Shown: piece after piece, positions 1 through 64,000 of the stretch
Layout: each line of letters starts with the position of its first letter
How positions within the stretch are numbered: the first letter of the stretch is position 1
Assembly: GCA_023957335.1 (NCBI GenBank)
Contig: JAMLHC010000002.1
Span: 179,441 to 243,440, forward strand
Direction of reading: 5' to 3'
Length of the DNA: 64,000 bases
DNA from: Bacteroidota bacterium
GTDB lineage: Bacteria > Bacteroidota > Bacteroidia > NS11-12g > UBA955
Translations under genes and position numbers: made by a program
The notes under the pieces: model-generated
The model's database searches: none
The model's input: the letters and a program-made list of their open reading frames with translations, nothing else
What the model was told of the DNA's origin: nothing

Positions 1-1
1 T

Positions 2-3000
2 GAGTTTTTCTATGATTTGAAACCTGATAATGAAATGATGAAAAAACTCATTATGGCAGGGAATGTTAAGGAAGCAGGTTATCATTTTATTATCAAAGCA
101 GGAAAAGAAGTTGGAGTAGGTGATACCACTTGGATAGAATTAAGGGGTTGGAATACTTGTATGCCTTTGTTTGATTTGGAAGCAAGAGATTTTGTTGGAA
201 TGATGGTGCAGGCTTTGCCTAGCGGATTTGGAAACGGATGTGAGTGTTTGACTTGTCCTCAGGTTCAGGAACATGTTGATTCCCTTTTTAAAGAATATCC
301 TGATTTGCAATATAATCATCCAAATTATGCTAGTGTGTTGACTACATTCTTGAATAAACACTTGAATACAAATCTGAGTTTTGCTGAATACCAAACTTTT
401 ATGGAGGGTTGTGGGATGTTTAGTAGAATTGATTTACGTTCTAGTACTTGTGATTACAGAATTAGTGTTGCTTCTGGGTCGGATTGTGTAGCGCATTTGG
501 ACACTCAGTTACGGCATTTGTATGTTCAAACTTCTGAAGCATTGATGTATAGCAAAACAAAGGTGAGTGCAGACAGTATTGTCTATTGCATTGACTTGAG
601 TATGTTTGATGCTACAGGAAGGTTGTGGGCTGCCGATACATTGGAAATGATTTTAGCAGAAACAGGAAATTGCAGTGGAGCAAATAATCAGGAGGATTTT
701 GTGGGTACTTTTAGTAGGTTGTTAATCTTGACACAAACTGAACCAGCCTGCGATGGTAGAACACTGTCGGAAGTAGTGACTAACCAATCCTATAGTGACA
801 GTATTTCAATAACTTCGTATTATAGTCTAGAATGGCTTAATTATTTGAATGATAAAGATACTGGATATTATTACCAGTGGAATCATGCAGAGTTGAGTTT
901 TGCTAAGAGAGCTGATTTTGCGGATACTCTACAAGTGTGGGCATTGGCTTGTGATGATGTGCAGGAATTAGTGTTTCCTTTCCACAAGAGTGGTTATGCA
1001 GAAGGGTTTGCAGAATATGGAATTTGTAGAATTGTGGAAGAAGATACTTTCTGTAATGACTGTGAAGAGATAAGGCATGAATTAATAAAGTACCAATATG
1101 CTTTAGGAACACCATCGAATGAAAGCCCATTAAGGTATTGGACAAGTAAAGATATACGAAAAGTTTTAAAGGATAGCTTGAATGCTGACTATAGGGTTGT
1201 ATTTGAGAATGATGGTTGTCAAAATTGCCCTGATAAGAAGTTGTTTGTTTGTGAGCAATTGAGCGAGGGTGGAAATGCTTTTGCAACACTTCTAAATAAC
1301 TTATTAGCAGATGGGAATCTTTTTGAAAATCATGACTTGACATCAGATACGGCATTGTTGCGAAAGATGAATTTTACTGGAGCATTTAATAGTCCACAAT
1401 TACTGTTTAGTTCTAATATGTCTATTGATACTATTGGAGAATCTCCTGGGTGGGTTTTTGATACATTAGCTAGTTTATGGAATCTACAAATTAAGTTTAA
1501 CCAAAAAACCACTTTGAAGTTTAGTATTGTACTTGAAGGAGATGGAACTAGTTTTAGTGATATTAAAAGAATATTAAGTCTTAAACCTAAGGCAAATAAC
1601 GGTGAAGTATATAGTTTTGAGCTGGTATTATTAACAGAAAACGATGTTTTAAATGCCATTGGAGAAAGCAATGGTTTGGTGATGAGCAATTGTTGTGAAT
1701 ATAGAGAGTTGTTGTTGTGCCCAAAAACTATGAGCAGAGAAGGTTTGTACCCTGTTGCTAAACCTTGCAAAGCTGATGAAATTGCCAATGCTTGGGAACA
1801 GTCTGGAATTATGTACTTACAATATAAAGATTCCTTGCGCAGAGATTTTAAGAATAAGTATGTGGAACACTGTCTGAACAATGCTAGTGAAAATGCATTG
1901 ATGAAATACCGTGAACAACAGTATCATTATACTCTCTATCATTATGATTTGGCGGGCAACCTTATTAAAACTGTACCTCCAGGGGGTGTTGAATATTTGG
2001 ATATGAATGCATTGAGAACGGATAGTATTGCAGATGCCAGAGATGATTATGATAAGGATTTGCATGTTTTCACTAAACACGGATTGGCAAGTTTGTATGA
2101 GTACAACAGTTTGAACCAACCTGTGTGGCAAGCCACTCCTGATGGGGGTGTAAGTAAGTTTTGGTATGACCGTTTGGGCAGGTTGGTGGTGAGCCAAAAT
2201 GCAAAGCAGAAGCTGTTAGGCGATGTGTATAGCTATACTGTGTATGACAGTCTAGGCAGAATTAGAGAGGTGGGTGAAATAACGGGAGATGCGATAAATG
2301 AAGTGAGTTTGCGAGCGGAAGACGGATATGAGGAGTATTATATGGGGTGGGTTGATGCAGGCTTAAAAACCCAGATTACGCGCACTTGGTATGATGCACC
2401 CATGAGCGAAGATATTGATGATGCGTTTGGAGTGGCAGGACAACAGTATTTGAGAAATAGGGTGAGCAGTACAGCTTATTTTGAATATGCTCCTACAGGT
2501 GAATGGGAAACTGAGTTTACTCGCGCTACTCACTACAGCTATGATATTCATGGAAATGTGCATACATTAATTCAGGATTTGCCAGAGTTGGCAAGTGTGG
2601 GTCATAGGTTTAAGTATGTGAGGTATGACTATGATTTGGTAAGTGGGAATGTGAAGCGAGTGAGGTATCAAGAGAATGCAGGCGATGCTTTTTACCACCG
2701 CTATGAATATGATGCAGACAATCGTCTTGTGTTGACAGAAACGAGTTTGGATGAACGTATTTGGGATAGGGATGCAGAGTATGAGTACTATTTGCATGGA
2801 CCATTAGCGAGGGTGTTGATTGGAGAAAAAATGGTTCAAGGGGTGGATTATGCTTATTCGCTACATGGTTGGTTGAAAGGTGTGAACTCTGTGAGTTTGA
2901 ATGCGAATAGGGATATGGGAAGAGATGGTGTAAGTGGAGGAAGAAGGTATGTTGCACGGGATGCGTTTGGCTTTGCGTTGAACTATTACTATGATGCAAA

Positions 3001-5992
3001 TAGTGAGGCAGACTATGAAGCAATTGCACCAGGTGCGAACTGGAATGGAGGAAGGTTGGAAACACAACTGACAAGCGGAGCTAACCAACTTTTTAATGGA
3101 AACATAAACAGTATGGTTACAAGTGTTACTCCATTTATGGAAGGTGGACCGATGGCAACGGTGTATAGGTACGATCAGTTGAACAGGATTAAGGGGATGA
3201 AAACCTACAGGAATTTTAATCAAAGTACGAATGTGTGGAACAGTGGAGGGACGAGCAATTTCTTTGCTACAAACTATAGTTATGATGCAAATGGAAATAT
3301 ACTTTCTTTGAACAGGAACAGTGGTGATGGAAGCAAACTGGGAATGGATGCGTTGACGTATCATTACAAGGCAGGAACAAATCAGTTGGAGTATGTGGAC
3401 GATGCGGTGACTGCGGGAGAACATGAGAATGATGTGGATGATCAGGAAGAAGATAATTATGTGTATGATGCAATTGGAAACTTGGTGCAAGATGTGGCAG
3501 AAGGGATTGAAGCAATTGAGTGGAATGTGTATGGAAAAGTGCGGAGAATAGTAAGAAGTTCTTCAGCAGTTGACAAACCCGACTTGGAATTTAGGTATGA
3601 CGCGGGAGGTCAACGAGTGGTTAAGATAGTGAAAGATGGAGCCAACGAGATTGACTGGAAGTATCAGTACTATGTGCGAGATGCGCAAGGGAATGTGATG
3701 GCTACTTATGACAAGAAAAGTGTGGTAAGCGGTGATACAAGTGTGTATAGGAAGATTAATGAATGGCTAATAACTAATGAGGGAGGAACTGCATTTGGCG
3801 AGTTTGTGGATGGGGAGTTGAAGGGCGGACAATTTGACGGGGCATTGATTGAAGCTATAGTAGAATGGAGTGAAACGGAGAATGTTCTTAGTGGCTATGA
3901 TGCGTCAGACTTTTGGGGTTGGGATGCAAATATGGCATCTCTTATTATGCAGCAGATTGTTTCGTATGCAAGCCCTCCAACCGAATACGAAGAAGTGTTT
4001 GACCTTGTGTGGAACGGTGGTCTGTTCCTTTCGGTAAACGCTGCCATTGTAAACAGTTGCGGAGTGAGCACTCAGAATATGCTGCAAAACCTGCTTATGT
4101 CTGACATGTTGAACAACCATTTGCTAATGGGCTTATATACCCAAAGCGCAGGTACGTTTATAGCCATGTACAGCTCAATGGGGGGATTGCCTCCTTACAA
4201 CGCTCCGGGAATGATAAACTGGATGTGGATGAACTCCACCAACATAGGGATTGCCACAGAGATACTGAATTTTTACAGCCCAACGCAAATACAAACGGCT
4301 TTGGACGGAATGCCTTATGTGGTGATGAAGGATTTTGCGATAAACAATTTCAGCGATTTTGTGAATACAATAAATCTGTGTATGATTGCTCTTCCGGGTA
4401 ATTTCTGGAGTGGGTTCAGCAACCAGGGCATGCTGCGGGATATTATTATGAATCACAGTGCGGCAGAGTACCTGCTTGCGCTGGCAATGAGCAACGACCC
4501 TGACTTTGTGAAAAATGTGGCGGAGAATTACAGCTACCTTGTGGCGGAGGCGGTGCGCAAGCTGGACGGCATGAGCGTGGACGCCTACCTTGCCTTGGTG
4601 AGAAACCACTACGGAGACGGAGTGCTGGCGGATTTGCTTGCCGCTTTGAGCGAAGACCTTATCTTTACGCAAAAGTTTGTGCTGGATGAGCACCACCTGT
4701 ACGGCAGTAGCCGTTTGGGCGTGAAAACCCACAGGAGGGTGCTGCTGCGCAAGGAGTTTAGTATTAGTGGATTTGAGGAAGATGGCACTTATATTACGGA
4801 TGAGGTGACAGATTCGCTTGTTTATGTGGCTTCGAGTGAATACTTTTGTAGGGTGTTGGCACAAAAGCAATATGAGTTGAGTAATCATTTGGGCAATGTT
4901 CTTGCAACAGTGCTTGACCGTAGAACAGGTGTTTTTGATGAGGGAGCTGATACGCTGATGTATTATGTGGCGGATGTTGTGAGTGCTACTTTGTATTATC
5001 CGTTTGGGCAAGCAATGTTGAGTTATTCTAATATTGAATTTGCTTTTACATACGGGTTTAATGGGAAAGAGAAAGATGAAGAAGGAATGGGCGGTGGTGG
5101 TGCGACATATGATTACGGATTTAGAATTTACAATCCTCAAATTGCACGGTTTTTAAGTGTTGACCCACTCAGTTCCTCATTTCCTTGGTACACTCCTTAC
5201 CAATTTGCTGGAAACATGCCAATAATCGCTATTGATTTAGATGGTTTAGAAGAATTTGTAATTATTAGATGGTGGGAAAACGGAAAGTACAAGGGCACAA
5301 CAGTGACATATTTGCCTAACAAAGGGAGTGTGAGATTTTATAGGAACAATCCTCAATATGTTAACCATACAATGTATTTAGATATGGAATACAGTGAAAG
5401 GCAATATAATTTAATGCATGGCGGAAAAATATTTAAAACAATGAAGGTCGGAGATAAAATTTTGATTAGTGCTCTTTCAGACGAAGCGAGATCTATAATA
5501 TACAATACAGATAATAACCAGACAAAACCCAAAGAAGGTTCAATATTGACCCCAACACCTGTTAATGAAAAAGAGAGAATTAAAGCAAATCAACAAAAAG
5601 CTGCATTTAGCCCTGAGAATAATAGGTGGGGTGGAAGCGAGATAACTCCAAAAGTCACTAATTTACATTATAATACTGACAATAGTGACCCACTTGTTCT
5701 ATCGCAGAGTGTTATTGACGGGTTTGCTGCTGCGCTTCTAATTAATCCAGATTATGTAATTAGAATTACTGGGCATACAGACAATGTTGGCACTGATCAA
5801 TATAATAGAGATCTAGGATTAAGAAGAGCAGAAGAAACTAGAGATTATTTAATATCAAAAGGAATATCCCCTGATAGAATTGTAGTTGAAACACAGGGTG
5901 AGTCAAATCCTATAAGTTCAAATGAGACTAGTGAAGGCAGAGCTCAAAACAGAAGAGTAGAAATTAGTATAGAACCCCAAAGATTAAATTAA
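2..5992 (+). CDS. Rhs/YD-repeat family polymorphic toxin, 5' end outside the window; Rhs core ends at DLDGL (5234-5248); the C-terminal tip carries an OmpA-like peptidoglycan-binding domain
   Basis: The frame is open from nt 2; the listed first codon at 17 is TTG and there is no upstream stop. Many YD repeats are present (YHYDLAGNLI, YEYNSLNQPV, WYDRLGRLV, YSYDIHGNV, YDYDLVSGNV, YEYDADNRLV, YRYDQLNRI, YSYDANGNIL, YVYDAIGNLV, FRYDAGGQRV). The Rhs-associated core tail reads YDYGFRIYNPQIARFLSVDPL..PWYTPYQFAGNMPIIAIDLDGLEE. It is followed by ITGHTDNVGTDQYNRDLGLRRAEETRDYL...NRRVEISI, an OmpA C-terminal type motif. Confidence 0.9.
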   Translation, partial: EFFYDLKPDNEMMKKLIMAGNVKEAGYHFIIKAGKEVGVGDTTWIELRGWNTCMPLFDLEARDFVGMMVQALPSGFGNGCECLTCPQVQEHVDSLFKEYPDLQYNHPNYASVLTTFLNKHLNTNLSFAEYQTFMEGCGMFSRIDLRSSTCDYRISVASGSDCVAHLDTQLRHLYVQTSEALMYSKTKVSADSIVYCIDLSMFDATGRLWAADTLEMILAETGNCSGANNQEDFVGTFSRLLILTQTEPACDGRTLSEVVTNQSYSDSISITSYYSLEWLNYLNDKDTGYYYQWNHAELSFAKRADFADTLQVWALACDDVQELVFPFHKSGYAEGFAEYGICRIVEEDTFCNDCEEIRHELIKYQYALGTPSNESPLRYWTSKDIRKVLKDSLNADYRVVFENDGCQNCPDKKLFVCEQLSEGGNAFATLLNNLLADGNLFENHDLTSDTALLRKMNFTGAFNSPQLLFSSNMSIDTIGESPGWVFDTLASLWNLQIKFNQKTTLKFSIVLEGDGTSFSDIKRILSLKPKANNGEVYSFELVLLTENDVLNAIGESNGLVMSNCCEYRELLLCPKTMSREGLYPVAKPCKADEIANAWEQSGIMYLQYKDSLRRDFKNKYVEHCLNNASENALMKYREQQYHYTLYHYDLAGNLIKTVPPGGVEYLDMNALRTDSIADARDDYDKDLHVFTKHGLASLYEYNSLNQPVWQATPDGGVSKFWYDRLGRLVVSQNAKQKLLGDVYSYTVYDSLGRIREVGEITGDAINEVSLRAEDGYEEYYMGWVDAGLKTQITRTWYDAPMSEDIDDAFGVAGQQYLRNRVSSTAYFEYAPTGEWETEFTRATHYSYDIHGNVHTLIQDLPELASVGHRFKYVRYDYDLVSGNVKRVRYQENAGDAFYHRYEYDADNRLVLTETSLDERIWDRDAEYEYYLHGPLARVLIGEKMVQGVDYAYSLHGWLKGVNSVSLNANRDMGRDGVSGGRRYVARDAFGFALNYYYDANSEADYEAIAPGANWNGGRLETQLTSGANQLFNGNINSMVTSVTPFMEGGPMATVYRYDQLNRIKGMKTYRNFNQSTNVWNSGGTSNFFATNYSYDANGNILSLNRNSGDGSKLGMDALTYHYKAGTNQLEYVDDAVTAGEHENDVDDQEEDNYVYDAIGNLVQDVAEGIEAIEWNVYGKVRRIVRSSSAVDKPDLEFRYDAGGQRVVKIVKDGANEIDWKYQYYVRDAQGNVMATYDKKSVVSGDTSVYRKINEWLITNEGGTAFGEFVDGELKGGQFDGALIEAIVEWSETENVLSGYDASDFWGWDANMASLIMQQIVSYASPPTEYEEVFDLVWNGGLFLSVNAAIVNSCGVSTQNMLQNLLMSDMLNNHLLMGLYTQSAGTFIAMYSSMGGLPPYNAPGMINWMWMNSTNIGIATEILNFYSPTQIQTALDGMPYVVMKDFAINNFSDFVNTINLCMIALPGNFWSGFSNQGMLRDIIMNHSAAEYLLALAMSNDPDFVKNVAENYSYLVAEAVRKLDGMSVDAYLALVRNHYGDGVLADLLAALSEDLIFTQKFVLDEHHLYGSSRLGVKTHRRVLLRKEFSISGFEEDGTYITDEVTDSLVYVASSEYFCRVLAQKQYELSNHLGNVLATVLDRRTGVFDEGADTLMYYVADVVSATLYYPFGQAMLSYSNIEFAFTYGFNGKEKDEEGMGGGGATYDYGFRIYNPQIARFLSVDPLSSSFPWYTPYQFAGNMPIIAIDLDGLEEFVIIRWWENGKYKGTTVTYLPNKGSVRFYRNNPQYVNHTMYLDMEYSERQYNLMHGGKIFKTMKVGDKILISALSDEARSIIYNTDNNQTKPKEGSILTPTPVNEKERIKANQQKAAFSPENNRWGGSEITPKVTNLHYNTDNSDPLVLSQSVIDGFAAALLINPDYVIRITGHTDNVGTDQYNRDLGLRRAEETRDYLISKGISPDRIVVETQGESNPISSNETSEGRAQNRRVEISIEPQRLN

Positions 5993-5993
5993 T

Positions 5994-6758
5994 ATGAAAA
6001 TAATACTTGTTTTAACTTCAATTTTTATTTCGTTTTTATTGGGATTTTCATTTCGAAATCACCACTTTAATAAATTAAGCGCTTCTAATTCTGCCAAAAT
6101 GCAAATTTCCAACGTTGATACAAGCAGGTTTGAAAACGTTTTAGAAATGTATGAAGATATATTCTCTGAAAACTTAAGGATAACTGATATCTATATTGAT
6201 AGTTTATTTTGTTACCCAAACATGAGAGACAGTGAAGACATAACATCAGACCCATATATGACTTTAGAAGACTACTTCTATAATAACTGTATCATTGCAT
6301 TAAAAATGGTTAATATTGACAATACTAAAGATATTTTTAGTATTAATAAAAACGGATTCTGTACATTGATAATTGAAAAGAATAAAGAAAAACTAAGGAA
6401 AATAACATATTTAAATAGTGGAATTGAAACAATCGTTAATATAGGAGAATTGGATGAAATAAGTGTGCATAACACTATAAATGGGGATACTGTTGGAAAT
6501 GCCCTATGGATTGATAAAAACTCAAAGCTTACTCGATTATATCAAAACAATTTAGATTCTTTCAGTATAAACTATGTTAAGGTAAATACAACATTTGATA
6601 CAGTGAAAAACAATAGCCCTTTTGTTGAAGTAAATACAACCACAATTGTAACAAATCCTATAAAATATGGCTTTGACTACTTTTTCGATAATAATAATAA
6701 TACTGTTAGAAAAAGAACTCATTTTAATGGCGATTCTATTTCTACTATTCAGAGGTGA
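5994..6758 (+). CDS. putative cognate immunity/partner protein of the resident Rhs tip (imm1), signal-anchored
   Basis: The ATG lies 2 nt after the rhs stop. The N-terminus is hydrophobic (MKIILVLTSIFISFLLGF). The ORF is very AT-rich and shows no enzymatic motif. Function is assigned by position only. Confidence 0.55.
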   Translation: MKIILVLTSIFISFLLGFSFRNHHFNKLSASNSAKMQISNVDTSRFENVLEMYEDIFSENLRITDIYIDSLFCYPNMRDSEDITSDPYMTLEDYFYNNCIIALKMVNIDNTKDIFSINKNGFCTLIIEKNKEKLRKITYLNSGIETIVNIGELDEISVHNTINGDTVGNALWIDKNSKLTRLYQNNLDSFSINYVKVNTTFDTVKNNSPFVEVNTTTIVTNPIKYGFDYFFDNNNNTVRKRTHFNGDSISTIQR

Positions 6759-6766
6759 AGGGGGTA

Positions 6767-6794
6767 GGTAGTGTTGTAGATGTGTTGATTTTAC
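6767..6794 (+). repeat. G/T-rich cassette-junction motif, type 1 (GGTAGTGTTGTAGATGTGTTGATTTTAC)
   Basis: 26 of 28 nt are identical to 8701-8728. It shares the 14-nt core GGTAGTGTTGTAGA with 6805-6818 and with the reverse complement of 12158-12171. Confidence 0.8.
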
Positions 6795-6801
6795 ATTTTA
6801 A

Positions 6802-6821
6802 CAAGGTAGTGTTGTAGATTT
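6802..6821 (+). repeat. G/T-rich cassette-junction motif, type 2 (CAAGGTAGTGTTGTAGATTT); left arm of a perfect 20-bp inverted repeat
   Basis: Its exact reverse complement, AAATCTACAACACTACCTTG, is at 12155-12174. Confidence 0.85.
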
Positions 6822-6892
6822 GGTGTTTTGAGAAAAACCAGAACTTAACCTACTAAAAACCAAAGAAAAGTATCTTTCAGCAATAACAAAAA

Positions 6893-6918
6893 AGCGGATA
6901 TAAAGTCCGCTCATTTTT
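6893..6918 (+). terminator. Rho-independent terminator after imm1
   Basis: The stem is AGCGGA / TCCGCT with loop TATAAAG, followed by CATTTTT. Confidence 0.6.
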
Positions 6919-6946
6919 CTAATAAAATCATTTAAGAAAAACTTTT

Positions 6947-7012
6947 TATCTTCGCTCTACCAAACATGAGAAATTACCATCAAAATACCGCCAGTTTTTA
7001 CAACCCGTTTGG
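6947..7012 (+). repeat. conserved class-A orphan leader plus first codons (TATCTTCG..ATG..SFYNPFG); inverted partner at 11923-11988
   Basis: Hand alignment against the reverse complement of 11923-11988 gives 55 of 66 identical positions. It contains TATCTTCG, one mismatch from the Bacteroidota -7 box TAnnTTTG, 11 nt upstream of the ATG. Confidence 0.75.
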
Positions 7013-8036
7013 TAGTAGTATGATGGGGTATTCTAATGAGGAATTTGCTTACTCCTATGACTTTAATGGTAAAGAGACAGACGATGAAACAGGATTGCAG
7101 GATTATGGAATGCGTATTTATAATAAAGCTTATGGTAAGTTTTTGAGCGTTGACCCTTTGACATCATCGTATCCTTGGTACACACCTTATCAGTTTGCAG
7201 GAAATAAACCGATTAGATATATTGATTTGGATGGTTTAGAGGAATATGATGTTATAATTTGGCTGGGAGCTGACGGAGTATATAGAACAAGAATGCACTT
7301 AATTAATGAAGAAGGGCCTTTGAAAGTAAATTATTATGCAAGAAAATTAGCACACACAGAACCAATGGACGGTCTTCCTGGGAAACCACCTTGTCCTGAT
7401 TGCGCACCGCAAAAGAAGCAATCTACAGATGAACTTATAGTCTCAAAAACTGTAGGTGAAAATGGTGTCACTGAGAATAATATTTGGGCGACTGATAAAA
7501 TGAAAAATCATACAGAAGGGGCTAATAGCGCAGCTAATCAATCTATTAACAATGGAGTAGTATTTTCAGACCCGGGTTTTAATGGAACAATAGTTACATC
7601 AATTCAAGTTAGACGCACTCTAAATACAATAGAAACACCAATTATTAAAAGATCTACTTGGGAAGAAAAAGGAGGTGGTACCTTTAGAAATGCAACAGAT
7701 AGTGAGATTAATAGTTTCTTTAATAATAATACACTTATGGATAAAGCTTTGAAAAAGGTTAATACTTACAAGAATCCCACAGTATATGTTGCAACAGAAG
7801 AACACTTGGTCGCACTTAAAAAACGAAATGATGAACTCGGATTAAATATCAAAATTGAAGTAAATCCTGCAAAGTTAACCCCGTCATTTACTAATGTAAC
7901 AAGTTATTATTTTGCTTTCGAATATGAAGAGGGAACTACAACTAGTACTACCACCACCACTACAACTACCACCACCACGGCTACAGTAACAGAAGAAGGA
8001 GTAACAAATAACACACCAACAACTAGAACAAGATGA
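6966..8036 (+). CDS. orphan Rhs C-terminal toxin cassette, class A (A1): short Rhs core tail plus unknown toxin domain with a poly-Thr tail
   Basis: The ORF opens MRNYHQNTASFYNPFGSSMMGYSNEEFAYSYDFNGKETDDE..YGMRIYNKAYGKFLSVDPLTSSYPWYTPYQFAGNKPIRYIDLDGLEE. This parallels residues of the resident Rhs core tail. About 260 aa with no motif I recognise follow, ending in TTTSTTTTTTTTTTTAT. Confidence 0.75.
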   Translation: MRNYHQNTASFYNPFGSSMMGYSNEEFAYSYDFNGKETDDETGLQDYGMRIYNKAYGKFLSVDPLTSSYPWYTPYQFAGNKPIRYIDLDGLEEYDVIIWLGADGVYRTRMHLINEEGPLKVNYYARKLAHTEPMDGLPGKPPCPDCAPQKKQSTDELIVSKTVGENGVTENNIWATDKMKNHTEGANSAANQSINNGVVFSDPGFNGTIVTSIQVRRTLNTIETPIIKRSTWEEKGGGTFRNATDSEINSFFNNNTLMDKALKKVNTYKNPTVYVATEEHLVALKKRNDELGLNIKIEVNPAKLTPSFTNVTSYYFAFEYEEGTTTSTTTTTTTTTTTATVTEEGVTNNTPTTRTR

Positions 8037-8713
8037 AAATGAAACTTATTATATTGTTTGGACTTGCGATTTGCAATTTAAACTGTCAAGGTTCTTTAGT
8101 ACAATCTATTTCAAAAGATACTAATAAAGAAGATAAATTAATATTTTACCATGCTGATTGGGCTGAGTTTGTCTTAATAATTGTGAAAAAATCACCTGTT
8201 TTAGACACTGAAATTCCTTTATCATGCAGAAATGGCAAAAGCAATAAAAGGCTCATAAATGAAGACAAAGGAGATACTACTTTTTTTTATGTATCTGAAC
8301 ATAAATTATCCTTTAAAGAAAGGGATATTCTTTTTAAAGATAGCTTGATTCAATTTAAGGGATATAGATTTGTTGATTTAAAAGAAATTGACACAGGTAT
8401 TATATCAGATAAACACAGGATGAGTGTTACCTGTTTTGAATGTATATTAGACACAATCTATGACTCTACATTTAAACTCAATTTTCAAGGCAACCACTAT
8501 GAAACTTATTTTTTAGAAAATATAGAATGTATATTTAAATCAAATGAAAGGTTTTTTATGTCAAGTTATCCAATTCAAAATTATTATCAAATACCTCTTT
8601 CAATTGGTTACTTACTTAATGTTGGATTATTCACAGGTTTGGTTTCTGTATCTGATGAAGAAGGGTTTTTTATAGATTGGAGCGAGTTGTCATGGAATTT
8701 GGTAGTGTTGTAG
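8033..8713 (+). CDS. putative immunity lipoprotein for A1 (imm2)
   Basis: ATGA start/stop overlap with A1. The signal peptide has a Cys (MKMKLIILFGLAICNLNCQG). Function is assigned by position only. Confidence 0.55.
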   Translation: MKMKLIILFGLAICNLNCQGSLVQSISKDTNKEDKLIFYHADWAEFVLIIVKKSPVLDTEIPLSCRNGKSNKRLINEDKGDTTFFYVSEHKLSFKERDILFKDSLIQFKGYRFVDLKEIDTGIISDKHRMSVTCFECILDTIYDSTFKLNFQGNHYETYFLENIECIFKSNERFFMSSYPIQNYYQIPLSIGYLLNVGLFTGLVSVSDEEGFFIDWSELSWNLVVL

Positions 8714-8728
8714 AGTTGTTGATTTTAC
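8701..8728 (+). repeat. G/T-rich cassette-junction motif, type 1 (GGTAGTGTTGTAGAGTTGTTGATTTTAC)
   Basis: 26 of 28 nt match 6767-6794. It contains the imm2 stop codon (TAG 8711-8713). It ends 5 nt before the stop of the first minus-strand gene. Confidence 0.8.
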
Positions 8729-8733
8729 CTTAC

Positions 8734-9291
8734 TCACCATTTATGAAAATAAGAATCAATTTGTTTTTTTGTTTTTATTATTCTCATCCCATTTATTCCT
8801 CCATAAAAACGAATATTTGGAATGCTGTCTAACTTTCCTCTTTTAAAATAATAGTAATCATTTGGAACAGTATCTTTATATTTACTTTCTATCCGCATTT
8901 TAGAATTTACTGAATCCTTGCTCATTTCAAATACATTGTCGTTATATATAAGACAAACATAAATCCATTCAGATGCAGTTTGATGAGTTTGAATAAAACA
9001 AAAAGTATCATTATTCTTTAATAAAACAGTATCTAAATCGGAAGTTTCTAAAGCATGATTTAAGACTTTGCTAAACTTACTAATTTCGTTTTTTTCTTGT
9101 TTTCTATTACTAAAAAAGTATCTTAGTCCTTTCCTTTTGGGTGAGATAGAACGAATATGCTTTTTGAAAATATTAATTGAAACATCTAATATGTCCCCTT
9201 CTTTTTTTTTCTCATTAATTTGTGAAGATGTAAGAGAAAAAAAACTTAAAGTCAATATTGTAATTAAGTAAAAAAAAAGTTTTTTAATCAT
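8734..9291 (-). CDS. putative immunity protein for B1 (imm3), secreted
   Basis: The longest ORF runs to 9345. The ATG at 9291 gives a typical signal peptide (MIKKLFFYLITILTLSFFSLTSSQ) and overlaps the B1 stop by only 8 nt. Confidence 0.5.
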   Translation of the reverse strand: MIKKLFFYLITILTLSFFSLTSSQINEKKKEGDILDVSINIFKKHIRSISPKRKGLRYFFSNRKQEKNEISKFSKVLNHALETSDLDTVLLKNNDTFCFIQTHQTASEWIYVCLIYNDNVFEMSKDSVNSKMRIESKYKDTVPNDYYYFKRGKLDSIPNIRFYGGINGMRIIKTKKQIDSYFHKW

Positions 9292-10357
9292 ATTTAAAAG
9301 GTGATTGAGAATGATAATTAACCCAAATAAATTCTTGAAATTCACTACCCATAGGAGAGTAATCTAGTAATCCATTATATCCAGGATTAACAATTTGAAT
9401 TAATGTGGTTGTATGTACATCAAAAGTAGAATAGCTACCTGTTGAAGTTTTTTGAACTAATTGACCTTTATAATTTCCTAGCTTATCTTTATCTAAACTA
9501 TAATGGGTTCTTAATGGGTAACCATGCTCCAGTCTAATTTGATTTTCAACATGAACTGCAAATACTTCTGAATATGGTATGGTCTCACTATTATATCCTT
9601 CTGTGGAATACCATATTTTATCTGGGTTAAGTCCGAAAACATTTTGTGATTTATTGTAATGATAATCCCAAGCATGCCCGAGTTCATGTCCTAGTACTAA
9701 AAAAGGATCCATTGGTGTATTTACAAAATCATCTCCTTTTGCTACAGGTACATTAACTACCACATTAGGATTCCACCCGACTGTTTTAGCATCTACATTA
9801 TAGTAATTTCTTCTTCCATTTTTACTCTGTCTCGTTATTAGTAATGAACTTTCCATTGAGTGTAAATCATCAATCATCATTTTACCTATTGGGCCAGTAT
9901 ATAACCTATTTAATGCCTGTACAGTTTCGCAAATTACATTATCATTTCCATCATAATCTATTCCTGGGGTATATATGTATGTTCCTGTCTTACTACTTGC
10001 ATCAGGAATTTTTATTGTATCACCCGCCACATCGCTAAACCAAATTGGATTATTCGCAAAGGCAGCATAAACAGAAATACTTGGATTAGGTTTTGGGTCA
10101 ACATTCCACCTCCTACCCAACCTAGCATCATACTGCCAATACTCCGCACTATAAGAATTTCCTTTCCCATAAATCTCATCATCTTTCTCTTGGGTATTCA
10201 TACCGTACGAGTAAGCAAATTCAGAGTTAGAATACCCCATCATACTCATACCGAACGGGTAATACATTACAGCCTCCCCCAACCCCTCCAAAGGAGGGGA
10301 GTATTTCCCCCTTTTGGGGGGATTAAGGGGGGCAGTTATTTGACCGCTTTTTTGCAT
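9284..10357 (-). CDS. orphan Rhs-tip toxin cassette, class B (B1): HExxH zinc-metallopeptidase-like toxin
   Basis: Rhs homology begins at VMYYPFGMSMMGYSNSEFAYSYG (in-frame ATG at 10267). The class-B core terminus is YDARLGRRWNVDPKPNPSISVYAAFANNPIWFSDVAGDT. The toxin part has LVLGHELGHAWDY (HELGH, 9674-9688). The first ~30 codons of the listed ORF run through a GC-rich hairpin element and are probably not coding. Confidence 0.7.
   Translation of the reverse strand: MQKSGQITAPLNPPKRGKYSPPLEGLGEAVMYYPFGMSMMGYSNSEFAYSYGMNTQEKDDEIYGKGNSYSAEYWQYDARLGRRWNVDPKPNPSISVYAAFANNPIWFSDVAGDTIKIPDASSKTGTYIYTPGIDYDGNDNVICETVQALNRLYTGPIGKMMIDDLHSMESSLLITRQSKNGRRNYYNVDAKTVGWNPNVVVNVPVAKGDDFVNTPMDPFLVLGHELGHAWDYHYNKSQNVFGLNPDKIWYSTEGYNSETIPYSEVFAVHVENQIRLEHGYPLRTHYSLDKDKLGNYKGQLVQKTSTGSYSTFDVHTTTLIQIVNPGYNGLLDYSPMGSEFQEFIWVNYHSQSPFKYD
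10273..10333. repeat. GC-rich nested-hairpin element (REP/MITE-like) immediately 5' of cassette B1
   Basis: Hairpin 1 is CCCCTCC-AAA-GGAGGGG (10283-10299). Hairpin 2 is CCCCC-TTTT-GGGGG (10307-10320). They are flanked by CCCCC (10276-10280) and GGGGG (10327-10331). The surrounding DNA is AT-rich. Confidence 0.6.
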
Positions 10358-10483
10358 GGTGTTTTCAATGTCAAAAGTAGGGATTTTTTGCCTTGCTTAT
10401 CATAGTAATCTCTTAATCACAAAAAATCACAGTTTAGACACTTCCACAAAACCCCCAATCTGATACATTACCTACATTACCCA

Positions 10484-10975
10484 TTACCATATTTTATGTA
10501 CATTCCTCCAATACAATATCATTGAATCATTATTATTGAATTTAAAGTATGCATTTTTATTACTTACATGTATGTTATACCACACATTTTTCTCGAATCC
10601 AAAACTCAAAGTGTCAGTAATAATATGCTTTCGTGTATCCGTCCACTTGTAATTAGAATTAGTCTTGAAGAAATGTATATATTTTTTCGCTTTATGATTT
10701 TCAGATTTCAGACTAGCAAAACACAATTTTACTATATCATATTTAGCAGGAACTCCTTGAAAACAAAAAGAATCAACACTAAGTTCACAAACTGTAACCC
10801 CTTCTAATTTGCAGTTGCTTTTAATATATTCTCTTGTTATTTCAAATGAGCAACTTTTTGCAAAATAGCCCATGTAAATAAGATAGCATGAACTAAGAGA
10901 GCAACACAAGAAAATTAAAATTATCTTATCTGGTCGCACTATCCTTAGCAACTTTAAGTATTTTTTGTTCTGCAT
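10484..10975 (-). CDS. putative immunity lipoprotein for A2 (imm4)
   Basis: The ORF is open to 11014. Plausible starts are the ATG at 10975 (MQNKKYLKLL..) or the GTG at 10939 (V-RPDKIILIFLCCSLSSC, lipobox-like). It overlaps the end of A2. Confidence 0.5.
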   Translation of the reverse strand: MQNKKYLKLLRIVRPDKIILIFLCCSLSSCYLIYMGYFAKSCSFEITREYIKSNCKLEGVTVCELSVDSFCFQGVPAKYDIVKLCFASLKSENHKAKKYIHFFKTNSNYKWTDTRKHIITDTLSFGFEKNVWYNIHVSNKNAYFKFNNNDSMILYWRNVHKIW

Positions 10976-11969
10976 TTCGTTTAAATTCATATCCTTTTCC
11001 TTTATAACTATCAATTGTTACTCTTGGGTCTAGCATATCCTTAGGATTGTTCTTATCTAATCCTAGTTTTTCCATTTCACTGATTTTCCATTCTTTGTAT
11101 CTTACTAACATGCCGAAAAACATGCTTGCAGTATACGCAGAATTAACAGCTTCGTCACTTGCAGGTCTTCCTGTTATATTATCAATTCCTCTTTTATGTC
11201 TTTGTTCTGTAACTCTATTATAGTAAGCATCCCAGCCTTCTATTGCTGCTTTATCACCCGGTAAAGTCCTTACATCTTCTAACCAACAAAAAGTTCCAAG
11301 GTCTTCTTGGTCGCGGTCGTGTGTGTATGCGATAGCATCAACTTCATCAATTGGGTTTATAGACCAGTCATAGCTGTTATAGGCTTGTACATCTTTATGA
11401 GGTCCAAAAATTGTTTTTGCCCCCTCGCCTTGAAAGAACCCATGTCTTCCTATAGCACTTATACTAAGTCCTCCTCCTTGAGCTATCTCCATTTCCTCAA
11501 CTTCATCATATATTTCACCATTTGCATTTTCAAATTGATAGATATATTTTACTCCCCTACCTTCGGGTCCAAAACTTTCCGAATACTTTTCATAATTAAA
11601 TCCTTCGATATCTCTGTAATCACACACGTCTATTATTACTGGAGCATTCCCATCAATTATTTTCACAGTATATGTAATATATTCTGCACCTTCCAAGTCG
11701 ATTCCGTCAATAGGTCTATTTCCTGCATATTGATAAGGTGTCCACCAAGGGAACTTGCCAGCTTTAGGGTCACGTGACTTGAATCTAATAATTCTAGGGT
11801 CATAATCCCTATATTCAAAAGCATAAGAATTTCCATCTCCTGCTATTTCGCTATCCATATATTGTCCACCGAACCCATAAGCATAGCTAAACTCCGCGTT
11901 GCTGTAAGCTTGCAGGGTGCTTCCGAACGGGTTGTAAAAACTGGTAGTATTTTGGCGTTGTTTTCTCAT
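10926..11969 (-). CDS. orphan Rhs C-terminal toxin cassette, class A (A2): Rhs core tail plus unknown toxin domain
   Basis: The ORF opens MRKQRQNTTSFYNPFGSTLQAYSNAEFSYAYGFGG..YRDYDPRIIRFKSRDPKAGKFPWWTPYQYAGNRPIDGIDLEGAE. About 250 aa follow, containing NPIDEVDAIAYTHDRDQ. Confidence 0.75.
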   Translation of the reverse strand: MRKQRQNTTSFYNPFGSTLQAYSNAEFSYAYGFGGQYMDSEIAGDGNSYAFEYRDYDPRIIRFKSRDPKAGKFPWWTPYQYAGNRPIDGIDLEGAEYITYTVKIIDGNAPVIIDVCDYRDIEGFNYEKYSESFGPEGRGVKYIYQFENANGEIYDEVEEMEIAQGGGLSISAIGRHGFFQGEGAKTIFGPHKDVQAYNSYDWSINPIDEVDAIAYTHDRDQEDLGTFCWLEDVRTLPGDKAAIEGWDAYYNRVTEQRHKRGIDNITGRPASDEAVNSAYTASMFFGMLVRYKEWKISEMEKLGLDKNNPKDMLDPRVTIDSYKGKGYEFKRNAEQKILKVAKDSATR

Positions 11970-11988
11970 GTTTTGTAAGGCGAAGATA
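11923..11988 (-). repeat. conserved class-A orphan leader plus first codons; inverted partner of 6947-7012
   Basis: 55 of 66 positions are identical to 6947-7012 after reverse complementing. It includes TATCTTCG, the ATG, and the block TTTTTACAACCCGTT. Confidence 0.75.
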
Positions 11989-12098
11989 TGGATTTATTTA
12001 GAAAGGCTCAATACAAGTTATTTCGGATGTTTTTTCTAAGAAAATGAGGGAGGTCGCAGGGGTTGTTATTCAAACCCTGATTTTTTGACACCAAGCAC

Positions 12099-12124
12099 AA
12101 AAAAAGCCCCGAACTGGCAGGGCT
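12099..12124 (-). terminator. Rho-independent terminator after imm5 (minus strand)
   Basis: On the minus strand the stem is AGCCC / GGGCT with a 10-nt loop, followed by a run of six T. On the plus strand it is followed by TAAAAA, so it is strand-specific. Confidence 0.55.
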
Positions 12125-12154
12125 TAAAAATATATTGATGTGTAATCTTTCCTA

Positions 12155-12174
12155 AAATCTACAACACTACCTTG
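12155..12174 (-). repeat. G/T-rich cassette-junction motif, type 2; right arm of the perfect 20-bp inverted repeat
   Basis: AAATCTACAACACTACCTTG is the exact reverse complement of 6802-6821. It spans the imm5 stop codon (12167-12169). Confidence 0.85.
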
Positions 12175-12997
12175 AAATTATCTGACATGCTTTGAATTCT
12201 ACAACATCAATTAAATGATAGTTAATATCCTTATTGTCAATGCCATAGTATTTTTTCTTATCATCGAAATATGAACTATCATAATTTATAAATTTCAGAA
12301 CATAAATACTGTCTTTAAAATAAATCAATATGGTGTTATTTTTAACGACTTCTGCTTTTAAGTATGATACCCATTGAGCATAATTTTTTGTATATACTAC
12401 ATCGTGATAGTTTTCTTCAATTACGTACTCACATGTAGCATTAAGATATTCATCTAAATAATATTCAAGAGTTGAAATTGAATCAATTAACTTTATTTCA
12501 CTGTAATTACGCATAACTTCGTTATGTCCTCGCATATATGAAAATAAGATGTCCTTTGATAACTTAATACTTTCGTTTGTAGGCAAATTCAGGTAATTTA
12601 TAATTTTCTCAATTTCTCTTGTTGCAAAAGAAAAACGAATGTTTTCAGAGCCACCAAATAAAGTAATATCAAAGTCGTTTTTGTAATACAATTCAGATAT
12701 ATCAGAGTCGAAATACAACATATTTGCTGAAAATATTGAAATATAATTCCAATTACTGTCCAATGCAATAAACAGGTTCGCAAAATAGCTATGACGAACA
12801 GTATCTGACATTTCAATAATTTTTAATTTGTCGTTGAACATGATAAGTGTGTCTGTCGGTGTAAATCTACTGACATACAAGCTGCAATAATCAGGTACTA
12901 CAATTTTTGATTCTTCTGAGACATGTTTAACCTTTTCGACACATGAAACCATGTTGAAACCAAGCACATAAATCAGTACGCAAATTTGAGTTTTCAT
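12167..12997 (-). CDS. putative immunity lipoprotein for B2 (imm5)
   Basis: It starts 12 nt after the B2 stop. The signal peptide has a Cys (MKTQICVLIYVLGFNMVSC). Function is assigned by position only. Confidence 0.55.
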   Translation of the reverse strand: MKTQICVLIYVLGFNMVSCVEKVKHVSEESKIVVPDYCSLYVSRFTPTDTLIMFNDKLKIIEMSDTVRHSYFANLFIALDSNWNYISIFSANMLYFDSDISELYYKNDFDITLFGGSENIRFSFATREIEKIINYLNLPTNESIKLSKDILFSYMRGHNEVMRNYSEIKLIDSISTLEYYLDEYLNATCEYVIEENYHDVVYTKNYAQWVSYLKAEVVKNNTILIYFKDSIYVLKFINYDSSYFDDKKKYYGIDNKDINYHLIDVVEFKACQIISR

Positions 12998-13009
12998 GAA
13001 GTTAAATTA

Positions 13010-13975
13010 TCAGTTCTGGTGCTTATAAATATTGATTGGTTCTGTTTTATACCTAAGTAAGTAAGCACTAAAATAATATTGATGAAAACCAATAAATAAA
13101 TACTTGTCCTTAATGTCCTTATATTTTGGGTCTTTACTTTTTCGCAAATCTGCATAAGACTTTGGCAATCCCTTTTCATAAGAACTTAAAAACCTTTCAG
13201 AACCTGATAACATTAAATTTTGTCCAACTTTAGACTCAACGGTATGGTCATCTCTATTTATTAACAGGCATTTATTATCAAGACCCCAATTGAACTTAAT
13301 TGCTTTTAGATAGCCATGCCCCGTTTCATGAACTATCGAATTAGACATGACAAGCGTTGAATTGTTTTTCATTGCTTCTGTAAATTCACTATAATAAATA
13401 ACACTTCTATTACTGAAATTCACGCCCCTCACTCCATGAGAATAAAAACTTTCAAAAGAAATATAGTGGTCTGTTTCGTTGAGTTTGATTTGGTCAAATG
13501 TCAAAGTTGTTTCTTCTACTACAACATTAAGATTATTATCCCTGTACATCAGCTCTAAATCCTTAAATAGTCGGTTTTTATAAGCATCAAAATTTTTATT
13601 CATCTGCTCTTCTGTCCAACCTTTATCTTTGTTTGCTTCCGAATATCCCTTTTTCAGTTCTATAGTATTTACAAAAACAGTTGTATCCCCCGCCACATCA
13701 GTAAACCAAATCGGATTATTCCCAAAACAAGCATAAACACTAACACTTGGATTTGGTTTTGGGTCGTTGTTCCAACGCCTTCCCAGTCTGCTGTCATACA
13801 TCCAGTATTCCGCACTGTATGCACCTTCAAAGATTTCATCATCTTTGAGTTGTCCGTTTTGTCCGAAGGAATATGAGAACTCCGCGTTGCTATAACTCAT
13901 CATAGAGCTTCCGAACGGATAATAAAGAAATCCGCTTTGAGCCTTAGGTAGATATGATGTTAGAGGATGCATCAA
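13010..13975 (-). CDS. orphan Rhs-tip toxin cassette, class B (B2): HExxH zinc-metallopeptidase-like toxin
   Basis: The Rhs homology reads GFLYYPFGSSMMSYSNAEFSYSFGQNG..YDSRLGRRWNNDPKPNPSVSVYACFGNNPIWFTDVAGDT. The toxin part has SIVHETGHGYL (HETGH, 13316-13330). The listed start is a TTG inside the 3' end of the integrase gene, so a genuine independent start is doubtful. Confidence 0.7.
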   Translation of the reverse strand: MMHPLTSYLPKAQSGFLYYPFGSSMMSYSNAEFSYSFGQNGQLKDDEIFEGAYSAEYWMYDSRLGRRWNNDPKPNPSVSVYACFGNNPIWFTDVAGDTTVFVNTIELKKGYSEANKDKGWTEEQMNKNFDAYKNRLFKDLELMYRDNNLNVVVEETTLTFDQIKLNETDHYISFESFYSHGVRGVNFSNRSVIYYSEFTEAMKNNSTLVMSNSIVHETGHGYLKAIKFNWGLDNKCLLINRDDHTVESKVGQNLMLSGSERFLSSYEKGLPKSYADLRKSKDPKYKDIKDKYLFIGFHQYYFSAYLLRYKTEPINIYKHQN

Positions 13976-15044
13976 TTGTCTGTTTATCTGACAAAATTAA
14001 CATTTTTTGCGCAAATTTATCATGTATTTTTGATAATTCTTCGTCCATATAACTTTGGCTATGCTCCACATATTTATAAAACTCTTTTGAACCTGGCGCA
14101 TGACCACTTATCTTCCTAACCAAATTTTCTTCTAGCCCTAACCTTAACAATGTTGTTACAGTTGTTCTTCGCATACAATGGCTAGAAATCAAATCACAAT
14201 AGCGGTAATGCTTTCTATTATTTCGTTTAATCTCAAATGGCTTACCTCTTCTCATTCTTATTTTTGGAACTTCGTGTGTCCAACCTGCTTGTTCTGTCAA
14301 CAGCTTTATATTCAAATTAAACAGGCTGAGTGCAGGGAAGGGAAATAGGGTTTTGCGTTTTTTATCTCTGTATTTCTCAATAATTTCTATTGCATAATCT
14401 GGAAGCATGATTCTTGTTAGGGTTTGTGTCTTTTGTGATAGGTTTACAATGTAATAACGATTACCAATTATTTCTAAATTATGGCTAGTTAACCTCTTTA
14501 AATCCGAATACCTTAACCCAACAGTACACCCAAACACAAAAAGATCCTTTGTCAAGCTCAGAGACATAGGTAAGCTTGATTCAAATTCTTTTGAATGAAT
14601 CAGGTAGTTCAACATTTCGGGTTCCAACACAATGATTGGAATGGCTTCGTTTGACACATAAAACTTTTTAAAGTATTGCCCTATAATCATACCCATATCT
14701 ATAGAAAGCCAATTTAAAAAAGCTTTTAGCAACTTAATATTCTGACCCACATAGTTGTCTGTATAGCCTTGTTTGTTGTACAAGAAGTCAGTAAATGAGG
14801 TATAGAATGATTGCCAATACTTCTGTACTTTTTTCTTTTCCCGTTCATTTGCCTTGCTTACTTCATAAACAAAAAGCTCAAACCCAGAATGGGCTACAAA
14901 CTTCTGTAATACCCTAGAAAGCATTTCATAGTTTAGATTTGTACTGGCAACTATGGAAGCACCATTGGTTTTTCTTCTTCTCTTAATTTGGTTGTGCCTA
15001 ATAAATTTTACTAATAGAGGCAACATTGCGTGTTCTTTAATCAT
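13944..15044 (-). CDS. tyrosine-type site-specific recombinase/integrase
   Basis: The C-terminal catalytic domain pattern is present: GLRYSDLKRL (Arg), SSHCMRRTTVT (HxxR), ISGHAPGS (His), EFYKYV (Tyr). The N-terminal part resembles Bacteroidota phage-integrase SAM-like domains. Confidence 0.85.
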   Translation of the reverse strand: MIKEHAMLPLLVKFIRHNQIKRRRKTNGASIVASTNLNYEMLSRVLQKFVAHSGFELFVYEVSKANEREKKKVQKYWQSFYTSFTDFLYNKQGYTDNYVGQNIKLLKAFLNWLSIDMGMIIGQYFKKFYVSNEAIPIIVLEPEMLNYLIHSKEFESSLPMSLSLTKDLFVFGCTVGLRYSDLKRLTSHNLEIIGNRYYIVNLSQKTQTLTRIMLPDYAIEIIEKYRDKKRKTLFPFPALSLFNLNIKLLTEQAGWTHEVPKIRMRRGKPFEIKRNNRKHYRYCDLISSHCMRRTTVTTLLRLGLEENLVRKISGHAPGSKEFYKYVEHSQSYMDEELSKIHDKFAQKMLILSDKQTIDASSNIIST

Positions 15045-15327
15045 GTTTTTTTGAATTTAAACTGAAGCCGCAAAATAGACTTCTTTGCTTAAATTGACTT
15101 TTCATGAAAATAAGAGAAGGGGATTGAAGCATTTAAAATGCTCTTAAGTACTGAACATCAACCTCATGGAGTTCTGGAATGCGTTTCTTCGGACTGCTTT
15201 TGAATTCAGGCATCGGGTTTAAGCCCCGAAACCGTTAGCTTTTGAAAAGATTTGAAACCATACAAACTTCTTGTAAGCCCTTAAAAGAGTTCGATAATGC
15301 GCTTAGAGGGCGCGCTCTACAAGAAAA

Positions 15328-15352
15328 GTCGTCAGAAATGGCGGCTTTTTTT
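15328..15352 (+). terminator. possible plus-strand Rho-independent terminator with no annotated upstream gene
   Basis: The stem is GTCGTC / GGCGGC (4 G-C pairs plus 2 G-U pairs, so it pairs only as plus-strand RNA). The loop is AGAAAT and seven T follow. Confidence 0.4.
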
Positions 15353-15565
15353 GTTTCAATGTGTGGAGGATAAATAGAATGAGTGGCTACTATCAATGTG
15401 TACCTTTGTTCTCAATTAGTAGAGAATTCACATAGTATAATTATTATCTTATTACGCTTGTCCATTTTGAATTTAATTCTACCCTACTCAAAAGCACTTG
15501 CAACACGAAATGAACAGTCATTGTAAAATAACTTTAACCCGTCTTTCAACTTTACATAGTTAAAC

Positions 15566-15573
15566 TATCTTTG
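15566..15573 (+). promoter_or_regulatory. candidate Bacteroidota -7 promoter box (TATCTTTG) for fabG
   Basis: It matches TAnnTTTG and lies 19 nt upstream of the fabG ATG at 15592. Confidence 0.35.
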
Positions 15574-15591
15574 CCCGCAAATTCAGCGAAT

Positions 15592-16341
15592 ATGAAATTA
15601 TTGGAAAACAAGACCATTCTCGTTACCGGAGGATCGCGAGGCATAGGCAAAGGAATAGCAGAGCGTATGGCAGAACAAGGAGCCAACATTGCTTTTACTT
15701 TTGTATCCAGCATAGAGAAAGCCAAATCTTTTGAAAACGAATTACAACAGAAATACAGTATCAAAGCCAAAGGATACCAGTCCAATGCAGCCGATTTTGA
15801 AGGTTCGCAAAAATTGGCAGATGAAGTAACTGCCGATTTTGGCAATATTGACGTGCTAATCAACAATGCAGGCATAACACGCGACACGCTTTTAATGCGT
15901 ATGTCTGAAGAACAATGGGACGAAGTCATCAATACCAATTTGAAATCCGCATTTAATATGACCAAAGCTTGCATGAAAACTTTCATGAAAAATCGTGCAG
16001 GTTCTATTATCAATATAACTTCTATTGTAGGTATCACAGGAAATGCAGGACAAGCCAACTACGCTGCTTCCAAAGCAGGTATGATTGGTTTTACAAAGTC
16101 AGTTGCCAAAGAGCTGGGCAGCCGTAATGTAAGATGTAACGCGATTGCACCCGGATTTATTGAAACTGAAATGACAGAAGCTTTGAGTGAAGAAGTACGC
16201 AACTCTTGGACACAAACCATCCCATTGAAGCGCGGAGGAACTCCAACAGAAGTAGCCAATGCTTGTATTTTCCTTGCCTCTGACTTATCCTCTTATGTAA
16301 CGGGGCAAACACTGAATGTGTGTGGCGGAATGGTAATGTGA
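15592..16341 (+). CDS. fabG: 3-oxoacyl-[acyl-carrier-protein] reductase
   Basis: SDR motifs are present: LVTGGSRGIGKGIA, NNAG, and YAASKAG. Length and sequence are typical of FabG. The ATG at 15592 is preferred over the upstream TTG at 15571. Confidence 0.9.
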   Translation: MKLLENKTILVTGGSRGIGKGIAERMAEQGANIAFTFVSSIEKAKSFENELQQKYSIKAKGYQSNAADFEGSQKLADEVTADFGNIDVLINNAGITRDTLLMRMSEEQWDEVINTNLKSAFNMTKACMKTFMKNRAGSIINITSIVGITGNAGQANYAASKAGMIGFTKSVAKELGSRNVRCNAIAPGFIETEMTEALSEEVRNSWTQTIPLKRGGTPTEVANACIFLASDLSSYVTGQTLNVCGGMVM

Positions 16342-16362
16342 GTCAACTAATAATGAAATAAA

Positions 16363-17202
16363 ATGCCGTTAGATCAAGGCTCCTCAGACGATTTTGACAA
16401 AAAAGAGATGTCATTTTTTGACCACATTGACTCGCTCAGAGGTCATATTATGCGTTCTCTTGTTGTCTTAGTCATCCTTATTGCTATTTGCTTCACCTAT
16501 ATTGAAACTCTATTTACAAAAATCATTATTGCCCCCATAAACCCTGATTTTCTTACCTATAGGTTAATTTGTAAATTCTCGCATTACGTCTATCATAGTG
16601 ACAAGTTTTGCATTGGCGAACTGAATATCAAGTTAGTGAACCTAACCATGCAAGGACAGTTTGTAGAAGCTTTCAAAATCAGCATAATTACCGCTATCGT
16701 TGTAGGCTTTCCCTATTTTTTATTTGAACTGTGGAGATTTATCAGACCGGCTTTGAAAAGTTCTGAGAAAAAAATTTCCAAAGGATTAATTGCAAGTTGT
16801 TCCCTTCTCTTCTTTTTGGGTGTATTGTTTGGATATTATATTCTATCTCCCATCAGTTTGAACTTTTTTGCTAATTTTTCTATCAACAGTCAAATTGAAA
16901 ACCAGCCCACTTTCCAAAGTATTGTAAGCTTAATTAGCTTTTTAGTGATTGGAACCGGTTTAATGTTTGAACTTCCTATTCTGATGTATTTTCTGGCTAG
17001 AATCGGGTTCATTTCATCCGGTACACTAAAGAAGTTCAGAAGATATGCGTTGTTAGTAATAATCGTTGTTGCAGCCATAGTTACACCACCCGATGTCTTT
17101 AGCCAAATCATTCTTACTATCCCGATATATTTCCTGTTTGAACTTGGAATAACATTAACCAAAAACGTTGAACGAAAACAAGCTAAAAATGATGAACAAT
17201 AA
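16363..17202 (+). CDS. tatC: twin-arginine translocase subunit TatC
   Basis: MSFFDHIDSLRGHI is followed by six hydrophobic segments. The size is typical of TatC. Confidence 0.85.
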   Translation: MPLDQGSSDDFDKKEMSFFDHIDSLRGHIMRSLVVLVILIAICFTYIETLFTKIIIAPINPDFLTYRLICKFSHYVYHSDKFCIGELNIKLVNLTMQGQFVEAFKISIITAIVVGFPYFLFELWRFIRPALKSSEKKISKGLIASCSLLFFLGVLFGYYILSPISLNFFANFSINSQIENQPTFQSIVSLISFLVIGTGLMFELPILMYFLARIGFISSGTLKKFRRYALLVIIVVAAIVTPPDVFSQIILTIPIYFLFELGITLTKNVERKQAKNDEQ

Positions 17203-17632
17203 TATATTTACCCATATTCATATTGGCTCCGACCATGCGGGGTTTAAACTTAAAGAAGAACTCAAAACATACCTTACGAGTCTTGGATATGAATATACCG
17301 ATCATGGCACATACTCGGATTCCTCAACCGACTATCCGGATTATGCGCATCCGGTTGCACAAGCAGTGGAATTGAACAAAACTCATGCAGGAATTTTAAT
17401 TTGTGGCTCCGGCAACGGTGTGTGTATGACTGCCAACAAACACGCCCATATCAGAGCAGCCTTGTGCTGGAACAAAGAAATAGCCGAATTGGGCAGACTC
17501 CATAACAATGCCAACATCATCTGCCTGCCTGCGCGTTATATTTCATTACAAGAAGCTCAAGAAATGACAAAAACCTTTCTGAACACTTCATTTGAAGGAG
17601 GAAGACACGAAAGAAGGGTGGAGAAAATCTAA
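17189..17632 (+). CDS. rpiB: ribose-5-phosphate isomerase B
   Basis: IHIGSDHAGFKLKEELKTYL..GILICGSGNGVCMTANKH..RHERRV is present. The ATG at 17189 is preferred to the TTG at 17168. Confidence 0.9.
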   Translation: MMNNNIFTHIHIGSDHAGFKLKEELKTYLTSLGYEYTDHGTYSDSSTDYPDYAHPVAQAVELNKTHAGILICGSGNGVCMTANKHAHIRAALCWNKEIAELGRLHNNANIICLPARYISLQEAQEMTKTFLNTSFEGGRHERRVEKI

Positions 17633-17705
17633 GATTATTCAGAAACAATCGAATTTATTTTCGTATTATTGCCGCTAATTAACACGTGTTAGCAGCACTT
17701 TCAAT

Positions 17706-19523
17706 ATGACATTTGCACACAACTTTCATATCCCTGTTATGGGAATAGCATATACCATTGATACGCCATTAAAAGTGGCTCAATATGGCATTTCTTCTGT
17801 ATTGTCACTTGGCGATGATATGTTGCTGGAGCGACTCAGAGAATACTATTCTCAGAAATTTAACCTTGCCTACACTCCTATCGGCAGAAATGATATTGAC
17901 CACAGAGCTAAAAGAATAACCGCATATCTGGATACAGTTAATGACATTGTTCATAAAAAATTCAATGAACTAAAAAGCACCGCATTTGAGAAAGCTTCTG
18001 AGATAACAAAGTATTTTGAAATGCTACCTGATTTTTCAACTTTGAAAAGAGAATACACCAGAATGTTGAATGAAAAGGAAGCATCAATCAAACAAAACAT
18101 ACAAAATTGGTTAAAAGAGCACATGTTCGTTGGCTCCATTGATGTCAACATTATGACCAAATTAGACAGAACCAATTATAATTCAAAAGGAGAACCCTAT
18201 CCAATCGAATTCAATGATGCACATGCAGCCGTAAGGGGTTTTGCCAATAGCAATGTACACTCGGGCTTGGTTTTATCGGCCGGGTTGAACCCAAGACTTT
18301 ACAGCTATATTGCCAATTTCGATTCGTTTTTTCCAAATGCACAAGGCAAATTAGAGAAGAAAATCATTCTAAAGGTAAGTGACTATCGCTCTGCAATTGT
18401 TCAAGGTAAGATGTTAGCAAAAAAAGGTATTTGGGTGTCCGATTATCGTATTGAGTCCGGTTTGAACTGCGGTGGTCATGCCTTTGTAAGTGATGGTAAC
18501 ACTATGGGGGCCATTTTGGAAGAGTTTAAACAAAACAGACAAGAACTTATTGACACCACACATCAAATATTGAATGATGCGCTGCGCGCCCTTGGAAAAC
18601 CCACTCTCGAAACCCCGCTTGAAATGAAAATATCTGCTCAGGGTGGTGTGGGAAATTTCACCGAACACAAGTTTCTGACCGAATACTATCAAATTGACAG
18701 TGTGGGTTGGGGTACACCGTTCTTGCTTGTTCCCGAAGTGGTCAATGTAGACAAAGAAACCTTAAACTTATTGAAAGAAGCCAAAGAGGATGATTTGTTT
18801 TTGAGTGGCATTTCTCCAATCGGTGTTCCATTCAACTCCATAAAAGGCAACTCCAAAGACATACAACGTCAGGAAAGAATCAAGAAGGGCAAACCGGGCA
18901 GCCCTTGTCCCAGCCAGTACCTTAAGTTATATAACACAGAATTTACCGAAAAACCTATTTGCGAAGCTTCAGGACAGTATCAAAAGCTTAAAATTAAAGA
19001 ATTAGATTCTAAAAACATCACAGATAAGGCAGAGTATCAAAAACTGTATAATAAAATCACTGAAAAGACCTGTCTTTGCACCGGTTTGGTTAGAACTGCT
19101 TATACTGTATTAGATATAGCAAAACGCTCAGATGAAGAGGGTGTTTCTATATGTCCGGGACCTAATTTGGCATATTTCTCCAAAGAATCAACTTTAACTC
19201 AAATGGTGAGTCATATTTACGGAAAAATAAATATTCTCAACAATTCATACAGACCTAACATGTATATCAAGGAATTTGGCATGTATGTTAACTATCTCCA
19301 AAAGGAAATCGAAGAATGTCCTGCTGCCGACCTAAACGACAAAAAGATTAAATATTTTAACTCATTTAAAACTAACCTATTAAACGGGCTTGAATATTAC
19401 CGGAAATCATTGCCTTTGTTCGACACTGACACTCAATGGGAAAGCGAATTAAATCAATACTTTGTTAGGTTGAATGAACTGTCAATTCCTACATCTGAGA
19501 TTACGCAAGCCGTGATAAATTAA
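17706..19523 (+). CDS. conserved hypothetical protein (605 aa), function not recognised
   Basis: This is a long, compositionally normal ORF between rpiB and kdsB. Motifs such as HIPVMGIAYTIDTPLKV and ESGLNCGGHAF are present, but I cannot assign a family. Confidence 0.6.
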   Translation: MTFAHNFHIPVMGIAYTIDTPLKVAQYGISSVLSLGDDMLLERLREYYSQKFNLAYTPIGRNDIDHRAKRITAYLDTVNDIVHKKFNELKSTAFEKASEITKYFEMLPDFSTLKREYTRMLNEKEASIKQNIQNWLKEHMFVGSIDVNIMTKLDRTNYNSKGEPYPIEFNDAHAAVRGFANSNVHSGLVLSAGLNPRLYSYIANFDSFFPNAQGKLEKKIILKVSDYRSAIVQGKMLAKKGIWVSDYRIESGLNCGGHAFVSDGNTMGAILEEFKQNRQELIDTTHQILNDALRALGKPTLETPLEMKISAQGGVGNFTEHKFLTEYYQIDSVGWGTPFLLVPEVVNVDKETLNLLKEAKEDDLFLSGISPIGVPFNSIKGNSKDIQRQERIKKGKPGSPCPSQYLKLYNTEFTEKPICEASGQYQKLKIKELDSKNITDKAEYQKLYNKITEKTCLCTGLVRTAYTVLDIAKRSDEEGVSICPGPNLAYFSKESTLTQMVSHIYGKINILNNSYRPNMYIKEFGMYVNYLQKEIEECPAADLNDKKIKYFNSFKTNLLNGLEYYRKSLPLFDTDTQWESELNQYFVRLNELSIPTSEITQAVIN

Positions 19524-19605
19524 CCATGACATTTCCTATCCGGTCATTGACTTTGTTTAATTCATCATCCTCTCTATTAAACACTAATTTTATTTTTGTG
19601 CAATC

Positions 19606-20355
19606 ATGCAAAAATTACTGATTGTTATTCCGGCACGCTACGCCTCAACCCGATTTCCGGGAAAACCCCTGATAGACATTGCGGGTAAAACCATGATTCA
19701 GCGCGTATGGGAACAAGCGAGTAAAGTCAGAGGATTTGACCTCAAAGTATTGGTCGCATCAGATGATAACAGAATCATTAGTGCTGCCGAAAATTTTGGA
19801 GCAAAGGTGATAACAACTTCATCAGCGCACCCTTCCGGAACAGACAGATGTTTTGAAGCTGCCGAAAAATCAGGCTATGATTTCGACTTACTGATAAACA
19901 TCCAAGGTGATGAACCGTTTATCCAACCTGAACAAATTGAAAAACTTGCACTTGGACTTTGGAAATCAAACGCAGAGATTGGTACGTTAAAACGCAAAAT
20001 AGATTCACAAGAAGACATCAATAACCCCAATGTAGTCAAAGTGGTGTGTGACATCAATCATAACGCTCTCTATTTCAGCAGAAGCTCTATTCCCTATGAC
20101 AGAGACAAATCCAGCAAGTCAGATTACTTTAAACATCTGGGTATTTATGCTTTTAAAAAGAAGATTATCAGCGAAATCAAGCATTTGCCAACCGGCAGTC
20201 TGGAAGAAATTGAAAAATTAGAACAATTAAGATGGTTACAAAACGGTTTTAAAATTTTGGTATTAGAAACCGACTTTCAAAGCCCTGCAATAGATAGCCC
20301 CGAGGATTTAAAATATGTTGAAATCTTTTTAAAAGACCATCCTCATTTTCAATGA
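19606..20355 (+). CDS. kdsB: 3-deoxy-manno-octulosonate cytidylyltransferase (CMP-KDO synthetase)
   Basis: IVIPARYASTRFPGKPLIDIAGKTMIQRV..NIQGDEPF is present. Confidence 0.9.
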   Translation: MQKLLIVIPARYASTRFPGKPLIDIAGKTMIQRVWEQASKVRGFDLKVLVASDDNRIISAAENFGAKVITTSSAHPSGTDRCFEAAEKSGYDFDLLINIQGDEPFIQPEQIEKLALGLWKSNAEIGTLKRKIDSQEDINNPNVVKVVCDINHNALYFSRSSIPYDRDKSSKSDYFKHLGIYAFKKKIISEIKHLPTGSLEEIEKLEQLRWLQNGFKILVLETDFQSPAIDSPEDLKYVEIFLKDHPHFQ

Positions 20356-20394
20356 GAGTGCAAGCGATATGGCTAACTTTGAAGCCCGTTATAA

Positions 20395-22026
<1,632 letters not shown>

Positions 22027-22037
22027 TAACCGCCTCT

Positions 22038-23147
22038 TTAAAAGTCTATTGTGTATGTATAATGCACCTTTGAGACCTGTGCTCCAAGGCTTTCCAGCAT
22101 ACTTAACATTTTAGGATTAAAATCTCCTATCCAAGCCAATTCTGTTTCTTTGATGTGTTTGAATTCAGGAAACTGCAAGTGTTCATAAAGTTTCATAATC
22201 ATCCCCACTTCTAATCCCAAATTTTGACATTCAGGTATAATGCCAAGCACAATTCCTCTTATCTTATTGATTTTAGATTTATACAAAAGAAAGCGGATTT
22301 TGGTCAGCCAATTAAACTTACCGTTAGCACCTTTAAAAAGTTGATTGATATTCAATACATTGATAAAAAAACCAGCAGGTTTGCCGTTAGAATACACAAA
22401 CCAGTTAAGTTTTTCGGGTGCAATGGGGAGCATGGCTTGCATCTGCTTGCGCACCTGTTCGACAGACATAGGCCTATAGAACTCATGTGTCTGCCAAGCT
22501 TCATTATATATTTCAGTAAAATCTCGCGCAAACCCTTCTTGTTTGGATTTGTCCAAATGTCTGAACTCATATTTAGGATTATTCAATACACGTGTAGCAA
22601 GTTTTGAAAAGCGCTCCAGATTAAAGCTGCCGCGCCTCAGCGAATAAGTAAGTTGTTCAAAATCCTTTTTGAATCCAAAGTTTTCAAATAGTTCTTTGTA
22701 ATAAGGCGGATTATAATTCTCTTTGTAAGAGGGGCTTTTGAAACCTTGTGTCATCAAGCCCCAGAAGCTATCCCTATCTCCAAAGTTGATGGGAGCAAGC
22801 GCAAAGGAAAAGCCCTTATCTCTCAGCCATTCTATTCCGGTTCTGAACAACAAATTGGCGGCTTCTTGATTGTTGACACAATCAAAAAAACCTAATCCGC
22901 AAAAGGGTCTTTCCTTATTTTCATGATGAAAAAAAGCCGCTATTTTACCGATGGTTTTATGATTAGATTGAAGCAGCCATCTTTTAGCTTCACCATACTT
23001 CAAAAAATGATTGAACTTATGGTCAAAAACCCCTTCAATATCACTATCAAGATGCCGAATAAATTCCGGTACATCTTTGTAATGCACAGTTGGAAACTCA
23101 AGAAACTCTTTAATTGCACGCTGAGTATTTACTTCTACAACTCTCAT
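22038..23147 (-). CDS. conserved hypothetical protein, possibly GNAT-like acyltransferase fold
   Basis: A 369-aa ORF with normal composition. The family assignment is only a recollection of similar Bacteroidota proteins. Confidence 0.5.
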   Translation of the reverse strand: MRVVEVNTQRAIKEFLEFPTVHYKDVPEFIRHLDSDIEGVFDHKFNHFLKYGEAKRWLLQSNHKTIGKIAAFFHHENKERPFCGLGFFDCVNNQEAANLLFRTGIEWLRDKGFSFALAPINFGDRDSFWGLMTQGFKSPSYKENYNPPYYKELFENFGFKKDFEQLTYSLRRGSFNLERFSKLATRVLNNPKYEFRHLDKSKQEGFARDFTEIYNEAWQTHEFYRPMSVEQVRKQMQAMLPIAPEKLNWFVYSNGKPAGFFINVLNINQLFKGANGKFNWLTKIRFLLYKSKINKIRGIVLGIIPECQNLGLEVGMIMKLYEHLQFPEFKHIKETELAWIGDFNPKMLSMLESLGAQVSKVHYTYTIDF

Positions 23148-23239
23148 TGGGGGATTAGCGACTGCAATATTAGATATTTTCTTTTGTGAGATACACCCTA
23201 ATTAACTTTATCAACTTTGATTTTCATTAATATTGCCCT

Positions 23240-24862
23240 ATGTTTTCAAACAGAACAAAACACGCGATATTATTTTTAATTAGTTTTTTCACGTTACAAC
23301 TTATCCAAGCCTATGATCTTGATTTGAGTACTCCATCCCAAACCATTTTCACCCATTCTCATTATCTCCAACCTGATTCATACGAGCCCGAGCGTGCAGC
23401 TAAGGCAATTTATGGGAAACATGGAAAAACAGCAGAAGCATTGGCAATCAAGCTCAAGCATTATATGGATGTTAAACTGCTCATTATTGACACCGCAGTT
23501 TATCCCAATGTTACTGACTATAAAGACAGTTCCACAAAAAAATATATTTATTTCCCGTTTAGTGACAACCGTGACATTTACCTGCAACGGATTGGCGGCA
23601 AATGGTATTACTCGCCCCATACAGTTTCGCAGATTCAAACATTATATGATGCAGCGGTACCGTTTGGCAGCGATTTCATCATTGACCTTTTTGGAAGTTT
23701 TGGGCAAAATATTTTCTTGGGGCTTCGAGTTTGGCAATGGTTGAGCTTAGTCATTCTCATTGCTTGTATTATTTTGATATACAGAATTCAAAGATGGTTG
23801 TTAAATGCTGTCATGAAAGGAATTTTGTACAGAAAAAAAACCATTTCACAAGAAGCACTCAAAACCATAAAATTATTTGGCAAATACGCAAGCGTATATT
23901 TGATAATGCACTATACACGCCTTTTCATCCCTTCGATTCAATTACCTGCAAAAATCAATATTTTTATTATCCGAGGTCTTGAATTTACAACCATCATTTT
24001 TCTTGTCATATTGCTTTTTGCAGCCATCGATTTGTTTATCGCCAGATATACAAAAATTACTTCTGCCAAAGCAAATCCTTTAGCAAATCAATTCAGACCC
24101 ATTCTGCAAGTGCTCCTCAAAACACTTTCTGTTGCAATTGGCACAGGCTTAATGCTCAAAACTTTGAATGTCAACATTGGCGCTTTATTAGCCGGAGTTT
24201 CCATTGCAGGATTGGCGATTGCGCTTGCAGCACAAGACACAGTAAAAAATGTACTTGGCTCTATTATTATCTTCTTTGATCAACCTTTCAAGATTGGAGA
24301 TGATATTTCAGTTGACAGCTTAGAAGGAACTGTGGAATTTGTTGGATTAAGAGCTACTCGGCTGCGTTCTTATGATAACTCATTAATATATGTCCCTAAT
24401 AGCAAACTAACCGATTCTTATATCAATAATAAAGGGTTGCGAGTTTACAGGAGATATTTCACCAATCTTGGCATCATGTATGGCACCCCCTCTTATCTGG
24501 TTGATGCATTTATTGCTGGTCTTAAAGAGATGATTCATACTCATCCAAACGCTCGCAAAGACTCTACCCAAGTCTCTCTTTACAGCTTAGAATCCAGCTC
24601 AATAAACATTCGTGTCAATATATTCTTTAGTGTACCGAGTTTTGATATAGAACTCAAAGCTAGAGAGGATATCATCAAGGGTATGATTGCACTGGCAGAC
24701 ACACTTGGGGTTCAGTTTGCCTTTCCGACCACCACAATTCATATAGAGAACCAACCCGGTCAACCGTCTTTAAGCCCGAAGTATCAACCTGATTCAACTC
24801 AGATTAAAAAAGCAGTTAGTGAGTTTGTGGAACAATATAAAAAACAATTTGAACAAAAATGA
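23240..24862 (+). CDS. mechanosensitive ion channel (MscS family) protein
   Basis: Several TM segments are followed by IIFFDQPFKIGDDISVDSLEGTVEFVGLRATRLRSYDNSLIYVPNS. Confidence 0.85.
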   Translation: MFSNRTKHAILFLISFFTLQLIQAYDLDLSTPSQTIFTHSHYLQPDSYEPERAAKAIYGKHGKTAEALAIKLKHYMDVKLLIIDTAVYPNVTDYKDSSTKKYIYFPFSDNRDIYLQRIGGKWYYSPHTVSQIQTLYDAAVPFGSDFIIDLFGSFGQNIFLGLRVWQWLSLVILIACIILIYRIQRWLLNAVMKGILYRKKTISQEALKTIKLFGKYASVYLIMHYTRLFIPSIQLPAKINIFIIRGLEFTTIIFLVILLFAAIDLFIARYTKITSAKANPLANQFRPILQVLLKTLSVAIGTGLMLKTLNVNIGALLAGVSIAGLAIALAAQDTVKNVLGSIIIFFDQPFKIGDDISVDSLEGTVEFVGLRATRLRSYDNSLIYVPNSKLTDSYINNKGLRVYRRYFTNLGIMYGTPSYLVDAFIAGLKEMIHTHPNARKDSTQVSLYSLESSSINIRVNIFFSVPSFDIELKAREDIIKGMIALADTLGVQFAFPTTTIHIENQPGQPSLSPKYQPDSTQIKKAVSEFVEQYKKQFEQK

Positions 24863-24904
24863 CACTTCTCTATCTAAACCTAAACCATAACTTTGCGGTC
24901 TAGT

Positions 24905-26440
24905 ATGAGCCAAGTTAGAGTAAGATTTGCACCCAGCCCCACGGGGGCATTACATATTGGAGGAGTAAGAACTGCCCTCTTCAATTATTTGTTTGCCAAA
25001 AAACATAATGGCATTCACATTTTAAGAATAGAAGATACAGACCAGACACGTTTCGTACCTGGAGCAGAAGAATATATTATCGAAGCATTACAATGGCTTG
25101 GAATCACTTTTGACGAGGGCGTACATCTCGGAGGTGAATATGGACCCTATCGCCAAAGTGATCGCAAACCTATGTATAGGCAATATGTTGACCAATTGAT
25201 TGAAGCAGGTCATGCCTATTACGCATTTGACACACCTGAAGAGTTGGATGAAATGCGTCAGCGATTAAAAGATGGTGGAATGAGTCCTCAATATGATGCC
25301 TCAAGCAGAATGAACATGAAAAACTCCTTAACACTGTCTTCTGACGAAGTAAATACTAAAATTACAGCTGGAGACCCCTATGTCATCCGCATTAAACTCC
25401 CCAGAAAGGAAGAAGTTAGATTTAACGACCTGATAAGAGGCTGGGTTAGCTTCAACACAGCTCAGTTAGATGACAAAGTGTTGATGAAAAATGACGGAAT
25501 GCCTACCTACCACATGGCAAACATTGTGGACGACCATTTCATGAAAATCACACATGTAATACGTGGCGAAGAATGGCTTTCGTCTGCACCATTGCATGTA
25601 ATGCTATACAAATACTTAGGTTGGGAAGACACCATGCCTCAATTTGCACATCTCCCATTGATTCTGAAACCAGAGGGCAATGGAAAATTAAGCAAGAGAG
25701 ATGGCGACCGATTAGGATTTCCTGTATTTCCGCTAGAATGGAAAGACCCAAACACAGGAGAAATTTCTTCCGGTTATAGGGAAACAGGGTATGAACCCGA
25801 AGCGGTTATTAACTTCTTGGCACTGCTTGGATGGCACCCTTCTGACAATCAAGAAATATTTAACATAGATGAATTGATTCAGGCTTTCAGTCTGGAACGC
25901 ATTAGTAAGAATGGAGCAAAATTTGACATTGACAAAGCGAAGTGGTTCAATCATCAGTATTTGATGAAAAGAGATAATTCAGCTATTGCAAACTCCCTCC
26001 TACCTTTGCTTAGCGAAAAAGGTATTGAGACAAATCTAGAGTTTCTAACCAAAGTGGTAAGTATAACCAAAGAGAAAGTAACTTTTTGGAAAGAAATTGC
26101 CGACATTTCAGAATATTTTTTCAAAACACCCACTCATTTTGATGCAAAAGTCATTGAGAAAAAATGGAAAAGTCCAATACCTGAAAATCTAAAAGCATAT
26201 TCATCCATCTTACACAATAGTTCCGATTTCAGTGCACAAAGTCTGGAAGCGGGCTTTCATTCATTTGCAGAAAAAAACGGAATCAACCCCGGTAGCATGA
26301 TGCAACCTCTCAGATTAGCAGTAAGCGGACAGGCAGGTGGTCCACCCCTGTTTGAAATGCTGGAACTAATAGGCAAAGACGCGGTAATCAAAAGAGTTGA
26401 ATGGGCTTGCGACAATCTCAAAGCCACCTCACAATCATAA
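24905..26440 (+). CDS. gltX: glutamate--tRNA ligase
   Basis: [22 protein letters not shown] and KLSKRDG (KMSKS-type) are present. The ATG at 24905 is preferred to the TTG at 24893. Confidence 0.95.
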
Positions 26441-26453
26441 AACACACCAAACA

Positions 26454-26849
26454 ATGAACAAACCCATCAGAGTATTAGTCGCTAAAGTAGGACTTGACGG
26501 TCATGACAGAGGTGCCAAAGTGATAGCTACCGCCTTACGCGATGCAGGCATGGAAGTTATCTATACCGGACTTCGCCAAACTCCTGAAATGGTTGTCAAA
26601 ACAGCTTTGCAAGAAGACGTGGACGTTATCGGAATCAGTATTCTGTCCGGTGCACATAACACAGTTTTCCCTCGCATTATTGAACTCATGAAAGAGAATG
26701 TTATGGAAGATGTGTTATTGATTGGTGGAGGTATTATCCCTGACGATGATTCACAAAGGCTCAATAAACAAGGTGTAGCAAGGCTTTTCCCTCCGGGCAC
26801 TTCCACAGAAGAGATTACTGAATACATTCAACACAAGGTTGTAAAATAG
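26454..26849 (+). CDS. stand-alone cobalamin (B12)-binding domain protein, methylmalonyl-CoA mutase C-terminal-domain type
   Basis: [41 protein letters not shown] is the DxHxxG B12-binding motif. The ATG is at 26454. Confidence 0.85.
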
Positions 26850-26851
26850 AA

Positions 26852-27358
26852 CTACTTTACGGGCTTAAATGCTTCGAATGTTTGTAGGCAATCCTTGCAA
26901 TAGTGGATGGAACGACACAAAGTAGGTCCGAATGGGCTTTTCATCTCCGTATTGGTGCTATTGCAATGAGGGCAAGGCATGTGTTTGAGTAATTCTGCAT
27001 AATCATTGCCCGTGGTGGGTGGAGGTGGTGCGAGTCCATGTTTTTTTAATGCAACCAAGCCTTCTGCAGTTATCATAGACGTATTCCATTGAACTTCAAA
27101 ACTTGTCTTTGCCTTTGGATTTGGAAAGCCTTTTTCTTTGAGTTTGTTCTCCACCAGAACTTCCATATAACGCAATGCAGGGCATCCCGCAAAAGTGGGT
27201 GTTAGAGTAACATTGGTTCCCAAATCTGAGACTTCTATATTAGTAACAATGCCTAAATCTATTATGGAAATAGTAGGTATCTCAGGGTCTGACACCTCGT
27301 ATAGAGCTTGCCTAACAACTTCTGTATTCATATTCTTACCATTCTGCAGCAGGGTCAA
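26852..27358 (-). CDS. paaD: 1,2-phenylacetyl-CoA epoxidase subunit PaaD
   Basis: A DUF59-like N-terminus (VSDPEIPTISIIDLGIV) is joined to a C-terminal Cys-rich ribbon (CPHCNS..CKDC). It is the last gene of the paaABCD run. Confidence 0.8.
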   Translation of the reverse strand: MTLLQNGKNMNTEVVRQALYEVSDPEIPTISIIDLGIVTNIEVSDLGTNVTLTPTFAGCPALRYMEVLVENKLKEKGFPNPKAKTSFEVQWNTSMITAEGLVALKKHGLAPPPPTTGNDYAELLKHMPCPHCNSTNTEMKSPFGPTLCRSIHYCKDCLQTFEAFKPVK

Positions 27359-28106
27359 TCCTAAACACCTCTGTCATTTCATCCAGCAAGGGTTGAAGAT
27401 AATTTGTATGTTTACCTTTTCTACCTCCTAAAGCAGGTGCCACAGAATTGTTTTCAGGTATTCTTAAGCCCGCTTTTGCTAATATACCCGAAACTGTTGA
27501 GAGCCATCTTCCTTTGAGAGCATCTTCACCTTCAAATATACCTTCTGCAATAAGTACATCTTCAAAATTCCCTTTTTCAAAAATACCCAAGGCAAGAGAC
27601 CAGGTTTCGTTCAAAGCGTTTTGCAGCTTGATTTTGCTTTCTTCGGAAGCACTGCCCAGCTGGGTAATCCAGACATCAGCATGCATAGTGTGATATTTGA
27701 TTTCGCCTTTAATTTTTCTTGATAAAAAAGTAAGAGGTTCGAAAGACGAATTTGCCAACATTTCAAAGCGAAGTAACTCAGCATTATCAAAGAAAAAATG
27801 ACGCATTAGGCTGAATTCATATTCGCCTATTGGATATTCAACAAGGTGGCAGCAATGAAATTGCTCTGCATTACGCATAAAAGCAATGGTATCCGAATCC
27901 CCTTCTCCCATTTGACTTAAGATATCATACAAAGCTTGTGCATGACCTAATTTGTCCTGCGCCATAGAAGAAAATGCAATATCTTCTTCCAATATTGGAC
28001 CCAAACCTGTCCATTCTGAGTTGCGATGACCTATAATCAGCTGATCGTCAGCCATTTTATAGAGCAAATCCTTGATTGCCTCAAATCCTTTTTCTGATAT
28101 GTTCAT
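27336..28106 (-). CDS. paaC: 1,2-phenylacetyl-CoA epoxidase subunit PaaC
   Basis: The ferritin-like fold signature LADDQLIIGHRNSEWTG..AQDKLGHA is present. It sits between paaB and paaD. Confidence 0.8.
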   Translation of the reverse strand: MNISEKGFEAIKDLLYKMADDQLIIGHRNSEWTGLGPILEEDIAFSSMAQDKLGHAQALYDILSQMGEGDSDTIAFMRNAEQFHCCHLVEYPIGEYEFSLMRHFFFDNAELLRFEMLANSSFEPLTFLSRKIKGEIKYHTMHADVWITQLGSASEESKIKLQNALNETWSLALGIFEKGNFEDVLIAEGIFEGEDALKGRWLSTVSGILAKAGLRIPENNSVAPALGGRKGKHTNYLQPLLDEMTEVFRIDPAAEW

Positions 28107-28480
28107 AATGTTTGTTGCTTTTCTTTATATACTTTAATTCTATCCATCACTTTGTAGTAACCCGGGTCGCGATAGGTTTTGACTTCTTCACTTTCAAAAA
28201 TGTCTGCATCATCATAATCCGATGCAAAAATATTGGATGATTTTGCCACCCAAAGATTCACGCATATTCCTCTGCGCCCATATACTTCTTTTGCAAATAA
28301 GAGCGCCATCTCTGCATTCGGTGCATGCACACATCCTACATGTTGGTGGTGCTGTCCACGTTTAGTTTGGTGAAAAACTTCATAAGTCTGCCACTGGTCT
28401 AATTCTTTGGCTTCATCAAAAGGTTTTTCTAAATCTATTTCGGAGCGTGTTATTCTGGGGTCTAATGATTTGATTTTCAT
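28103..28480 (-). CDS. paaB: 1,2-phenylacetyl-CoA epoxidase subunit PaaB
   Basis: WQTYEVFHQTKRGQHHQHVGCVHAPNAEMAL is typical of PaaB. The size is about 125 aa. Confidence 0.85.
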   Translation of the reverse strand: MKIKSLDPRITRSEIDLEKPFDEAKELDQWQTYEVFHQTKRGQHHQHVGCVHAPNAEMALLFAKEVYGRRGICVNLWVAKSSNIFASDYDDADIFESEEVKTYRDPGYYKVMDRIKVYKEKQQTL

Positions 28481-28500
28481 TTTATTTATCAGTTAAATAA

Positions 28501-29490
28501 TTAAACAAGTGGAGTTACATATTCAGCGTCTTTTTTCAATAAGGCTCTGCGCACCCAGCGCCCTTTTTCTTCTGCATATTTTCTAACGGCAAGTCTTTCT
28601 TTGTTGCACGGTCCATCACCATTAATGACTCTTTTGAAAACTTCCCAATCAGGTTCGGTATATTCCCACAAACCTGTGGATTCGTTCTTTTTCAATTTCG
28701 GGTCAGGAATGACCAAGCCTAAATCCCAAATTTTGGGCACATACATATTGAGAAACGTCTGGCGCATCTCATCATTGGTAGCCATTTTGACTTTCCATTT
28801 CATTAATGTTTTGGTATGAACAGAAATATTGTCGCTGGGTCCAAAAAAATGCATGATAGGTGGCCACCAACGTGTGAGTGCATCTTGCACCATGTCTCTT
28901 TGGGTCTTGGTACCTGTTGCCAAAAACACCACATTGTCATGACCATATTTCAAGTGAAAAGATTCTTCCACACAGATTCTATCCAATGCTCTGCAATAGG
29001 GTCCGTAACTGCCTTTAGAATTAGCTAATTGATTGACAATAGCACCGGCATCTATCAACCAAGATATAATAGCTGTGTCCGCCCATGTTTCAGCAGGATA
29101 GTTAAACACATTAGAATATTTTGATTTGCCACTAATCAGGTCATTAATCATGTCCTCTCGCGGTTTCCCCAATGTTTCTGCTGCGCTATAAAGCAACTGA
29201 GCATGTCCTACCTCATCTTGCACCTTAGCCATCAACGCAAGTTTGCGCCTGAAACCGGGTGCCCGAGTAATCCACGTCCCTTCGGGCAGCGCTCCTATTA
29301 TCTCAGAATGTGCGTGTTGTTCAATCATCCTGATGAGTTGTTTTTTGTATTCTTTTGGCATCCAATCTTTAGGCTCGATTTTGTCACCCCCTTCGATGCG
29401 AGCTTCAAACTCGGCAAGTCTGGCAGGGTCTTCATCTTGTGTAAATTTGTTTGCGGGTTGATCTGGGTCGATGTAAGCGTTTCCGTACAT
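28501..29490 (-). CDS. paaA: 1,2-phenylacetyl-CoA epoxidase catalytic subunit PaaA
   Basis: Di-iron motifs are present: [20 protein letters not shown], and EESFHLKYG. Confidence 0.9.
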
Positions 29491-29514
29491 GTTATTTAGT
29501 TTTTATTGTTAATG

Positions 29515-30084
29515 TTATTTTTTTAAGCCGGACAAAATGAAATCGGTAAGTTTGTCTGCAATTTCTTTTGGATTCATGTTGCCCTCTGGGCGATACCATT
29601 CAATTACCCAGTTAATAGCAGACAAAATCGTCAAAGTTGCAAATTTGATATCGCTTTCTTTGAACACCCCTTCATTTTCGCCTGTGGAGATAATTTCTCT
29701 ATACCCTTCTTGGTATTTGTGCCTTAACTCAATGAACCTGCTCAAGTGTGGTTCGCTGAGGTTTTGCCATTCGTACAGAAATATATGGGTGGCATTCAAA
29801 TGTGCGGTCAGAATTTCAATATGATTTCTAATTGCCATTCTAAGTTTCTCTTCACCATTAAAGTAAATATCATTGACTTCATCCAATGCTGTGATAAATT
29901 TATCCGCCATACCAAAACATGTCTCTTGCAAGATTTCCTCTTTGGAACTGATATGATTATAAAGACTTGGCGCCTCCATGTCTAAGGCTTTTGCCAACTC
30001 TCTCATCCCTGTTGCATGATATCCATTTTTTCGGATTAATTCTAATGCGGTATCTATGACCAACTGCCTCTTTCCAACTTTCAT
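29515..30084 (-). CDS. TetR/AcrR family transcriptional regulator, first gene of the paa operon
   Basis: The N-terminal HTH reads ALELIRKNGYHATGMRELAKALDMEAPSLYNHISSKEEIL. Confidence 0.85.
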   Translation of the reverse strand: MKVGKRQLVIDTALELIRKNGYHATGMRELAKALDMEAPSLYNHISSKEEILQETCFGMADKFITALDEVNDIYFNGEEKLRMAIRNHIEILTAHLNATHIFLYEWQNLSEPHLSRFIELRHKYQEGYREIISTGENEGVFKESDIKFATLTILSAINWVIEWYRPEGNMNPKEIADKLTDFILSGLKK

Positions 30085-30181
30085 AACTAACTAATGTTAG
30101 GTCAGGCAAAGATAAGTACAAAGGATTTGAATATCCAAACTGAATTCAGTAATTGATAATTAACTATTTCTCAACAAAAAA

Positions 30182-31516
30182 CTATCTGTCAAAATGCATG
30201 GCTATACCTGGTTTATGTCCTGTTAATTTATTATTTTCAAAAACACTGATTCCATTGACAAAAGTTTGCAATATCCGACCCCTAAAAGTGAAATCTTCCA
30301 ATGGGCTCCACGCACACTTATACAAGATATTTTGCGGAGTAACGGTATAACTTGTATTTGGGTCAAACAAAACCAAGTCAGCAAAGTATCCTTCTCTGAT
30401 AAAACCACGTTCTCTGACTTTAAAACACTTTGCCGGTGCATGGCTCATTTTTTCTACCACCCATTCAGGACTTGCCTTACCTTCCAAAGCCTTATGCATC
30501 ATCATATTCAAGGAGTGTTGAACCAGCGGCAAACCACTTGGACTTTGAGGATAAGGAAGCGCCTTTTCTTCCAACAAATGAGGGGCATGATCTGTGGCGA
30601 TAATATCTATTCTATTTTCTTTAAGTGCTTGCCAAATAGCTTCGCGGTCATTGATAGTTTTGACAGCAGGATTACATTGTATTTTGGAACCCAAAGTTTG
30701 ATAATCTTCTTCACTAAACCAAAGGTGATGCACACATGCTTCTGCAGTGATTCTCTTGCTTTCAATAGCCCCTGCTTCAAAATTCATGGCTTCTTGCGCT
30801 GTTGTGATATGCAAAATATGTAGTCGTGTATTGTGTTTCTTTGCAAGTGCCATTGCTTTTTGGCTGGACAAAATACAGGCTTCTCTGCTCCGTATAATAG
30901 GATGTTGTGTTATGGGTATATTTCCATGAAATTTTTCTTTAGCAAGTTCAATATTTCTTCGGATAGTGGGCTCATCTTCGCAATGGGTGGCAATCAACAT
31001 ATTACTGTTAGCAAACACCTTCTCAAGAGTATTTTCGTTATCCACCAACATATCGCCCGTGGATGAACCCATAAAGATTTTGATACCACATACTCTGTCA
31101 TCATCCAAAGCAAGGACTTCATCTGCATTTTTGTTGGTAGCACCAAAGAAAAAAGAATAATTAGCCGGACTGACTTGGGAGGCTCTTATAAATTTTTTTT
31201 CTAATTCTGCTTGATTGATGGTTTGGGGATTGGTATTGGGCATTTCCATAAAGGAAGTTACACCACCAGCCACTGCAGCCGCTGATTCTGTGGCAATTTC
31301 AGCTTTGTGTGTAAAGCCGGGTTCTCTGAAATGTACTTGGTCATCAATAACACCGGGTAAAAGCCATGCGCCTCTACCATCAATCACTTGATGAGATTTC
31401 GATAACACTCCTCCTCTTTCTATTCTGCTTATTCTGCCATTGGATATCTCAACATCAACCTCCTCTTTCTTGCCTTCATTTATGGCTATAATATTTGTAA
31501 TAATTATTTCAGACAT
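30182..31516 (-). CDS. pyrC: dihydroorotase (cyclic amidohydrolase family)
   Basis: PGVIDDQVHFREPG..KAEI..GGVTSFMEMPNT is present. The length is 444 aa. Confidence 0.8.
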   Translation of the reverse strand: MSEIIITNIIAINEGKKEEVDVEISNGRISRIERGGVLSKSHQVIDGRGAWLLPGVIDDQVHFREPGFTHKAEIATESAAAVAGGVTSFMEMPNTNPQTINQAELEKKFIRASQVSPANYSFFFGATNKNADEVLALDDDRVCGIKIFMGSSTGDMLVDNENTLEKVFANSNMLIATHCEDEPTIRRNIELAKEKFHGNIPITQHPIIRSREACILSSQKAMALAKKHNTRLHILHITTAQEAMNFEAGAIESKRITAEACVHHLWFSEEDYQTLGSKIQCNPAVKTINDREAIWQALKENRIDIIATDHAPHLLEEKALPYPQSPSGLPLVQHSLNMMMHKALEGKASPEWVVEKMSHAPAKCFKVRERGFIREGYFADLVLFDPNTSYTVTPQNILYKCAWSPLEDFTFRGRILQTFVNGISVFENNKLTGHKPGIAMHFDR

Positions 31517-31632
31517 GTGGCAAAGATATTAGTTTGATTTGGTCAACTGATAGATAAACTCCTGATTTTATCATATATCTGCCGAATATTTGACACCTAA
31601 ATAACTAACCTGATAACGCTTTACAACTACTT

Positions 31633-32574
31633 TTGCGAGGTAAATCTTATTTCATTTTGTCTTTTCATAATTATTATAAGCTATTAAATATTTCAGAGAA
31701 AGCAAGTCCGAAAGAAATTCAGACAGCTTATCATAAAATAGCTTTGCAATATCATCCGGACAAAATGCCCCAAGAACCCGGTGCAGAGGAATATTTCAAG
31801 ATAGTGACCAAGGGATATAATTTGCTCAGCAATCCTAAAGAAAAAATCAAATATGACATACTGCTTTATGGGATTTTGCAGGAGCAGAAAAAAAACAAAG
31901 AAGAAGAAAAAAGATACGGGAGAAAGTCTTCTGTTTCTGTTGACGAAGTCAAACAAAAGATTGAAAACAATCTGCGAAATGCAAAGTTAGAAGCTCTTCG
32001 TTTATTTAAAAATAGAGAAAGGTATCTCAATCACAGAATCCGATACTCTATTCTTGTACTGGCTGCCATTTCCGGCTATTTGTATGTTTTCAACAACTGG
32101 TTTGTCAACGAAGCCGGTATGGATTATTTCAAAATAATCCTCGGATTCTTTGTTTTTGGTATTTCAACATTCTTCTTTTTCAACCATTTATACATTCACC
32201 TGCGCGCCTGCAACTATATCGGCAAATCATTAAAATACCCTTTTGAAAAGACATCAGCGTCTTTTTTTATTATTATCATTATTTGTGCACCCATCAGCAT
32301 TATCGGATTCAATATCATTAAAAAGCAATACCATCTATCACATTACGGTGTATTAATTGAACCTTTAAAAATCAGCTATTCACAAAATAAAATCATCTAC
32401 TCTTACATTGCCAACAACGAAATTATTTATAAATCAAGCAGCGATTACCCCGAAGCCACGCTTGTTTATTATGCAATCCATAAAAAACCAATTGTGAGGG
32501 TTTCTAAATACAATCCAAAAATTTCACGACTTGAGTTTATTGATTTGAACGTATCTAAACACCCTAAAATTTAA
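31633..32574 (+). CDS. J-domain (DnaJ-like) membrane protein
   Basis: NYYKLLNISEKASPKEIQTAYHKIALQYHPDK is followed by several hydrophobic segments. There is no ATG near the 5' end, so the start is probably a TTG (31633 or 31657). Confidence 0.7.
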   Translation: MRGKSYFILSFHNYYKLLNISEKASPKEIQTAYHKIALQYHPDKMPQEPGAEEYFKIVTKGYNLLSNPKEKIKYDILLYGILQEQKKNKEEEKRYGRKSSVSVDEVKQKIENNLRNAKLEALRLFKNRERYLNHRIRYSILVLAAISGYLYVFNNWFVNEAGMDYFKIILGFFVFGISTFFFFNHLYIHLRACNYIGKSLKYPFEKTSASFFIIIIICAPISIIGFNIIKKQYHLSHYGVLIEPLKISYSQNKIIYSYIANNEIIYKSSSDYPEATLVYYAIHKKPIVRVSKYNPKISRLEFIDLNVSKHPKI

Positions 32575-32664
32575 CCCTCCAGCCTAACATCAACAAGATA
32601 TAAACAAGGCAGATAAAAAAAACTTGTTTGTGTAACTTTGCACGATTTTAAAATACAATTCTAA

Positions 32665-35490
32665 ATGCCTAAAAATAAATCTATAAAGTCAGTTCTCATA
32701 ATCGGTTCTGGACCCATTATCATTGGTCAAGCTTGTGAATTTGATTATTCCGGAAGTCAGGCTTCGCGCAGTCTTAGAGAAGAAGGAATCACCGTAACAC
32801 TTATTAACTCTAATCCGGCAACCATAATGACCGATCCAAGCACAGCAGACAACATTTATTTGTTGCCATTGACGGTTGAATCTATTGAGCAGATTTTAAA
32901 AGAAGTTAGAATTGATGCAGTCCTACCCACCATGGGCGGACAAACCGCTTTGAACCTATGTAAAGAAGCTGGAGATTTGGGGATTTGGGAAAAATACGAC
33001 ATCAAAATTATAGGTGTTGATTTAGCTGCTATTGATAAAACAGAAGACAGAGAAGAATTCAGACAATTAATGATAACACTTGGCGTTGGCATAGCCAAAG
33101 CCGAGACAGCAAACTCATTTCTGGAAGGAAAAGACATTGCGCAACGCGTAGGATTTCCATTGGTTATTAGACCGTCATACACATTGGGTGGATATGGAGG
33201 TGGGTTTGTGCACAGCAAAGATGAATTAGATGATGCACTTAAACGCGGTCTGGAAGCCTCTCCTACACACGAAGTTTTGGTAGAGCAAGCGGTTTTGGGT
33301 TGGATTGAATATGAATTGGAAGTGCTCCGAGATGCAAAAGACAATATGATTGTTGTTTGTACAATTGAAAATTTCGATCCGATGGGCATCCACACCGGAG
33401 ACTCTATTACTATCGCACCTTCTTTGACATTGAGTGAAGTTGCTTATCAAAAAATGAGAGACACCGCTTTCAAGATGTTGAAAGGTATCGGTAATTTTGC
33501 CGGAGGCTGTAATATTCAGTTTGCACTCAATCCCGAAAATGAAGAAATTATTGCTATCGAAATCAACCCACGTGTTAGCCGCTCCTCTGCACTTGCATCT
33601 AAAGCAACCGGCTATCCTATAGCAAAAATAGCTGCAAAATTGGCAATCGGATACACTTTGGATGAACTCAAAAACCCTGTAACAAAAACTACTTCTGCCT
33701 TTTTTGAGCCGGTTCAGGACTATGTCATTGTAAAAATCCCACGTTGGAACTTTGACAAATTTAAAGGCGCTGATACTACACTCGGACTGCAAATGAAAGC
33801 TGTGGGAGAGGTTATGGGTATAGGTAGAAATTTTCAAGAAGCCTTGCAAAAATCATGTCAATCATTAGAAATTCGAAAATTTGGGCTAGGTGCAGACGGA
33901 ACCATGAACAATATGAGTTTGGAAAAAATTGTGCATGGACTTGAAAATCCTTCTTGGGACAGACTTTTCTTGATTAAAGAGGCAATTGCGTTAGGGATAC
34001 CTTTGACAACGATTTATAAAATTACTAAAATTGATCGTTGGTATCTTGAACAAATCAAAGACTTGGTTGATACTGAGAAAGAAATCAAACGTTTTACACT
34101 CGAAAACATCCCTTACGATATGATGTTAGAAGCCAAACAAAAAGGCTATTCTGACTATCAATTAGCATATTTACTAAAGAACTGCACTGAGGATGAGGTA
34201 TATGCTAAACGACACCAAATGGGAATCAAACGCGTATTCAAGATGGTGGACACTTGTGCGGCTGAATTCACTTCACCCACCAATTATTACTACTCTACTT
34301 TTGAAGAAGGCGGTTTTAACGACAGCGTAAAATCAGATAAAAAGAAGGTTATCATCTTAGGTTCGGGTCCAAACCGCATTGGTCAAGGAATTGAATTTGA
34401 TTATTCTTGTGTTCACGGGATTTATGCTTGCCAAGAAATGGGATACGAAGCTATCATGATAAACTGCAATCCAGAGACAGTTTCTACCGACTTTAATACT
34501 GCGGACAAACTTTATTTTGAACCTGTATTTTGGGAAAATATTAAAGAAATCATTGAGTTTGAACAACCCGAAGGTGTGATAGTGCAATTAGGTGGGCAAA
34601 CTGCATTGAAACTGGCAGAAAAACTCAACGAATCAGGTATTAAAATCATTGGAACTTCATTTCACGATATGGATCTGGCAGAAGACAGAGGACGTTTTTC
34701 TGACCTATTGAAAGAACTTGACATACCCTACCCTAAATACGGTGTTTCAGAAACAGCTGACGAAGCCATTGCTATTGCCAATCAAGTGGGCTATCCTGTT
34801 TTGGTGCGACCTTCCTATGTATTAGGCGGACAAGGAATGAAAATCGTAATTAATGACGAAGAGCTTGAAAGTGCAGTAATTCATCTTTTGGGTGATTTGC
34901 CCGGCAATAGAGTCCTGATTGACCATTTCCTTGACCGTGCCGAAGAAGCCGAATGCGATGTTATCAGCGATGGTGAAGACAGTTTGGTTATTGGAATGAT
35001 GGAACATATTGAGCCGGCAGGAATTCATTCAGGTGATTCAAGTGCGGTGCTACCGTGTTATAGTCTTTCGGAACAAGTGCAAACAGACATGCGTGATTAT
35101 GCAATTAAGTTGGCAAATGCATTAAAAGTAAAAGGGCTGCTCAATATCCAATTTGCAATCAAAAATGAAAAGGTATATGTAATTGAAGCAAACCCAAGAG
35201 CATCCAGGACAGTGCCCTTTATTTGCAAAGCTTACAAGTACCCATATATCAATGTAGCTACCAAAGTCATGTTGGGAACTCATAAACTGAAAGATTTTAC
35301 AATTAAACACGATTTGGACGGATATGCAATTAAGCTGCCTGTCTTTTCATTCAATAAATTCCCGAACGTAAACATGGAGTTAGGACCTGAAATGAAATCT
35401 ACCGGTGAGTCAATCTATTTCATTAAACACCTGAAAGACCCTTATTTCAGAGAACTTGATAAGAAAAAGAGCATGTATTTAAGTCATTAA
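32665..35490 (+). CDS. carB: carbamoyl-phosphate synthase large subunit
   Basis: Duplicated ATP-grasp halves are present: VLIIGSGPIIIGQACEFDYSGSQA and VIILGSGPNRIGQGIEFDY. The length is 941 aa. Confidence 0.95.
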   Translation: MPKNKSIKSVLIIGSGPIIIGQACEFDYSGSQASRSLREEGITVTLINSNPATIMTDPSTADNIYLLPLTVESIEQILKEVRIDAVLPTMGGQTALNLCKEAGDLGIWEKYDIKIIGVDLAAIDKTEDREEFRQLMITLGVGIAKAETANSFLEGKDIAQRVGFPLVIRPSYTLGGYGGGFVHSKDELDDALKRGLEASPTHEVLVEQAVLGWIEYELEVLRDAKDNMIVVCTIENFDPMGIHTGDSITIAPSLTLSEVAYQKMRDTAFKMLKGIGNFAGGCNIQFALNPENEEIIAIEINPRVSRSSALASKATGYPIAKIAAKLAIGYTLDELKNPVTKTTSAFFEPVQDYVIVKIPRWNFDKFKGADTTLGLQMKAVGEVMGIGRNFQEALQKSCQSLEIRKFGLGADGTMNNMSLEKIVHGLENPSWDRLFLIKEAIALGIPLTTIYKITKIDRWYLEQIKDLVDTEKEIKRFTLENIPYDMMLEAKQKGYSDYQLAYLLKNCTEDEVYAKRHQMGIKRVFKMVDTCAAEFTSPTNYYYSTFEEGGFNDSVKSDKKKVIILGSGPNRIGQGIEFDYSCVHGIYACQEMGYEAIMINCNPETVSTDFNTADKLYFEPVFWENIKEIIEFEQPEGVIVQLGGQTALKLAEKLNESGIKIIGTSFHDMDLAEDRGRFSDLLKELDIPYPKYGVSETADEAIAIANQVGYPVLVRPSYVLGGQGMKIVINDEELESAVIHLLGDLPGNRVLIDHFLDRAEEAECDVISDGEDSLVIGMMEHIEPAGIHSGDSSAVLPCYSLSEQVQTDMRDYAIKLANALKVKGLLNIQFAIKNEKVYVIEANPRASRTVPFICKAYKYPYINVATKVMLGTHKLKDFTIKHDLDGYAIKLPVFSFNKFPNVNMELGPEMKSTGESIYFIKHLKDPYFRELDKKKSMYLSH

Positions 35491-35492
35491 TT

Positions 35493-35675
35493 ATGGGATT
35501 ATTAAGAACCGTTTTCTATGCAGTGATTATATATTTTGGATGGAAACTTGTAAAAAACATGTTTACCATCAAGGATAATAACAAAAACGACAATGCTCAA
35601 CCGCCATCAGGTGGTAATCCCAAGAGGAGTAATGACAGTGATGGCGAATATGTCGATTATGAGGATATAAAATAA
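35493..35675 (+). CDS. small membrane protein (DUF4834-like)
   Basis: One TM segment (LLRTVFYAVIIYFGWKLV) and an acidic tail (EYVDYEDIK). It lies 3 nt after carB. Confidence 0.5.
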   Translation: MGLLRTVFYAVIIYFGWKLVKNMFTIKDNNKNDNAQPPSGGNPKRSNDSDGEYVDYEDIK

Positions 35676-35712
35676 AAATCCTCATTTTTGCTTTCAATTC
35701 TTGCCTTCTTCA

Positions 35713-37203
35713 ATGCTCATTCATAACTACTTCTTTATTCGCGATTTTGTTACATCTATACAATCATCGATTGTGGGTATAAGGCTTAACTCTTGTTGGG
35801 GCATAAAACAAGAAGAACTTTATCTTCTCTTTGAAAATGACACCACAATTCAGTCAATTTTTTGTGAAGGAAACTGCCTGTATGCTCTGTTTGAAGACGT
35901 CCACTCAAATGTTAAAAATGCCAAACCGCGTTTTAGAACTTTGTGGGGTAAGAAAGTTACCGCAATCAAGACAATGCAATATGAAAGGATTTTTTATTTT
36001 GAATTTGAGGATAATTCAAAATTGGTTTTCATGCTCTATGGCAGACACTCCAACATATTGTACTTTGATATCATACCGGAACAACCTAAGGAGATTTTCA
36101 AATTCAGTATCGTATCGGATATGAAACGAGCTTTTCCAAACATTGTCGGACCTACACGTATAGATATTCAACAAAATACCTACTTAAGTTCCTTCAGATT
36201 TATTCCAAAAGAAATTGCAGATTTATATCCCAACTCCCAGTTCAACAAACCCGAAGAATTTTATGAATTCTTAAACAACATGCACCTTAATTGGCAATTA
36301 ATCAACAATCAGATTATGCCTACAACACAAAAATTACACAATAACGTATTTGATGTTCTTAGACAATACTATATTGCTTATTTGTCAGAAAATCGAAATA
36401 TCGAACTCAAGACCAACCTTATACGAATAAGAGAAAGTGATTTAAAGAGAAAAACCAAAGCCTTGGCAGCAGCACAAAAACATTTGCAACACCTGAAAAA
36501 TGCACGTTCATTAAAAGAAATTGCAGATCTGATTATGGCAAATTTACATGTGTTTGAGCAAGGGAAAAAACTAGCAGAAGTAGATGATTTTTATTTGGGC
36601 GGCAGAACCCTAATCAGCATACCTGACAACCATTCAGACCCGGTCAAATATGCAGAAAAACTTTACAAAAAGAGTCGCGGAATTCAACAAGAGATTGAAA
36701 TAGCTCTGAACAAAATTCAGTCTCTAAAATTGCTTACCTCTCAGCTCCAATCAGAACTCCAAGTTATTCAAGTTGCAACTTCATTTAAAGAACTTAAAAA
36801 ATACAGCACGAACATAAAAAAAGAACAACAAGCAGAACAAATGCCTTACCACGAATACTGTCTGGGAAAATACATCATTAGAATTGGAAAAAATGCCAAA
36901 TCGAATGATGAAATTCTGACACATTATTCCGGTAAAAATGACTTGTGGCTTCACGCAAAAGATTATTCCGGTTCGCACGTTTTTATTAAAAGAAATAATA
37001 AGAAAGAAAATATTCCTGAAGATGTAATTCAAAAAGCTGCATCTTGGGCTGCATGGTTTTCTAAAGGAAAAACTCAGACACTTTTGCCCGTAATTGTTAC
37101 AGAAAGAAAATATGTAAGGAAAGGCAAACACCTTAAACCGGGTCAAGTTATTGTCGAAAAAGAAAGAACAGTTATCGTCAAGCCTATTAAGCCAGATTCA
37201 TAA
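35713..37203 (+). CDS. NFACT-family RNA-binding protein (DUF814 domain)
   Basis: The C-terminal LWLHAKDYSGSHVFIKR..QKAASWAAWFSKGK is present. The ATG at 35713 is preferred to the TTG at 35701. Confidence 0.75.
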   Translation: MLIHNYFFIRDFVTSIQSSIVGIRLNSCWGIKQEELYLLFENDTTIQSIFCEGNCLYALFEDVHSNVKNAKPRFRTLWGKKVTAIKTMQYERIFYFEFEDNSKLVFMLYGRHSNILYFDIIPEQPKEIFKFSIVSDMKRAFPNIVGPTRIDIQQNTYLSSFRFIPKEIADLYPNSQFNKPEEFYEFLNNMHLNWQLINNQIMPTTQKLHNNVFDVLRQYYIAYLSENRNIELKTNLIRIRESDLKRKTKALAAAQKHLQHLKNARSLKEIADLIMANLHVFEQGKKLAEVDDFYLGGRTLISIPDNHSDPVKYAEKLYKKSRGIQQEIEIALNKIQSLKLLTSQLQSELQVIQVATSFKELKKYSTNIKKEQQAEQMPYHEYCLGKYIIRIGKNAKSNDEILTHYSGKNDLWLHAKDYSGSHVFIKRNNKKENIPEDVIQKAASWAAWFSKGKTQTLLPVIVTERKYVRKGKHLKPGQVIVEKERTVIVKPIKPDS

Positions 37204-37428
37204 ATTTCAGATTGAAACATGTCAAAACTATCCAATAAATTAAGGCAAATGTCCATTATTATAGATAATAGAATTGATGCAACCAAATGAATATCAATAC
37301 GTTTACAAAACGTAGAATGATTAACGATATTCAATGATAAAAAATAATGGAGATTCATTATGCAATGTAACAAAAAAAAGTATTTATTTTTGTGGTATAT
37401 AATTTGCAACCTAAATTGGTGAAAGCTT

Positions 37429-37791
37429 ATGATAAAAAAAGTACTATATAAAACTCTCATTTTATTTGCATTGATGTTTGTTGCGTATACCCCTAAAACC
37501 TTTGCACAGCAACCAACTCAAGTTTCAAATGAAGATTTAAGAGCAAAGATTTATCCGTCTGAAATCAAAGAAGGATATTTTTTCATTACCATTCAGGAAC
37601 CAACCGAAATCAATGAATTAGACATAAAAATTGTCAACCTTATAGGAAGTAAAACAGATTTTACGGTTGAAAAAATGATAGATGGTAGATTTCGTATTGA
37701 TTTGGAAAATATCCCCAGTGGTATTTATATTGTGCGTATGACAAAAGGCCACAAACAATCTACTCAACGCATTATTGTCAGAGGAAATTAA
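37429..37791 (+). CDS. small secreted protein consisting of a signal peptide plus a T9SS C-terminal sorting domain
   Basis: The signal peptide ends at TFAQQ. The C-terminal IYPSEIKEGYFFITI..IKIVNLIGSK..IPSGIYIVRMTKGHKQSTQRIIV is a typical Por secretion tail. Confidence 0.7.
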   Translation: MIKKVLYKTLILFALMFVAYTPKTFAQQPTQVSNEDLRAKIYPSEIKEGYFFITIQEPTEINELDIKIVNLIGSKTDFTVEKMIDGRFRIDLENIPSGIYIVRMTKGHKQSTQRIIVRGN

Positions 37792-39467
37792 TTGCTTTTT
37801 GCAAGCAATTCTTCGGCATTTTTAATTGCTTTTTCACCGGGAGTTTTTCCGCTTAAAAGCCTTGCTATTTCCAATATTCTTTTCTCACCTGAAAGCTTTG
37901 TTAATACTGACATTGAATTCTCTTTATCTGTGATTTTGTGAATACAGAAATGACTGTCCCCCTTTGAAGCAACCTGCGGAAGGTGTGTAATGACAAGAGT
38001 TTGTGTGTGTTTCCCCATTTTACTAATTAAGCTCCCTACTTTCATGGCGGTTTCACCTGACACACCTGTATCAATTTCATCAAATATGGTCAAGTAATCT
38101 TCACCATCAGAAATTGACTTAAAACTCAACATCAATCTTGACAATTCGCCACCTGAAGCCACATTTTCAAGACTTTGCATAGCAACACCCGCATTTGCAG
38201 AAAACAAGAAACTTATTTTATCACCTCCCAATACTGTCCAGTTATTTCTATCTAATGATTCAATATGAATTTCAAAAGACGCGGAAGGAATCTCAAGTTC
38301 CTTCAATGTAGCAACAACTTTGGAAGCTAACTCTCCGGCATGTTTTTTCCGTCCCGAACTAAGTTCAGAAGCGAGTTGCAGCAACTTGTAATCTAATTTT
38401 TGAAGTTTACTTTCATAATTCATTATTTCAGTTTCGAGAGAGGCGAAATTCTGCAAATTACTTTCCAAACTATCCCTCATATCAATTAATTCTTGTAACG
38501 ACATTGCATTATGTTTACGTTTCAAGTTCTGAAATAAAGACAACCTTTCTTCTGTTTCAAGCAGTCTCTGTGGGTCAACCTGTATGCGCCCGCCCTTTCT
38601 ACCCACATCCTTTGCTACTTCTTTCAATTCTAACCAAGCACTCTCAAAACGCTTGAAATCATCTGCAAATGTTTGACTAATCTGGGAAAGGCTCTTAAAC
38701 TGATTGCGAATTTCTGAAATCATACTTTCTACACTCTGCTCACCACCGTCAACACCATAACCAATGGCTTCGGATAAATTCATAATTTCAGAGGCATTTG
38801 ACAATATTTTCTGCTCATCTTCCAATGCTTTTTCTTCTTCAATATCTGCAATATTTGCTTTGATTAGCTCATCCAAAAGGTATTTTTGAAAATCCTGTTC
38901 TTTGACAGCATTCGCTTGCTTTTGCTTAAGTTCAGCCAATATAGTCTGTGTTTTCTTGACCTCATTATATGTTTCTTTAAATGCAATCCGAGTTTCAAAA
39001 GTCTTTGCATAATTATCTAAAAGGTCAATCTGATAGCTATTGGATTTAATAAAAGTAGTTTCATGCTGACTGTGCACCTCACACAATGTTTCTCCTAACT
39101 CTTTCAATATTTGTACACTCACAGGAGTATCATTCACAAAGCATCTGCTCTTGCCTGCAGTGGCAATTTCACGTCTGATGATCAGTTCTGAGTTCACATC
39201 TAATTCATTTTCTTGCAAAAATTCTCTTATAGCAATATTGTCACCTATTTCAAAAATGCCTTCTAAAATTGCTTTGTCTTTAAGCCCGGCAACAAGGCTA
39301 CTATCCAACCTAGCTCCTATAAGCAGATTGACTCCTTCCAAGAATAGAGACTTGCCAGCCCCTGATTCTCCCGTTATAATATTTAACCCAGTAGAGGGTT
39401 CAAAATCCAAATGATTAAAAAGGAAAAAGTTTTTATATGTTAATTTTTTCAGTACAGTCATACTCAC
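37788..39467 (-). CDS. recN: DNA repair protein RecN
   Basis: The Walker A motif ITGESGAGKS, a long coiled-coil middle, and the C-terminal ASGGELSRLML..LIFDEIDTGVSG pattern (here FDEIDTGVSGE) are present. Confidence 0.9.
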   Translation of the reverse strand: MSMTVLKKLTYKNFFLFNHLDFEPSTGLNIITGESGAGKSLFLEGVNLLIGARLDSSLVAGLKDKAILEGIFEIGDNIAIREFLQENELDVNSELIIRREIATAGKSRCFVNDTPVSVQILKELGETLCEVHSQHETTFIKSNSYQIDLLDNYAKTFETRIAFKETYNEVKKTQTILAELKQKQANAVKEQDFQKYLLDELIKANIADIEEEKALEDEQKILSNASEIMNLSEAIGYGVDGGEQSVESMISEIRNQFKSLSQISQTFADDFKRFESAWLELKEVAKDVGRKGGRIQVDPQRLLETEERLSLFQNLKRKHNAMSLQELIDMRDSLESNLQNFASLETEIMNYESKLQKLDYKLLQLASELSSGRKKHAGELASKVVATLKELEIPSASFEIHIESLDRNNWTVLGGDKISFLFSANAGVAMQSLENVASGGELSRLMLSFKSISDGEDYLTIFDEIDTGVSGETAMKVGSLISKMGKHTQTLVITHLPQVASKGDSHFCIHKITDKENSMSVLTKLSGEKRILEIARLLSGKTPGEKAIKNAEELLAKSN

Positions 39468-40435
39468 AAACTCAATGTTTCAGCTAATTTCATAAATTCA
39501 AAATTAAATACTTTTTTCATGCTGATTGCATCTGCAAATGTTGTAAAAATCAATTTGTTATCTACTATACCTAATGCTACATTAGTTTTGTTATTAAGCA
39601 ATGCTTCTACTGCGGCAGAACCTAAGCGAGAAGCCAATATGCGATCGTTTGCAGATGGCGAACCTCCTCTCTGAATATGTCCCAATACAGTTACTTTAGA
39701 CGTAAAGTCAGGGAATTGACCCTGAAACTTGGTCGCAATTTGAATCGCATTTCCCTCTTCCTCCCCTTCTGCCACAATCACAATGGAGAATCTCTTTTTG
39801 CGTTTTGATTTATTCTTAAACTTTGCTATAAAATCTTCATAATCATTCGTAATTTCAGGCAACAAAATGGATTCTGCTCCACTTGAAATACCTGAGTACA
39901 AAGCAATATGTCCTGAATGTCGTCCCATCACTTCTACAAAAAAAACATTGTTATGCGATTCCGCTGTATCTCTTATCTTATCAACAGCTTCAACAACTGT
40001 ATTGATTGCCGTATCAAAACCTATAGTAAAATCGGTTCCATAAATGTCATTGTCAATAGTCCCCGGACACCCAACAGCAGGGATACCAAATTCTTCGCTG
40101 AACACTTTCATGGCGGTATAACTACCATCTCCTCCAATACAAATTAAGCCTTCAATACCATGATTTTGGATATTATGAAAAGCCTTTCTCCTTCCTTCTA
40201 TGGTTTTAAACTCATCACTTCTTGAACTTTGGAGGAAAGTACCGCCTCGCTGTATGATGTTGGCTACATCATGGGTTTGTATTAAATTAATTTTGTTCTC
40301 AATCAACCCTTGGAGTCCTTCTTTCACTCCTAATACCTCAATTCCTTTAGCACAAGCAGTTCTGACAACGGCTCTAATACAAGCGTTCATACCGGGCGCG
40401 TCACCTCCACTTGTAAGCACTCCTATTATTTTCAT
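39464..40435 (-). CDS. pfkA: ATP-dependent 6-phosphofructokinase
   Basis: GVLTSGGDAPGMNA, GGDGS, PGTIDND and MGR are all present. Confidence 0.95.
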   Translation of the reverse strand: MKIIGVLTSGGDAPGMNACIRAVVRTACAKGIEVLGVKEGLQGLIENKINLIQTHDVANIIQRGGTFLQSSRSDEFKTIEGRRKAFHNIQNHGIEGLICIGGDGSYTAMKVFSEEFGIPAVGCPGTIDNDIYGTDFTIGFDTAINTVVEAVDKIRDTAESHNNVFFVEVMGRHSGHIALYSGISSGAESILLPEITNDYEDFIAKFKNKSKRKKRFSIVIVAEGEEEGNAIQIATKFQGQFPDFTSKVTVLGHIQRGGSPSANDRILASRLGSAAVEALLNNKTNVALGIVDNKLIFTTFADAISMKKVFNFEFMKLAETLSL

Positions 40436-40474
40436 AATTGCAACAAAAATATTGTTTATTCTAATCCCATAAAA

Positions 40475-40503
40475 ACAAAAAAGGCGACCTCAACAGCCGC
40501 CTT
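40475..40503 (-). terminator. Rho-independent terminator after the lipoprotein gene (minus strand)
   Basis: The stem is AAGGCG / CGCCTT with an 11-nt loop, followed on the minus strand by TTTTTTGTTTTT. Confidence 0.55.
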
Positions 40504-40525
40504 CTCTATTATCTTAAAATATTAC

Positions 40526-41422
40526 TTATTCTATCACTCCTGAATAGTCAAATTCAACGTGGTCAGTTTCAACTATATATATTTGAATGATATATACTCT
40601 TTGATTCTGTGAAGATTTGATTAATAGAAACTTGTATTCAGTAGATTCTTCAAGTATCTGAGGAGTTTCTGTTAATTCTGCACCACTTGTAGTCCAAGCA
40701 TTATCAATGTCCTCGTACTTGCCAAATCTATCAAGTCCAACGGCAGAACCGGTGTATAATTTAAATTTACTTCCATTACCTGAAACAAACTTAAATCCAT
40801 TCCCTGATTTAGCTAATTCGATATCATGTGTGGCTTTTGCAACCGACTTATCCACAGACACGGCATGAGTTAAATCGAAAGCGTTGTCTTGGTCTCTGTC
40901 CCATACAGTGCCTGTTCTTTGATCTACACTGATACTTGGGCTTACCTCAACTGATACTTCAGTTATATTTCCATCTTCATCAGTAGCTTTAAGTGTAAAA
41001 ACAGCAATCTCTGCAACCACAACTCCATCCGTTCTAAACTGCTGTTTAACAAGTGTTTTTGTAGGATAAGCTTCGTTCAAAGTTGTATCAAAGAGAGTGG
41101 TTTTAACGCCTTTACTTGGCCCGGCAATATTTTCTCTGATTATTTGCAAGCTCTTAACTTTCTTACTGTGTGTAATATTAACTCCAATATTTATTTTTAC
41201 ACCTATATCCAGTGTTCTGTTTTGATATGTCCAATACAAATCACCCACCGTTCCGGTTGTGTAAAATTCAAGCTTAGGTCCTTTTCCATTGTTTGTAGTT
41301 CCTCCACCCCCATTGTTATTATTGCCGTTTCCGTTGTCTTTGTCTTTTTTACATCCGGATACAGAAAAAGCAACAGCGGTTGCTAACGCAAAAACAATTA
41401 ATGTTAGTTTCTTTAATTTCAT
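40526..41422 (-). CDS. hypothetical lipoprotein
   Basis: The lipobox is AFSVSGC, followed by an N/G-rich linker (KDKDNGNGNNNNGGGG). No family was recognised. Confidence 0.6.
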   Translation of the reverse strand: MKLKKLTLIVFALATAVAFSVSGCKKDKDNGNGNNNNGGGGTTNNGKGPKLEFYTTGTVGDLYWTYQNRTLDIGVKINIGVNITHSKKVKSLQIIRENIAGPSKGVKTTLFDTTLNEAYPTKTLVKQQFRTDGVVVAEIAVFTLKATDEDGNITEVSVEVSPSISVDQRTGTVWDRDQDNAFDLTHAVSVDKSVAKATHDIELAKSGNGFKFVSGNGSKFKLYTGSAVGLDRFGKYEDIDNAWTTSGAELTETPQILEESTEYKFLLIKSSQNQRVYIIQIYIVETDHVEFDYSGVIE

Positions 41423-41519
41423 AATATGTTTCTATTTAGATTAGTTTGCAAAGATAAATATTTACTCTACCTATACAACAACAAACGAAATTTTCACCCC
41501 CAAATTAATTTATAAATAT

Positions 41520-43247
41520 ATGGAAGACATTACTATTATTGACTGGCTTTTCATTGCAGCCGTTATTCTCGGCACGGTAGGAATTGGTATTTTCTATGGA
41601 CGAGGTTCAGGTAAAAATTACGATAGTTTTTTTCTGGGTGGTAGAAATATGGGGTGGATTGCTGCCGGTATTTCGATGGTGGCAACGACCTTTGCAGTGG
41701 ACACTCCTTTGGCGGTAACAGAAATGGTAGCGGGTTATGGGATTGCAGGAAATTGGCAATGGTGGAATTTTGTAATTGGTGGAATGTTAACTGCTTTTTT
41801 CTTTGCCAAACTCTGGTATCGCTCAGGTGTAAAGACTGAAGCGGAACTAATTGAACTCCGATATTCAGGCAAAAATGCGCGTGGGCTGAGAATCTTCAAG
41901 TCTGCTTATTTGGGCTTGTTTATCAATGTATTTATCATGGGCTGGGTAAACCTTGCTTTTGTAAGTATTCTCAAAGTCTTCTTTGATGTTGACGAGACCC
42001 AATCATTGATTATTTCTTTTGTCATGATGTTGCTCATTGCCATATACAGCACTTATGTCGGGTTAAAAGGAGTTATTATTTCTGATAACTTTCAGTTTAT
42101 TACTGCGATGATTGGTTGTATTGTGCTGGCGTTTCTAGTGGTACGTTCTCCCGAAATTGGCGGGCTATCAGGCCTCAAAGAAAAGATACCTGCCGAAACC
42201 CTATCCTTTTATCCTGATTTTACATCCAATGGTGCAAACCCCTCATTACCCTTATTATCTTTTATCACTTTTTTAGGTTTTGCATGGTGGGCAACTTGGT
42301 ATCCCGGTAATGAACCCGGTGGAGGCGGCTATGTAGCACAAAGAATTTTGAGCACAAAAAGTCAAAAGGATGCCGGACTTTCTGTTTTTCTTTTTCAAGT
42401 ACTTAACTTGTGTATTCGTCCCTGGCCTTGGATTATCGTAGCTCTTTGTGCATTTGTGTTGTATCCGGGCAGTGGCAAGGAAGGTTATGTTATGGCAATG
42501 AGAGATTTTATGCCGGAGGGTATTAAGGGATTGATGCTGGCTGCTTTCTTCTCTGCATATATGAGTACTATAAGCACACATCTGAATTGGGGCTCCGGCT
42601 ATTTGGTAAATGATGTTTTGCCTGCACTTAAAAAAAATCTTAGCGAAAAGCAAAAGGTAGGTTATGGACGATTGATTATTCTTTTTTTTATGGTAGCCTC
42701 ATGTATTATTTCATTGTTTATGAATTCTATTGCCGGTGCTTGGATTTTCCTAATGGAATGTGGTGCAGGTTTAGGCTCTGTCTTAATTCTGCGTTGGTTT
42801 TGGCATCGGATTAATGTCTGGTCTGAAATTACAGCAACTTTTGCTCCTTTTTTGGTCATGATTATAATTACCATTCTCAATCATACGGGTAATGTAAAAA
42901 TTGAATTTCCCAACACATTTTTCATCACATTCAGTTTCACAACTGTGGCGTGGTTAATTGTTACTTTTCTCACCAAACCTGAGGATAATCAAACTCTTGC
43001 TAATTTTTTTGAAAGAGTGCAACCGCCATTAGGTTGGAAAAAATTCAGAGTTGAATCAAAAGACAAAAAAGAATTTTATTATTTGGTGCTCACATGGTTT
43101 TTTGCAGTCATAATGTCATATTCATTCCTTTTTACCATTGGCAGCATTATGCTTAAACCACTTCAAGAAACAATCATTTACTCAATAGTACTCGTGTTAT
43201 CAACCACCGGCTTGGTGTTTTTTGGCAGAAAAAGTTTCTTTCAATAG
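41520..43247 (+). CDS. sodium:solute symporter family transporter
   Basis: About 13 hydrophobic segments are present, with FFLGGRNMGWIAAGISMVATTFAVDTPLAVTE at the N-terminus. Confidence 0.8.
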   Translation: MEDITIIDWLFIAAVILGTVGIGIFYGRGSGKNYDSFFLGGRNMGWIAAGISMVATTFAVDTPLAVTEMVAGYGIAGNWQWWNFVIGGMLTAFFFAKLWYRSGVKTEAELIELRYSGKNARGLRIFKSAYLGLFINVFIMGWVNLAFVSILKVFFDVDETQSLIISFVMMLLIAIYSTYVGLKGVIISDNFQFITAMIGCIVLAFLVVRSPEIGGLSGLKEKIPAETLSFYPDFTSNGANPSLPLLSFITFLGFAWWATWYPGNEPGGGGYVAQRILSTKSQKDAGLSVFLFQVLNLCIRPWPWIIVALCAFVLYPGSGKEGYVMAMRDFMPEGIKGLMLAAFFSAYMSTISTHLNWGSGYLVNDVLPALKKNLSEKQKVGYGRLIILFFMVASCIISLFMNSIAGAWIFLMECGAGLGSVLILRWFWHRINVWSEITATFAPFLVMIIITILNHTGNVKIEFPNTFFITFSFTTVAWLIVTFLTKPEDNQTLANFFERVQPPLGWKKFRVESKDKKEFYYLVLTWFFAVIMSYSFLFTIGSIMLKPLQETIIYSIVLVLSTTGLVFFGRKSFFQ

Positions 43248-43288
43248 TTTTGGCACATTGATTGAATCTTCATTGACCACCGAGAATT

Positions 43289-45793
43289 ATGAAACACATG
43301 TTTGACGAGAACCCCATAAGTTTTATTACTGAAGAGTCTGAGAATCAAGAGTTTTTACCACTTCTATCCCAACAAGAAGAGGATGAAATGAATAAACAAC
43401 CTATTCCCGACACCCTGCCAATTTTACCGATTAGAAACACTATTCTCTTTCCGGGTGTAATTTTCCCTATTACTGTTGGCAGAGACAAATCCATAAAACT
43501 GATAAAAGATGCCAATCGAGGCAGCAAAATCATAGGTGTTTGCGGACAAATCAACCCCAATCAAGAAGACCCTGAAATTTCTCAGTTATATAATATTGGG
43601 ACTGTTGCCCAAATCATGCGTGTATTGCGAATGCCCGATGGTAACACTACTGTCATTATTCAAGGTAAGCGCAGATTTACGATAACAGAAGAAATAAAAT
43701 CTGAACCTTACTTAGTTGCAAAAGTTCAAGCTATTGAAGGTGAAATTGTAAAAGATTCACGCGAACTCAAAGCATTGATTTCTTCAACCAAGGATATCGC
43801 ATTAAAGATTATCGAACTTTCTCCCAATATCCCTTCTGAAGCTGCTTTTGCTATCAAAAATATTGACAGCAATCAATTTTTAGTTAACTTTATCGCAAGC
43901 AATCTGAATATTTCAATAGCTGAAAAACAGGTTTTACTTGAAAAAAACAACCTCATTGACAGAGCGACTTTAGTACTTGAGCATTTGACCAAAGAGATGC
44001 AGATGCTTGAGCTCAAAGACAAGATACAATCCAAAGTAAAATTTGATATTGACAAACAACAACGCGAATATTTCCTTCAACAACAAATTAGAGCCATACA
44101 CGAAGAATTAGGTAGTGATTCTCCCGATAAAGAAGTGGAAAGCCTACGCGCAAAAGGCAAAAAGAAAAAATGGTCTAAAGAGACAAAAGATGCCTTCGAT
44201 AAAGAATTGGAAAAACTACTTCGAATCAACCCTGCTGCACCGGATTATTCTGTTTCGCTCAATTATGTTCAACTCATGCTGGATTTGCCCTGGGACGAAT
44301 GCAGTGAAGACAAATTTAACTTAAAGTCTGCACGGGAACAGTTGGACAAAGACCACTTTGGTTTAGAAAAAGTTAAAAAAAGAATCTTAGAATACTTGGC
44401 AGTTCTGAAGCTCAAAGGTGACATGAAAAGCCCAATTCTTTGCCTTGTAGGACCTCCCGGTGTGGGAAAAACTTCCTTAGGCAAAAGCATAGCCAAAGCC
44501 ATTGGCAGGAAATATGTTCGTATGTCATTGGGCGGTTTACACGATGAATCAGAAATCAGAGGGCACCGCAAAACATACATAGGTGCAATGCCGGGACGAG
44601 TGATTCAAAACATTAAAAAAGCTAAAACATCTAACCCTGTTTTTGTACTTGACGAAATTGACAAAGTGGGAAGAGATTTCAAAGGCGACCCATCATCTGC
44701 TTTGCTTGAGGTATTAGACCCCGAACAAAACAACGCCTTCCATGATAATTATCTTGAACTTGACTATGATTTATCCAAAGTTATGTTTATTGCCACCGCA
44801 AACTCACTTGACACCATTCAATCAGCCTTGTTGGACAGGATGGAAATCATTGAAATCAATGGGTATACAGTAGAAGAAAAAATTGAAATTGCAAAAAAAT
44901 ACCTCATTCCTAAACAACGCAAACTACATGGATTAAAAGCCACAGAACTCAAGGTTTCAGAGAAAGTGCTTGAAAAATTGACAGAAGAATACACACGCGA
45001 ATCCGGTGTGCGAGGTTTGGACAAAAAAATTGCTTCTTTAGCCCGTCATAATGCTAAAAGTATTGCTATGGAAGAAACATACAATCCCAATGTTACGTCA
45101 GAAGACCTTGAAAAAATTCTGGGTACAGAAAAACTTGAAAAAGAAAATTACGAAAACAATGATATTGCAGGATTGGCAACCGGTTTGGCTTGGTCTCCGG
45201 TAGGTGGCTCGATTTTATTTGTTGAAACTGCATTAGCGCGTGGAACCGGCAAAATCACGCTCACCGGACAATTGGGTGATGTCATGAAAGAATCCGCAAC
45301 AACCGCCTTAACCTACTTGAAATCAAATAGCGATTTACTAGAAATTGACTATCGCACATTCTCTTATTGGGATATTCATATACATTTCCCTGCCGGGGCA
45401 ATTCCTAAAGATGGACCCAGCGCTGGTATTACTATTTTGACTGCATTAGCTTCGTTATTTACCCAAAGAAAAGTTAAATCTCATCTTGCTATGACAGGCG
45501 AAATTACCTTGCGTGGGGCTGTACTGCCTGTAGGTGGAATCAAAGAGAAAATATTAGCAGCCAAACGCGCAGGAATCAAAGAAATCATTATGTGTAAGAG
45601 CAATCAGAAAGATGTTGAGGATATTCCTGCGAGCTATTTGGAGGGTTTGAAATTCAATTATGTCAAAACAATGAAGGACGTCTTAGAATTAGGTTTAACA
45701 AAGGATAAAGTAAAAAATGCCAGAAATCTATTTGCCCCTGTTCAAGAAGCTCTTGACAAAGAGAAACAACAGAAACAAGTTTTGGTGAATTAA
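43289..45793 (+). CDS. lon: ATP-dependent Lon protease
   Basis: The Lon N-domain ([15 protein letters not shown]), the AAA+ motif GPPGVGKTS, and the protease motif DGPSAGIT are present. Confidence 0.95.
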
Positions 45794-45855
45794 TTTCAAA
45801 ATACAATCTGTATTTGCATGAACTAAGTTAAGCTAATAATCCCTAAGTTTGGCCT

Positions 45856-46917
45856 GTGATTCAACACAAATCCTTTTTGAAGAAATTTCTTTTAATCACA
45901 TTCCTCTTTGCAGGCTCGCAAGTACATGCACAATTAGCCGGCAATTCAGTTTTCCCATTTCTTAAACTTGACCCAAGTGCCCATGCGACAGGGATGGGAG
46001 GCACTATTATCTCGATTCCCAATGCCGACTTATCTACCGCTTTGACAAATCCTTCCGTGCTTAACCATCAACATGACAATAATATATCGTTAAACTACAA
46101 TAATTATTTCTCGGATATTAATTACGGACACTTCTCTTATGCAAAAAAGTTGAATTCCACAGACAAAGCTTGGACCTTTGCAGGACAAGTTCTTTATTTG
46201 AATTACGGAAAATTTGACGGATATGACTATACCGGAGAAAGTACCGGCAGTTTCAAAGCCAATGATTTGATGTTTGGACTGAGTGCTGCCAAGCCACTGA
46301 ATGATAAATTCAGTGTGGGAAGTACATTCAAAGTTATTTATTCCACCTTGGAAACCTATACCGGCACCGGTATAGCATTTGACTTAGGTGGATTTTATAA
46401 TGATACTGCCAACGGATATTCCATGGGAATTGTAATGCGGAATCTCGGGTATCAGCTACTTTCATATAGAGGGACTGAGCGTGCATCACTACCATTTGAT
46501 TTTAATTTTGCTACTACATTCAAACCCAAACATGCTCCGTTTAGGGTGAGTGTTTTGCTGCATGATTTGCAAAAGTTTGATTTAACTTATGATTATACTG
46601 ACCCTTTCAACCGTAAAATAGATGAAAATAATCAAGTTGTAAACCACAAACCTTCATTGGCAGATAAGATAATCAGGCATATTACAGTTGGAGGAGAAAT
46701 CCTGCTTAGCGAGAATTTTAACATTCGCTTTGGCTATAATCATCAACGAAGACAAGAATTAGGAACCGAAGTAAAAAAAGGTGTTGCAGGTTTTTCATGG
46801 GGCTTCGCTTTTAAAATTAAAAAAATAAGATTTGAATATGGTAGTGCCGGATATTTCCCGGGATACAATTCCAACCTTTTCTCTGTCATCCTTGACCTCA
46901 ACGAATTTTATCATTAA
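45856..46917 (+). CDS. porQ: type IX secretion system protein PorQ-like outer-membrane protein
   Basis: A signal peptide is followed by GNSVFPFLKLDPSAHATGMGG. The composition is beta-barrel-like. It lies just upstream of cmk, as I recall for porQ. The start is a GTG. Confidence 0.65.
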   Translation: MIQHKSFLKKFLLITFLFAGSQVHAQLAGNSVFPFLKLDPSAHATGMGGTIISIPNADLSTALTNPSVLNHQHDNNISLNYNNYFSDINYGHFSYAKKLNSTDKAWTFAGQVLYLNYGKFDGYDYTGESTGSFKANDLMFGLSAAKPLNDKFSVGSTFKVIYSTLETYTGTGIAFDLGGFYNDTANGYSMGIVMRNLGYQLLSYRGTERASLPFDFNFATTFKPKHAPFRVSVLLHDLQKFDLTYDYTDPFNRKIDENNQVVNHKPSLADKIIRHITVGGEILLSENFNIRFGYNHQRRQELGTEVKKGVAGFSWGFAFKIKKIRFEYGSAGYFPGYNSNLFSVILDLNEFYH

Positions 46918-46920
46918 AAA

Positions 46921-47628
46921 ATGGCAAGGACACACAAGAAAATAAACATCGCGATTGATGGTTGGTCTGCATGTGGCAAAGGAACTATGGCAAAAAGCCT
47001 TGCAAAACATTTTAACTATCTCTTTATTGATACAGGCGCAATGTATCGCGCATTTACATTGAACGCTCTTCAAAACAATATTTCATCAGATAACAACATA
47101 GCGATTGATGAACTCATTCGCAATTCTACCATTACATTTAAACAAAACCCAAAGACTCTTGATTTTGAAATTTATCTCAATGGAAATAATGTTGAATCCC
47201 TTATTAGAAGCCAAGAAATCAACAAGCATGTCAGCCGTTATAGCGAATTGTCTTCTGTGCGTAAATTTTTGGTCAAACAGCAACAACAAATTGCCATAGA
47301 CAAGGGTGTGGTAATGGATGGGCGTGATATAGGAACTGTTGTTCTGCCGGATGCGGAGCTGAAAATATTTATGACCGCTTCACCCGAAATAAGAGCACAA
47401 AGAAGGTTTTTGGAGCTCAAAGAAAAACACAGTGATATTACCCTTGAAGAAATAGCGAAAAGCCTGCGAGAGCGCGACCATATTGACTCTACAAGAGAAG
47501 ACAGTCCATTAAAACAAGCAAAGGATGCACGTGTGCTGGACAATAGCAACCTGACTCGCGATGAGCAACTGCAAATCGCATTGGAGTGGGCAAATGAAGC
47601 ATTGGCAAAGTCATCTTGGTTGCCTTAG
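46921..47628 (+). CDS. cmk: cytidylate kinase
   Basis: INIAIDGWSACGKGTMAK, GAMYRA, and DGRDIGTVVLPDAELKIF are present. Confidence 0.9.
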   Translation: MARTHKKINIAIDGWSACGKGTMAKSLAKHFNYLFIDTGAMYRAFTLNALQNNISSDNNIAIDELIRNSTITFKQNPKTLDFEIYLNGNNVESLIRSQEINKHVSRYSELSSVRKFLVKQQQQIAIDKGVVMDGRDIGTVVLPDAELKIFMTASPEIRAQRRFLELKEKHSDITLEEIAKSLRERDHIDSTREDSPLKQAKDARVLDNSNLTRDEQLQIALEWANEALAKSSWLP

Positions 47629-47633
47629 AATAA

Positions 47634-47663
47634 TTGCGCCAATACCCTGAGGCATTGGCGCAA
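47634..47663. terminator. 10-bp-stem hairpin between convergent cmk and pruA (bidirectional terminator candidate)
   Basis: The stem is TTGCGCCAAT / ATTGGCGCAA, a perfect 10 bp, with a 10-nt loop. Confidence 0.6.
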
Positions 47664-47692
47664 ACAATACAAGCAATAAGTTTGAAATTAAA

Positions 47693-49324
47693 TTATTCTT
47701 CTTCCAAAAAAGGATATTTATAATCTATTGGAGGCGTAAATGTTTCTTTAATGGTTCTTTGTGAAGTCCATCTTAGCAAATTAACCTTAGCACCTGCTTT
47801 GTCATTTGTTCCTGATGCTCTTGCGCCACCAAATGGCTGTTGCCCCACAACAGCTCCGGTTGGTTTGTCATTTATATAAAAATTACCCGCAGCATGTCTC
47901 AATTTGGTCGTTGCTAATTCAAGCGCGTATCGATCTTGTCCCATAATACTACCCGTCAATGCATAAGGTGAAGTATTATCCACTAGTTCAAGCGTTTCTT
48001 CAAACTTGTTTGCATCATAAACATATATAGTCAAAACAGGTCCAAAAATTTCCTCGCACATGGTGACATACTTTGGATTTTTGGCTAAAAGAACGGTAGG
48101 GTCTATAAAGTAACCTTTGCTTTTATCATGATTACCTCCAAAAACTAGTTCAACATCAGAAGAAGACTTAGCATTGTCTATATAATTTGCAATCTTATTA
48201 AAAGCCTTTTCGTCAATCACAGCATTAATAAAATTGCTAAAATCTTCAACCGGACCCACCTTCATTGATTTAAGTTGTGATACCAACTCAGTTTTAACTT
48301 CACTCCAAATGTTAGAGGGAATATATGCACGTGAAGCAGCAGAGCATTTTTGACCTTGAAATTCAAATGCGCCTCTTGCCAGGGCAGTAGCCACTTCTTT
48401 TGCTTTTGCAGAAGAGTGTGCTATTACAAAGTCTTTGCCACCGGTCTCTCCAACTATTCTTGGATAAGATTTGTATTTTGAAATATTATCTCCGATTTGC
48501 TTCCAAACAGACTGAAACACACCGGTAGAACCCGTAAAATGAATACCGGCAAAGTCAGGATGACTGAAAATCACATCCCCTGCAGATGGTCCATCAACGA
48601 AAATCAAGTTAATAACACCATCAGGGAGTCCGGCTTCGCGGAAAATTTCCATCAGTACTTGTGCGGAATAAATTTGTGAATTTGCAGGTTTCCAAACTGT
48701 CACATTACCCATCAATGCTGGGCTTGTTGGCAAATTACCTGCAATAGACGTAAAATTAAAAGGTGTTAATGCAAACACAAATCCTTCCAGAGGTCTATAT
48801 TCCAATCGATTCCATATACCCTTGCTGTTTACAGGTGGTTGTTCACTGTATATTTCAGTCATATACTGTATGTTGAATCTCAAGAAGTCAGCAAATTCAC
48901 ACACTGCATCAATTTCAGCTTGAAAAGGGTTCTTGGATTGTGCTAACATCGTTGCAGCATTCAATTTTGCCCTATATGGACCGCTGATAAGTTCGGCTGC
49001 TTTCAGAAAAATAGCAGAGCGTTGCTCCCATGCCATTGCTTCCCACTTTGGTTTGGCAGCCAATGCAGCATTGATAGCTTGTTCTACATGAGATTTATCT
49101 CCCGAATGGAAAACTCCTATTTTGTGATGCAAATCATGTGGAGGAAAAATGTCTTTGGTTTTGCCGGTTCTAATTTCTTTACCTCCTATAAACATAGGAA
49201 TATCAATAACCTGATTTCTCAATTCGGCTATTGCAGCTTTCAATTCTTTTCTTTCTTTAGACCCCGGTGCATAGTTGAGCACGGGTTCATTTTGAGGTGT
49301 AGGTACTTTAAAAAATCCGTTCAT
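47693..49324 (-). CDS. pruA: L-glutamate gamma-semialdehyde (1-pyrroline-5-carboxylate) dehydrogenase
   Basis: Aldehyde dehydrogenase motifs are present: VGETGGKDF and FEFQGQKCSAASR. The length of 543 aa is typical of PruA. Confidence 0.85.
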   Translation of the reverse strand: MNGFFKVPTPQNEPVLNYAPGSKERKELKAAIAELRNQVIDIPMFIGGKEIRTGKTKDIFPPHDLHHKIGVFHSGDKSHVEQAINAALAAKPKWEAMAWEQRSAIFLKAAELISGPYRAKLNAATMLAQSKNPFQAEIDAVCEFADFLRFNIQYMTEIYSEQPPVNSKGIWNRLEYRPLEGFVFALTPFNFTSIAGNLPTSPALMGNVTVWKPANSQIYSAQVLMEIFREAGLPDGVINLIFVDGPSAGDVIFSHPDFAGIHFTGSTGVFQSVWKQIGDNISKYKSYPRIVGETGGKDFVIAHSSAKAKEVATALARGAFEFQGQKCSAASRAYIPSNIWSEVKTELVSQLKSMKVGPVEDFSNFINAVIDEKAFNKIANYIDNAKSSSDVELVFGGNHDKSKGYFIDPTVLLAKNPKYVTMCEEIFGPVLTIYVYDANKFEETLELVDNTSPYALTGSIMGQDRYALELATTKLRHAAGNFYINDKPTGAVVGQQPFGGARASGTNDKAGAKVNLLRWTSQRTIKETFTPPIDYKYPFLEEE

Positions 49325-49359
49325 TTCTTTAATATTATTATCTGTTAAAAATCAATCAA

Positions 49360-50133
49360 TTACTTTCCTTTAAAATTGGCTTTACGTTTTTCGACAAAGG
49401 CAGCCATTCCTTCCTTTTGATCTTCGGTAGCAAATAGCATATAGAAATTTTTGCGTTCAAAAAATAACGCTTCCTGCAAAGGCATTTCAAATGCTTTTAA
49501 AACACTTTCCTTAGCCATCTGTACTGCAATCGGTGACTTTTCAGCAATCTTTGCTGCTAATTTCAAAGCCTCATCAAGATACACTTCCACCGGCACTATT
49601 TTGTTTACTAATCCGTATTTCAATGCTTCGTCAGCAGAAATAAAAGTTCCTGTAAGTACTAATTCCATTGCCTTAGCTTTACCTATTGCTCTTGTAAGCC
49701 TTTGAGTTCCGCCTGCACCCGGCATCACGCCTATATTAATTTCAGGCTGACCAAATTGAGCGGTTTCTGACGCAATAATCATGTCGCAAACCATGGCAAG
49801 TTCGTTTCCGCCTCCGAGACAGAACCCACTGACAGCAGCTATAATTGGCTTCTTTGTTTTTCGGATAGTATCCCAAGTAGTAAACTGGTCTATTTTCAGC
49901 ATATCAACTGCACCCCTGCCCGCCATTTGTTTAATGTCAGCACCGGCAGCAAATGCACGCTCATTTCCCGTAATAACAATAACCCTTGTATCTTCATCTT
50001 CGTCCAAGTCCAAGAGTGCATTTTTTATCTCCTGCATAAGTTGAAGATTGAGCGCATTCAACTCTTTTGGACGGTTCAGTCTAATGAGGGCAATATAAGG
50101 TCGGATGTTCTTTTCTACTTGTATAAACTCCAT
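49360..50133 (-). CDS. enoyl-CoA hydratase (crotonase family)
   Basis: FAAGADIKQM, GFCLGGGNELAMVCD, and PEINIGVMPGAGGTQRL are present. Confidence 0.9.
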   Translation of the reverse strand: MEFIQVEKNIRPYIALIRLNRPKELNALNLQLMQEIKNALLDLDEDEDTRVIVITGNERAFAAGADIKQMAGRGAVDMLKIDQFTTWDTIRKTKKPIIAAVSGFCLGGGNELAMVCDMIIASETAQFGQPEINIGVMPGAGGTQRLTRAIGKAKAMELVLTGTFISADEALKYGLVNKIVPVEVYLDEALKLAAKIAEKSPIAVQMAKESVLKAFEMPLQEALFFERKNFYMLFATEDQKEGMAAFVEKRKANFKGK

Positions 50134-50364
50134 GTTTCTGCGTTAAAAAAAGGACTGCAAAGCTAAGAAAAAATAGGGACAAAAAGGACAACAAACTCAC
50201 TGATTGACCGCATGAATAGAATAAATTGCAATCTATTTACAAGATACAATGAATACCAATTAGACGGAGTTTTCATTGAGAAACAAACCCAATCTGAACA
50301 CAAATAATAAGATTGCCGTGTAGCGCAAGTAGCTACGCTCAGATATTTAACAAAAAATAAATGA

Positions 50365-51654
50365 TTAGATATCCAACAGGGCAACTGCGGGATTGCTTCC
50401 ATTGAGCAACATTTCAGGGTTTTCCAATAATGTTTTAACCATGTAGAGGAAGCTGACAGACTCACGCCCATCAATCACTCTGTGATCATAGGAAAGGGCA
50501 ATATACATAATGGGGCGAATTTCAATTTTGCCATTCTCTACCCAAGGTCTTTCAACAATATTATGCATTCCCAAAATGGCGGATTGCGGAGGGTTAATAA
50601 TCGGTGTGGACATCATTGAGCCGAAAACCCCACCATTGGTGATTGTGAAAGTACCTCCGGTCATTTCTTCTATTGAAAGTTTATTATCACGTGCTTTGAC
50701 AGCCAGTCTTTTTACCTCGCTTTCTATTTCGGCAAGTGTTAATGTTTCTGCATTTCTGATAACGGGCACAACCAATCCGCGAGGACCCGAAACTGCAATA
50801 GAAATATCATAAAAATCATTCAAAACAATTTCATCTCCATCTATAAATGAATTGACCGCAGGCCATTTTTGGAGTGCTAATACACAAGCGCGGGTAAAAA
50901 ATGACATGAAGCCCAAGTTGACATTGTGCTTTTCTTTGAATGCATCTTTATATTTTGCTCTCAAATCCATGATAGGCTTCATGTTTACCTCATTGAAAGT
51001 GGTTAGCATCGCGGTTTCATTCTTAGCCATCACCAGACGTTTTGCAATGGTTTTGCGCAGATTGGACATTTTTTCTCTTTTCGCGTCTCTGCCACCGTCT
51101 CCTTTTAAATAGCCTGCACCCTTTGCACTTCCTCCACCATGTTCAACAGCAGCCTGCAACACATCCATTTTGGTAATTCTTCCATTGAGTCCACTGCCTT
51201 TTACTTGTGATGCATTTAACCCATATTCTTTTAAAAGTTGTTCGGCTAAAGGACTTGCAGAATAGATTGCTTTTGCAACCGGTTGTTCTTGTTTGGGTGC
51301 AGATTTGCTTTGGGTTGTCAAATCTTTTGCAGGAGTCTCAACAGTTGTTTTTACAGCTTCCGGCTTGATGACTGCCGCTTTCACTTCGGTATTTACTGCT
51401 TTTTCAGGAGCTTTTGCAGTGGTATCAATCTTCGCCACCACATCGCCCACTTTAACGGTATCACCTTCCGCTGCAGTAAATTTTTCGATTATACCTGCTT
51501 TTTCAGCATTAATTTCGAGCGTAGCTTTTTCGGATTCAACCTCAATGATAGGCTGATCTAATTCAACGTAATCGCCTACATTTACAAGTAGTTTTGATAT
51601 GGTTACTTCACTGATTGACTCTCCTGGCGAAGGAACTTTTATTTCTAATGACAT
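50365..51654 (-). CDS. sucB: dihydrolipoyllysine-residue acyltransferase, E2 of a 2-oxoacid (probably 2-oxoglutarate) dehydrogenase complex
   Basis: The lipoyl domain ([10 protein letters not shown]), an E3-binding segment, and the catalytic motif [13 protein letters not shown] are present. No E1 gene is adjacent, so complex specificity is uncertain. Confidence 0.75.
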
Positions 51655-51772
51655 TTTTATTTTGACTAATTAAAGTATTTGAAAGTTACCGTGCAAAATT
51701 AGGGATAATTTGTGTATCGAGTAATTAAGTTTGAAAGGTTTGCAATCAGAAGATTCTTCTTAATTTTCAGGC

Positions 51773-53884
51773 GTGAAAACGGACTTGTCTGAATTTGAGA
51801 AATTAAACATCAGTGCGCTGGGCAATTACAGCACTTCACGACTTAGCTTATTACAAAAAGAAATTGGAATCATTACAATAGGCGACCTGTTAAATCACAC
51901 TCCCATTCGCTATTTGAACAAAACCTCCCATGTGAATATCGCTGATTTGCAACCAGGTTCGGAACAAGTACAGGTTCGCGGCAGAATTGAATCTGTAGAA
52001 GTGTTAGGTACTAAAAATGCACAGAGGTTGAAAGCTGTTTTCTGTGATGCCACCGGTTGTATGGAACTTGTCTGGTTTCGTTCCATTCCTTGGGTAAAGA
52101 AATCCTTGACTATAGGTCAAGTTTACACCGCTTTTGGCAGAGTAACTGAATTCAAGACTGTACTGTCAATGTCGCACCCCGAACTACAAGTCTATGATCC
52201 CAATAAAAAAGAGGAATCTAAAGGATTTATTCCAATATACCCTCTCACCGAAAAGTTAAAAGCGTCCAAGATTGACTCAAAATTTATTTCAGAGCTGAGC
52301 AAAACAGCAATCAACCATGTAAATTTCGATATGCCGGAATTTATTCCAAAGAAAATTATTGAAAAAATGGAACTTCCTTCTCGTGCAGATGCCTATAAAT
52401 CTCTTCATTTTCCTGTCACATTGGAACTTGCACAGAAAGCGTTTGATCGCTTTAAATTTGAGGAAATTTTCCTATTTCAGTTGCGAAGCGAAAGAACCCG
52501 ACTCACCAGAATAAAAAGTTCTGTTGGTCCCAATATTATTAAACCGGGTTATTTTTTCAATGAGTTCTACAACAAACACCTTCCTTTTTCCTTGACAGAT
52601 GCACAAAAGCGCGTTATTAAAGAAATTTGGACAGATATGAAAAGCGGTGCACAGATGAACCGCCTTTTGCAGGGAGATGTGGGCAGCGGTAAAACCATAG
52701 TGGCATTTATCTCCATGTTACTTGCTATTGACAACGGTTTTCAGGCTTGTATGCTAGCACCTACAGAAATCCTATGCCAGCAACATTATGAATCACTCCA
52801 AGAATGGGCTATTCCGCTCGGGCTTAAGGTTGCACTGCTAACAGGTTCCACACCTAACAAAGAACGCGAAGATATGTTGCAAGACCTTGCCGAAGGAAAA
52901 TTGTCTCTCATAACAGGAACACATGCTATATTAGAAGACAGGGTAGTTTTTAATAAACTCGGTTTGGTTGTCATTGATGAACAACACCGATTTGGAGTAG
53001 CTCAAAGATCGAAACTTTGGCTCAAGTCAAATCCTTCGCCACATATTCTTGTAATGACCGCCACTCCTATTCCTCGAACACTTGCCATGACTGCTCACGG
53101 AGAGTCCGACCACAGCATTTTGGACGAACTTCCGGCCGGTCGCAAACCCATAGTGACAGTGCACAAAGAAGAAAAAGACAGATTGGGTATTATGTCCTTT
53201 ATCAAAAATGAAATTGAGAAAGGAAGACAAATTTACTTCGTTTTTCCATTGATAAATGAAAGTCAGGCATTAGACCTCAAAAACCTCATGGAAGGATATG
53301 ATATGGTGGAGAGCTATTTCCCCACACCTCAATACAGGATTGCAATAGTACACGGTCAGATGCGACCTGAAGAAAAAGAGAAAGAGATGCAACGTTTTAA
53401 AGACGGGATTGCACATATCATGGTTGCCACCACCGTGATTGAAGTTGGGGTTAATGTTCCTAATGCCAGTGTTATGATAATTGAAAATGCAGACAGATTT
53501 GGATTATCGCAACTTCACCAACTACGAGGGCGCGTAGGGCGTGGAGCAGAACAGAGTTATTGCATTTTAATGACTGAAAATGAACTTGGCAAAACAGCCA
53601 ATGAACGCATGAACGCCATGGTGCGTCACAACGATGGGTTTGAGATTGCCAAAATTGACTTGAAACAAAGAGGACCGGGAGATTTGCTTGGCACCAAACA
53701 AAGTGGTCTGCCGGACTTTAAGTTTTTAGACCTGGCAAAAGACGATTATTTTATATTTCTTGGAAAACAAGCGGCTGCTTATGTTTTGCGCGAAGATTCC
53801 ACACTGGGCAAGCCTGAGAATGCAATGCTTAAAAGCTATTTACTTTCACATAGCAAAGACAATTTTTGGAGTAAAATATCTTAA
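51773..53884 (+). CDS. recG: ATP-dependent DNA helicase RecG
   Basis: Helicase motifs are present: LLQGDVGSGKT, VIDEQHRFGV, and QLHQLRGRVGRG. The start is a GTG. Confidence 0.9.
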   Translation: MKTDLSEFEKLNISALGNYSTSRLSLLQKEIGIITIGDLLNHTPIRYLNKTSHVNIADLQPGSEQVQVRGRIESVEVLGTKNAQRLKAVFCDATGCMELVWFRSIPWVKKSLTIGQVYTAFGRVTEFKTVLSMSHPELQVYDPNKKEESKGFIPIYPLTEKLKASKIDSKFISELSKTAINHVNFDMPEFIPKKIIEKMELPSRADAYKSLHFPVTLELAQKAFDRFKFEEIFLFQLRSERTRLTRIKSSVGPNIIKPGYFFNEFYNKHLPFSLTDAQKRVIKEIWTDMKSGAQMNRLLQGDVGSGKTIVAFISMLLAIDNGFQACMLAPTEILCQQHYESLQEWAIPLGLKVALLTGSTPNKEREDMLQDLAEGKLSLITGTHAILEDRVVFNKLGLVVIDEQHRFGVAQRSKLWLKSNPSPHILVMTATPIPRTLAMTAHGESDHSILDELPAGRKPIVTVHKEEKDRLGIMSFIKNEIEKGRQIYFVFPLINESQALDLKNLMEGYDMVESYFPTPQYRIAIVHGQMRPEEKEKEMQRFKDGIAHIMVATTVIEVGVNVPNASVMIIENADRFGLSQLHQLRGRVGRGAEQSYCILMTENELGKTANERMNAMVRHNDGFEIAKIDLKQRGPGDLLGTKQSGLPDFKFLDLAKDDYFIFLGKQAAAYVLREDSTLGKPENAMLKSYLLSHSKDNFWSKIS

Positions 53885-53913
53885 GTCGTATCGTTTTAAA
53901 AATCTCGAGAACA

Positions 53914-55869
53914 TCATCCTCGCTTGTCATTCGCTTCATTTGTCATAAATCCACCGGCTTCCAATCTTTGTTTCCAATACTCATAAAGAGATGGTCTATT
54001 TCCACTTGCATCTGCAATCCGTATCAAGATTTCCAACGCTATGGCGTTATCAGGATTGAGTTTTAACGTCCTAAGTGCAGTTTGATTTGCATTTTTAATA
54101 TCACCTGTCAGATAGTAAAGCTTGGATTGTAACCCCATCGCAATATCATCTCGCGCATCGAGTTTGAACAAAGCAGTCAAATCTGATTGTGCTTTTCCAT
54201 AATGTTTCAAGTCAATCTCAAGTGATATCAGCGCATCCATAAAGGGTGAAAAATGTGGTTTAATTTTTACAGCTTCTTTCATCCATTCCAATGCAAGAAG
54301 TTTGTTATTTATATTTTCAAAAGACTTTGCAATTCGATAAAAAGTCCATGCATCCGAGACAGAGTCTCGATTAATCTTGCCGGCAAGTGCAGGTATTTGA
54401 ACAAACTCGTTAGCAGTATAATGAAAATAGATTTTGAGAATGATAGCATACTGCGAATTTCCAAGTTGGTTATAGAGTGTTTTTGCCTTTTGCAGATAGA
54501 AAGGATTGTGTTCAAATTTTTCATAATAAGACACATATCCTGCAAAAGTGCTTGTCACATCTGCTTGCTTAATATTGACAGAGCGCAAACCCAACAATTT
54601 CCCTTGCCCATGTGTGCTCTTGCGGTCATAATTTTTTCTAATAAAATGGTCATGCACAGTAACATGAGGAATATCAACGGCTCCGCTTCTGGGCATGTGA
54701 CAGGAAACACAGTTATTGTTTTGCAATTTTATTTTGTTCTTATCTTCAGAACATACGGTTTTGGGAGTTGTATGACAGCTTTGACAAGTTTGATTAAAGT
54801 GTGCATCCGTCATTGAACGTACGCTTACATGCGGGTCGTGACAGGTGATACAAGTGAAACTCATATTAGAATTAAAGTTTTCTTCGTTGCCTTTATTGCT
54901 TTGAATAAAACACTGACTCATTTGCAAACGCTCGGAATGAGCCCCCATACGAAATTCCTCATCTTCACTGTATTCCGGCATAAACACCGTAAAAATTGAA
55001 CTCAGTGGCATACCTGGTCTGAAATCATAAAAAGTTTTTCCGGGTTTGAGCACATTATCTCCCTGCAAATGACATCTTTGACAAACATCGGTCTGTAACT
55101 TATAAGGAAGTTTGCGTGGATTGACAATAGAAGAGTCAAACTGATAGGGGTCTTGAACAAATCTGCTTGTCAGCCTGCGAGCAACATGCAATTCCCCCGG
55201 ACCATGACATCGTTCACAATTAATACCTTCGGGAATTTCAAAATATCGATTATCTGATAGCTGGTCGGGTGTTGGGTACGCATTGTGACAGGTCATGCAC
55301 TCGGATTCGATTCTTCTTTCAAAACGAGGATTATTACCTCTGAATCCCGGTGGCAAATCCCACATTCCGCTTTGGGTGTAAAATGTCATGGGTGCCTGAA
55401 AAAGAAATCCGTTTCTAATAATCATGTGTGAGTTGGTATGATGTCCGGACCCGATGATATAATCAATCTTTTCTTTGCGCTGATAGACAGTATCGTCATT
55501 CAACAGTCTGAATTCTTTGATAAAGAAAATATCCCCTTCCCAAAATGAGGTATAGTGCAAATCTTTGAGTGTATCATACACGTGACCATCACCATGTCCA
55601 AAACTTGCACTCTTTTGTTTTGTTGCTTTCCCAAAAGACATTCCCATTTCGGTATGAGAAAATTGTTCAAACTTGTCTTCATGACATTGTCTGCAAACCT
55701 GGCTGCCAACATATTTTACAGAGTCATGTGTATTCAGATATGGACTTTCAAAGTTTGCGGCATTTGATTTATCGTGCGACTTAATACTCCCTGTGCATTG
55801 TGTAAGCACAAAGAATGAAGCAATAATAACGCATAGTACCAAAAATTGAGCTTTGTTATTTGCGAACAT
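53914..55869 (-). CDS. seven-heme c-type cytochrome fused to C-terminal TPR repeats
   Basis: There are seven CxxCH motifs (CRQCH, CMTCH, CERCH, CQRCH, CITCH, CQSCH, CVSCH). The C-terminal helical repeats are TPR-like. The ATG at 55869 gives a signal peptide (MFANNKAQFLVLCVIIASFFVLTQC); the ORF is open to a TTG at 55884. Confidence 0.75.
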   Translation of the reverse strand: MFANNKAQFLVLCVIIASFFVLTQCTGSIKSHDKSNAANFESPYLNTHDSVKYVGSQVCRQCHEDKFEQFSHTEMGMSFGKATKQKSASFGHGDGHVYDTLKDLHYTSFWEGDIFFIKEFRLLNDDTVYQRKEKIDYIIGSGHHTNSHMIIRNGFLFQAPMTFYTQSGMWDLPPGFRGNNPRFERRIESECMTCHNAYPTPDQLSDNRYFEIPEGINCERCHGPGELHVARRLTSRFVQDPYQFDSSIVNPRKLPYKLQTDVCQRCHLQGDNVLKPGKTFYDFRPGMPLSSIFTVFMPEYSEDEEFRMGAHSERLQMSQCFIQSNKGNEENFNSNMSFTCITCHDPHVSVRSMTDAHFNQTCQSCHTTPKTVCSEDKNKIKLQNNNCVSCHMPRSGAVDIPHVTVHDHFIRKNYDRKSTHGQGKLLGLRSVNIKQADVTSTFAGYVSYYEKFEHNPFYLQKAKTLYNQLGNSQYAIILKIYFHYTANEFVQIPALAGKINRDSVSDAWTFYRIAKSFENINNKLLALEWMKEAVKIKPHFSPFMDALISLEIDLKHYGKAQSDLTALFKLDARDDIAMGLQSKLYYLTGDIKNANQTALRTLKLNPDNAIALEILIRIADASGNRPSLYEYWKQRLEAGGFMTNEANDKRG

Positions 55870-56032
55870 GAGTAACCACTGCAATGTTAATACAATCTAT
55901 TAAACTTTATAGACACAGTGATGTTGTTACCTTATGTGTTTGCGATATTTTTTGAACAATAAAATACATTCAGCTTTCTACACAAGGTTCTTAAAGTGTT
56001 CTGCGTAATGATTAGATTGCGTGTATAAAACA

Positions 56033-56052
56033 AGTTGACAGAATTGTCAACT
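56033..56052. other. perfect palindrome AGTTGACA-GAAT-TGTCAACT
   Basis: It has 8-bp arms and a 4-nt spacer. It lies about 110 nt downstream of the T9SS-protein gene and about 165 nt upstream of the cytochrome gene start. Confidence 0.5.
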
Positions 56053-56159
56053 CAACTATCTAAAAACAATTCAAAAAAAATCAAATACCAAGTAAAGGCA
56101 GTGAAAGTCAAGGCGGAGTCACATGCAGATAGCTCTCCAACACCGCAACATAAGGTTAA

Positions 56160-57476
56160 TTACTGCTTAATTACTCTGTGAATAGTGGATTTGCCTTCTC
56201 CTATACCATGAGTTATTTCAACAAAATACACACCCGGTGGCAAATCTGTCATATCAACAGACTGGGTTTTATATTGCTCAAGTACAAGGTTGCCAAGTGC
56301 AGAAAATATTTTGATATTAGGCTCGTGCACCCCTGCAATATCAAATCTATCAGAGGTGGGGTTAGGAGAAATTGAAACTCCCATTTCATTCCCTGACCAA
56401 TAATATTTAACTATGGGTGAATACTGAAATTTATTATCCATATCCACCTGTTTGAGTCGGTATAAATTATAGCCGTTAAAAGGAGACTCATCAATGAATC
56501 TGTATGCAGCACTTTCGCAGGAACCACATCCGTCAACCTTGCCTATTTTCTGCCAAAATACACCATCTGTAGATTTTTCAACATCAAAATAATTGTTATT
56601 CTGCTCAGAAGCCGTTACCCAATCATATATAATCTGGGTTTCTGTGCCTGTCAAAGTTTGACTCTCATAGTGTACGGGCAGATAGACTGTCAATGAGTCA
56701 AAAGGTCTGAGCCAAAAAGAATATTGTCTTTCGGTAGGGTTATTTCTCCTTTTACCTATCACACCTGCCCTCATGTAAAAATATTGGACATTCGAAAAGT
56801 TCATCTGAACCATAGCCACTTTGTTTATGGTGTCAATATTGTTAAATACGGGGAAGTCGCTCACATTTACAACCCAACTTCCAATTATACCGGATGAAAT
56901 GGTAGAACCGGGTATCCCAAAGGGCATTGAGGGAGCGCTCACATAATTAATTTCCTGAAAAGCATTATTTCCCGTACTGCTTCCACTTCCATCCAAGTCA
57001 ACTACCGTAACCGGCAGACAAGCTAAAGTATCCAGATTATTATCAAAGCTATTAGAACCGCTGCCGTTTTTAGATGCAAATTCCACAAAAAATTCAGCCC
57101 AAGCTGTGTCAGTCGCTGAGGAAGAACTCGGAAATCTGACCATCGGCTGCCAAGGTTCATTATATCCTCTTGTTTTGTCTAAAGGACCTGCAGGTGTTTG
57201 ATCCCAATTTGAAAGCGTAACAGAGGAAGAAGAGCGTGCAACCCATGTAATCCTCATAAACACATCCGGACTCGAATGAATTTGTACTACTCTCTGTCTT
57301 GTTCCTCCCGTAACTCCACTGCCACTGGGTGTCCAACTCACCCCAGTCGTAGGAGTCCCGATGACAACATCATAGGTGGGTAGCACACACTGAGCCTTAA
57401 CAAGAGAAGTACCGAATAATAACAATATTACCAGTAATATCAACTGAGCATACCTTTTATAACTAATATATACCAT
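56160..57476 (-). CDS. secreted protein with T9SS C-terminal sorting domain
   Basis: The signal peptide ends at VKAQ. The C-terminal ISPNPTSDRFDI..IKIFSALGNLV..LPPGVYFVEI is a Por secretion tail. Confidence 0.75.
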   Translation of the reverse strand: MVYISYKRYAQLILLVILLLFGTSLVKAQCVLPTYDVVIGTPTTGVSWTPSGSGVTGGTRQRVVQIHSSPDVFMRITWVARSSSSVTLSNWDQTPAGPLDKTRGYNEPWQPMVRFPSSSSATDTAWAEFFVEFASKNGSGSNSFDNNLDTLACLPVTVVDLDGSGSSTGNNAFQEINYVSAPSMPFGIPGSTISSGIIGSWVVNVSDFPVFNNIDTINKVAMVQMNFSNVQYFYMRAGVIGKRRNNPTERQYSFWLRPFDSLTVYLPVHYESQTLTGTETQIIYDWVTASEQNNNYFDVEKSTDGVFWQKIGKVDGCGSCESAAYRFIDESPFNGYNLYRLKQVDMDNKFQYSPIVKYYWSGNEMGVSISPNPTSDRFDIAGVHEPNIKIFSALGNLVLEQYKTQSVDMTDLPPGVYFVEITHGIGEGKSTIHRVIKQ

Positions 57477-57666
57477 ATTGATTCCAAGCTAAATAAATGA
57501 AAAATTCAAACAAAGACCATCAAAAATAAAAGTATAAAATCAAATTTCCCTTACGCAAAGATAACTCCTTTTTTATTTTACACAAATTATTATACAAAAA
57601 AAAACAGCCTTCACCCTTTTTTCACCTCTAAGTTTTCTTACAAATTAATTACGTTTGCATACGACA

Positions 57667-60312
57667 ATGCAAGTTACACAAGCCAAAATATCCCCCCTGT
57701 TATTTGCATTGCTTGCATGGGTGTTTTGTTTTGAATCAAAGGCGCAATCCTTGCCGGACTCTATTGCTCAGAAAACATTCACACTCAACCTCAACAAGGT
57801 TCAGATGTCAGATATCTTGAACGACATCAGTAAACAAACAGGCATGCTTTTCAGTTACAAAAATGCCACTGTTGTCAAATTGGGGAAATATTCATTTTCA
57901 AACAAGCAGCTTACCTTAGCTGTGTTTTGCAATGAATATTTAAAGTCCAGAGATATTAATTATGTTTTTATCCCACCCAATATCATTGTTCTAAATCCAT
58001 TCAAACCAACTATTCCCAAAGCCTTTACAATCAATGGATTTGTTTCGGATAGTGCGAGCGGAGAAAAATTAATCGGCAGTAATATATTATTACCTAAAGA
58101 AAATGTAGGGGTAGCAAGCAATTACGAAGGTTTTTTTTCTATTCAAACTCATAACGATACATTGCGTATGCAGATTTCATATATAGGTTATCAAACTAAA
58201 TCTTTAGAACTGCCCATTTCTGAAAACCTGAGACTTGATATTAAACTGTCACAGTCTCTTAGCCTACCTATTGTTATTGTTACCAACAAGGAAGATAAAA
58301 ACTCTCTTACACAAGAGAACGGTAATCTTATCACATTAAAAGGTAAAAAAATTACTGATTTATCACCGTTATTCGGAGAGTCTGATGTGTTCAGAACCCT
58401 TCAATTATTACCGGGTATCCAATCCGTAGGAGAAGGCGCACCGGGTTTATTTGTCAGAGGCGGCAGTCCTGACCAGAATCTTGTGTTGTTAGATGGTATC
58501 CAAATTTACAATCCTATTCACATTTTCGGTTTTTACTCAATTTTTAATCCAGGGATTGTAAAGAATGTTGCATTAAACAAAGGATCATTTCCTGCTAAAT
58601 ATAGTGGAAGATTATCTTCAGTTATAGATGTTATCACCGTTGATGGAAATAGTCATAAAATCCAAGGAGAAGCAATGTTGGGAATAATGGGATCAAGATT
58701 GAGCATAGACGGGCCTATAGGTAAATCACATAAAACAACTTTTATGGTATCCGGACGTAGGTCTCATATTGATTTATTATTGGCTCCATTTCTCAAAGCA
58801 AACCTATCTACACAAAATGCGGGATTTCTCACCGCCTATTACTTTTATGATATTAATGCTAAAATAGTTCACCGCTTTAACAAGAACGCAAAAATCACAC
58901 TCAGTTTTTATAACGGGGGCGATAATATTTCCTTAAACAACTCATTCAAACTTGACAACCTGCAACATAAAATAAAAGAAAAAGACAGACAGAGTTTTGC
59001 ATGGGGCAATAAAGTTGCGGCAATCCGATGGGGGCAAATTTTATCATCAAAAACAATTCTAAAAACAACCGCATGGTATTCTTCTTATGATTTTGGTAAC
59101 ACAAGCAGATACTCTTTTGAAGAGACAACCAAAGACAGTTCATCGGAGAACTTTTTTGACTACCGTTTTGAATCTTTTATCAGGGACATTGGTGTTAATT
59201 CTGATATAGAATACTTTATTACAGAAAAGTGGAAATTGAATGGAGGAGTGCAATTCATATCTCACATGTTCCAACCCGGTGTAACCAGTTTAACGAGCAA
59301 TCTCCCTAATCTCGAGCCGGCAGTCAACATTACTGAAACGAGTATGGGTAATGAAGCATCAGTCTATATAGACAACGGATTTAATGTCGGGAAAAAAATT
59401 AAAGTAAACCTAGGATTAAATTATACAGAGTTTTTAGTCCAATCTAAACAATACCCATCGCTTCAACCACGGGTTTCGGTAATGTATAATCTGAATAAGC
59501 GCTTTATTATCAGTGTAGGATATGCACAAATGCAACAATACCTGCACTTACTGGCTAACTCTTCGATCGGGATACCACAAGATCTATGGATATTATCTAG
59601 TGATAAAATCATGCCTCAGAATAACAGCCTGTACAATCTCAGTTTCAAGCAAGAATTAAAGTTTGTCGATATCGGACTTGATTTGTTTTATAAGAATATG
59701 AACAATGTGATTGATTATAAAGATGGAGAAAATTATCTGAAAAACACAAATAATTGGGAAGATAAAATCACCATTGGCACCGGCAAAGCAATGGGAATAG
59801 AGTTGTTTATAGAAAAAGAAATAGGTCGTTTTACAGGTTGGATTGGATATTGTTTGTCAAACAGTACAAGACAATTTGCTGACATAAATGAGGGTAAGCC
59901 TTTTTTATATAGGTACAACCGTACACATGATTTAAGTTCAACAGCATCCTATAAAATCAATGATAGAAACACTATTTCCATAAACTTTATTTATGCAACC
60001 GGCACACCAATCACCATACCCGAACAAATATATTCAGGACTTTCCGCCTCCACCCCAACTGTTGATATTTTCATCCCCGGCAAAAGGAATAACTTTATCA
60101 TGGCAGACTATAACCGATTGGATATCAATTACAGTAATTACAAAAAGAATAAGTTAGGAATAAGAGTTTGGTCATTTGGCTTTTACAATGTTTATAATAA
60201 ACAAAATCCATTTTTTATCTCACCTGGATACAATGACAATGGTGAACGCGTCTTGAGACAAGTAACACTTTTCCCCATCATCCCATCCATCACATACAAA
60301 CAAGAATTTTGA
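57667..60312 (+). CDS. TonB-dependent receptor with N-terminal STN-like and carboxypeptidase-regulatory-like domains
   Basis: A signal peptide is followed by INGFVSDSASGEKLIGSNI. The plug reads DVFRTLQLLPGIQSVGEGAPGLFVRGGSPDQNLVLLDG. The C-terminus is beta-barrel-like. The ATG at 57667 is preferred to the TTG at 57655. Confidence 0.85.
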   Translation: MQVTQAKISPLLFALLAWVFCFESKAQSLPDSIAQKTFTLNLNKVQMSDILNDISKQTGMLFSYKNATVVKLGKYSFSNKQLTLAVFCNEYLKSRDINYVFIPPNIIVLNPFKPTIPKAFTINGFVSDSASGEKLIGSNILLPKENVGVASNYEGFFSIQTHNDTLRMQISYIGYQTKSLELPISENLRLDIKLSQSLSLPIVIVTNKEDKNSLTQENGNLITLKGKKITDLSPLFGESDVFRTLQLLPGIQSVGEGAPGLFVRGGSPDQNLVLLDGIQIYNPIHIFGFYSIFNPGIVKNVALNKGSFPAKYSGRLSSVIDVITVDGNSHKIQGEAMLGIMGSRLSIDGPIGKSHKTTFMVSGRRSHIDLLLAPFLKANLSTQNAGFLTAYYFYDINAKIVHRFNKNAKITLSFYNGGDNISLNNSFKLDNLQHKIKEKDRQSFAWGNKVAAIRWGQILSSKTILKTTAWYSSYDFGNTSRYSFEETTKDSSSENFFDYRFESFIRDIGVNSDIEYFITEKWKLNGGVQFISHMFQPGVTSLTSNLPNLEPAVNITETSMGNEASVYIDNGFNVGKKIKVNLGLNYTEFLVQSKQYPSLQPRVSVMYNLNKRFIISVGYAQMQQYLHLLANSSIGIPQDLWILSSDKIMPQNNSLYNLSFKQELKFVDIGLDLFYKNMNNVIDYKDGENYLKNTNNWEDKITIGTGKAMGIELFIEKEIGRFTGWIGYCLSNSTRQFADINEGKPFLYRYNRTHDLSSTASYKINDRNTISINFIYATGTPITIPEQIYSGLSASTPTVDIFIPGKRNNFIMADYNRLDINYSNYKKNKLGIRVWSFGFYNVYNKQNPFFISPGYNDNGERVLRQVTLFPIIPSITYKQEF

Positions 60313-61211
60313 GAAAAATACCATTCTATATTGCTCTTTTCTTATTGAGCTCTTGTACAAAGGATCTCCCCTTTCCAAATCTCAAATCGGAAAAAAAGAT
60401 GGTTGTAAACTGCTTTGTTTCAGTTGGCGAACCTATTAGGGTACAAGTCAGTGAAACCTATGCACCTTCTGAAGACGGAAAAAACAATTTTATAATTGGG
60501 GCAACAGTAACCCTTCTGGATTCCATAGGCGGCATTTTAGATGTTTTGATGAGCGATACGACAAACGGTAGTTATATTTCATCAATTATCGCACTTCCTT
60601 CAACAACTTATTCTATTGAGGTTAGAGATGATTCTAAATCATATTATTGTACATCACAAAGCAGAACCCCCGGTTCCAAACCTTCATTTACCTCAGATAC
60701 CTCACATATATTTTATCAAGGACGTCCGGATTTTTTTCAATTTAAAATTAAACTATCCGATAAGCCCGCAGAAGACAACTATTATTTATTTTATTGTTCC
60801 CGAACATACTATGAATACGTATACACTCATGGGCAACTCACTGATTCTTCACTCAAGACAGAATTTTTGAACCTCAATACAAATGATTATTGGTTTATCA
60901 GAAATAACAACACGCAATACTCAAAAAAAGAGTTATTGTTAGTCGATGACGGATTTAAAGGCTTGGTGGCTTATCCCAAATTTGGGACATTCTTAGCACC
61001 AACCAAAACCGCAGATGAACGCACAGTAATGATTACGTTGTATGTAAGTTCTTTATCCAAGGAGCGATACCTTTACACCAGTTCACTGAACGAATACCTT
61101 TTTTATCAATCAGACCCATTTTCTCAGAACACATCTGTTTTCTCCAACATAGCTTCCGGTTATGGCATCTTCGCTTCAGATTTTACCGATAAGATTGAAT
61201 ACCATTACTAA
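60309..61211 (+). CDS. DUF4249-like lipoprotein (usual partner of this TonB-receptor type)
   Basis: The lipobox is ALFLLSSC. It overlaps the receptor stop. The start is a TTG. Confidence 0.6.
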   Translation: MRKIPFYIALFLLSSCTKDLPFPNLKSEKKMVVNCFVSVGEPIRVQVSETYAPSEDGKNNFIIGATVTLLDSIGGILDVLMSDTTNGSYISSIIALPSTTYSIEVRDDSKSYYCTSQSRTPGSKPSFTSDTSHIFYQGRPDFFQFKIKLSDKPAEDNYYLFYCSRTYYEYVYTHGQLTDSSLKTEFLNLNTNDYWFIRNNNTQYSKKELLLVDDGFKGLVAYPKFGTFLAPTKTADERTVMITLYVSSLSKERYLYTSSLNEYLFYQSDPFSQNTSVFSNIASGYGIFASDFTDKIEYHY

Positions 61212-61236
61212 AGCCTAATATTTGAAATATTCCGGA

Positions 61237-61911
61237 TTACTTGATTTCTACATCATAAATTTTGGCTTCAAGCCCCGGCAACTCTGTTTCCGACTTTTCA
61301 ATTTCGTCAGCATTGTCGTCAAACTGAGCTCCATTAGTTGTTACGCGCAGCAGCCCTTTATCTATTTTTTCAAAACTTGTGGGCAGGGTTTCATCACAGC
61401 TATTGTAATCAATAGATCTGACTAAATTCCATTTTTGATTTGAGAAACTAAATACATCCATTCTGGACCAGCAGCTTTGAAACCAATAAGGAAAAAACAC
61501 AAGTTCATTATATCCATCCTCATTGATATCATCCAGCACTTTCACTTCGCCACCTAAACTTTGTTGAATATAGATAGGTGGAAGAGTATTGCCAAAACTA
61601 ACTTTGGTGATGCAGGGTCCATTGCAATCTTGCGGATTGTCTTCATTAGAATCATTCACAATAGGTGGTGTAATGAATATAGAATCCTGAATACTGTCAT
61701 TATTAATATCTGAAATAACTATGTTTCCAGTATTCAATCCTTCAACTTGAGACTCATTCCGATTCATGACCTGAGAAGCAGAGTCCGCGCTGCCACTTTC
61801 GTCATCTATTGTTGAATTATATTTTCCATTAATACAAGATTGTAGTCCAAAATTGCAAAGCAATAAGAATGCTGTTAGCAATCGAAAAGCCGATTTTTGC
61901 ATAATAAACAT
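61237..61911 (-). CDS. hypothetical lipoprotein
   Basis: The lipobox is FGLQSC. There is one FG-GAP/VCBS-like segment (DINEDGYNELVFF). Confidence 0.55.
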   Translation of the reverse strand: MFIMQKSAFRLLTAFLLLCNFGLQSCINGKYNSTIDDESGSADSASQVMNRNESQVEGLNTGNIVISDINNDSIQDSIFITPPIVNDSNEDNPQDCNGPCITKVSFGNTLPPIYIQQSLGGEVKVLDDINEDGYNELVFFPYWFQSCWSRMDVFSFSNQKWNLVRSIDYNSCDETLPTSFEKIDKGLLRVTTNGAQFDDNADEIEKSETELPGLEAKIYDVEIK

Positions 61912-61915
61912 CTGA

Positions 61916-62872
61916 TTATCTAACCCTTACACGATTTCCGGCACGGATTGTTGCATTTTGAGAAATTCCATTCAGTCTGCAAATCTGACTGATGGTGGTT
62001 CCATATTTCTTAGATATGCTATATAGTGTTTCACCATGCTGAATAGTATGGTACTTCCCTCCACCTCCGTTAGTTGAGCGCTTAGTCGGTTTGTATTTAA
62101 GGTAATTAAACAATGTAGGTTCAATCGTTAATTCATCACTGGCAATGTCTGCATACTCAAAATCAAAGATGTTTTCCGGATCAAACGCAACACCTCTAAA
62201 ACGTATTTCAAAATGGAGATGAGGACCGGTCGAACGTCCGGTATTACCACCCAAACCAACACAATCACCTGCTTTCACGATATCACCTATAGCCACATTA
62301 CGTTCGGACATGTGTGCATATATGGTTTCTAAGCCATTGAAATGCCTCACTACAACAAAATTACCAAAAGTAGGACTGTAGGTAGAAATTCTGACCATGC
62401 CATCAAACATATTCAATACAGTATCGCCAATATTGAGTCCAAAGTCTATGCCCTTGTGATGCCTTCCCCAACGTGGACCAAATGGAGAGGTTTTATATAA
62501 ACTTTTTAGTGGGAGTGAATATTCATCATTTGGACTTATAAACAGACAAACCGGAAAATCGTAAGTAATCTCTTTGATGTCAAATTGATATGGGTCTACC
62601 ACTGAAGTATCCCAATCAATAAAAAACTCATCAACCGGTCCAAATCTGAAGTTTTCATCTGAATTGTCTGATATAATGGGTTCGGAATAGGACGAGTTTT
62701 GAGCAGAATCTTTATCAATCGCCTTCCAAAAAGAGTGTGAATTATTGGCAGCAGTTGTATCAATCATTACGTTGAATGCTTTTGCCGAGTGAATTGATAA
62801 TAGCGCAAAAAGCACTATTGAAAACAAATTAATGAGGTTTATAGAGTATATTTTCTGCTTCAATCTTATCAT
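61916..62872 (-). CDS. M23 family metallopeptidase with C-terminal LysM domain
   Basis: HKGIDFG and GNTGRSTGPHLHFEIR are present. The LysM segment reads YHTIQHGETLYSISKKYGTTISQICRLNG. Confidence 0.85.
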   Translation of the reverse strand: MIRLKQKIYSINLINLFSIVLFALLSIHSAKAFNVMIDTTAANNSHSFWKAIDKDSAQNSSYSEPIISDNSDENFRFGPVDEFFIDWDTSVVDPYQFDIKEITYDFPVCLFISPNDEYSLPLKSLYKTSPFGPRWGRHHKGIDFGLNIGDTVLNMFDGMVRISTYSPTFGNFVVVRHFNGLETIYAHMSERNVAIGDIVKAGDCVGLGGNTGRSTGPHLHFEIRFRGVAFDPENIFDFEYADIASDELTIEPTLFNYLKYKPTKRSTNGGGGKYHTIQHGETLYSISKKYGTTISQICRLNGISQNATIRAGNRVRVR

Positions 62873-63764
62873 TTATAAGCTGTGCTTTAAGCTCATCTAA
62901 ACTGTCAAACTTTCTTTCTTCTCTCAAAAGGTGCACAAAATTCACTTGAATTTCCTCACCATAAATTGAGTTTGCAAAGTTAAAAATATTTACTTCAATT
63001 GAAAATCCTTTTTCAACAATAGTCGGATTGGCTCCAATACTCGACATTCCAAAGTATTTTTTTCCATGAATAACAATGCTCACTGCATACACTCCATGAG
63101 CCGGAATTAGCTTATGCATGTCCTTGATTTGTAAGTTTGCCGTAGGAAAACTCAAAGTTCTGCCAAGTTTTAGACCGTCAACTACTTCAGCAATCATAAT
63201 ATAAGGGCGCCCTAGTAAGTCATTGGCGGTTTTTAGATCTCCATTCAACAATGCTTTCCTAATATTGGTTGAGCTAACCGTCATTTCATCTGCTTCTTGG
63301 GCTCCGATTTGAACCAGATCAAATTGGTATTTTTCTTTTAATGAATTTAACAAACTATAATCCCCGCGCCTATGCTTGCCAAAGCGATGGTCATATCCAA
63401 CAACAAACGTATTTACATTAAACCTTTCAAATAAGATATCACGTACAAAATCCTCCGGTTCGATAGAAGCAAACTCCGGATTGAAAGGAATCATCACAAG
63501 ATTGTCAAGTCCGGCTTCCTCAAGCAATACAATCTTTTCTTCCATAGTAGAAAGTAATTTTAATTCACTTGGATGTGTATTCAAAACATGGCGGGGATGC
63601 GGATAGAAAGTCAATAGCACTGTCTCCCCTCCTACTTTAGAAGCTATTTCTTTCATGCGTTCAATAATTTTGCGATGTCCCAAATGGACACCATCAAAAG
63701 TGCCTTGGGTTAGCACAGCATTCTTAAAAGTATCTTTGAACGGAAGTGAGGTAAATAGTTTCAT
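62829..63764 (-). CDS. ribF: bifunctional riboflavin kinase / FMN adenylyltransferase
   Basis: LTQGTFDGVHLGHRKII, TFYPHPR, and the C-terminal kinase motif PTANL..GVYAV are present. Confidence 0.9.
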   Translation of the reverse strand: MKLFTSLPFKDTFKNAVLTQGTFDGVHLGHRKIIERMKEIASKVGGETVLLTFYPHPRHVLNTHPSELKLLSTMEEKIVLLEEAGLDNLVMIPFNPEFASIEPEDFVRDILFERFNVNTFVVGYDHRFGKHRRGDYSLLNSLKEKYQFDLVQIGAQEADEMTVSSTNIRKALLNGDLKTANDLLGRPYIMIAEVVDGLKLGRTLSFPTANLQIKDMHKLIPAHGVYAVSIVIHGKKYFGMSSIGANPTIVEKGFSIEVNIFNFANSIYGEEIQVNFVHLLREERKFDSLDELKAQLINDKIEAENILYKPH

Positions 63765-64000
63765 TTTACTTTCATATAATCTCCCAAGCCTTCGATTGTA
63801 AAAGCATCTTCTAATCTAAAATCTCCGATTTGGGTACGGCATAAACTGTTCAGGTAAGCTCCGGTTCCTAATATTTCTCCCAAGTCATGGGCAATGCTGC
63901 GAATATAGGTTCCTTTGCTACATCTAATCATAAAGCCTATTAACGGAAAATTAAATTCAGTAATTGCAAATTCATGCACTGTAACTTGACGCGATTTCAA
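63761..64000 (-). CDS. truB: tRNA pseudouridine(55) synthase TruB, C-terminal part only (gene continues beyond the window)
   Basis: CSKGTYIRSIAHDLGEILGTGAYLNSLCRTQIG is present. The ORF is open to the window edge. Confidence 0.85.
   Translation of the reverse strand: MKSRQVTVHEFAITEFNFPLIGFMIRCSKGTYIRSIAHDLGEILGTGAYLNSLCRTQIGDFRLEDAFTIEGLGDYMKVK

Follow-up and report, generated by a model that had tools for sequence, protein, structure and literature searches.

In classical Rhs/CDI orphan arrays, a full-length gene is followed by co-oriented, 5'-truncated tip-immunity pairs with a common core end; exchange involves RecA-type recombination or duplication, and an orphan can move by recombination to the main gene (for example the Salmonella rhs orphan, PMC3967940; Zhang et al. 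2012, PMC3482391). In the prior view, orphan cassettes beside rhs or cdiA are silent reserves, rarely mobilised, and then by homologous recombination. The rAID-1 systems of Bacteroidales, defined by a 5' XerD-like recombinase more than 44% identical to BF9343_RS08045, are described as consisting of orphan immunity genes in arrays that have no full-length toxin in cis and do not invert (Ross et al. 2019, doi 10.1101/471110; PMC12247911). Segment exchange by dedicated recombinases is represented by the R64/IncI shufflon (Rci, sfx sites, pilV C-termini), by integrons (IntI, attI/attC) and by the gene-altering programmed inversions of hsdS type I R-M genes, phage tail fibres and SusC/D (Milman et al. 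2023, PMC9881135). Rhs proteins and toxins are absent from that programmed-inversion survey and from an intragenic-inverton study (PMC10028968), and full-text literature searches, of incomplete coverage, returned no report of recombinase-driven Rhs tip inversion.

Here we describe a locus in the window, the 64-kb stretch of Bacteroidota DNA analysed, that we consider likely to serve the programmed exchange of toxin tips on a giant Rhs protein. On comparative sequence evidence, its best reading is a shufflon- or integron-like system that would swap Rhs toxin tips. One rhs gene and five modules, each of core-end, tip and small ORF, are present (Table 1). The 5' end of rhs lies beyond the window start; the full protein has 3705 aa in GCA_019638055.1, in whose contigs the arrangement matches that of the window. 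The rhs body contains a Pfam RHS_repeat match (3.8e-6, over the 22-bit cut-off) and the direct-repeat family D4, and has a GC content of 41%, against 32.6% in the cassette region. B1, A2 and B2 lie with their partners on the minus strand, convergent with and inverted relative to rhs; the original prediction does not mention this strand. The TTG start of B2 overlaps the 3' end of the recombinase gene and is probably not used.

Table 1. Features of the rhs, cassette and recombinase region, in window positions
Feature	Position	Strand	Remarks
rhs, 3' 1991 codons	2..5992	+	YD-repeat body, then core-end, then resident tip
S1 TATTATCCGTTTGG, in rhs	4994..5007	+	proposed recombination site at start of Rhs_assc_core; Pro codon at 5000, in frame with rhs
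imm1, 254 aa	5994..6758	+	partner of resident tip; hydrophobic N-terminus
3'-end motif GGTAGTGTTGTAGA(T/G)(T/G)T, two copies	6767-6783, 6805-6821	+	
Terminator-like hairpin	6893-6911	+	3' of the two motif copies after imm1
Leader A	6947..7012	+	ends in S2; 83% identical to inverted copy at 11920-11988
Orphan A1	6966..8036	+	core-end and unnamed tip, Thr-rich tail
S2 TACAACCCGTTTGG, in A1	6999-7012	+	
immA1	8033..8713	+	called as 224 aa from 8039; lipoprotein-like N-terminus
3' motif of immA1	8701-8717	+	
immB1	8734..9291	-	185 aa as called in public assemblies; ORF extends to 9345
Orphan B1	9284..10357	-	core-end and Peptidase_M91 tip with HELGH; PF14891 2.6e-14
S3 TATTACCCGTTCGG	10251-10264	-	
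S3 and leader B	10251..10480	-	leader B upstream of S3
immA2	10484..11014	-	probable ATG start at 10990
Orphan A2	10926..11969	-	core-end and unnamed tip, invariant H-D pair
S4 TACAACCCGTTCGG	11923-11936	-	
S4 and leader A' region	11923..12171	-	hairpin and 3' motif included
Terminator-like hairpin in leader A' region	12104-12125	-	
3' motif in leader A' region	12155-12171	-	
immB2, 276 aa	12167..12997	-	lipoprotein-like N-terminus
Orphan B2	13010..13975	-	core-end and HETGH tip, no family match
S5 TATTATCCGTTCGG	13911..13924	-	19 nt past recombinase stop codon
Tyrosine recombinase, 366 aa	13944..15044	-	Pfam Phage_integrase 4e-7

The original prediction had read this region as an Rhs polymorphic-toxin island with one full-length gene and four 5'-truncated cassettes, each with a cognate small ORF. 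All its ORFs were found in place, and the profile matches to TIGR03696 and RHS_repeat support the reading. TIGR03696 (NCBIfam Rhs_assc_core) matches the resident rhs at aa 1660-1744 (5e-13) and the N-termini of the orphans A1 (2.6e-15) and A2 (1.5e-11) over its cut-off, and those of B2 (1.3e-6) and B1 (4.8e-4) under it. Every unit has an intact core-end and a tip in an ORF of 320-357 aa. The two core-terminus classes predicted earlier hold for resident/A1 (64% identical) and B1/B2 (68%), with A2 intermediate at 40-49%. At the DNA level the core-ends are 70-80% similar over about 270 nt in local alignments, and the first 90 nt of the five are 49-72% identical without gaps. This low identity rules out long inverted repeats in the window and makes homology-driven inversion unlikely in its species.

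The five tips are mutually unrelated (best BLASTP E 0.39), as are the five downstream ORFs (0.11), in agreement with the original prediction. Its further statement that no toxin domain could be named does not extend to B1: the profile searches that it had proposed identify this tip as Peptidase_M91 (PF14891, 54.4 bits against a cut-off of 25), with HELGH present, and B1 is the sole predicted toxin tip nameable by family. They also place an OmpA-like domain C-terminally in the resident tip (Pfam OmpA, 1.6e-18). The tips of A1, A2 and B2 and all partners had no match in Pfam (E at most 5), NCBIfam or PDB sequences. An AF2 model of A2 (pLDDT 77) found no PDB fold match by Foldseek below E 0.1; a single-sequence model of B2 (pLDDT 41) was unusable, and the HExGH motif is all that the B1 and B2 tips have in common. 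The partner ORFs start 2-13 nt past the tip ORF or overlap its end. Judged by eye, every one of them has a hydrophobic N-terminus, and in three a Cys stands at a lipobox-like position; the cognate immunity gene of each cassette looks to encode an exported product. No new context emerged from look-ups of imm1 and immA1.

Every cassette opens with a 14-nt site, TAYWAYCCGTTYGG, where the codons of the Rhs-associated core domain begin. The 64 kb contain five copies, two on the plus and three on the minus strand, against 0.18 expected. All five copies are in frame at the start of TIGR03696, and their core, CCGTTYGG, encodes the Pro-Phe-Gly of 'YYPFG'. A dyad symmetry has its centre within the core (5.87 of 12 pairs, against 3.07 +/- 0.67 at other centres); the five sites have about 14 nt in common and, outside the core, little dyad symmetry. 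The Pro and Gly codons of the core are free to vary at their third positions across the family, so the protein motif explains much of the site's conservation, and conservation at synonymous positions was dropped as an argument. In its place we use the conservation of the noncoding leaders: ATTACTAT is kept at -8 to -1 of the orphan leaders, and an in-frame stop codon lies at most 60 nt upstream in 49 of 72. A count of sigma-70 promoters was uninformative (51 against 46.7 expected); Bacteroidota promoters differ.

Comparison between assemblies and samples (metagenome or MAG contigs) provides the breakpoint evidence. At S5, ten contigs of the same species, all encoding an identical recombinase protein, are identical at 300 of 300 nt upstream and only 51-59% identical downstream. 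About ten different cassettes are found there, each beginning inside CCGTTYGG. The recombinase genes joined to them are at least 99.5% identical in DNA, which indicates very recent exchange in the window's species. The flank to the left of S5 shows no homology to rhs, and the slot adjoining the recombinase is the most variable. In contig L093 (GCA_039810705.1) the S5 leader is followed by the A1 cassette of the window (96.9% over 130 nt), with the crossover between +6 and +9 of the core; this junction is the product that an S2 x S5 inversion would be expected to give. Likewise, at S3 the window and contig L090 have a leader of about 200 nt in common, fully identical over its last 190 nt or so, up to ...CCGTTCGG, after which an unrelated cassette follows; this break, too, is sharp to the nucleotide. 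In L105 and L106 the slot that precedes leader A is occupied by other cassettes. In relatives whose recombinase genes are 87-88% identical in DNA, an A2-like (L100) and a B1-like cassette (L001) adjoin the recombinase.

Several contigs also end at the sites: L106 starts and, in reverse complement, ends exactly at CCGTTTGG, L110 stops exactly after it, and five contigs break 12-31 nt past S5. These ends are suggestive of inversion, and could instead come from strain mixtures. Recombinase-driven cassette switching would explain the fragmentation of these loci in short-read assemblies. Two metagenome scans with the left arm of S1, exact and degenerate, found no contig joining the rhs body to an alternative tip of this species, and searching with the end of the body as a protein query yielded nothing but longer orphans of related MAGs, in which 175-270 aa of the rhs body are kept.

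The tyrosine recombinase gene lies within the span of the original prediction and is not described there. The catalytic residues R178, K205, H289, R292, H315 and Y325 of its product are invariant across 21 homologues. The homologues listed come from environmental Bacteroidota, with none named Bacteroidales. The Pfam Phage_integrase match exceeds its cut-off; curated models match weakly (22 bits against a cut-off of 220 for the NCBIfam XerA/integron-integrase model), and a profile of the recombinase had no match among PDB sequences. Six ORFs lie downstream in the same orientation.

Among the known systems, the R64/IncI shufflon resembles this locus in that one tyrosine recombinase adjoins short, asymmetric sites lying in both orientations inside coding sequence, where inversions would provide a single constant N-terminal gene with alternative C-terminal segments. 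The marks of a shufflon found here are sites in both orientations, an adjacent recombinase and, between samples, alternative arrangements joined exactly at the sites. In contrast to the shufflon, the target is an Rhs toxin of about 3700 aa rather than a pilus adhesin, the segments comprise a whole toxin plus immunity gene (1.6-2.5 kb), curated models match the recombinase weakly, and cassette content differs between strains, which suggests gain and loss besides inversion. The gene-altering programmed inversions (PMC9881135) similarly have inverted repeats in coding sequences, a recombinase nearby and alternative C-termini. With rAID-1 the locus has in common a tyrosine recombinase 5' of a co-oriented low-GC array (here six ORFs at 32.6% GC, where rAID-1 calls for at least two co-directional downstream genes and at most 41%), a tie to polymorphic-toxin immunity, repeated intergenic motifs and an integron-like look. 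It differs in that each unit retains an intact core-end and tip, with the site inside toxin coding sequence, that a full rhs faces the array, and that the hosts are non-Bacteroidales Bacteroidota; the orphan immunity genes of 100-300 codons without cognate full toxins that characterise rAID-1 are not found. Integrons are alike in the variable slot by the recombinase and in cassettes with conserved 3' elements; here, however, there is no IntI-type integrase or IntI family match, a cassette is not a single ORF lacking a promoter, the site sits in frame within a gene and the arrays are convergent. Classical Rhs/CDI arrays have the same succession of full-length gene and truncated pairs, but not the dedicated recombinase, inverted cassettes and nucleotide-sharp breakpoint seen here.

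A cassette consists of a complete core domain (about 85 aa, with a DxxGxE/DVAGD end), the tip, the immunity gene and a 3' spacer/leader. We propose that the recombinase cuts and rejoins DNA within the site core. Recombination between oppositely oriented sites would invert the intervening DNA, so that a stored cassette would continue the rhs body in frame, or come to lie behind a different leader, with the former tip parked as an 'orphan'. Between direct sites, cassettes could be excised and re-inserted in an integron-like manner, which would explain cassette turnover beside the recombinase. Parked immunity genes would be expected to stay expressed from the leaders, sparing siblings with different tips from mutual killing. 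We infer that the recombinase is the enzyme acting at these sites, that inversion is the main mode, that stored tips pass to rhs itself, and that the immunity genes are expressed.

We surveyed 80 Bacteroidota genome loci with homologues of the recombinase. Rhs core-ends lie beside it in 61, spanning several orders. A full rhs is in view in 25 loci, with an inverted orphan in 22 and direct orphans only in one. At those 22, rhs and orphan have an inverted repeat in common that starts at the site, 7-12 nt before the Pro codon, and runs for up to 168 nt without mismatch. Most relatives have long, near-perfect inverted repeats, unlike the window, whose sites are short and have little dyad symmetry outside the core, so either the mechanism may differ between clades or the window's copy may have lower activity. 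In Flavobacterium the cassettes number only two; the recombinase lies between them, flanked by the repeats, and its direction with respect to rhs depends on the species. This layout argues for a switch and not an accumulating array. Isolates with such a minimal arrangement are Flavobacterium zepuense ZT4R6, F. amnicola LLJ-11, Flavobacterium sp. Root420 and Hyunsoonleella pacifica SW033. We give about even chances to a class of programmed toxin switching that would extend across the phylum and has not been described so far, in which a distinct Bacteroidota tyrosine-recombinase clade (in Flavobacteriales, Chitinophagales, Cytophagales and the window's Bacteroidia MAG) would invert or exchange core-tip-immunity cassettes at the 'YYPFG' codons, so that one Rhs delivery scaffold would fire alternative toxins. 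At its simplest this would be a flip-switch of two cassettes whose invertible segment contains the recombinase; at its most elaborate, a shufflon/integron hybrid with many cassettes, like the present locus.

The original prediction held the orphans to be displaced. On a passive account of this kind, incoming rhs tips would have displaced old ones by homologous recombination in the conserved core, and the neighbouring integrase would belong to an unrelated mobile element. Orphan tip-immunity pairs are a familiar feature downstream of rhs (PMC3967940, PMC3482391), and the similarity of the core-ends over about 270 nt and the longer orphans of related MAGs both fit this account. However, homologous recombination would scatter the breakpoints, whereas at S5 the breaks of about ten variants fall within 8 nt, with the same pattern at S3, and the left flank of S5 offers no rhs homology. 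Simple displacement does not invert, whereas three of the four orphans are inverted and co-oriented behind the recombinase; all four start at the 14-nt site, and other strains join identical flanks to different cassettes exactly there. The recombinase clade is, moreover, tied to rhs and inverted orphans, at 61 of 80 loci in several orders. Sharp breakpoints, inverted orphans and the recombinase together point to programmed site-specific exchange over debris of homologous recombination, and we regard passive displacement as quite improbable.

A defensive array, rAID-like or integron-like, in which the recombinase captures foreign tip-immunity cassettes beside itself, immunity genes build up in the cell and the toxin parts are passengers never moved to rhs, would fit the co-oriented low-GC genes with repeated 3' motifs behind the recombinase, the concentration of variability in the adjoining slot and the exported look of every partner. 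It seems rather unlikely in view of the in-frame, intact core-end and full-length tip of every cassette, the full rhs with a matching inverted repeat that faces the array in 22 of 25 loci, the switch-like pair of Flavobacterium cassettes and the different cassettes that L105 and L106 have upstream of leader A. It could also be that the family is or was a switch, with the window organism's sites now too diverged and its arrangement fixed. The mere 14 nt or so common to its sites, the repeat identity of 49-72% and the recurrence of the arrangement in GCA_019638055.1 favour such a relic, but the near-identical recombinase genes beside about ten cassettes in the same species speak of very recent exchange and render it highly improbable.

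Programmed exchange, our preferred reading, makes predictions that are testable in cultured Flavobacterium isolates, and would provide a compact natural swapper of in-frame C-terminal modules with one enzyme and one site of about 14-80 bp. It would also link shufflons and gene-altering inversions to recombinase-associated immunity arrays, which are known but separate. If true, the dedicated recombinase and in-gene site would make tip switching programmed and probably frequent, and would amount to population-level bet-hedging in interbacterial warfare.

The original prediction of an Rhs island with orphan modules is borne out by the ORFs, whose coordinates were correct and to which strands are added in the table, by the core-ends and by the unrelated tips and partners. 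A resident rhs gene and four 5'-truncated orphans (A1, B1, A2 and B2), each a core-end plus tip, are followed directly by partner ORFs (imm1, immA1, immB1, immA2 and immB2). The RHS repeat-associated core domain model TIGR03696 matches the rhs ORF at aa 1660-1744 and the N-terminal 76-95 residues of each of the four orphans. The arrays on the two strands are convergent, and immA1 and immB1 end only 20 nt apart. In a MAG of the same organism (GCA_019638055.1) rhs encodes 3705 aa, and the locus lies on two contigs, both broken within A2. Beyond the recombinase described below, an ordinary housekeeping flank (SDR, TatC, RpiB, CTP synthase, a mechanosensitive channel and the Glu/Gln-tRNA synthetase class) is kept in all strains; thus, the island occupies a fixed chromosomal position and lies on no obvious mobile element.

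Features of the Rhs island and its surroundings
Feature	Position (nt)	Strand	Remark
rhs ORF	window edge to 5992	+	runs off window start
14-nt site S1	4994	+	in rhs
Resident tip	5249-5700	+
imm1	5994-6758	+	254 aa, 3' of rhs
GGTAGTGTTGTAGATTT motif	6767-6783	+
GGTAGTGTTGTAGATTT motif	6805-6821	+
Orphan A1	6966-8036	+
14-nt site S2	6999	+	in A1
A1 Thr-rich tail	7935-7978	+
immA1	8033-8713	+	226 aa
GGTAGTGTTGTAGATTT motif	8701-8717	+
immB1	8734-9345	-	203 aa
Orphan B1	9284-10357	-
14-nt site S3	10264	-	in B1
Leader B	10265-10480	-	hairpin 10308-10332
immA2	10484-11014	-	176 aa
Orphan A2	10926-11969	-
A2 tip	10926-11690	-
14-nt site S4	11936	-	in A2
GGTAGTGTTGTAGATTT motif	12155-12171	-
immB2	12167-12997	-	276 aa
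Orphan B2	13010-13975	-
14-nt site S5	13924	-	in B2
Recombinase ORF	13944-15044	-	366 aa
Housekeeping flank	15571-26440

The earlier interpretation as displaced toxin-immunity pairs was right in part; it overlooked a recombinase-plus-site system, which is the island's more interesting feature. An ORF within the span it covered, yet left without description, encodes a tyrosine recombinase (Pfam Phage_integrase 4e-7), the sole other match being a weak one to the XerA model; its profile found no relative among PDB sequences. The residues R178, K205, H289, R292, H315 and Y325 are invariant across 21 homologues, and relatives at E<1e-10 number 1246.

All five core-ends open with the 14-nt sequence TAYWAYCCGTTYGG (copies S1-S5); the 64-kb window has no further copy of this pattern, for which chance predicts 0.18, and S5 lies 19 nt downstream of the recombinase stop codon. 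The core of the site, CCGTTYGG, encodes Pro-Phe-Gly of the motif YYPFG; its Pro codon is read in frame in rhs and in every tip, so that any exchange within the core preserves the reading frame. Outside the 14-mer the copies are about 50-70% identical across the next 90 nt, and the core-ends form two classes (resident and A1, 64% identity; B1 and B2, 68%), with A2 in between. A 69-nt leader, 83% identical between the two, is common to A1 and A2. Over 91 distinct sites, dyad symmetry is highest at core +4 (5.87 of 12 pairs versus 3.07 +/- 0.67 at other centres). Across the recombinase-family loci, third positions vary in the Pro and Gly codons of the core; hence the core sequence is largely set by the protein motif and specific to each locus. 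Each cassette's end carries a terminator-like hairpin. A 17-nt motif, GGTAGTGTTGTAGATTT, marks where three of the five immunity genes end, in two of them enclosing the stop codon; it gives five matches against 0.19 expected, is confined to loci of the same species, and could bound a cassette on its 3' side or serve as a second recombination element. Leader B, directly upstream of S3, contains a hairpin-forming G/C-rich palindrome, CCCCCCTTAATCCCCCCAAAAGGGGG. The odd N-terminus of the B1 ORF is encoded in this leader, which may serve in regulation or as an accessory element for the recombinase.

Eighteen public contigs encode a recombinase protein identical to that of the window, and ten of them were compared at S5. 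All ten carry the same chromosomal flank (SDR, TatC, RpiB and onward) and match the window at 300 of 300 nt up to S5; past the 8-nt core, identity falls to 51-59%. An identical S5 leader, ending in CTTTATTATCC, precedes about ten different cassettes, with divergence starting inside CCGTTYGG. In MAG GCA_039810705.1 (contig L093) this leader is followed by CCGTTCGG and then by the window's A1 cassette (96.9% identity across 130 nt, up to the contig end), with the exchange point at core +6 to +9. As the window's A1 lies on the opposite strand behind S2, this junction is the product expected of an inversion between S2 and S5. Likewise, leader B is common to the window and contig L090, its last ~190 nt being fully identical up to TATTACCCGTTCGG, and past S3 the cassettes are unrelated. 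In more distant relatives, whose recombinase genes show 87-88% DNA identity, the adjoining cassette is A2-like (L100, L101) or B1-like (L001). Two other contigs, L105 and L106, retain the block of leader A (directly upstream of S2), A1 and immA1 converging on immB1 and B1, and in both the slot upstream of leader A, which the rhs tip occupies in the window, carries another cassette, of class B in L105 and of class A in L106. Contig L106 has CCGTTTGG exactly at its start and, as reverse complement, exactly at its end; L110 ends exactly after the same sequence, and five recombinase contigs end 12-31 nt past S5. Such breaks are expected if one cassette joins more than one left arm per sample; a strain mixture would predict the same picture. 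Related MAGs (P0142-P0149) have longer orphans of 470-640 aa, including 175-270 aa of rhs body (87-90% identity), which also diverge directly after YYPFG and appear to be a second orphan type with the same variable boundary. In two samples (L091/L092) an HTH_3-family regulator gene (12856-13221, -), missing from the window, lies on the opposite strand after the recombinase-adjoining cassette (387 aa + 213 aa).

In the mechanism we propose, the recombinase targets sites that occupy the opening codons of the Rhs-associated core domain. Crossing over between inverted sites would flip the intervening DNA, joining the rhs body in frame to another full core-tip-immunity cassette and leaving the previous rhs tip orphaned behind a leader; for the window, the six possible +/- combinations of sites correspond to predicted inversions of 3.3-8.9 kb. 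Direct sites would allow cassettes to be excised and re-inserted, which would explain the variable recombinase-proximal slot and the strain differences in cassette content. Conserved leaders precede the next site (leader A, 83%; leader B, 100% between strains) and are the likely location of promoters that would keep parked immunity genes expressed. The anatomy, breakpoints and recombinase linkage are demonstrated; catalysis by this enzyme, its mode (whether by inversion or by excision with integration) and the transfer of stored tips to rhs itself are inferences. We regard site-specific exchange of cassettes at S1-S5 as likely and the complete model, with inversion onto rhs, as somewhat less likely though still probable.

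A scan of the wider family, with one genome per species, covered 80 loci with homologues 42-54% identical, in Chitinophagaceae, Flavobacteriaceae, Cytophagales and others. Using an HMM built from the window's five core-ends, we located Rhs core-ends near the recombinase in 61 loci, most others being short contigs or one-sided flanks. A full-length rhs is visible in 25 loci, of which 22 have an orphan inverted with respect to rhs and one only direct orphans. Recurrent layouts are rec> orphan> ... <rhs, as in the window; rhs> <orphan rec>; and, in Flavobacterium, rhs> imm> rec> <imm <orphan, with the recombinase between the repeats. In this last layout the recombinase points the same way as rhs in L065, L073 and L085 but the opposite way in L063 and L082, as would be expected of an invertible segment with its own recombinase; each of three short contigs (L069, L075, L028) is one such segment, with the repeat at both ends. 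Within loci, the repeat shared by rhs and inverted orphan starts 7-12 nt before the Pro codon (GATTACTAT followed by CCN) and runs without mismatch for 14-168 nt (68 nt in three different genera, 86 nt in L017, 168 nt in L082). In orphans, positions -8 to -1 are conserved (0.6-1.5 bits), with everything further upstream unconserved, despite an in-frame stop at most 60 nt upstream in 49 of 72, which favours a function of the left arm at the level of DNA. At L005/L006 (recombinase 69% identical) a convergent 748-aa gene comes next after the recombinase, with a gene of >2341 aa beyond it; none of these genes has a Pfam match and the core-end HMM is negative at both loci, which could represent different cargo for the same recombinase clade.

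These breakpoints and layouts bear on other readings of the island. Passive displacement through homologous recombination leaves the 8-nt breakpoints, the inverted orientation and the conserved recombinase linkage unexplained. A purely defensive array, akin to rAID or integrons, is consistent with the recombinase-proximal variability and low GC, but misfits the intact in-frame tips, the opposing rhs with its matching repeat, and the two-cassette Flavobacterium switches. That the island is a frozen relic in the window's strain is contradicted by the ~10 different cassettes behind recombinase genes at least 99.5% identical.

As to the cargo, the claim that each orphan diverges into a different C-terminal domain holds: the five tips lack detectable mutual similarity, as do the five partners. 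Family searches, proposed for naming the tips, identified B1 as a Peptidase_M91 (2.6e-14) with HELGH; no family was matched by A1, A2 or B2, the last of which has an HETGH motif. The rhs ORF has RHS repeats, and its tip consists of ~150 aa with no assigned domain followed by a C-terminal OmpA-like peptidoglycan-binding domain (6.8e-20), an unusual end for an Rhs toxin. All five partners have hydrophobic or lipoprotein-like N-termini as judged by eye, and these exported-looking sequences together with the OmpA-like ending suggest a periplasmic target. Tandem repeats of 12 nt encode the Thr-rich low-complexity tail, TTTSTTTTTTTTTTTATV, with which the A1 tip closes. The A2 tip has 12 homologues among 5.8 billion proteins, all orphan-sized (163-425 aa) and none full-length, with an invariant H124-D125 pair; its AF2 model (pLDDT 77) has no fold match in PDB and may represent a new toxin fold.

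XerC/D genes have been noted beside polyimmunity loci (Zhang et al. 2012, PMC3482391), and rAID-1 combines a recombinase with co-oriented orphan immunity genes (Ross et al. 2019; PMC12247911). Rhs and toxins are unmentioned in Milman et al. 2023 (PMC9881135) and in the intragenic-inverton preprint (PMC10028968). We found no paper describing recombinase-driven Rhs tip exchange in a literature coverage that was incomplete, so an earlier description is possible. Mechanistically, the island comes closest to the R64 shufflon and other gene-altering inversions; biologically, to rAID-1 clusters and classical Rhs/CDI orphan arrays. As described, rAID-1 is without inversion and without a toxin gene in cis (Ross et al. 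2019; PMC12247911). The recombinase-plus-site system is best classed as a variant of the shufflon, of programmed inversion and of the recombinase-associated cassette array.

Follow-up and report, generated by a model that had tools for sequence, protein, structure and literature searches.

Organization of the locus

The window analyzed here, meaning the whole 64,000-nt stretch of DNA, contains a resident rhs gene, four orphan Rhs cassettes (A1, B1, A2, and B2), and a tyrosine recombinase gene (Table 1). The whole resident Rhs protein is 3705 amino acids long in L094, and the part proposed to be exchangeable comprises the plug and the C-terminal domain, ending in an OmpA-like domain. A1 and B1 form a single segment (7013-10250) with inverted sites at its two ends. 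Three cassettes (B2, A2, and B1) are inverted relative to rhs and run in the same direction as the adjacent recombinase gene. The orphans have intact reading frames, immunity genes, and sites, and the G+C content of the cassettes is 28-38%, below that of the flanks.

Table 1. Features of the rhs locus, with positions given in the window.
Feature	Position	Strand	Remarks
Resident rhs gene	17-5992	+	5' end beyond window; constant shell-coding part to 4993
Site S_res, TATTATCCGTTTGG (codons YYPFG)	4994-5007	+	Proposed recombination site, expressed gene
Presumed immunity gene of resident C-terminal domain	5994-6758	+	Without family match
Spacer closing resident segment	6759-6998	+	Two GGTAGTGTTGTAGA elements, terminator-like hairpin 6893-6911, leader A (ATG at 6966)
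Site S_A1, TACAACCCGTTTGG	6999-7012	+	
A1 module: autoprotease plug and toxin domain with poly-Thr tail	7013-8036	+	
A1 presumed immunity gene	8033-8713	+	
B1 presumed immunity gene	8734-9291	-	185 aa per public assembly calls
B1 module: plug and Peptidase_M91-like toxin domain	9284-10250	-	
Site S_B1, TATTACCCGTTCGG	10251-10264	-	
Spacer with G+C-rich palindromic element	10265-10483	-	Left flank of S_B1
A2 presumed immunity gene	10484-11014	-	
A2 module: plug and toxin domain	10926-11922	-	
Site S_A2, TACAACCCGTTCGG	11923-11936	-	
Spacer closing B2 segment	11937-12166	-	GGTAGTGTTGTAGA 12158-12171, terminator-like hairpin 12125-12104, second leader A copy
B2 presumed immunity gene	12167-12997	-	
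B2 module: plug and toxin domain	13010-13910	-	
Site S_B2, TATTATCCGTTCGG	13911-13924	-	19 nt past recombinase stop codon
Tyrosine recombinase, 366 aa	13944-15044	-	Pfam Phage_integrase match

The flanks of the cassettes had been described in an initial annotation of this DNA. B1 indeed follows a GC-rich hairpin, the palindromic element of Table 1, and the sequence ahead of B2 is the 3' end of the recombinase gene, with 19 nt between its stop codon and the box. The conserved leader reported for A1 and A2 is present (∼75 nt at 83% identity, inverted repeat I2), but it is more aptly regarded as the terminal (3') part of the segment before it. The resident and B2 spacers both run from GGTAGTGTTGTAGA through a terminator-like hairpin into leader A. 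Spacer families recur behind different cassettes, which a pure site-to-site exchange model does not account for. Two simpler rules for the spacers were rejected: that GGTAGTGTTGTAGA is a general 3' cassette boundary (it is restricted to the resident, A1, and B2 segments and their copies), and that a spacer always moves with its upstream cassette (in L001, the hairpin spacer lies behind a different cassette).

A fixed boundary and a 14-nt common core

In all four orphans, Rhs homology starts at one codon, equivalent to nt 4994 of the resident gene. This is the single truncation point, the YYPFG box of the Rhs core, that the initial annotation had proposed, and the five aligned translations match those it gave. 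The box also marks the start of a curated domain model, as position 1 of TIGR03696 (NCBIfam Rhs_assc_core) aligns to the first Y in 5/5 copies. The resident (48.1 bits), A1 (56.7 bits), and A2 (44.6 bits) score over the curated cut-off of 32.5 bits, while B1 (20.6 bits) and B2 (28.8 bits) score under it, both aligning over positions 1-75. The B1 and B2 cores are a divergent core subclass.

Aligning the five boxes, a check suggested at the outset, defines a common nucleotide core, the 14-nt TAYWAYCCGTTYGG, with two copies on the plus strand and three on the minus strand. Five matches are found in 64 kb, compared to 0.18 expected, and 0/100 shuffles gave five. The DNA alignment of the five copies breaks down upstream of the box. 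The longest exact match between any cores is 20 nt; between the resident core and the orphans, the longest exact matches are 7-13 nt, with an identity of 74-78%, which makes RecA-type homologous exchange implausible. The sequence picked out by eye as common to the resident gene and B2, TATTATCCGTT, is their longest exact match (11 nt). The 14-mer codes for a conserved protein motif, and its conservation is partly at the protein level.

The recombinase

The recombinase scores 30.3 bits against Pfam PF00589 (cut-off, 27.1) and 22 bits against the XerA/integron-integrase model (cut-off, 220). Residues R178, K205, H289, R292, H315, and Y325 (R-K-H-R-H-Y) are invariant across 22 homologues. A profile of the family gave no match among PDB sequences, and a genome-contig scan with the single recombinase protein returned nothing, an alignment of homologues being needed as the query. 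The initial annotation used this gene merely as the left flank of B2. The recombinase gene is the key to the system, and its product is the probable catalyst of exchange.

Recombinant junctions among strains

Ten public contigs code for a 100% identical recombinase. These contigs are constant through ...CTTTATTATCCGTT and then split into at least seven different cassettes; 6/10 stop within 56 nt of the recombinase stop codon. Among near-identical strains, A1 is found behind five left flanks (leader A, two diverged leader variants, the recombinase flank, and the Rhs flank) and B1 behind three (the hairpin leader, the recombinase flank, and the Rhs flank), and in runs X1 and X2, A2 lies behind a left flank of Rhs type. 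Viewed from the other side, the Rhs flank is joined across samples to the resident, B1, A1, and A2 modules, and the recombinase flank is joined in public assemblies to B1, A1, and B2. Chimeric junctions at the box, which the initial annotation had suggested looking for, are present in public assemblies, with both Rhs and recombinase flanks.

The position of these junctions is narrowly defined. Cassette-specific sequence begins at box position 13-15 throughout, and the junctions are confined to ∼9 bp of the box, with none spread along the core. At box position 6, the recombinase-B1 junction has T in run X9 and C in X5, X6, X7, and X15, and position 12 varies independently of the cassette (L006 versus L007). 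Such variation would be expected of a heteroduplex overlap region at positions 6-12. On this reading, exchange is confined to ∼7-9 bp around YCCGTTY, and positions 6-12 likely represent the strand-exchange overlap.

Some of the junctions require inversion (recombinase-A1 in L004, Rhs-B1, and Rhs-type-A2), and others are of the same-orientation deletion/insertion type (10259 to 13920, 10250 to 13911, and 4997 to 7003). Both the number and the identity of cassettes differ between strains. Runs X5 and X6/X7 combine Rhs-resident, Rhs-B1, and recombinase-B1 junctions in low-depth, probably metagenomic material; on the Rhs-B1 contig from this material, the Rhs side is just 33 nt. The junction data consist of assembled contigs from mixed or low-depth samples. 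The 7-13 nt exact matches are shorter than the word length of the Logan assembler, which we take to be 31 letters, so contigs spanning the box should reflect real molecules. Recombinase flank joined to the resident C-terminal domain, the reciprocal junction, was not seen in the public assemblies and runs examined, and a scan of metagenome contigs with a 29-nt Rhs-side flank gave no match. The Limnovirga soli runs (L058), considered as isolate data, turned out to represent a low-depth related strain without the joints, and a search for sequencing runs of Xanthocytophaga flavus found none.

Conservation across Bacteroidota

We compared 79 loci from other Bacteroidota species with a homologous recombinase (41-54% identical), of which 13 are uninformative because of contig ends. 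In 56/66 informative loci, no more than 450 nt separate an Rhs-core box from one end of the recombinase gene, the box being at the 3' end and co-directional in 26, and at the 5' end and divergent in 30. The other 10 of the 79 loci have room on both sides and no box by the recombinase. Rhs-core boxes and this recombinase family go together across Bacteroidota.

The larger cassette sample that the initial annotation had called for upholds the fixed boundary. Among the 95 orphan cores at these 79 loci, the match to the core model starts no later than position 4 in 81, and the remaining cores share the start at the box, with divergence or an insertion beyond it; L050, L064, L082, and others were examined as boundary exceptions and dismissed on these grounds, as they share the same truncation point. 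The open frame upstream of the box has a median length of 12 codons. In 25 loci, a full-length rhs gene lies at the array's far end and bears the same site, and relative to this gene 28 orphans are inverted and 5 are direct. Nucleotide homology to the same-locus full-length rhs gene starts from -7 to +5 nt from the box in 27/32 comparisons. The sample shows neither random truncation points nor cassettes explained as simple deletion products of paralogues, the two outcomes named beforehand as refuting. Many other species have inverted repeats of 75-185 nt that are nearly identical. Every locus represents another species, and the same cassette was not found in different positions across species. 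A protein search with the 82-aa core, intended for a histogram of truncation points, was discarded as fragment-biased, having returned only proteins of 144 aa or less.

Proposed mechanism and alternative explanations

We now have good reason to think that the adjacent tyrosine recombinase runs a multi-site rearrangement system and that the YYPFG box is where it recombines DNA. The initial annotation offered two readings, a defined exchange site near 4994-5008 and a modular cassette starting there, and the evidence supports both. The best reading is a shufflon-like, partly integron-like, site-specific exchange of the plug/toxin/immunity module. The five sites would delimit four segments (the resident C-terminal domain with its immunity gene, A1 and B1 back to back, A2, and B2), with the constant shell-coding part of rhs outside at one end and the recombinase gene outside at the other. 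Recombination between sites in opposite orientation would invert the intervening DNA and fuse another module in frame to the Rhs shell, each module consisting of the last ∼85 core residues (the autoprotease plug), a toxin domain, and the downstream cognate immunity gene. Recombination between sites in the same orientation would delete segments and the reverse reaction would insert them, such that strains would come to differ in cassette number. Inversion would take place within a clone, and the silent immunity genes are presumably expressed.

It is tempting to attribute this function to the family as a whole, and we lean toward doing so. A widespread Bacteroidota tyrosine recombinase family, dedicated to Rhs toxins, may use the ∼14-bp YYPFG-codon site to flip and capture plug-toxin-immunity modules, so that one line could cycle reversibly through toxins while keeping all antidotes, a programmed toxin shufflon/integron hybrid.

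Other explanations can be weighed against the same observations. The recombinase could mainly insert and excise cassettes at the box, stockpiling immunity genes in an integron-like or rAID-like capture array, with the convergent rhs gene secondary and no programmed inversion. The tandem co-directional cassettes directly downstream of the recombinase, as in rAID-1, are in keeping with this, as are the strain differences in cassette number and identity, the three deletion/insertion-type junctions given above, the low G+C content of the cassettes relative to the flanks, and the known occurrence of polyimmunity loci beside XerC/D-type recombinases. We nonetheless regard the capture array as unlikely, given the preponderance of inverted orphans (28 to 5), the 25 loci with this site in a full-length gene at the array's far end, the junctions that require inversion, and the retention of a toxin and autoprotease plug besides the immunity gene. 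Capture and the multi-site rearrangement that we favor are compatible and not mutually exclusive.

The case for classical RecA-dependent C-terminal displacement via the core, with the common boundary resulting from selection for a complete plug domain, is considerably poorer, and we think it very improbable. This process activates orphan Rhs toxins in Salmonella, and several other species have long, nearly identical repeats, where RecA-dependent inversion could contribute. However, exact matches between resident and orphans in the window are at most 13 nt, at 74-78% identity, the junctions fall within ∼9 bp without spreading along the core, the left flanks are unrelated sequences rather than truncated core, and a dedicated recombinase is linked to the box in 56/66 informative loci. 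Finally, the boxes might represent nothing but a conserved domain start, with the orphans as decaying remnants without ongoing exchange. The boundary does coincide with the start of the curated model, and protein-level conservation of the motif is evident, but we give such a coincidence or annotation artifact almost no credence: identical cassettes lie behind different flanks in near-identical strains, so that the junction data already contradict it, the orphan frames, immunity genes, and sites are intact, and the architecture is kept across a phylum.

Implications

Diversification of Rhs and other polymorphic toxins is thought to occur by occasional homologous recombination with orphan cassettes, a view that a dedicated site-specific recombinase would alter. 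If multi-site rearrangement holds, toxin switching would be reversible and possibly regulated, populations would be heterogeneous in the toxin deployed, and many other Bacteroidota could swap the toxin-plus-antidote module on one large Rhs delivery gene. This would bear on kin discrimination, immunity stockpiling, and the origin of rAID-like arrays, and it would account for metagenome assemblies breaking right beside this recombinase gene. A short defined site and a compact recombinase could also serve as a tool for multi-state DNA switches, and the site, at the start of the autoprotease plug, would be a natural fusion point for Rhs payload exchange.

Relationship to known systems

We found no literature linking Rhs toxins to a shufflon, an inverton, or a dedicated recombinase, with subscription journals incompletely covered; in a systematic inversion survey, the words "Rhs" and "toxin" are absent from the main text (PMC9881135). 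The locus resembles the orphan rhs-CT/rhsI modules of Enterobacteria in having silent core-end/toxin/immunity modules beside a full-length rhs gene, able to replace its C terminus. In Salmonella LT2, the orphan shares 522 bp at 95% identity in direct orientation, and displacement occurs by homologous recombination after duplication, with the intervening DNA lost (PMC3967940). In contrast, the orphans here are mostly inverted and have a 14-nt common core, a fixed boundary, and a dedicated recombinase; in place of the long near-identity and direct orientation of classical displacement, matches are 7-13 nt and 3/4 orphans are inverted.

Like rAID-1, the locus has a Bacteroidota tyrosine recombinase followed by a co-directional low-G+C array (a comparison of layout), with genes tied to polymorphic toxins, repeats between units, and strain-variable content. 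rAID-1 is defined by a recombinase at least 44% identical to BF9343_RS08045, and its arrays are said to consist of immunity genes alone, with repeats between the genes and no partner rhs gene. A tyrosine recombinase with at least two co-directional low-G+C genes is found here (B2, A2, B1, and their immunity genes), whereas an array of orphan immunity genes with conserved intergenic motifs is not: plug and toxin are retained in the units, the repeat lies within genes rather than between them, and opposite the array stands a full-length rhs gene with the same site. Integrons differ in their IntI-type integrase (here 22 versus 220 bits) and attC hairpin sites, as the sites here are not hairpins. 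The hsdS shufflons of Type I restriction-modification systems and the Bacteroides SusC/SusD inversions share a site-specific recombinase, inverted repeats inside coding sequence, and silent partial gene copies that yield alternative alleles, but act on another target family.

There are also parallels of layout with the R64-type shufflon, in which the tyrosine recombinase Rci acts at asymmetric sfx sites to switch the PilV C terminus. Both have a tyrosine recombinase gene beside a cluster of segments, segments parted by short repeats in both orientations (five sites here), and a constant N-terminal coding part with alternative C-terminal segments, one of which holds two convergent alternatives (here A1/B1). 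As sfx sites are described, both also have one conserved and one unconserved side of the site. Unlike the R64 shufflon, the target here is a polymorphic toxin, each segment has an immunity gene of its own, the site is embedded in a conserved protein motif, and same-orientation deletion/insertion products are seen, where Rci is said to give inversions only.

Fixed start of the toxin cassettes

Five copies of the YYPFG-encoding box, a 14-nt core, lie in the locus: one in the full-length (resident) rhs gene and one in each of four orphan plug-toxin modules (A1, A2, B1 and B2). The five translations aligned in the initial annotation are correct, and in all five the first Y of the box is position 1 of the NCBIfam model TIGR03696 (RHS repeat-associated core domain), the alignment starting at nt 4994 in the resident copy. 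In the nucleotide alignment, the copies are homologous only on the right side of the box. The common core, TAYWAYCCGTTYGG, has five matches in 64 kb versus 0.18 expected, a count not attained in any of 100 shuffles. The left flanks are also as first described, with a ∼75-nt leader common to A1 and A2, a G+C-rich palindromic element at B1, and the 3' end of the recombinase gene at B2. The five sites split the locus into four segments (see the table), of which the A1/B1 segment is kept as one unit in further contigs of near-identical strains (L090-L094). It is likewise kept in a 3142-nt contig of public sequencing runs X1 and X2, which starts at exactly 7013.

Genes, segments and sequence elements of the rhs locus
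Feature	Position	Strand	Remark
Resident rhs gene, large	17-5992	+	5' end beyond window
OmpA-like domain	5500-5992	+	end of resident C terminus
Small gene 3' of resident rhs	5994-6758	+	
A1 orphan module	6966-8036	+	
A1 threonine run	7935-7990	+	
A1 partner small gene	8033-8713	+	
B1 partner small gene	8734-9291	-	
B1 orphan module	9284-10357	-	
B1 core	10000-10264	-	
A2 partner small gene	10484-11014	-	
A2 orphan module	10926-11969	-	
B2 partner small gene	12167-12997	-	
B2 orphan module	13010-13975	-	
B2 core	13660-13924	-	
Tyrosine recombinase	13944-15044	-	366 aa
Segment 1	5008-7012		resident C-terminal domain, immunity gene, spacer
Segment 2	7013-10250		A1 and B1 back to back; inverted sites at both ends
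Segment 3	10251-11922		A2
Segment 4	11923-13910		B2
14-nt element GGTAGTGTTGTAGA	6767-6780, 6805-6818, 8701-8714	+	
14-nt element GGTAGTGTTGTAGA	12158-12171	-	
Leader A	6947-6998	+	
Leader A	11937-11988	-	
Leader A motif in other contigs	L090, 1580-1640; L091, 1340-1400		
Hairpins preceding leader A	6893-6911; 12125-12104		terminator-like
G+C-rich palindromic element, CCCCTCCTTTGGAGGGG with flanking G and C runs	10265-10350	-	left flank of B1 site
Terminator-like score in this element	10308-10332	+	

Module contents and flanking elements

In sequence comparison with solved structures, the box region aligns with the last ∼90 residues of the conserved part of the TcC/Rhs proteins TccC3, YenC2, and RHS2, the alignment beginning 6 to 7 residues ahead of the box. 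In those structures, this region is the C-terminal aspartyl autoprotease “plug,” which seals the Rhs shell and sets the toxin free. Every cassette therefore comprises the whole plug and a toxin domain, followed downstream by a presumed immunity gene. The B1 toxin domain matches Peptidase_M91. At its C terminus the resident protein has, instead of a recognized toxin fold, an OmpA-like peptidoglycan-binding domain (Pfam E = 5e-19), and no family matches the stretch between this domain and the plug (∼5250-5700). The B1 and B2 cores, which score below the TIGR03696 cutoff, are a divergent plug subclass that shares its array with the A-class cores; they carry ...(S/T)DVAGDT in place of the usual ...DLDGL cleavage motif. 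An imperfect 12-nt tandem repeat encodes the run of threonines (TTTSTTTTTTTTTTTATV) at the end of the A1 toxin protein.

Spacer families recur behind different cassettes. A 14-nt element, GGTAGTGTTGTAGA, has four matches versus 0.14 expected, which either overlap the stop codons of the immunity genes of the resident, A1, and B2 or come immediately after them. We rejected it as a general 3' boundary, as neither the other cassettes nor other species have it. In leader A, a TAnnTTCG motif lies 12 to 20 nt ahead of a conserved ATG, itself 11 codons before the box. The motif resembles the Bacteroidetes -7 promoter element, TAnnTTTG, and the leader could supply A1, A2, and their immunity genes with their own expression. 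A terminator-like hairpin precedes each leader A copy. The G+C-rich palindromic element occurs once in the window and precedes a different cassette in L001, one of ten public contigs that encode a recombinase with every residue identical.

Exchanged junctions among near-identical strains

These ten contigs have the same sequence past the recombinase stop codon through ...CTTTATTATCCGTT, immediately beyond which they part into seven or more different cassettes. In six, the assembly breaks and the contig stops within 56 nt of that stop codon. Many metagenome-assembled genome (MAG) contigs among 79 loci from other species stop 100 to 300 nt from the homologous recombinase gene. Such loci are probably underrepresented in short-read MAGs because assemblies break at the box.

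The initial annotation had suggested either exchange at a defined site near the resident box or a modular cassette unit starting there, with chimeric junctions to be looked for in sequencing reads. Public contigs hold such junctions, with Rhs flank-B1, Rhs flank-A1, and Rhs-type flank-A2 joints at the box. In all, five left flanks precede A1. In the window and L094 it follows leader A, and in L090 and L091 two diverged leader variants. L004 has it behind the recombinase flank (97% identity across 130 nt starting at the flank junction, with A1-specific sequence from the GG of the box onward), and run X8 has it behind the Rhs flank (4997 joined to 7003). B1 has three, namely the hairpin leader, the recombinase flank (10259 joined to 13920 in runs X5, X6, X7, and X15; 10250 to 13911 in X9), and the Rhs flank (4998 joined to 10259 on opposite strands, in X1, X5, X6, and X7). 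A2 follows an Rhs-type flank in X1 and X2. Three of these junctions require inversion, i.e., recombinase-A1 (a flip of the A1/B1 segment), Rhs-B1, and Rhs-type-A2, and two are products of same-orientation sites by deletion or insertion, i.e., recombinase-B1 (without the A2 and B2 segments) and Rhs-A1. No reciprocal recombinase-resident junction was seen in the public contigs and runs examined.

All junctions keep flank-specific sequence up to box position 5 and cassette-specific sequence from positions 13 to 15, while positions 6 to 12 (YCCGTTY) agree now with the flank, now with the cassette. The recombinase-B1 junction occurs with both T and C at position 6, and position 12 is the sole difference between contigs L006 and L007. 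We infer that exchange is limited to ∼7 to 9 bp. The pattern at positions 6 to 12 would be the expected trace of a tyrosine-recombinase heteroduplex, which would place the overlap region in the box.

The resident core matches the orphans exactly over no more than 7 to 13 nt, and no two cores match over more than 20 nt, lengths far below what efficient RecA-dependent exchange needs. The Logan assembler works with 31-letter words, so that assembly chimeras should not account for contigs spanning the box. Runs X5 and X6/X7, which are low-depth and probably metagenomic, hold Rhs-resident, Rhs-B1, and recombinase-B1 junctions together, the Rhs side of the Rhs-B1 contig being only 33 nt. This would fit a mixed population of isomers.

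The same design across Bacteroidota

The recombinase has more than 1,200 homologs. Using an alignment of 22 of them, we retrieved the 79 loci, from distinct Bacteroidota species with recombinases of 41 to 54% identity, including Chitinophagaceae, Ferruginibacter, Cytophagales, Flavobacteriales, Limnovirga soli, and Xanthocytophaga flavus. A profile of the five window cores, searched in six frames against 90 sequences (the window, the ten same-species contigs, and the 79 loci), gave 133 matches in 67 sequences. The linkage of box and recombinase is phylum-wide: the box lies within 450 nt of the recombinase 3' end, codirectional, in 26 of the 79 loci and within 450 nt of its 5' end, divergent, in 30. 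Another 13 are uninformative, as the contig ends there, and 10 have no box despite room on both sides. In both designs, the recombinase lies immediately beyond the last site, and 25 loci where the fetched stretch reaches the far end have a full-length rhs gene with the same site there. Of the orphans in these loci, 28 run opposite to that gene (inverted) and 5 run with it (direct).

Copies within a locus have common, locus-specific DNA that extends 20 to 185 nt into the cassette. In 27 of the 32 comparisons made, its start lies between -7 and +5 nt of the box, and the other five values are due to alignment effects. L050 and similar loci were considered as boundary exceptions and rejected, as an insertion follows the box and the start is still at the box. 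Over 90 boxes the consensus is (GAT)TAYTATCCGTTYGG(G)ATG, and orphan conservation drops out left of about -3. Random truncation points, looked for in this larger sample, are not the case. The start is fixed at the box across loci, and thus the truncation point is general and tied to the recombinase family. In a Chitinophagaceae MAG (L044, 10001-18500), two recombinase copies ∼7.3 kb apart each have a box 95 nt downstream, and both boxes share one left flank (YDNPSKDL.EKDYY..G), which points to duplication of the whole recombinase-cassette unit.

A model for module switching

We propose that the tyrosine recombinase would recombine the box sites, and would do so within a clone. Between sites in opposite orientation, the outcome would be an inversion that brings a different plug-toxin-immunity module into frame downstream of the constant Rhs shell and leaves the previous module parked and silent; between sites in the same orientation, a segment would be lost or, in reverse, gained. 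Because inversion destroys nothing, switching would be reversible and every immunity gene would be retained in the genome, with the silent ones presumably expressed.

Could other processes produce this arrangement? Chance or decay is excluded, as it is contradicted by the junction data. Classical homologous displacement does operate on orphans in Salmonella, over 522 bp at 95% identity in direct orientation (PMC3967940). However, with matches to the resident of at most 13 nt and junctions limited to the box, it is not credible here, though it may add to inversion in species with long identical repeats. A purely integron-like or rAID-like capture array would account for the tandem arrays and for gains and losses, but it leaves unexplained both the strong inversion bias relative to the partner rhs gene and the junctions that need inversion. 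We regard capture as something the system would do alongside site-specific inversion, not instead of it.

Comparison with known systems

In the full-text literature searched, of which coverage is incomplete, we found no link of Rhs toxins to shufflons, invertons, or a dedicated recombinase, and a systematic survey of gene-altering inversions has neither “Rhs” nor “toxin” in its main text (PMC9881135). The R64 shufflon works similarly; here the target is a polymorphic toxin. The rAID-1 clusters of Bacteroidales are likewise recombinase-headed arrays, and there is a resemblance to the polyimmunity loci beside XerC/D recombinases (Zhang et al.). In contrast to all three, the site here is internal to the rhs coding sequence and falls on a domain boundary; the units consist of plug, toxin, and immunity gene; and the array faces a full-length rhs gene.

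Follow-up and report, generated by a model that had tools for sequence, protein, structure and literature searches.

A putative shufflon of Rhs C-terminal toxins, adjoining a tyrosine recombinase of environmental Bacteroidota

In the shufflon of R64 and other IncI plasmids (Rci, pilV, sfx), one expressed gene supplies a constant N-terminal body, while alternative C-terminal segments lie in both orientations, each headed by a short and only partly conserved site, next to a gene for a tyrosine recombinase. The sfx sites are asymmetric, and this asymmetry restricts Rci to inversion. The SusC/SusD-type shufflons of Bacteroides fragilis, which belongs to the same phylum as the organism studied here, are served by a tyrosine invertase of the Tsr0667 family. 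Gene-altering programmed inversions further include hsdS/PsrA-CreX, PglX and phage tail fibres (Milman et al. 2023, PMC9881135). In all of these systems a gene and its partial copies form inverted repeats beside a recombinase, and inversion changes the C-terminal part, an organization that recurs here. The main text of the survey makes no mention of Rhs or toxin genes as inversion targets.

Three other kinds of locus invite comparison. At enterobacterial rhs, CDI and MafB loci, a full-length polymorphic toxin gene is followed downstream by silent modules, each combining a core end with a toxin and its immunity gene, and these serve as a reservoir for toxin replacement; these orphans are directly oriented, have no dedicated recombinase, and are activated by homologous deletion or duplication over variable lengths of core. 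In the rAID-1 arrays, confined to gut Bacteroidales, an XerD-like tyrosine recombinase heads a low-G+C interbacterial-antagonism array with repeats between its units; the units are orphan immunity genes, all oriented alike, no full-length toxin gene accompanies them, and the array is read as integron-like (Ross et al. 2019, bioRxiv 10.1101/471110; PMC12247911). Integrons (IntI, attI/attC) likewise place a tyrosine recombinase beside exchangeable cassettes, the content of which varies by strain.

The locus analyzed here shares with the R64 shufflon the constant N-terminal body, multiple short sites in both orientations, likewise asymmetric and only partly conserved, that delimit alternative C-termini of one gene, and a recombinase gene adjoining the putatively invertible region, its stop codon being 19 nt from the last site. 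It differs in that the target is a polymorphic toxin with its own immunity gene in each segment, that the recombinase matches only the generic family PF00589 and is not Rci-like, and that the hosts carry it on environmental Bacteroidota chromosomes rather than on enterobacterial plasmids. Judged from sequence, the locus is probably (at roughly 0.7) a multiple-inversion system, or shufflon, acting on the C-terminal toxin part of an Rhs protein. Our literature search found no prior description of such an Rhs toxin shufflon.

Organization of the locus

The window, i.e., the whole 64-kb stretch of DNA that was analyzed, carries rhs-imm1-A1-imm2 on the plus strand and recombinase-B2-imm5-A2-imm4-B1-imm3 on the minus strand, the two arrays meeting tail to tail (Table 1). 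Gene order, coordinates and the 20-nt gap between the arrays are as originally predicted; for imm3, the shorter of two reading frames is more likely. The resident full-length rhs, proposed to be the expressed gene of the locus, encodes 3705 aa in the sister assembly GCA_019638055.1; it comprises RHS repeats, the Rhs_assc_core domain and a C-terminal region whose final part is an OmpA-like domain (~5705..5953). For imm1, a search for a family match found none.

Table 1 Coordinates of features in the window
Feature	Position	Strand	Remarks
rhs, 3′ part (1991 codons) of full-length gene	17..5992	+	5′-truncated by window edge
Site in rhs, TATTATCCGTTTGG, codons Y-Y-P-F-G	4994..5007	+	First residue of Rhs_assc_core domain
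imm1, putative immunity gene for resident C-terminal toxin region	5994..6758	+	Assigned by position
Cassette 3′-end element GGTAGTGTTGTAGA.., two copies	6767-6797 and 6805-6835	+	
Terminator-like hairpin	6893..6911	+	
Orphan cassette A1: Rhs_assc_core and unknown C-terminal region	6966..8036	+	Direct orientation
Site in A1, TACAACCCGTTTGG	6999..7012	+	
imm2	8033..8713	+	
Convergence point of direct and inverted blocks, 20 nt	8714..8733		
imm3, 185 aa from its ATG	8734..9291	-	First called as 8734..9345; shorter more likely
Orphan cassette B1: Rhs_assc_core and Peptidase_M91 toxin domain	9284..10357	-	Inverted
Site in B1, TATTACCCGTTCGG	10264..10251	-	
imm4	10484..11014	-	Start codon uncertain
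Orphan cassette A2	10926..11969	-	Inverted
Site in A2, TACAACCCGTTCGG	11936..11923	-	
Terminator-like hairpin between imm5 and A2	12104..12125	-	
imm5	12167..12997	-	
Orphan cassette B2, nearest recombinase	13010..13975	-	Inverted
Site in B2, TATTATCCGTTCGG	13924..13911	-	Begins 19 nt after recombinase stop codon
Tyrosine recombinase, distinct Bacteroidota clade	13944..15044	-	PF00589 match

All four orphans, like the main gene, contain a complete TIGR03696 domain (RHS repeat-associated core) starting from model position 1, after which the C-terminal region is different in each. Every orphan is followed by a small ORF; this succession of core end, C-terminal toxin region and immunity gene is the classical trait of Rhs orphans. 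Unlike the directly oriented orphans of enterobacterial rhs, CDI and MafB loci with their variable core homology, however, those of the window are mostly inverted, start at one fixed site and are linked to a recombinase. Three of the four (B1, A2 and B2) are inverted relative to the resident core, as the original prediction had it, and only A1 is direct; this relation is kept in related loci, where rhs faces the same way throughout (see below). The leader of A2 is homologous to that of A1, and the leader of B1 is a G+C-rich hairpin element. The hairpin at 6893..6911 (+) is predicted to insulate A1 from the rhs-imm1 operon. Cassettes also share the 3′-end element GGTAGTGTTGTAGA, copies of which overlap the stop codons of imm2 (8701..8731) and imm5 (12171..12158).

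The claim that the recombinase ends within the B2 frame (stop codon 13944-13946), leaving no intergenic space, stands for the mechanically called ORF, but the TTG start of this ORF is probably not real, and the site follows the stop codon at the distance given in Table 1. Six ORFs are co-directional downstream of the recombinase and the G+C content of the array is 25-40%, in keeping with the rAID-1 definition (at least two co-directional downstream genes, G+C of at most 41%), and the window array resembles rAID-1 in running co-directionally with its recombinase. In contrast to rAID-1, it does not consist of orphan immunity genes without cognate toxins; it is composed of Rhs-core-headed toxin-immunity pairs and is faced by a convergent full-length rhs.

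The recombinase and a fixed coding site

The AlphaFold model of the recombinase (pLDDT 89.9) has structural matches to XerA, XerH, Cre, Tn1549 Int and lambda Int, all with a probability of 1.0, and residues R178, K205, H289, R292, H315 and Y325, which form the tyrosine recombinase catalytic set, are invariant in 28 sequences. The modeled two-domain fold together with the R-K-H-R-H-Y set places the protein in the tyrosine recombinase superfamily. Its family is less readily named: Pfam returned the generic PF00589 only, and NCBIfam gave no named invertase family, its sole XerA/integron-integrase hit being far below threshold (22 bits against a cutoff of 220). By the NCBIfam and Pfam models, the protein is a member of neither the Rci-type, the Tsr0667-type nor the integron-integrase family. 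A PDB profile search returned no sequence match, and matches to the phage families phrog_216 and phrog_1 were weak.

The pattern TAYWAYCCGTTYGG occurs five times in the 64 kb (plus strand, two copies; minus strand, three), with none expected, and every copy is in frame at a cassette head, a distribution far from what chance would give. The general form of the cassette-head site is TAY-WAY-CCG-TTY-GG, 14 nt in frame that provide the YYPFG codons; across species the form is (G)AT TAY TAT CCN TTY GG. In-frame cassette-head sites of both orientations are also found in about 60 related loci. The partial copies had originally been described as sharing a short conserved segment. Such a segment exists, as coding homology among the core ends of the window cassettes extends over about 270 nt, but the identity is only 74-83%, and the feature relevant to recombination appears to be the 14-nt site at the 5′ edge of this homology.

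This edge is sharply defined. With positions numbered relative to the F codon, the within-locus identity of 95 cassette pairs is ~0.3 upstream of -13 and 0.7-1.0 from -12 onward, the homology boundary being fixed at -12. Pairwise identity in these 95 pairs peaks at -3..+4, synonymous positions included. Information content among 93 orphans is about zero upstream of -12, and the leader-side AT TAY TAT is conserved in them even though it is never part of an expressed protein.

The median length of exact inverted repeats across the site is 21 bp and the maximum 98 bp; in the window, such matches span 5-19 bp. Moreover, within the presumed overlap region the expressed gene of the window has TTT where the inverted sites have TTC. 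Given this mismatch and the short matches, the present strain may switch rarely. What may be regarded as the minimal, two-state form is seen in a Ferruginibacter ONT assembly, with a single perfect 78-bp inverted repeat around 2954 nt and the recombinase gene ~120 nt beyond the repeat.

Variation among strains and conservation among relatives

An identical recombinase protein is encoded on 18 contigs. The 11 same-species contigs that were inspected are 98-99% identical to the window over up to 11 kb, and all of them diverge from it directly after ...TATTATCC(G/C)TT(C/T)GG. At least nine different cassettes follow this breakpoint in the recombinase leader, the recombinase-proximal cassette being the most variable position among strains. 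This is more than the repertoire of five cassettes held by the window itself, so that, besides being shuffled, cassettes must be gained and lost horizontally. The breakpoint is the same in DRR784974, in which the B1 leader carries another cassette, and A1 was found behind four different leaders. Comparison of related genomes had been suggested as a search for inverted isoforms, and GCA_039810705.1 offers a candidate: here A1 directly follows the recombinase leader, whereas the A1 cassette of the window lies on the opposite strand, 7 kb away. This arrangement is what a single inversion between the A1 and B2 sites would be predicted to produce. A search among assemblies for the A1 toxin fused to full-length Rhs found none.

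The ends of contigs also fall at the site, which suggests heterogeneity within samples. A metagenomic contig (L097) has inverted copies of CCGTTTGG at its two ends, its reverse complement likewise beginning with CCGTTTGG; the GG of the site is the end of L002, and the base after it is the start of L098; L090-L094 end 4-23 nt past the site, as do, at 0-6 nt, contigs L038, L010 and L056 of other species. Such breaks could instead come from strain mixtures.

With each species represented by one genome, a profile scan identified 271 relatives of the recombinase, from which 79 loci were kept. The relatives belong to environmental Bacteroidota (Chitinophagales, Flavobacteriales, Cytophagales and Sphingobacteriales), and the best 80 of the 271, 41-54% identical, include no Bacteroidales genome; membership in rAID-1 is defined by at least 44% identity to BF9343_RS08045. 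Of the 61 loci with enough flank, 53 have an Rhs core-end cassette no more than 700 nt from the recombinase, and a further 14 contigs stop inside the start of a cassette. The recombinase clade thus adjoins an Rhs cassette in at least 67 of the 79 species-level relatives; homologs lacking an adjacent Rhs cassette occur at L005, L018, L021, L024, L066 and L104.

Read outward from the recombinase, 55 of 59 arrays contain cassettes pointing away from it, followed by cassettes pointing toward it, and full-length rhs points toward the recombinase without exception (22/22 loci). The same rule of orientation applies to both layouts, that with a recombinase co-directional with its array and that with a divergent one; the two fall into largely separate clades, about half of the clades being divergent. 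This conserved V shape is what inversions between sites would preserve.

Proposed mechanism and alternatives

A shufflon-like exchange of toxin tips, as originally predicted, is supported, indirectly, from several independent directions, i.e., by the linkage to Rhs, the V shape, the fixed site and the strain breakpoints at that site. Under the mechanism that we propose, one full-length rhs would be expressed while the orphan cassettes remain silent, each of them comprising the terminal ~80 residues of the shell (Rhs_assc_core), a distinct toxin domain and the matching immunity gene. The recombinase would pair a site of the direct block (rhs or A1) with a site of the opposite block (B1, A2 or B2) and invert the segment between them, presumably with crossover inside CCNTTYGG. 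The constant Rhs body would thereby be fused in frame to a new core end and toxin, followed by the immunity gene of the latter, and the former tip would be parked as an inverted orphan; every such inversion would keep the array V-shaped. Exchange of this kind would presumably take place within clonal populations, with the immunity genes of silent cassettes likely expressed and cassettes occasionally gained or lost at the same sites. Because the arrays retain directly repeated sites and yet are not deleted between them, a bias toward inversion would be required.

The most serious competitor, which we consider rather improbable, is a capture platform of integron or rAID type, in which circular cassettes are inserted and excised at the recombinase-proximal site to store immunity genes and spare toxins, inversion having no function and rhs drawing on the store only by rare accident. 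Such a platform would account for the high variability of the recombinase-proximal cassette and for the common 3′-end element, and recombinase-headed, co-directional, low-G+C arrays described as integron-like are known in Bacteroidales (rAID-1). It leaves unexplained, however, why full-length rhs invariably faces the recombinase-proximal block, why the expressed gene contains an in-frame copy of the site and why one cassette occupies addresses of opposite orientation, and in about half of the clades the recombinase does not head the array but diverges from it. The comparison with integrons fails in further respects: the site is coding, in frame and at the 5′ end of the cassette, whereas the attC of integrons is a folded site at the 3′ end; the cassettes do not depend on a Pc promoter but become fused to a resident gene, and they occur in both orientations; and the recombinase matches no integron-integrase (IntI) model.

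Even less probable, in our opinion, is that the repeated Rhs core ends recombine by RecA-dependent homologous recombination, with the recombinase as a passenger. The cassettes do have ~270 nt of homology in common, and orphan activation of this type, known from enterobacterial rhs, is established in Salmonella (PMC3967940); yet the homology in the window is imperfect (74-83%), the breakpoints are not scattered through it but coincide, in all strains and species, within a few bases at the 5′ edge, and the tight, conserved linkage to the recombinase would have no explanation. It is very improbable that the recombinase simply belongs, as integrase, to a prophage or other integrated mobile element which carries rhs orphans, or adjoins them, by coincidence. 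The weak phage integrase matches (PF00589, phrog_216, phrog_1) and the low G+C of the array would suit such an origin, and the original prediction had named a separate integrative element with its own att repeats as the scenario that would overturn it. This scenario was not borne out: neither a nearby tRNA, att-like flanking direct repeats nor other mobile-element genes were found; a housekeeping flank (fabG and tatC-type genes) begins ~500 nt from the recombinase and is colinear in all 11 inspected contigs; and 2.9 million viral contigs yielded two weak matches, compared with 271 in genomes. The recombinase is present in all 11 of these contigs, and no strain was seen with an empty site, devoid of recombinase and array and bounded by duplicated att sequences.

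Returning to the shufflon, a broader and quite tentative extension is that this uncharacterised recombinase clade, widespread among environmental Bacteroidota, runs a hybrid of weapon shufflon and integron, in which tips and their immunity genes would be reversibly inverted at the coding 14-bp site, cassettes would be captured and discarded there, and the rAID-1 arrays of gut Bacteroidales would be degenerate descendants. A recombinase that swaps the toxin tip of an Rhs protein at a fixed 14-base site would constitute an apparently undescribed way for bacteria to change weapons.

Array layout and the sites at the cassette heads

The convergent layout of two Rhs cassette arrays claimed in the original prediction is borne out by ORF listing and translation (see the table). 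The array, in which G+C content drops to 25-40%, includes the 3' part of an rhs gene that is 3705 aa long in the sister assembly GCA_019638055.1. A complete RHS repeat-associated core domain (TIGR03696, from model position 1) is present in the main gene and in all four orphans (A1, A2, B1 and B2), and the C-terminal regions that follow these five cores are mutually unrelated; B1 contains a Peptidase_M91 toxin domain. The resident tip ends in an OmpA-like domain (5705-5953, plus strand). Such a peptidoglycan-binding domain is unusual for a "toxin" tip, and OmpA domains recur in many orphan-size Rhs-core proteins of metagenomes. Toward its C-terminus (about 7950-8010, plus strand), A1 carries 11 consecutive threonines in a more extended Thr-rich region (TTSTTTTTTTTTTTATVTEEG); this part of the toxin ORF lies close to its end, just ahead of the overlapping imm2 start. 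A homologue search for the A1 toxin fused to a full-length Rhs found only the 356-aa orphan form. Terminator-like hairpins lie upstream of A1 and A2; a scan with the sigma-70 consensus, which is unsuited to Bacteroidota, gave 51 matches versus 46.7 in shuffles.

Features of the Rhs array, with window positions, strand and basis
Feature	Position	Strand	Basis
rhs, 3' part (1991 codons)	17..5992	+	ORF listing and translation
imm1	5994..6758	+	ORF listing and translation
orphan A1	6966..8036	+	ORF listing and translation
imm2	8033..8713	+	ORF listing and translation
convergence gap between plus and minus blocks (20 nt)	8714..8733		
imm3	8734..9291	-	ORF listing and translation
orphan B1	9284..10357	-	ORF listing and translation
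imm4	10484..11014	-	ORF listing and translation
orphan A2	10926..11969	-	ORF listing and translation
imm5	12167..12997	-	ORF listing and translation
orphan B2	13010..13975	-	ORF listing and translation
tyrosine recombinase	13944..15044	-	ORF listing and translation
sites	4994 and 6999	+	pattern TAYWAYCCGTTYGG
sites	10264, 11936 and 13924	-	pattern TAYWAYCCGTTYGG
3'-end element copies	6767-6797, 6805-6835, 8701-8731	+	
3'-end element copy	12171-12158	-	
3'-end element, degenerate copy	near 10480-10445	-	

DNA identity among the five core ends is only 74-83%, and their homology begins in each case at the codons Y-Y/N-P-F-G. What matters as a repeat is this 14-nt site rather than the entire conserved segment. 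Its pattern occurs five times in 64 kb, where none is expected by chance, always at a cassette head and always in frame with the downstream cassette. The leaders upstream of the sites have no relation to the Rhs body: A1 and A2 have in common a short leader with an ATG, that of B2 is the 19 nt after the recombinase stop codon, and that of B1 is a G+C-rich hairpin element. The latter (10290-10345, minus strand) consists of nested hairpins, CCCCCAAAAGGGGG and CTCCCCTCCTTTGGAGGGG, directly upstream of the B1 site, and translates as "...PPKRGKYSPPLEGLGEA"; it looks REP-like or terminator-like, so that the ATG start of the B1 ORF is probably spurious. The same leader heads a different cassette in another contig (L086).

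Cassette 3' ends are marked by a conserved element, GGTAGTGTTGTAGA(T/G)..TTGATTTTAC, found only in assemblies of the window's species. It occurs twice after imm1, overlaps the imm2 and imm5 stop codons, and includes TAG in two reading frames. In cassette acquisition, the element may serve as a boundary on the 3' side.

The 5' boundary, the same in all species, was delimited on 114 cassettes anchored on the F codon, with 95 within-locus pairs compared. Pair identity stays at about 0.3, the random level, up to position -13, rises to 0.7-1.0 from -12 onward, peaks from -3 to +4, third positions of the P and F codons included, and then declines. Information content in 93 orphans is nil upstream of -12 and substantial for the leader-side AT TAY TAT CC, which never appears in the expressed protein and for this reason argues for conservation as DNA. 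The median length of exact inverted matches across the site is 21 bp. Dyad symmetry, sought in the per-position consensus, amounted to no more than a weak AT-NNN-YAT / ATG-NNN-AT resemblance that could be due simply to the G-M-x-M codons.

The recombinase clade and the orientation of its cassettes

The recombinase has about 1270 relatives in databases. Scanning one genome per species with a profile yielded 271 matches. The 80 best, at 79 loci and with 41-54% identity, belong to Chitinophagaceae, Ferruginibacter, Flavobacteriales, Cytophagales and Sphingobacteriaceae. When the six reading frames of these 79 loci were searched with an HMM built from the five window core ends, an Rhs cassette was found within 700 nt of the recombinase in 53 of the 61 loci with usable flanks; 14 more contigs terminate inside a cassette beginning, and cassette-free loci with ample sequence on either side number only four. 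A search of 2.9 million viral contigs produced only two weak matches.

The PF00589 match of the enzyme is just over threshold, and its best NCBIfam score (XerA/integron-integrase, 22 bits against a cutoff of 220) leaves it without a specific family; a PDB sequence search gave no match. Residues R178, K205, H289, R292, H315 and Y325 are invariant across 28 diverse members, and an AlphaFold model (pLDDT 89.9) aligns with XerA, XerH, Cre, the Tn1549 and lambda integrases and IntI at 10-16% sequence identity. The enzyme is a two-domain tyrosine recombinase, catalytically plausible and in a clade of its own.

Three close homologues, those of L005 and L006 (P0004, 69% identical) and of L104 (P0070), have no adjoining Rhs cassette and no informative Pfam match. 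Next to those of L005 and L006 are an ORF of 748 aa in convergent orientation and a protein without a Pfam match that exceeds 2300 aa; that of L104 lies upstream of both a Laminin_G_3 protein and small ORFs in either orientation. The clade may have a role in other variable gene families as well. In some genomes, that of L026 included, there is more than one recombinase-plus-cassette system: L039 has two recombinase genes 7.5 kb apart with a cassette after each, and one RIFCSPLOWO2 Bacteroidetes MAG (MEPB01 contigs; L047, L067, L074) has at least three loci.

In 55 of 59 arrays, the cassettes nearer the recombinase form a block that is transcribed away from it, and those farther out form a block that is transcribed toward it; the full-length rhs gene belongs to this "toward" block in 22 of 22 loci. 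The rule is true of two layouts, largely separate clades in the recombinase tree: in one, to which the window belongs, recombinase and first cassette point the same way, and in the other they are divergent, with the site 106-163 nt upstream of the recombinase start. Most common is a minimal array (rhs, imm, inverted imm', inverted orphan, recombinase). L032, from an ONT assembly of Ferruginibacter, shows this arrangement, with 2954 nt enclosed by one perfect 78-bp inverted repeat. Inversions between sites of opposite orientation keep an array V-shaped, since a flip across the convergence point swaps direct and inverted cassettes. In three loci of the divergent layout (L015, L059, L058), contigs also stop 70-570 nt past the recombinase 3' end, on the non-cassette side, which hints at a further repeated or variable element.

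Junctions among strains and assembly breaks

The identical recombinase protein is found on 18 public contigs. The 11 inspected share 98-99% nucleotide identity with the window over up to 11 kb, a stretch covering the fabG/tatC side, the recombinase and the leader. Colinearity of all 11 ends directly after ...TATTATCC(G/C)TT(C/T)GG, and at least nine different cassettes follow that breakpoint. In GCA_039810705.1, the recombinase leader is joined to the A1 cassette (identical to window A1 for about 96 nt after GG, 97% over 130 nt), which in the window lies on the opposite strand, 7 kb away from that leader; one cassette is found at addresses of opposite orientation, and a single inversion between the A1 and B2 sites gives exactly this junction. 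DRR784974 has the B1 leader joined to a different cassette at the same breakpoint, and A1 is found behind four different leaders. Third bases of the P and F codons move with the leader in some cases and with the cassette in others, which places the exchange within CCNTTYGG; the exact overlap region presumably lies there. Because the strains hold more cassette types than shuffling can make, cassette gain and loss also occur.

Two samples of the window's species (L087 and L088, 12856-13221, minus strand) have a one-cassette array after the recombinase and, beyond it, a convergent gene for an HTH_3-type regulator that the window array lacks. An exact-pattern scan of JGI metagenome contigs for the recombinase leader gave 0 matches; the species is therefore not in that collection.

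The site is where several metagenomic contigs start or stop. The last bases of L002 are its GG, L098 starts at the next base, L090-L094 stop 4-23 nt past it, and contigs of three unrelated species stop 0-6 nt past it. A contig of 4656 nt (L097) starts with CCGTTTGG, as does its reverse complement, and so spans exactly one site to an inverted one, passing through four immunity genes; its ends have only 10 nt in common, a repeat too short to break a short-k-mer assembly on its own. Both ends of L096 lie in a 29-30-nt core inverted repeat that alone could break such an assembly, and this contig was not counted. The breaks at the site imply at least two alternative partners in those samples, which could be coexisting orientations or coexisting strains, two cases that look alike in these data.

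Interpretation, rivals and significance

In our opinion, the locus is best explained as a shufflon for the Rhs toxin tip (probability roughly 0.7). Site-specific inversion would pair an in-frame site, carried by the expressed gene or a direct orphan, with that of an inverted orphan and so exchange core end, toxin and immunity gene as a unit. The linkage, the orientation rule, the fixed site, the breakpoints at it among near-identical strains, and A1 in both orientations support the shufflon-like interpretation advanced from the sequence. This recombinase is the likely catalyst, inversion would take place within clones, and the immunity genes of silent cassettes are presumably expressed. Weaknesses are that the expressed window site has TTT versus TTC in the inverted sites, inside the presumed overlap, and that a few recombinase homologues lack cassettes.

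The orientation rule weighs against two rivals. An integron- or rAID-like platform that captures cassettes with no programmed inversion is unlikely, since integron-type insertion does not predict the V shape; neither does direct-repeat homologous recombination, and RecA-type exchange with the recombinase as a passenger is still less probable. The original prediction had set against itself a separate integrative element with att repeats. Neither tRNA nor att repeats were found and the housekeeping flank is constant among strains, which makes a mobile-element integrase the least credible reading of all.

Compared with known systems, the proposed shufflon is functionally closest to that of R64 pilV. 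By content the window cassettes are classical Rhs orphans; in orientation and in homology length they depart from the classical rules, under which orphans are direct and the homology varies in length. The locus also resembles the gene-altering inversions catalogued in Bacteroides and elsewhere (Milman et al. 2023; PMC9881135), a survey with 11,955 predictions whose main text names neither Rhs nor toxins. Among recombinase-associated antagonism loci, rAID-1 of gut Bacteroidales comes closest; it holds co-oriented immunity genes only and was read as integron-like (bioRxiv 10.1101/471110; PMC12247911). Zhang et al. 2012, in a text silent on inversion, saw XerC/D genes next to polyimmunity loci. 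A full-text search of largely open-access literature returned no description of recombinase- or inversion-driven Rhs switching.

Orphan toxin-immunity cassettes occur throughout polymorphic toxin systems. To our knowledge, how and how often they are used has been described mainly for a few enterobacterial cases. The system appears compact, one enzyme and a site with a 14-bp conserved core, and has cultured hosts in Limnovirga soli KCS-6 and Xanthocytophaga flavus NT2B1, which makes the hypothesis open to direct test; the enzyme might also be developed into a new tool for in-frame protein shuffling. If true, it would account for the assembly breaks of these genomes at this spot, give a role to a large clade of Bacteroidota "integrases" that lack annotation, and offer a plausible origin of recombinase-associated immunity arrays (rAID-1). 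It would also extend gene-altering programmed inversions to interbacterial weapons, and toxin switching would be programmed, population-level bet-hedging instead of a rare accident.

Follow-up and report, generated by a model that had tools for sequence, protein, structure and literature searches.

Results

Organization of the locus

The analyzed region is a 64-kb stretch of DNA (hereafter the window) that carries a main rhs gene, five toxin-tip/immunity cassettes distributed in two convergent arrays and a gene encoding a tyrosine recombinase (Table 1). On the plus strand, the main rhs gene is followed by imm1, tox2 and imm2; on the minus strand, the recombinase gene is followed by six co-oriented genes (tox5, imm5, tox4, imm4, tox3 and imm3), and the two arrays meet at 8714-8734. 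The product of the main rhs gene reaches 3705 aa in the related locus L091. All the orphan toxins begin at model position 1 of the Rhs-associated core (TIGR03696 Rhs_assc_core), with a start of the form (F/Y)Y(N/Y)PFG. The immunity genes are named from their position and from their signal-peptide-like N-termini, and searches of these genes against families gave no match. The GC content of the array is 32.5% compared to 37.9% in the flanking genome (15500-64000 of the window). The named close relatives of a housekeeping protein of the window carry Bacteroidia or Bacteroidota labels.

Population comparisons involved metagenome runs (X1, X2, X5, X6 and X7) and related loci (L001 and others); the runs holding the region come from wastewater, sludge, bioreactor and soil metagenomes. 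These data are assembled contigs of mixed strains and not clonal reads, and they show that arrangements differ, not when or how they came to differ.

Table 1. Coordinates of the genes and of the sequence elements of the locus (positions in the window)
Feature	Position	Strand	Remarks
main rhs	17-5992	+	N-terminus outside the window; RHS repeats; OmpA-like domain in its own toxin tip
imm1	5994-6758	+	stop codon TGA at 6756-6758
tox2	6966-8036	+	toxin of an orphan cassette
imm2	8033-8713	+	immunity gene
imm3	8734-9345	-	immunity gene
tox3	9284-10357	-	Peptidase_M91
imm4	10484-11014	-	immunity gene
tox4	10926-11969	-	toxin of an orphan cassette
imm5	12167-12997	-	immunity gene
tox5	13010-13975	-	recombinase-proximal cassette
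tyrosine recombinase	13944-15044	-	366 aa; Pfam Phage_integrase
S of main rhs	4994-5007	+	TATTATCCGTTTGG; encodes YYPFG, the first residues of TIGR03696
S of tox2	6999-7012	+	orphan cassette
S of tox3	10251-10264	-	L001 equals the window up to CCCGTTCGG and diverges beyond
S of tox4	11923-11936	-	orphan cassette
S of tox5	13911-13924	-	recombinase-proximal; several contigs end at this S
J copy c1	6767-6804	+	core 6767-6780 plus TGTGTTGATTTTACATTTTAACAA; begins 8 nt past the imm1 stop codon
J copy c2	6802-6838	+	core 6805-6818; long form GGTAGTGTTGTAGATTTGGTGTTTTGAGAAA; followed by a spacer and a terminator-like hairpin
J copy c3	8701-8728	+	imm2 stops at its second TAG; 5 nt separate its end from the stop of the convergent imm3
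J copy c4	12144-12174	-	core 12158-12171; first TAG is the imm5 stop; 20/20 with c2, then divergent
fifth, diverged J copy (imm4 copy)	10442-10474	-	after imm4; GGTAATGTATCAGATTGGGGGTTTTGTGGAA; profile E = 0.0006
degenerate half-copy	12195-12208	-	GATGTTGTAGAATT; lies ~40 nt upstream of c4, within the 3' part of the imm5 coding sequence
terminator-like hairpin	6893-6911	+	between c2 and the tox2 leader
terminator-like hairpin	12104-12125	-	between c4 and the tox4 leader

The recombinase and its family

The AlphaFold model of the recombinase (pLDDT 92.9) has as best structural matches, over nearly its full length, XerA, the core of the Tn1549 integrase, XerH and Cre. Since two-domain enzymes such as Cre, XerH and XerA match it almost end to end, the protein would have no separate arm-binding domain and is predicted to be a simple two-domain Cre/XerH-like enzyme. 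IntI (2a3v) is a weaker structural match than XerA, XerH and Cre, its rank being 36th or lower. The score with the NCBIfam XerA/integron-integrase model is 22 bits, far from the required 220. No match was returned when PDB sequences were searched with a profile.

The family comprises 1257 proteins at E <= 1e-5. Scanning GTDB species genomes with an alignment as query identified 324 stretches that encode a relative of this recombinase; a genome scan with the single protein as query gave no match. These relatives are almost always found next to Rhs-core-end cassettes. In most of the 80 loci that were fetched out of these 324, the recombinase is flanked by a main rhs gene and one or more inverted core-end cassettes. 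The named relatives (among the top 120 protein matches and the 80 genome loci) are mostly Chitinophagales/Chitinophagaceae besides other non-Bacteroidales Bacteroidota, none being labelled Bacteroidales.

Toxin tips are switched at the 5' end of the cassettes

The 5' end of each cassette is marked by S (TAYTAYCCGTTYGG), a 14-mer encoding YYPFG at the start of the Rhs-associated core. Toxin switching happens at S and not at J, the element found at the other end of the cassettes (see below): every rearrangement found in the contigs falls at S, including fusions of the main rhs gene to tox2, tox3 and tox4. The contig joints that start from the main rhs gene are (i) 4997>7003 (tox2), (ii) 4998<>10259 (tox3, inverted), (iii) 5004<>11908 (tox4, inverted), and (iv) 5004>...>6767, which leads to an unknown cassette ending at 6767. 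These four independent joints, at 4997-5004, coincide with the left limit of a ~250-nt region of 74-83% homology and do not fall within it, which points to site-specific exchange. Furthermore, in ten places where the recombinase is 100% identical, the sequence is constant through TATTATCCGTTYGG and then differs or reaches the contig end. Lineages whose recombinases are 92% and 61% identical break at S likewise, and, among the closer relatives of the recombinase (92-61% identity), contigs break at S or stop short of the array. The sequencing run of the Limnovirga soli locus proved to be a low-coverage relative, in which no joints were seen. The combination that defines a shufflon (short sites in both orientations, alternative 3' segments and an adjacent tyrosine recombinase) is found for S only.

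A conserved box at the 3' end of the immunity genes

A first-pass annotation of this DNA had reported a 14-nt motif repeated at the ends of immunity genes. The 64 kb contain precisely four copies of its core, GGTAGTGTTGTAGA, compared to 0.14 expected: three on the plus strand (6767, 6805 and 8701) and one on the minus strand (12158-12171), in agreement with the positions and strands that had been given; none of 100 shuffled sequences reaches four, and a search of the window allowing up to two mismatches detected no further copy. The two subtypes that had been distinguished were also recovered: the c1-type pair (6767-6797 and 8701-8731) is 90% identical, and the c2-type pair (6802-6821 and 12155-12174) is a 20/20 inverted match with unrelated flanks. 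The same holds for the three coding relations, the imm1 stop codon lying 8 nt upstream of the motif, imm2 ending with W N L V V L through its second TAG (8711-8713) and imm5 ending with S R through its first TAG (12167-12169, minus strand). Identity is limited to the motif, the immunity genes on one side and the spacers on the other being unrelated, in agreement with the earlier proposal that conservation bears on the DNA.

Taking into account a fifth, more diverged copy located after imm4, all the copies fit a ~31-nt junction box (J) with the consensus AGGTARTGTnnYAGATTnGGnGTTTTG, the 14-mer being the left half of one subfamily and the best-conserved part of the box. One genome carries two J subfamilies, GGTAGTGTTGTAGA and GGTAATGTATCAGA. 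Variants were found in related contigs: GGTAATGTTTTCAGATTAGGGGTTTTGTG in L001, GGTAATATTTCAGATTTGGGGTTATCAC in L092, TAGTGTGGTAGATGTGGTGTTTT in X2 and a c2-like box in L104. A J profile run over the 64 kb detects the five array copies and no other site at E <= 0.002; the best remaining match has E = 5.4. J always lies on the sense strand of the immunity gene, 0-14 nt from its stop codon, and the rest of the 64 kb is devoid of it. The immunity stop codon is the TAR of GGTAR in c4, in L001, in the imm4 copy and in one copy of L038, a compactness comparable to that of integron cassettes, and the TAR and TAG triplets of J provide a stop in two frames. The spacing of the two conserved blocks within J varies by 1-5 nt (L001 and L038). 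Terminal cassettes are devoid of J (imm3, immB of L001, immC of L002 and both array ends of L038), as is one internal junction (in L093).

Several copies are tandem or partial. Two partial repeats of the left half, GGTAATG and GGTAATGTA, precede the imm4 copy at 10475-10488 (minus strand), the first one containing the imm4 stop codon TAA. The half-copy that had been noticed near imm5 does match the motif at 11 of 14 positions, including the exact 9-mer TGTTGTAGA, which has six occurrences on both strands of the window (four in the motif, one in the half-copy and one unrelated); it is plausibly a real relative of the motif, its significance being marginal. For the first-pass annotation, these neighbouring copies were a hint of a paired-site arrangement. 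Tandem copies are 38 and 40 nt apart, and 9/16 nt apart at the imm4 copy, in the window, and 22, 24 and 36 nt apart in related contigs. Such unfixed spacing argues against paired sites and looks like the outcome of out-of-register joins rather than that of phased binding sites.

The constant position of J (sense strand, close to the stop codon and often supplying it) would also suit a cis-acting expression signal, acting at the 3' end of immunity genes as mRNA or as DNA, instead of a recombination joint. J would then be a linear GU-rich motif of the 3' untranslated region or a protein-binding site that ends translation cleanly and insulates the message from the silent downstream cassette or processes it, the cassette boundary being the place where such a signal would be required. 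Several observations are consistent with such a signal: terminator-like hairpins follow two J copies, variable spacing of the two blocks is tolerated and J is present only where another cassette follows. In addition, a metatranscriptome contig covers 6730-6971 unchanged, and J is therefore probably transcribed with imm1, provided that the library is clean. However, no Rfam family matches J and its alignment yields 0 predicted consensus pairs, which led us to reject a known or conserved RNA. A promoter role was likewise rejected, a sigma-70 scan being at background (44 found compared to 45 expected) and the Bacteroidetes -7 box (TAnnTTTG) being matched by c2 alone. The truncated or tandem copies (c1 and the partial repeats at the imm4 copy) and the location of c3 against a convergent gene would be odd for an expression signal, which would also leave unexplained the homology breakpoints at both edges of J (see below). 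Overall, this explanation appears rather unlikely.

Breakpoints at both edges of J among metagenome contigs

The left edge of J is a point where homology to other samples begins: at least 11 contigs match exactly from its first G onwards, namely from 6767 for at least six of them (three from X2, two to three from X6, and others from X5 and X7), from 6805 for at least three (two from X2 and one from X5) and from 10472 in X1, X2 and X6. The sequence upstream of J differs between the contigs that share such a left-edge start. In X2, the 38-nt c1 module has a depth of ~443 compared to ~40 in single-copy flanks (~10x), and its left flanks differ. One X6 contig shares only 31 nt (10442-10472), with unrelated DNA on both sides.

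The right edge is a breakpoint too. Comparing imm4-J-leader3 of the window with immA-J-leader3 of L001, the leader (~190 nt) is 100% identical, J is ~83% identical (5-6 of ~34 positions differ), the immunity genes are unrelated and the toxins differ. At least three continuations of c1 were found: it runs into c2 in the window, into two further sequences in X2 and X7, and, in X2, straight into position 6925; a 120-nt indel (6805-6924) begins at c2. Were exchange restricted to S, immunity genes would remain with their downstream linkers; a second type of joint, located at J, is thus required. These breakpoints strengthen the earlier view that the motif marks a cassette boundary, homology between contigs starting at its very first base.

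J is also better conserved than the neighbouring spacer. In diverged X2 contigs covering 6805-6954, no substitution was found in 6805-6838, compared to 15 variable sites in 6839-6915 (77 nt); the chance of finding none of the 15 sites in 6805-6838 is ~0.02 if sites are independent. In the contigs analyzed, no rearrangement had its crossover at J.

J is unlike S, with which the recombinase family is paired

The first-pass annotation had listed a recombinase binding or crossover site among the candidate roles of the motif. J would then be a core-type site of the adjacent tyrosine recombinase, at which opposite copies (8701 on the plus strand and 12158 on the minus strand) invert the segment lying between them, the paired copies forming a two-site synapse. 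The inverted pair c3/c4 brackets imm3-tox3-imm4-tox4, and the array is consistent with this segment in either orientation. With its ~31 nt, J is about as long as lox, dif or sfx sites. A conserved element found at the recombinase stop codon also loosely resembles J when read as its reverse complement, with two nominal matches in 36 tests (p = 0.005 for the L129 element against c2, and p < 0.0025 for the other), but these matches are not robust, the L129/c2 likeness failing correction for the 36 tests.

The population data hardly fit such a crossover site. No contig carries alternative c3/c4 junctions: the imm2-J-imm3 junction (c3) is identical in L091-L095, the imm5-J junction (c4) is the same in L096 and L097, and both are unchanged in all the samples that hold them, whereas all contig rearrangements fall at S, the site that is consistently paired with this recombinase family. 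J cannot be regarded as a degenerate S either, local alignments with the five S sites being no better than those of shuffled sequences (p 0.23-0.98, above 0.2 for all pairs) and the short matches GTAATGTAT (imm4 copy/S3) and TTTGGTAGT (c3/S2) being within chance. J shows none of the dyad symmetry typical of the core sites of tyrosine recombinases, no inverted arms and, as seen above, no fixed tandem spacing, and most multi-cassette arrays of the recombinase family have no such box at the immunity stop codon (for example L040, L061, L067 and L079). A crossover or inversion site of the adjacent enzyme is thus very unlikely. A role as an arm-type site was discarded on the basis of the recombinase model, which is devoid of an arm-binding domain.

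Folding of the linkers that separate J from S was also considered, and an attC-like fold was rejected (z of -0.6 and -1.4 for two c-type linkers). Lower values were obtained for the tox3 leader (-4.0), which has G5/C5-rich runs, and for one junction of L038 (-2.2), J and S not being paired in these folds.

J in other lineages

A homologous box is present in a distant lineage. In L038, a metagenome-assembled genome of Chitinophagaceae with a 46% identical recombinase, each of the four internal junctions that follow an immunity stop codon has CGGTAAWGTGCYAGATTA, and at one of them the box is in tandem (24 nt apart). The immunity genes and linkers of L038 are unrelated to those of the window lineage. 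Shared cassettes were dismissed as the cause of this likeness because its immunity genes have no counterpart there. The strict pattern GGTAA[AT]GT-N(1-10)-YAGATT has six matches in 1.06 Mb compared to 0.66 expected (maximum of three in 50 shuffles), a somewhat favourable figure since the pattern was refined after seeing L038, and four of these six matches are the L038 junctions.

Single candidate further copies of the box were found in L047, L048 and L056. A loose family pattern run over distant loci has 25 matches compared to ~20 expected, i.e. no enrichment; the strict pattern alone is enriched, owing to L038. Among the 80 distant recombinase loci, no exact copy of the 14-mer was found, and matches with up to two mismatches amount to nine, compared to ~7.5 expected by chance (our own estimate). 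In these searches, the exact 14-mer is lineage-specific. The metagenome-wide search that the first-pass annotation had called for, done on JGI metagenomes, gave 31 pattern matches: only 2 of them belong to relatives, and the other 29 lie in unrelated sequence devoid of any Rhs-core match, about as many as expected by chance.

This distribution raises the question of whether J could be a passive relic, i.e. what is left of the beginning of an ancestral 3' flank or linker, functionless, whose copies within a genome would remain alike through gene conversion or because they hitch-hike when cassettes undergo homologous recombination. The coexistence of two distinct J subfamilies within one genome, the confinement of the exact 14-mer to the window lineage and the lack of J in most related arrays would all fit a relic. 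However, the core is kept in L038 despite unrelated immunity genes, linkers and leaders and a recombinase only 46% identical, and, among close strains, J is more conserved than the neighbouring spacer. Furthermore, a length of 14-31 nt is at or below that needed for efficient RecA-dependent exchange. A functionless relic is therefore quite improbable.

Discussion

J as a proposed joint between cassettes

The explanation that we tentatively favour is that J constitutes the 3' boundary joint of the cassettes and is the counterpart of the intergenic repeat of rAID-1 arrays. From the breakpoints at both of its edges, we infer that J itself takes part in recombination. S is the upstream boundary of the cassettes, at which they are flipped or spliced onto the main rhs gene, and J is the downstream boundary of each toxin-tip/immunity cassette that has something joined after it. 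The immunity reading frame ends within J or just before it, and J is followed by a variable linker leading to the next cassette, made up of a spacer, sometimes a terminator, and then a leader. Cassettes or linkers would have been repeatedly joined at J, leaving J on both products, and out-of-register joining would leave tandem or partial J copies. This role would be similar to the one ascribed to the intergenic motifs of rAID-1 arrays or to the attC sites of integrons. Candidate agents at J would be (i) the adjacent recombinase, (ii) another protein or (iii) recombination between short homologies.

A broader proposal goes further: S and J would be the two ends of a self-contained toxin-cassette system, a hybrid between a toxin integron and a shufflon that would be widespread in environmental Bacteroidota. 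The Cre-like recombinase would flip cassettes onto the rhs shell gene at S, and J would be a site, carried by the cassettes and used by the same enzyme or by a partner, for the capture and stacking of entire toxin-immunity units and for their exchange among arrays and genomes. As a whole, this proposal is unlikely.

The gain, order and switching of polymorphic toxin tips are usually ascribed to slow homologous recombination. Here, two short DNA elements precisely delimit each cassette, beside a member of a dedicated recombinase family, hundreds of relatives of which are found in Bacteroidota genomes. Should J function as a joint, such arrays would be a programmable system of cassettes for interbacterial weapons, as integrons are for resistance genes, and J together with S would provide a sequence signature for detecting cassette ends and new toxin-immunity pairs in metagenomes. 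If J is only an expression signal, it would still be a useful boundary marker and interest would move to the switching at S. In the literature that we searched, no paper deals with recombinase-driven switching of Rhs tips, which does not prove that it is undescribed.

Comparison with known systems

The rAID-1 arrays (10.1101/471110, PMC12247911) were defined by Ross et al. as arrays with a recombinase and repeated intergenic motifs. The published rule requires at least two co-oriented downstream genes, a GC content below that of the genome (41% or lower), a recombinase at least 44% identical to BF9343_RS08045 and a Bacteroidales host. The locus described here resembles them in several respects: (i) a predicted XerD-like tyrosine recombinase heads the rAID-1 array, as a Cre/Xer-like one does here, (ii) co-oriented short genes are of the immunity type of polymorphic toxins, (iii) the GC content of the array is below that of the genome, and (iv) integron-like repeated motifs lie between genes, a role that the five copies of the J family would play here. 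However, rAID-1 arrays are made of orphan immunity genes, whereas those found here are made of pairs of toxin tip and immunity gene. Furthermore, the cassettes start here with the Rhs-associated core, tips are spliced at S to a full-length rhs gene located opposite the array, and there are two convergent arrays. The host is here an uncultured wastewater Bacteroidia bacterium, its relatives being mostly Chitinophagaceae and not Bacteroidales. Since none of the named relatives of the recombinase is labelled Bacteroidales, close membership of rAID-1 is doubtful.

As in integrons, compact cassettes are arrayed beside a tyrosine recombinase, and their 3' end carries a conserved element that includes the stop codon or lies directly against it. 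The recombinase-proximal site (S, after the recombinase stop codon) differs from this element, in the same way as attI differs from attC. Differences are nonetheless numerous. The attC site is an imperfect palindrome with R''/R' core sites, whereas J has no palindrome and the linkers have no attC-like fold; the last cassette is here devoid of J; the cassettes have their own leaders; and IntI is divergent from an array that has attI and Pc, whereas the recombinase is here co-directional with one of the arrays.

Classical orphan rhs arrays are, to our knowledge, devoid of any described conserved 3' boundary box like J. The orphan rhs/CDI arrays of Salmonella (PMC3967940) share with our locus silent toxin-tip/immunity modules located downstream of a full-length rhs gene, with which they have the core end in common. 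Homologous recombination would spread crossovers through the shared core and involve no dedicated recombinase. Here, the joints are sharp at the left edge, S, of the ~250 nt of homology, and most of the 80 loci combine a recombinase of the dedicated family with inverted cassette pairs. Polyimmunity loci often adjoin XerC/D recombinases, as reported by Zhang et al. (PMC3482391).

Shufflons of the R64 type (Rci, sfx) compare with S and not with J, which has no counterpart in them. The variable parts are here toxin tips, each with its own immunity gene, and inversion was read from arrangements that differ between metagenome contigs. In both cases, several short asymmetric sites in both orientations lie next to a tyrosine recombinase, and alternative C-terminal segments are joined by inversion to one constant gene.

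Toxin-tip joins and apparent expression of the orphan modules

The 14-mer TAYTAYCCGTTYGG (S, at the 5′ end of the toxin cassettes) codes for YYPFG, the initial residues of Rhs_assc_core. In metagenome contigs, the main rhs gene continues into differing orphan toxin tips, with a sharp breakpoint at this 14-mer, and part of these joins are in inverted order. A tox5-like cassette is likewise fused to main-rhs core sequence at S in one RNA-library contig of a sludge metatranscriptome (run X25), from which further contigs cover imm1, tox2, imm3, tox3 and the recombinase. Low-level expression of the orphan modules therefore seems likely from these contigs.

Toxins, immunity proteins and cassette leaders

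The toxin tip of the main rhs gene ends with an OmpA-like peptidoglycan-binding domain, tox3 is an effector of the Peptidase_M91 family, and tox2 has a threonine-rich, low-complexity C-terminal tail (TTSTTTTTTTTTTATVTEEGVTNNTPTTRTR) built from near-tandem ACTACAACTACC repeats. Periplasmic targets are suggested by the N-termini of the putative immunity proteins, which resemble those of lipoproteins.

The tox3 leader and N-terminal extension carry G5/C5 runs (CCCCCCTTAATCCCCCCAAAAGGGGGAAATACTCCCCTCCTTTGGAGGGGTTGGGGGAGG) in a surrounding array of 33% GC and have a predicted folding energy of z = −4. This segment is 100% conserved in a related locus from another sample, and the flanking cassettes differ between these two samples. 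Strains differ in the tox4 leader by an 11-nt insertion, GCACGGAGGTG, through which CCGTGCCACCT is duplicated in tandem on the minus strand. In most other lineages, a strongly conserved box, AAGTTCTTTGAAA, precedes the orphan cassettes; it is absent from the lineage of the window and generally from main rhs genes, and similar sequence lies inside the coding regions of L020 and L061.

Positions of the features in the window and in related loci
Feature	Window	Related loci
S 14-mer	4994-5007(+), 6999-7012(+), 10251-10264(-), 11923-11936(-), 13911-13924(-)	
Fused tox5-like cassette (X25)	13695-13927	
Main rhs toxin tip, ending in the OmpA-like domain	5273-5992	
tox3	9284-10357	
tox2 tail	7935-8036	
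tox3 leader and extension	10265-10357(-)	L001 13004-13100
tox4 leader insertion	12055	X1 contig, L097
Box AAGTTCTTTGAAA		~45-60 nt upstream of the PFG site of each orphan cassette: L017, L020, L022, L038, L041, L047, L048, L054-L056, L059, L061, L068 and others
Element AACAYCATATCTRCCTAAGGCTCAAA	13941-13975	L129 10320-10350
Operon		L133 11127-21068, L135 1-9939

The recombinase and its surroundings

The stop codon of the recombinase gene overlaps with a DNA element, AACAYCATATCTRCCTAAGGCTCAAA, that keeps 26/30 identity in a lineage where it no longer codes for recombinase; the GCCTAAGGC portion of the element is still present at 61% protein identity. The element may belong to the recombinase-proximal site. 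The resemblance of its reverse complement to J, the junction box at the downstream end of the cassettes, is loose and not significant.

Recombinases 69% and 61% identical to that of the window adjoin an operon encoding proteins of 748, ~400, ~200 and >2300 aa, all four without any Pfam match. The delivery apparatus of these systems, along with their shell gene, may be encoded here.

Comparison with known systems

The 14-mer TAYTAYCCGTTYGG and the neighboring recombinase together look like a shufflon-type system that switches toxins. A search of the literature covered here turned up no account of such a system.
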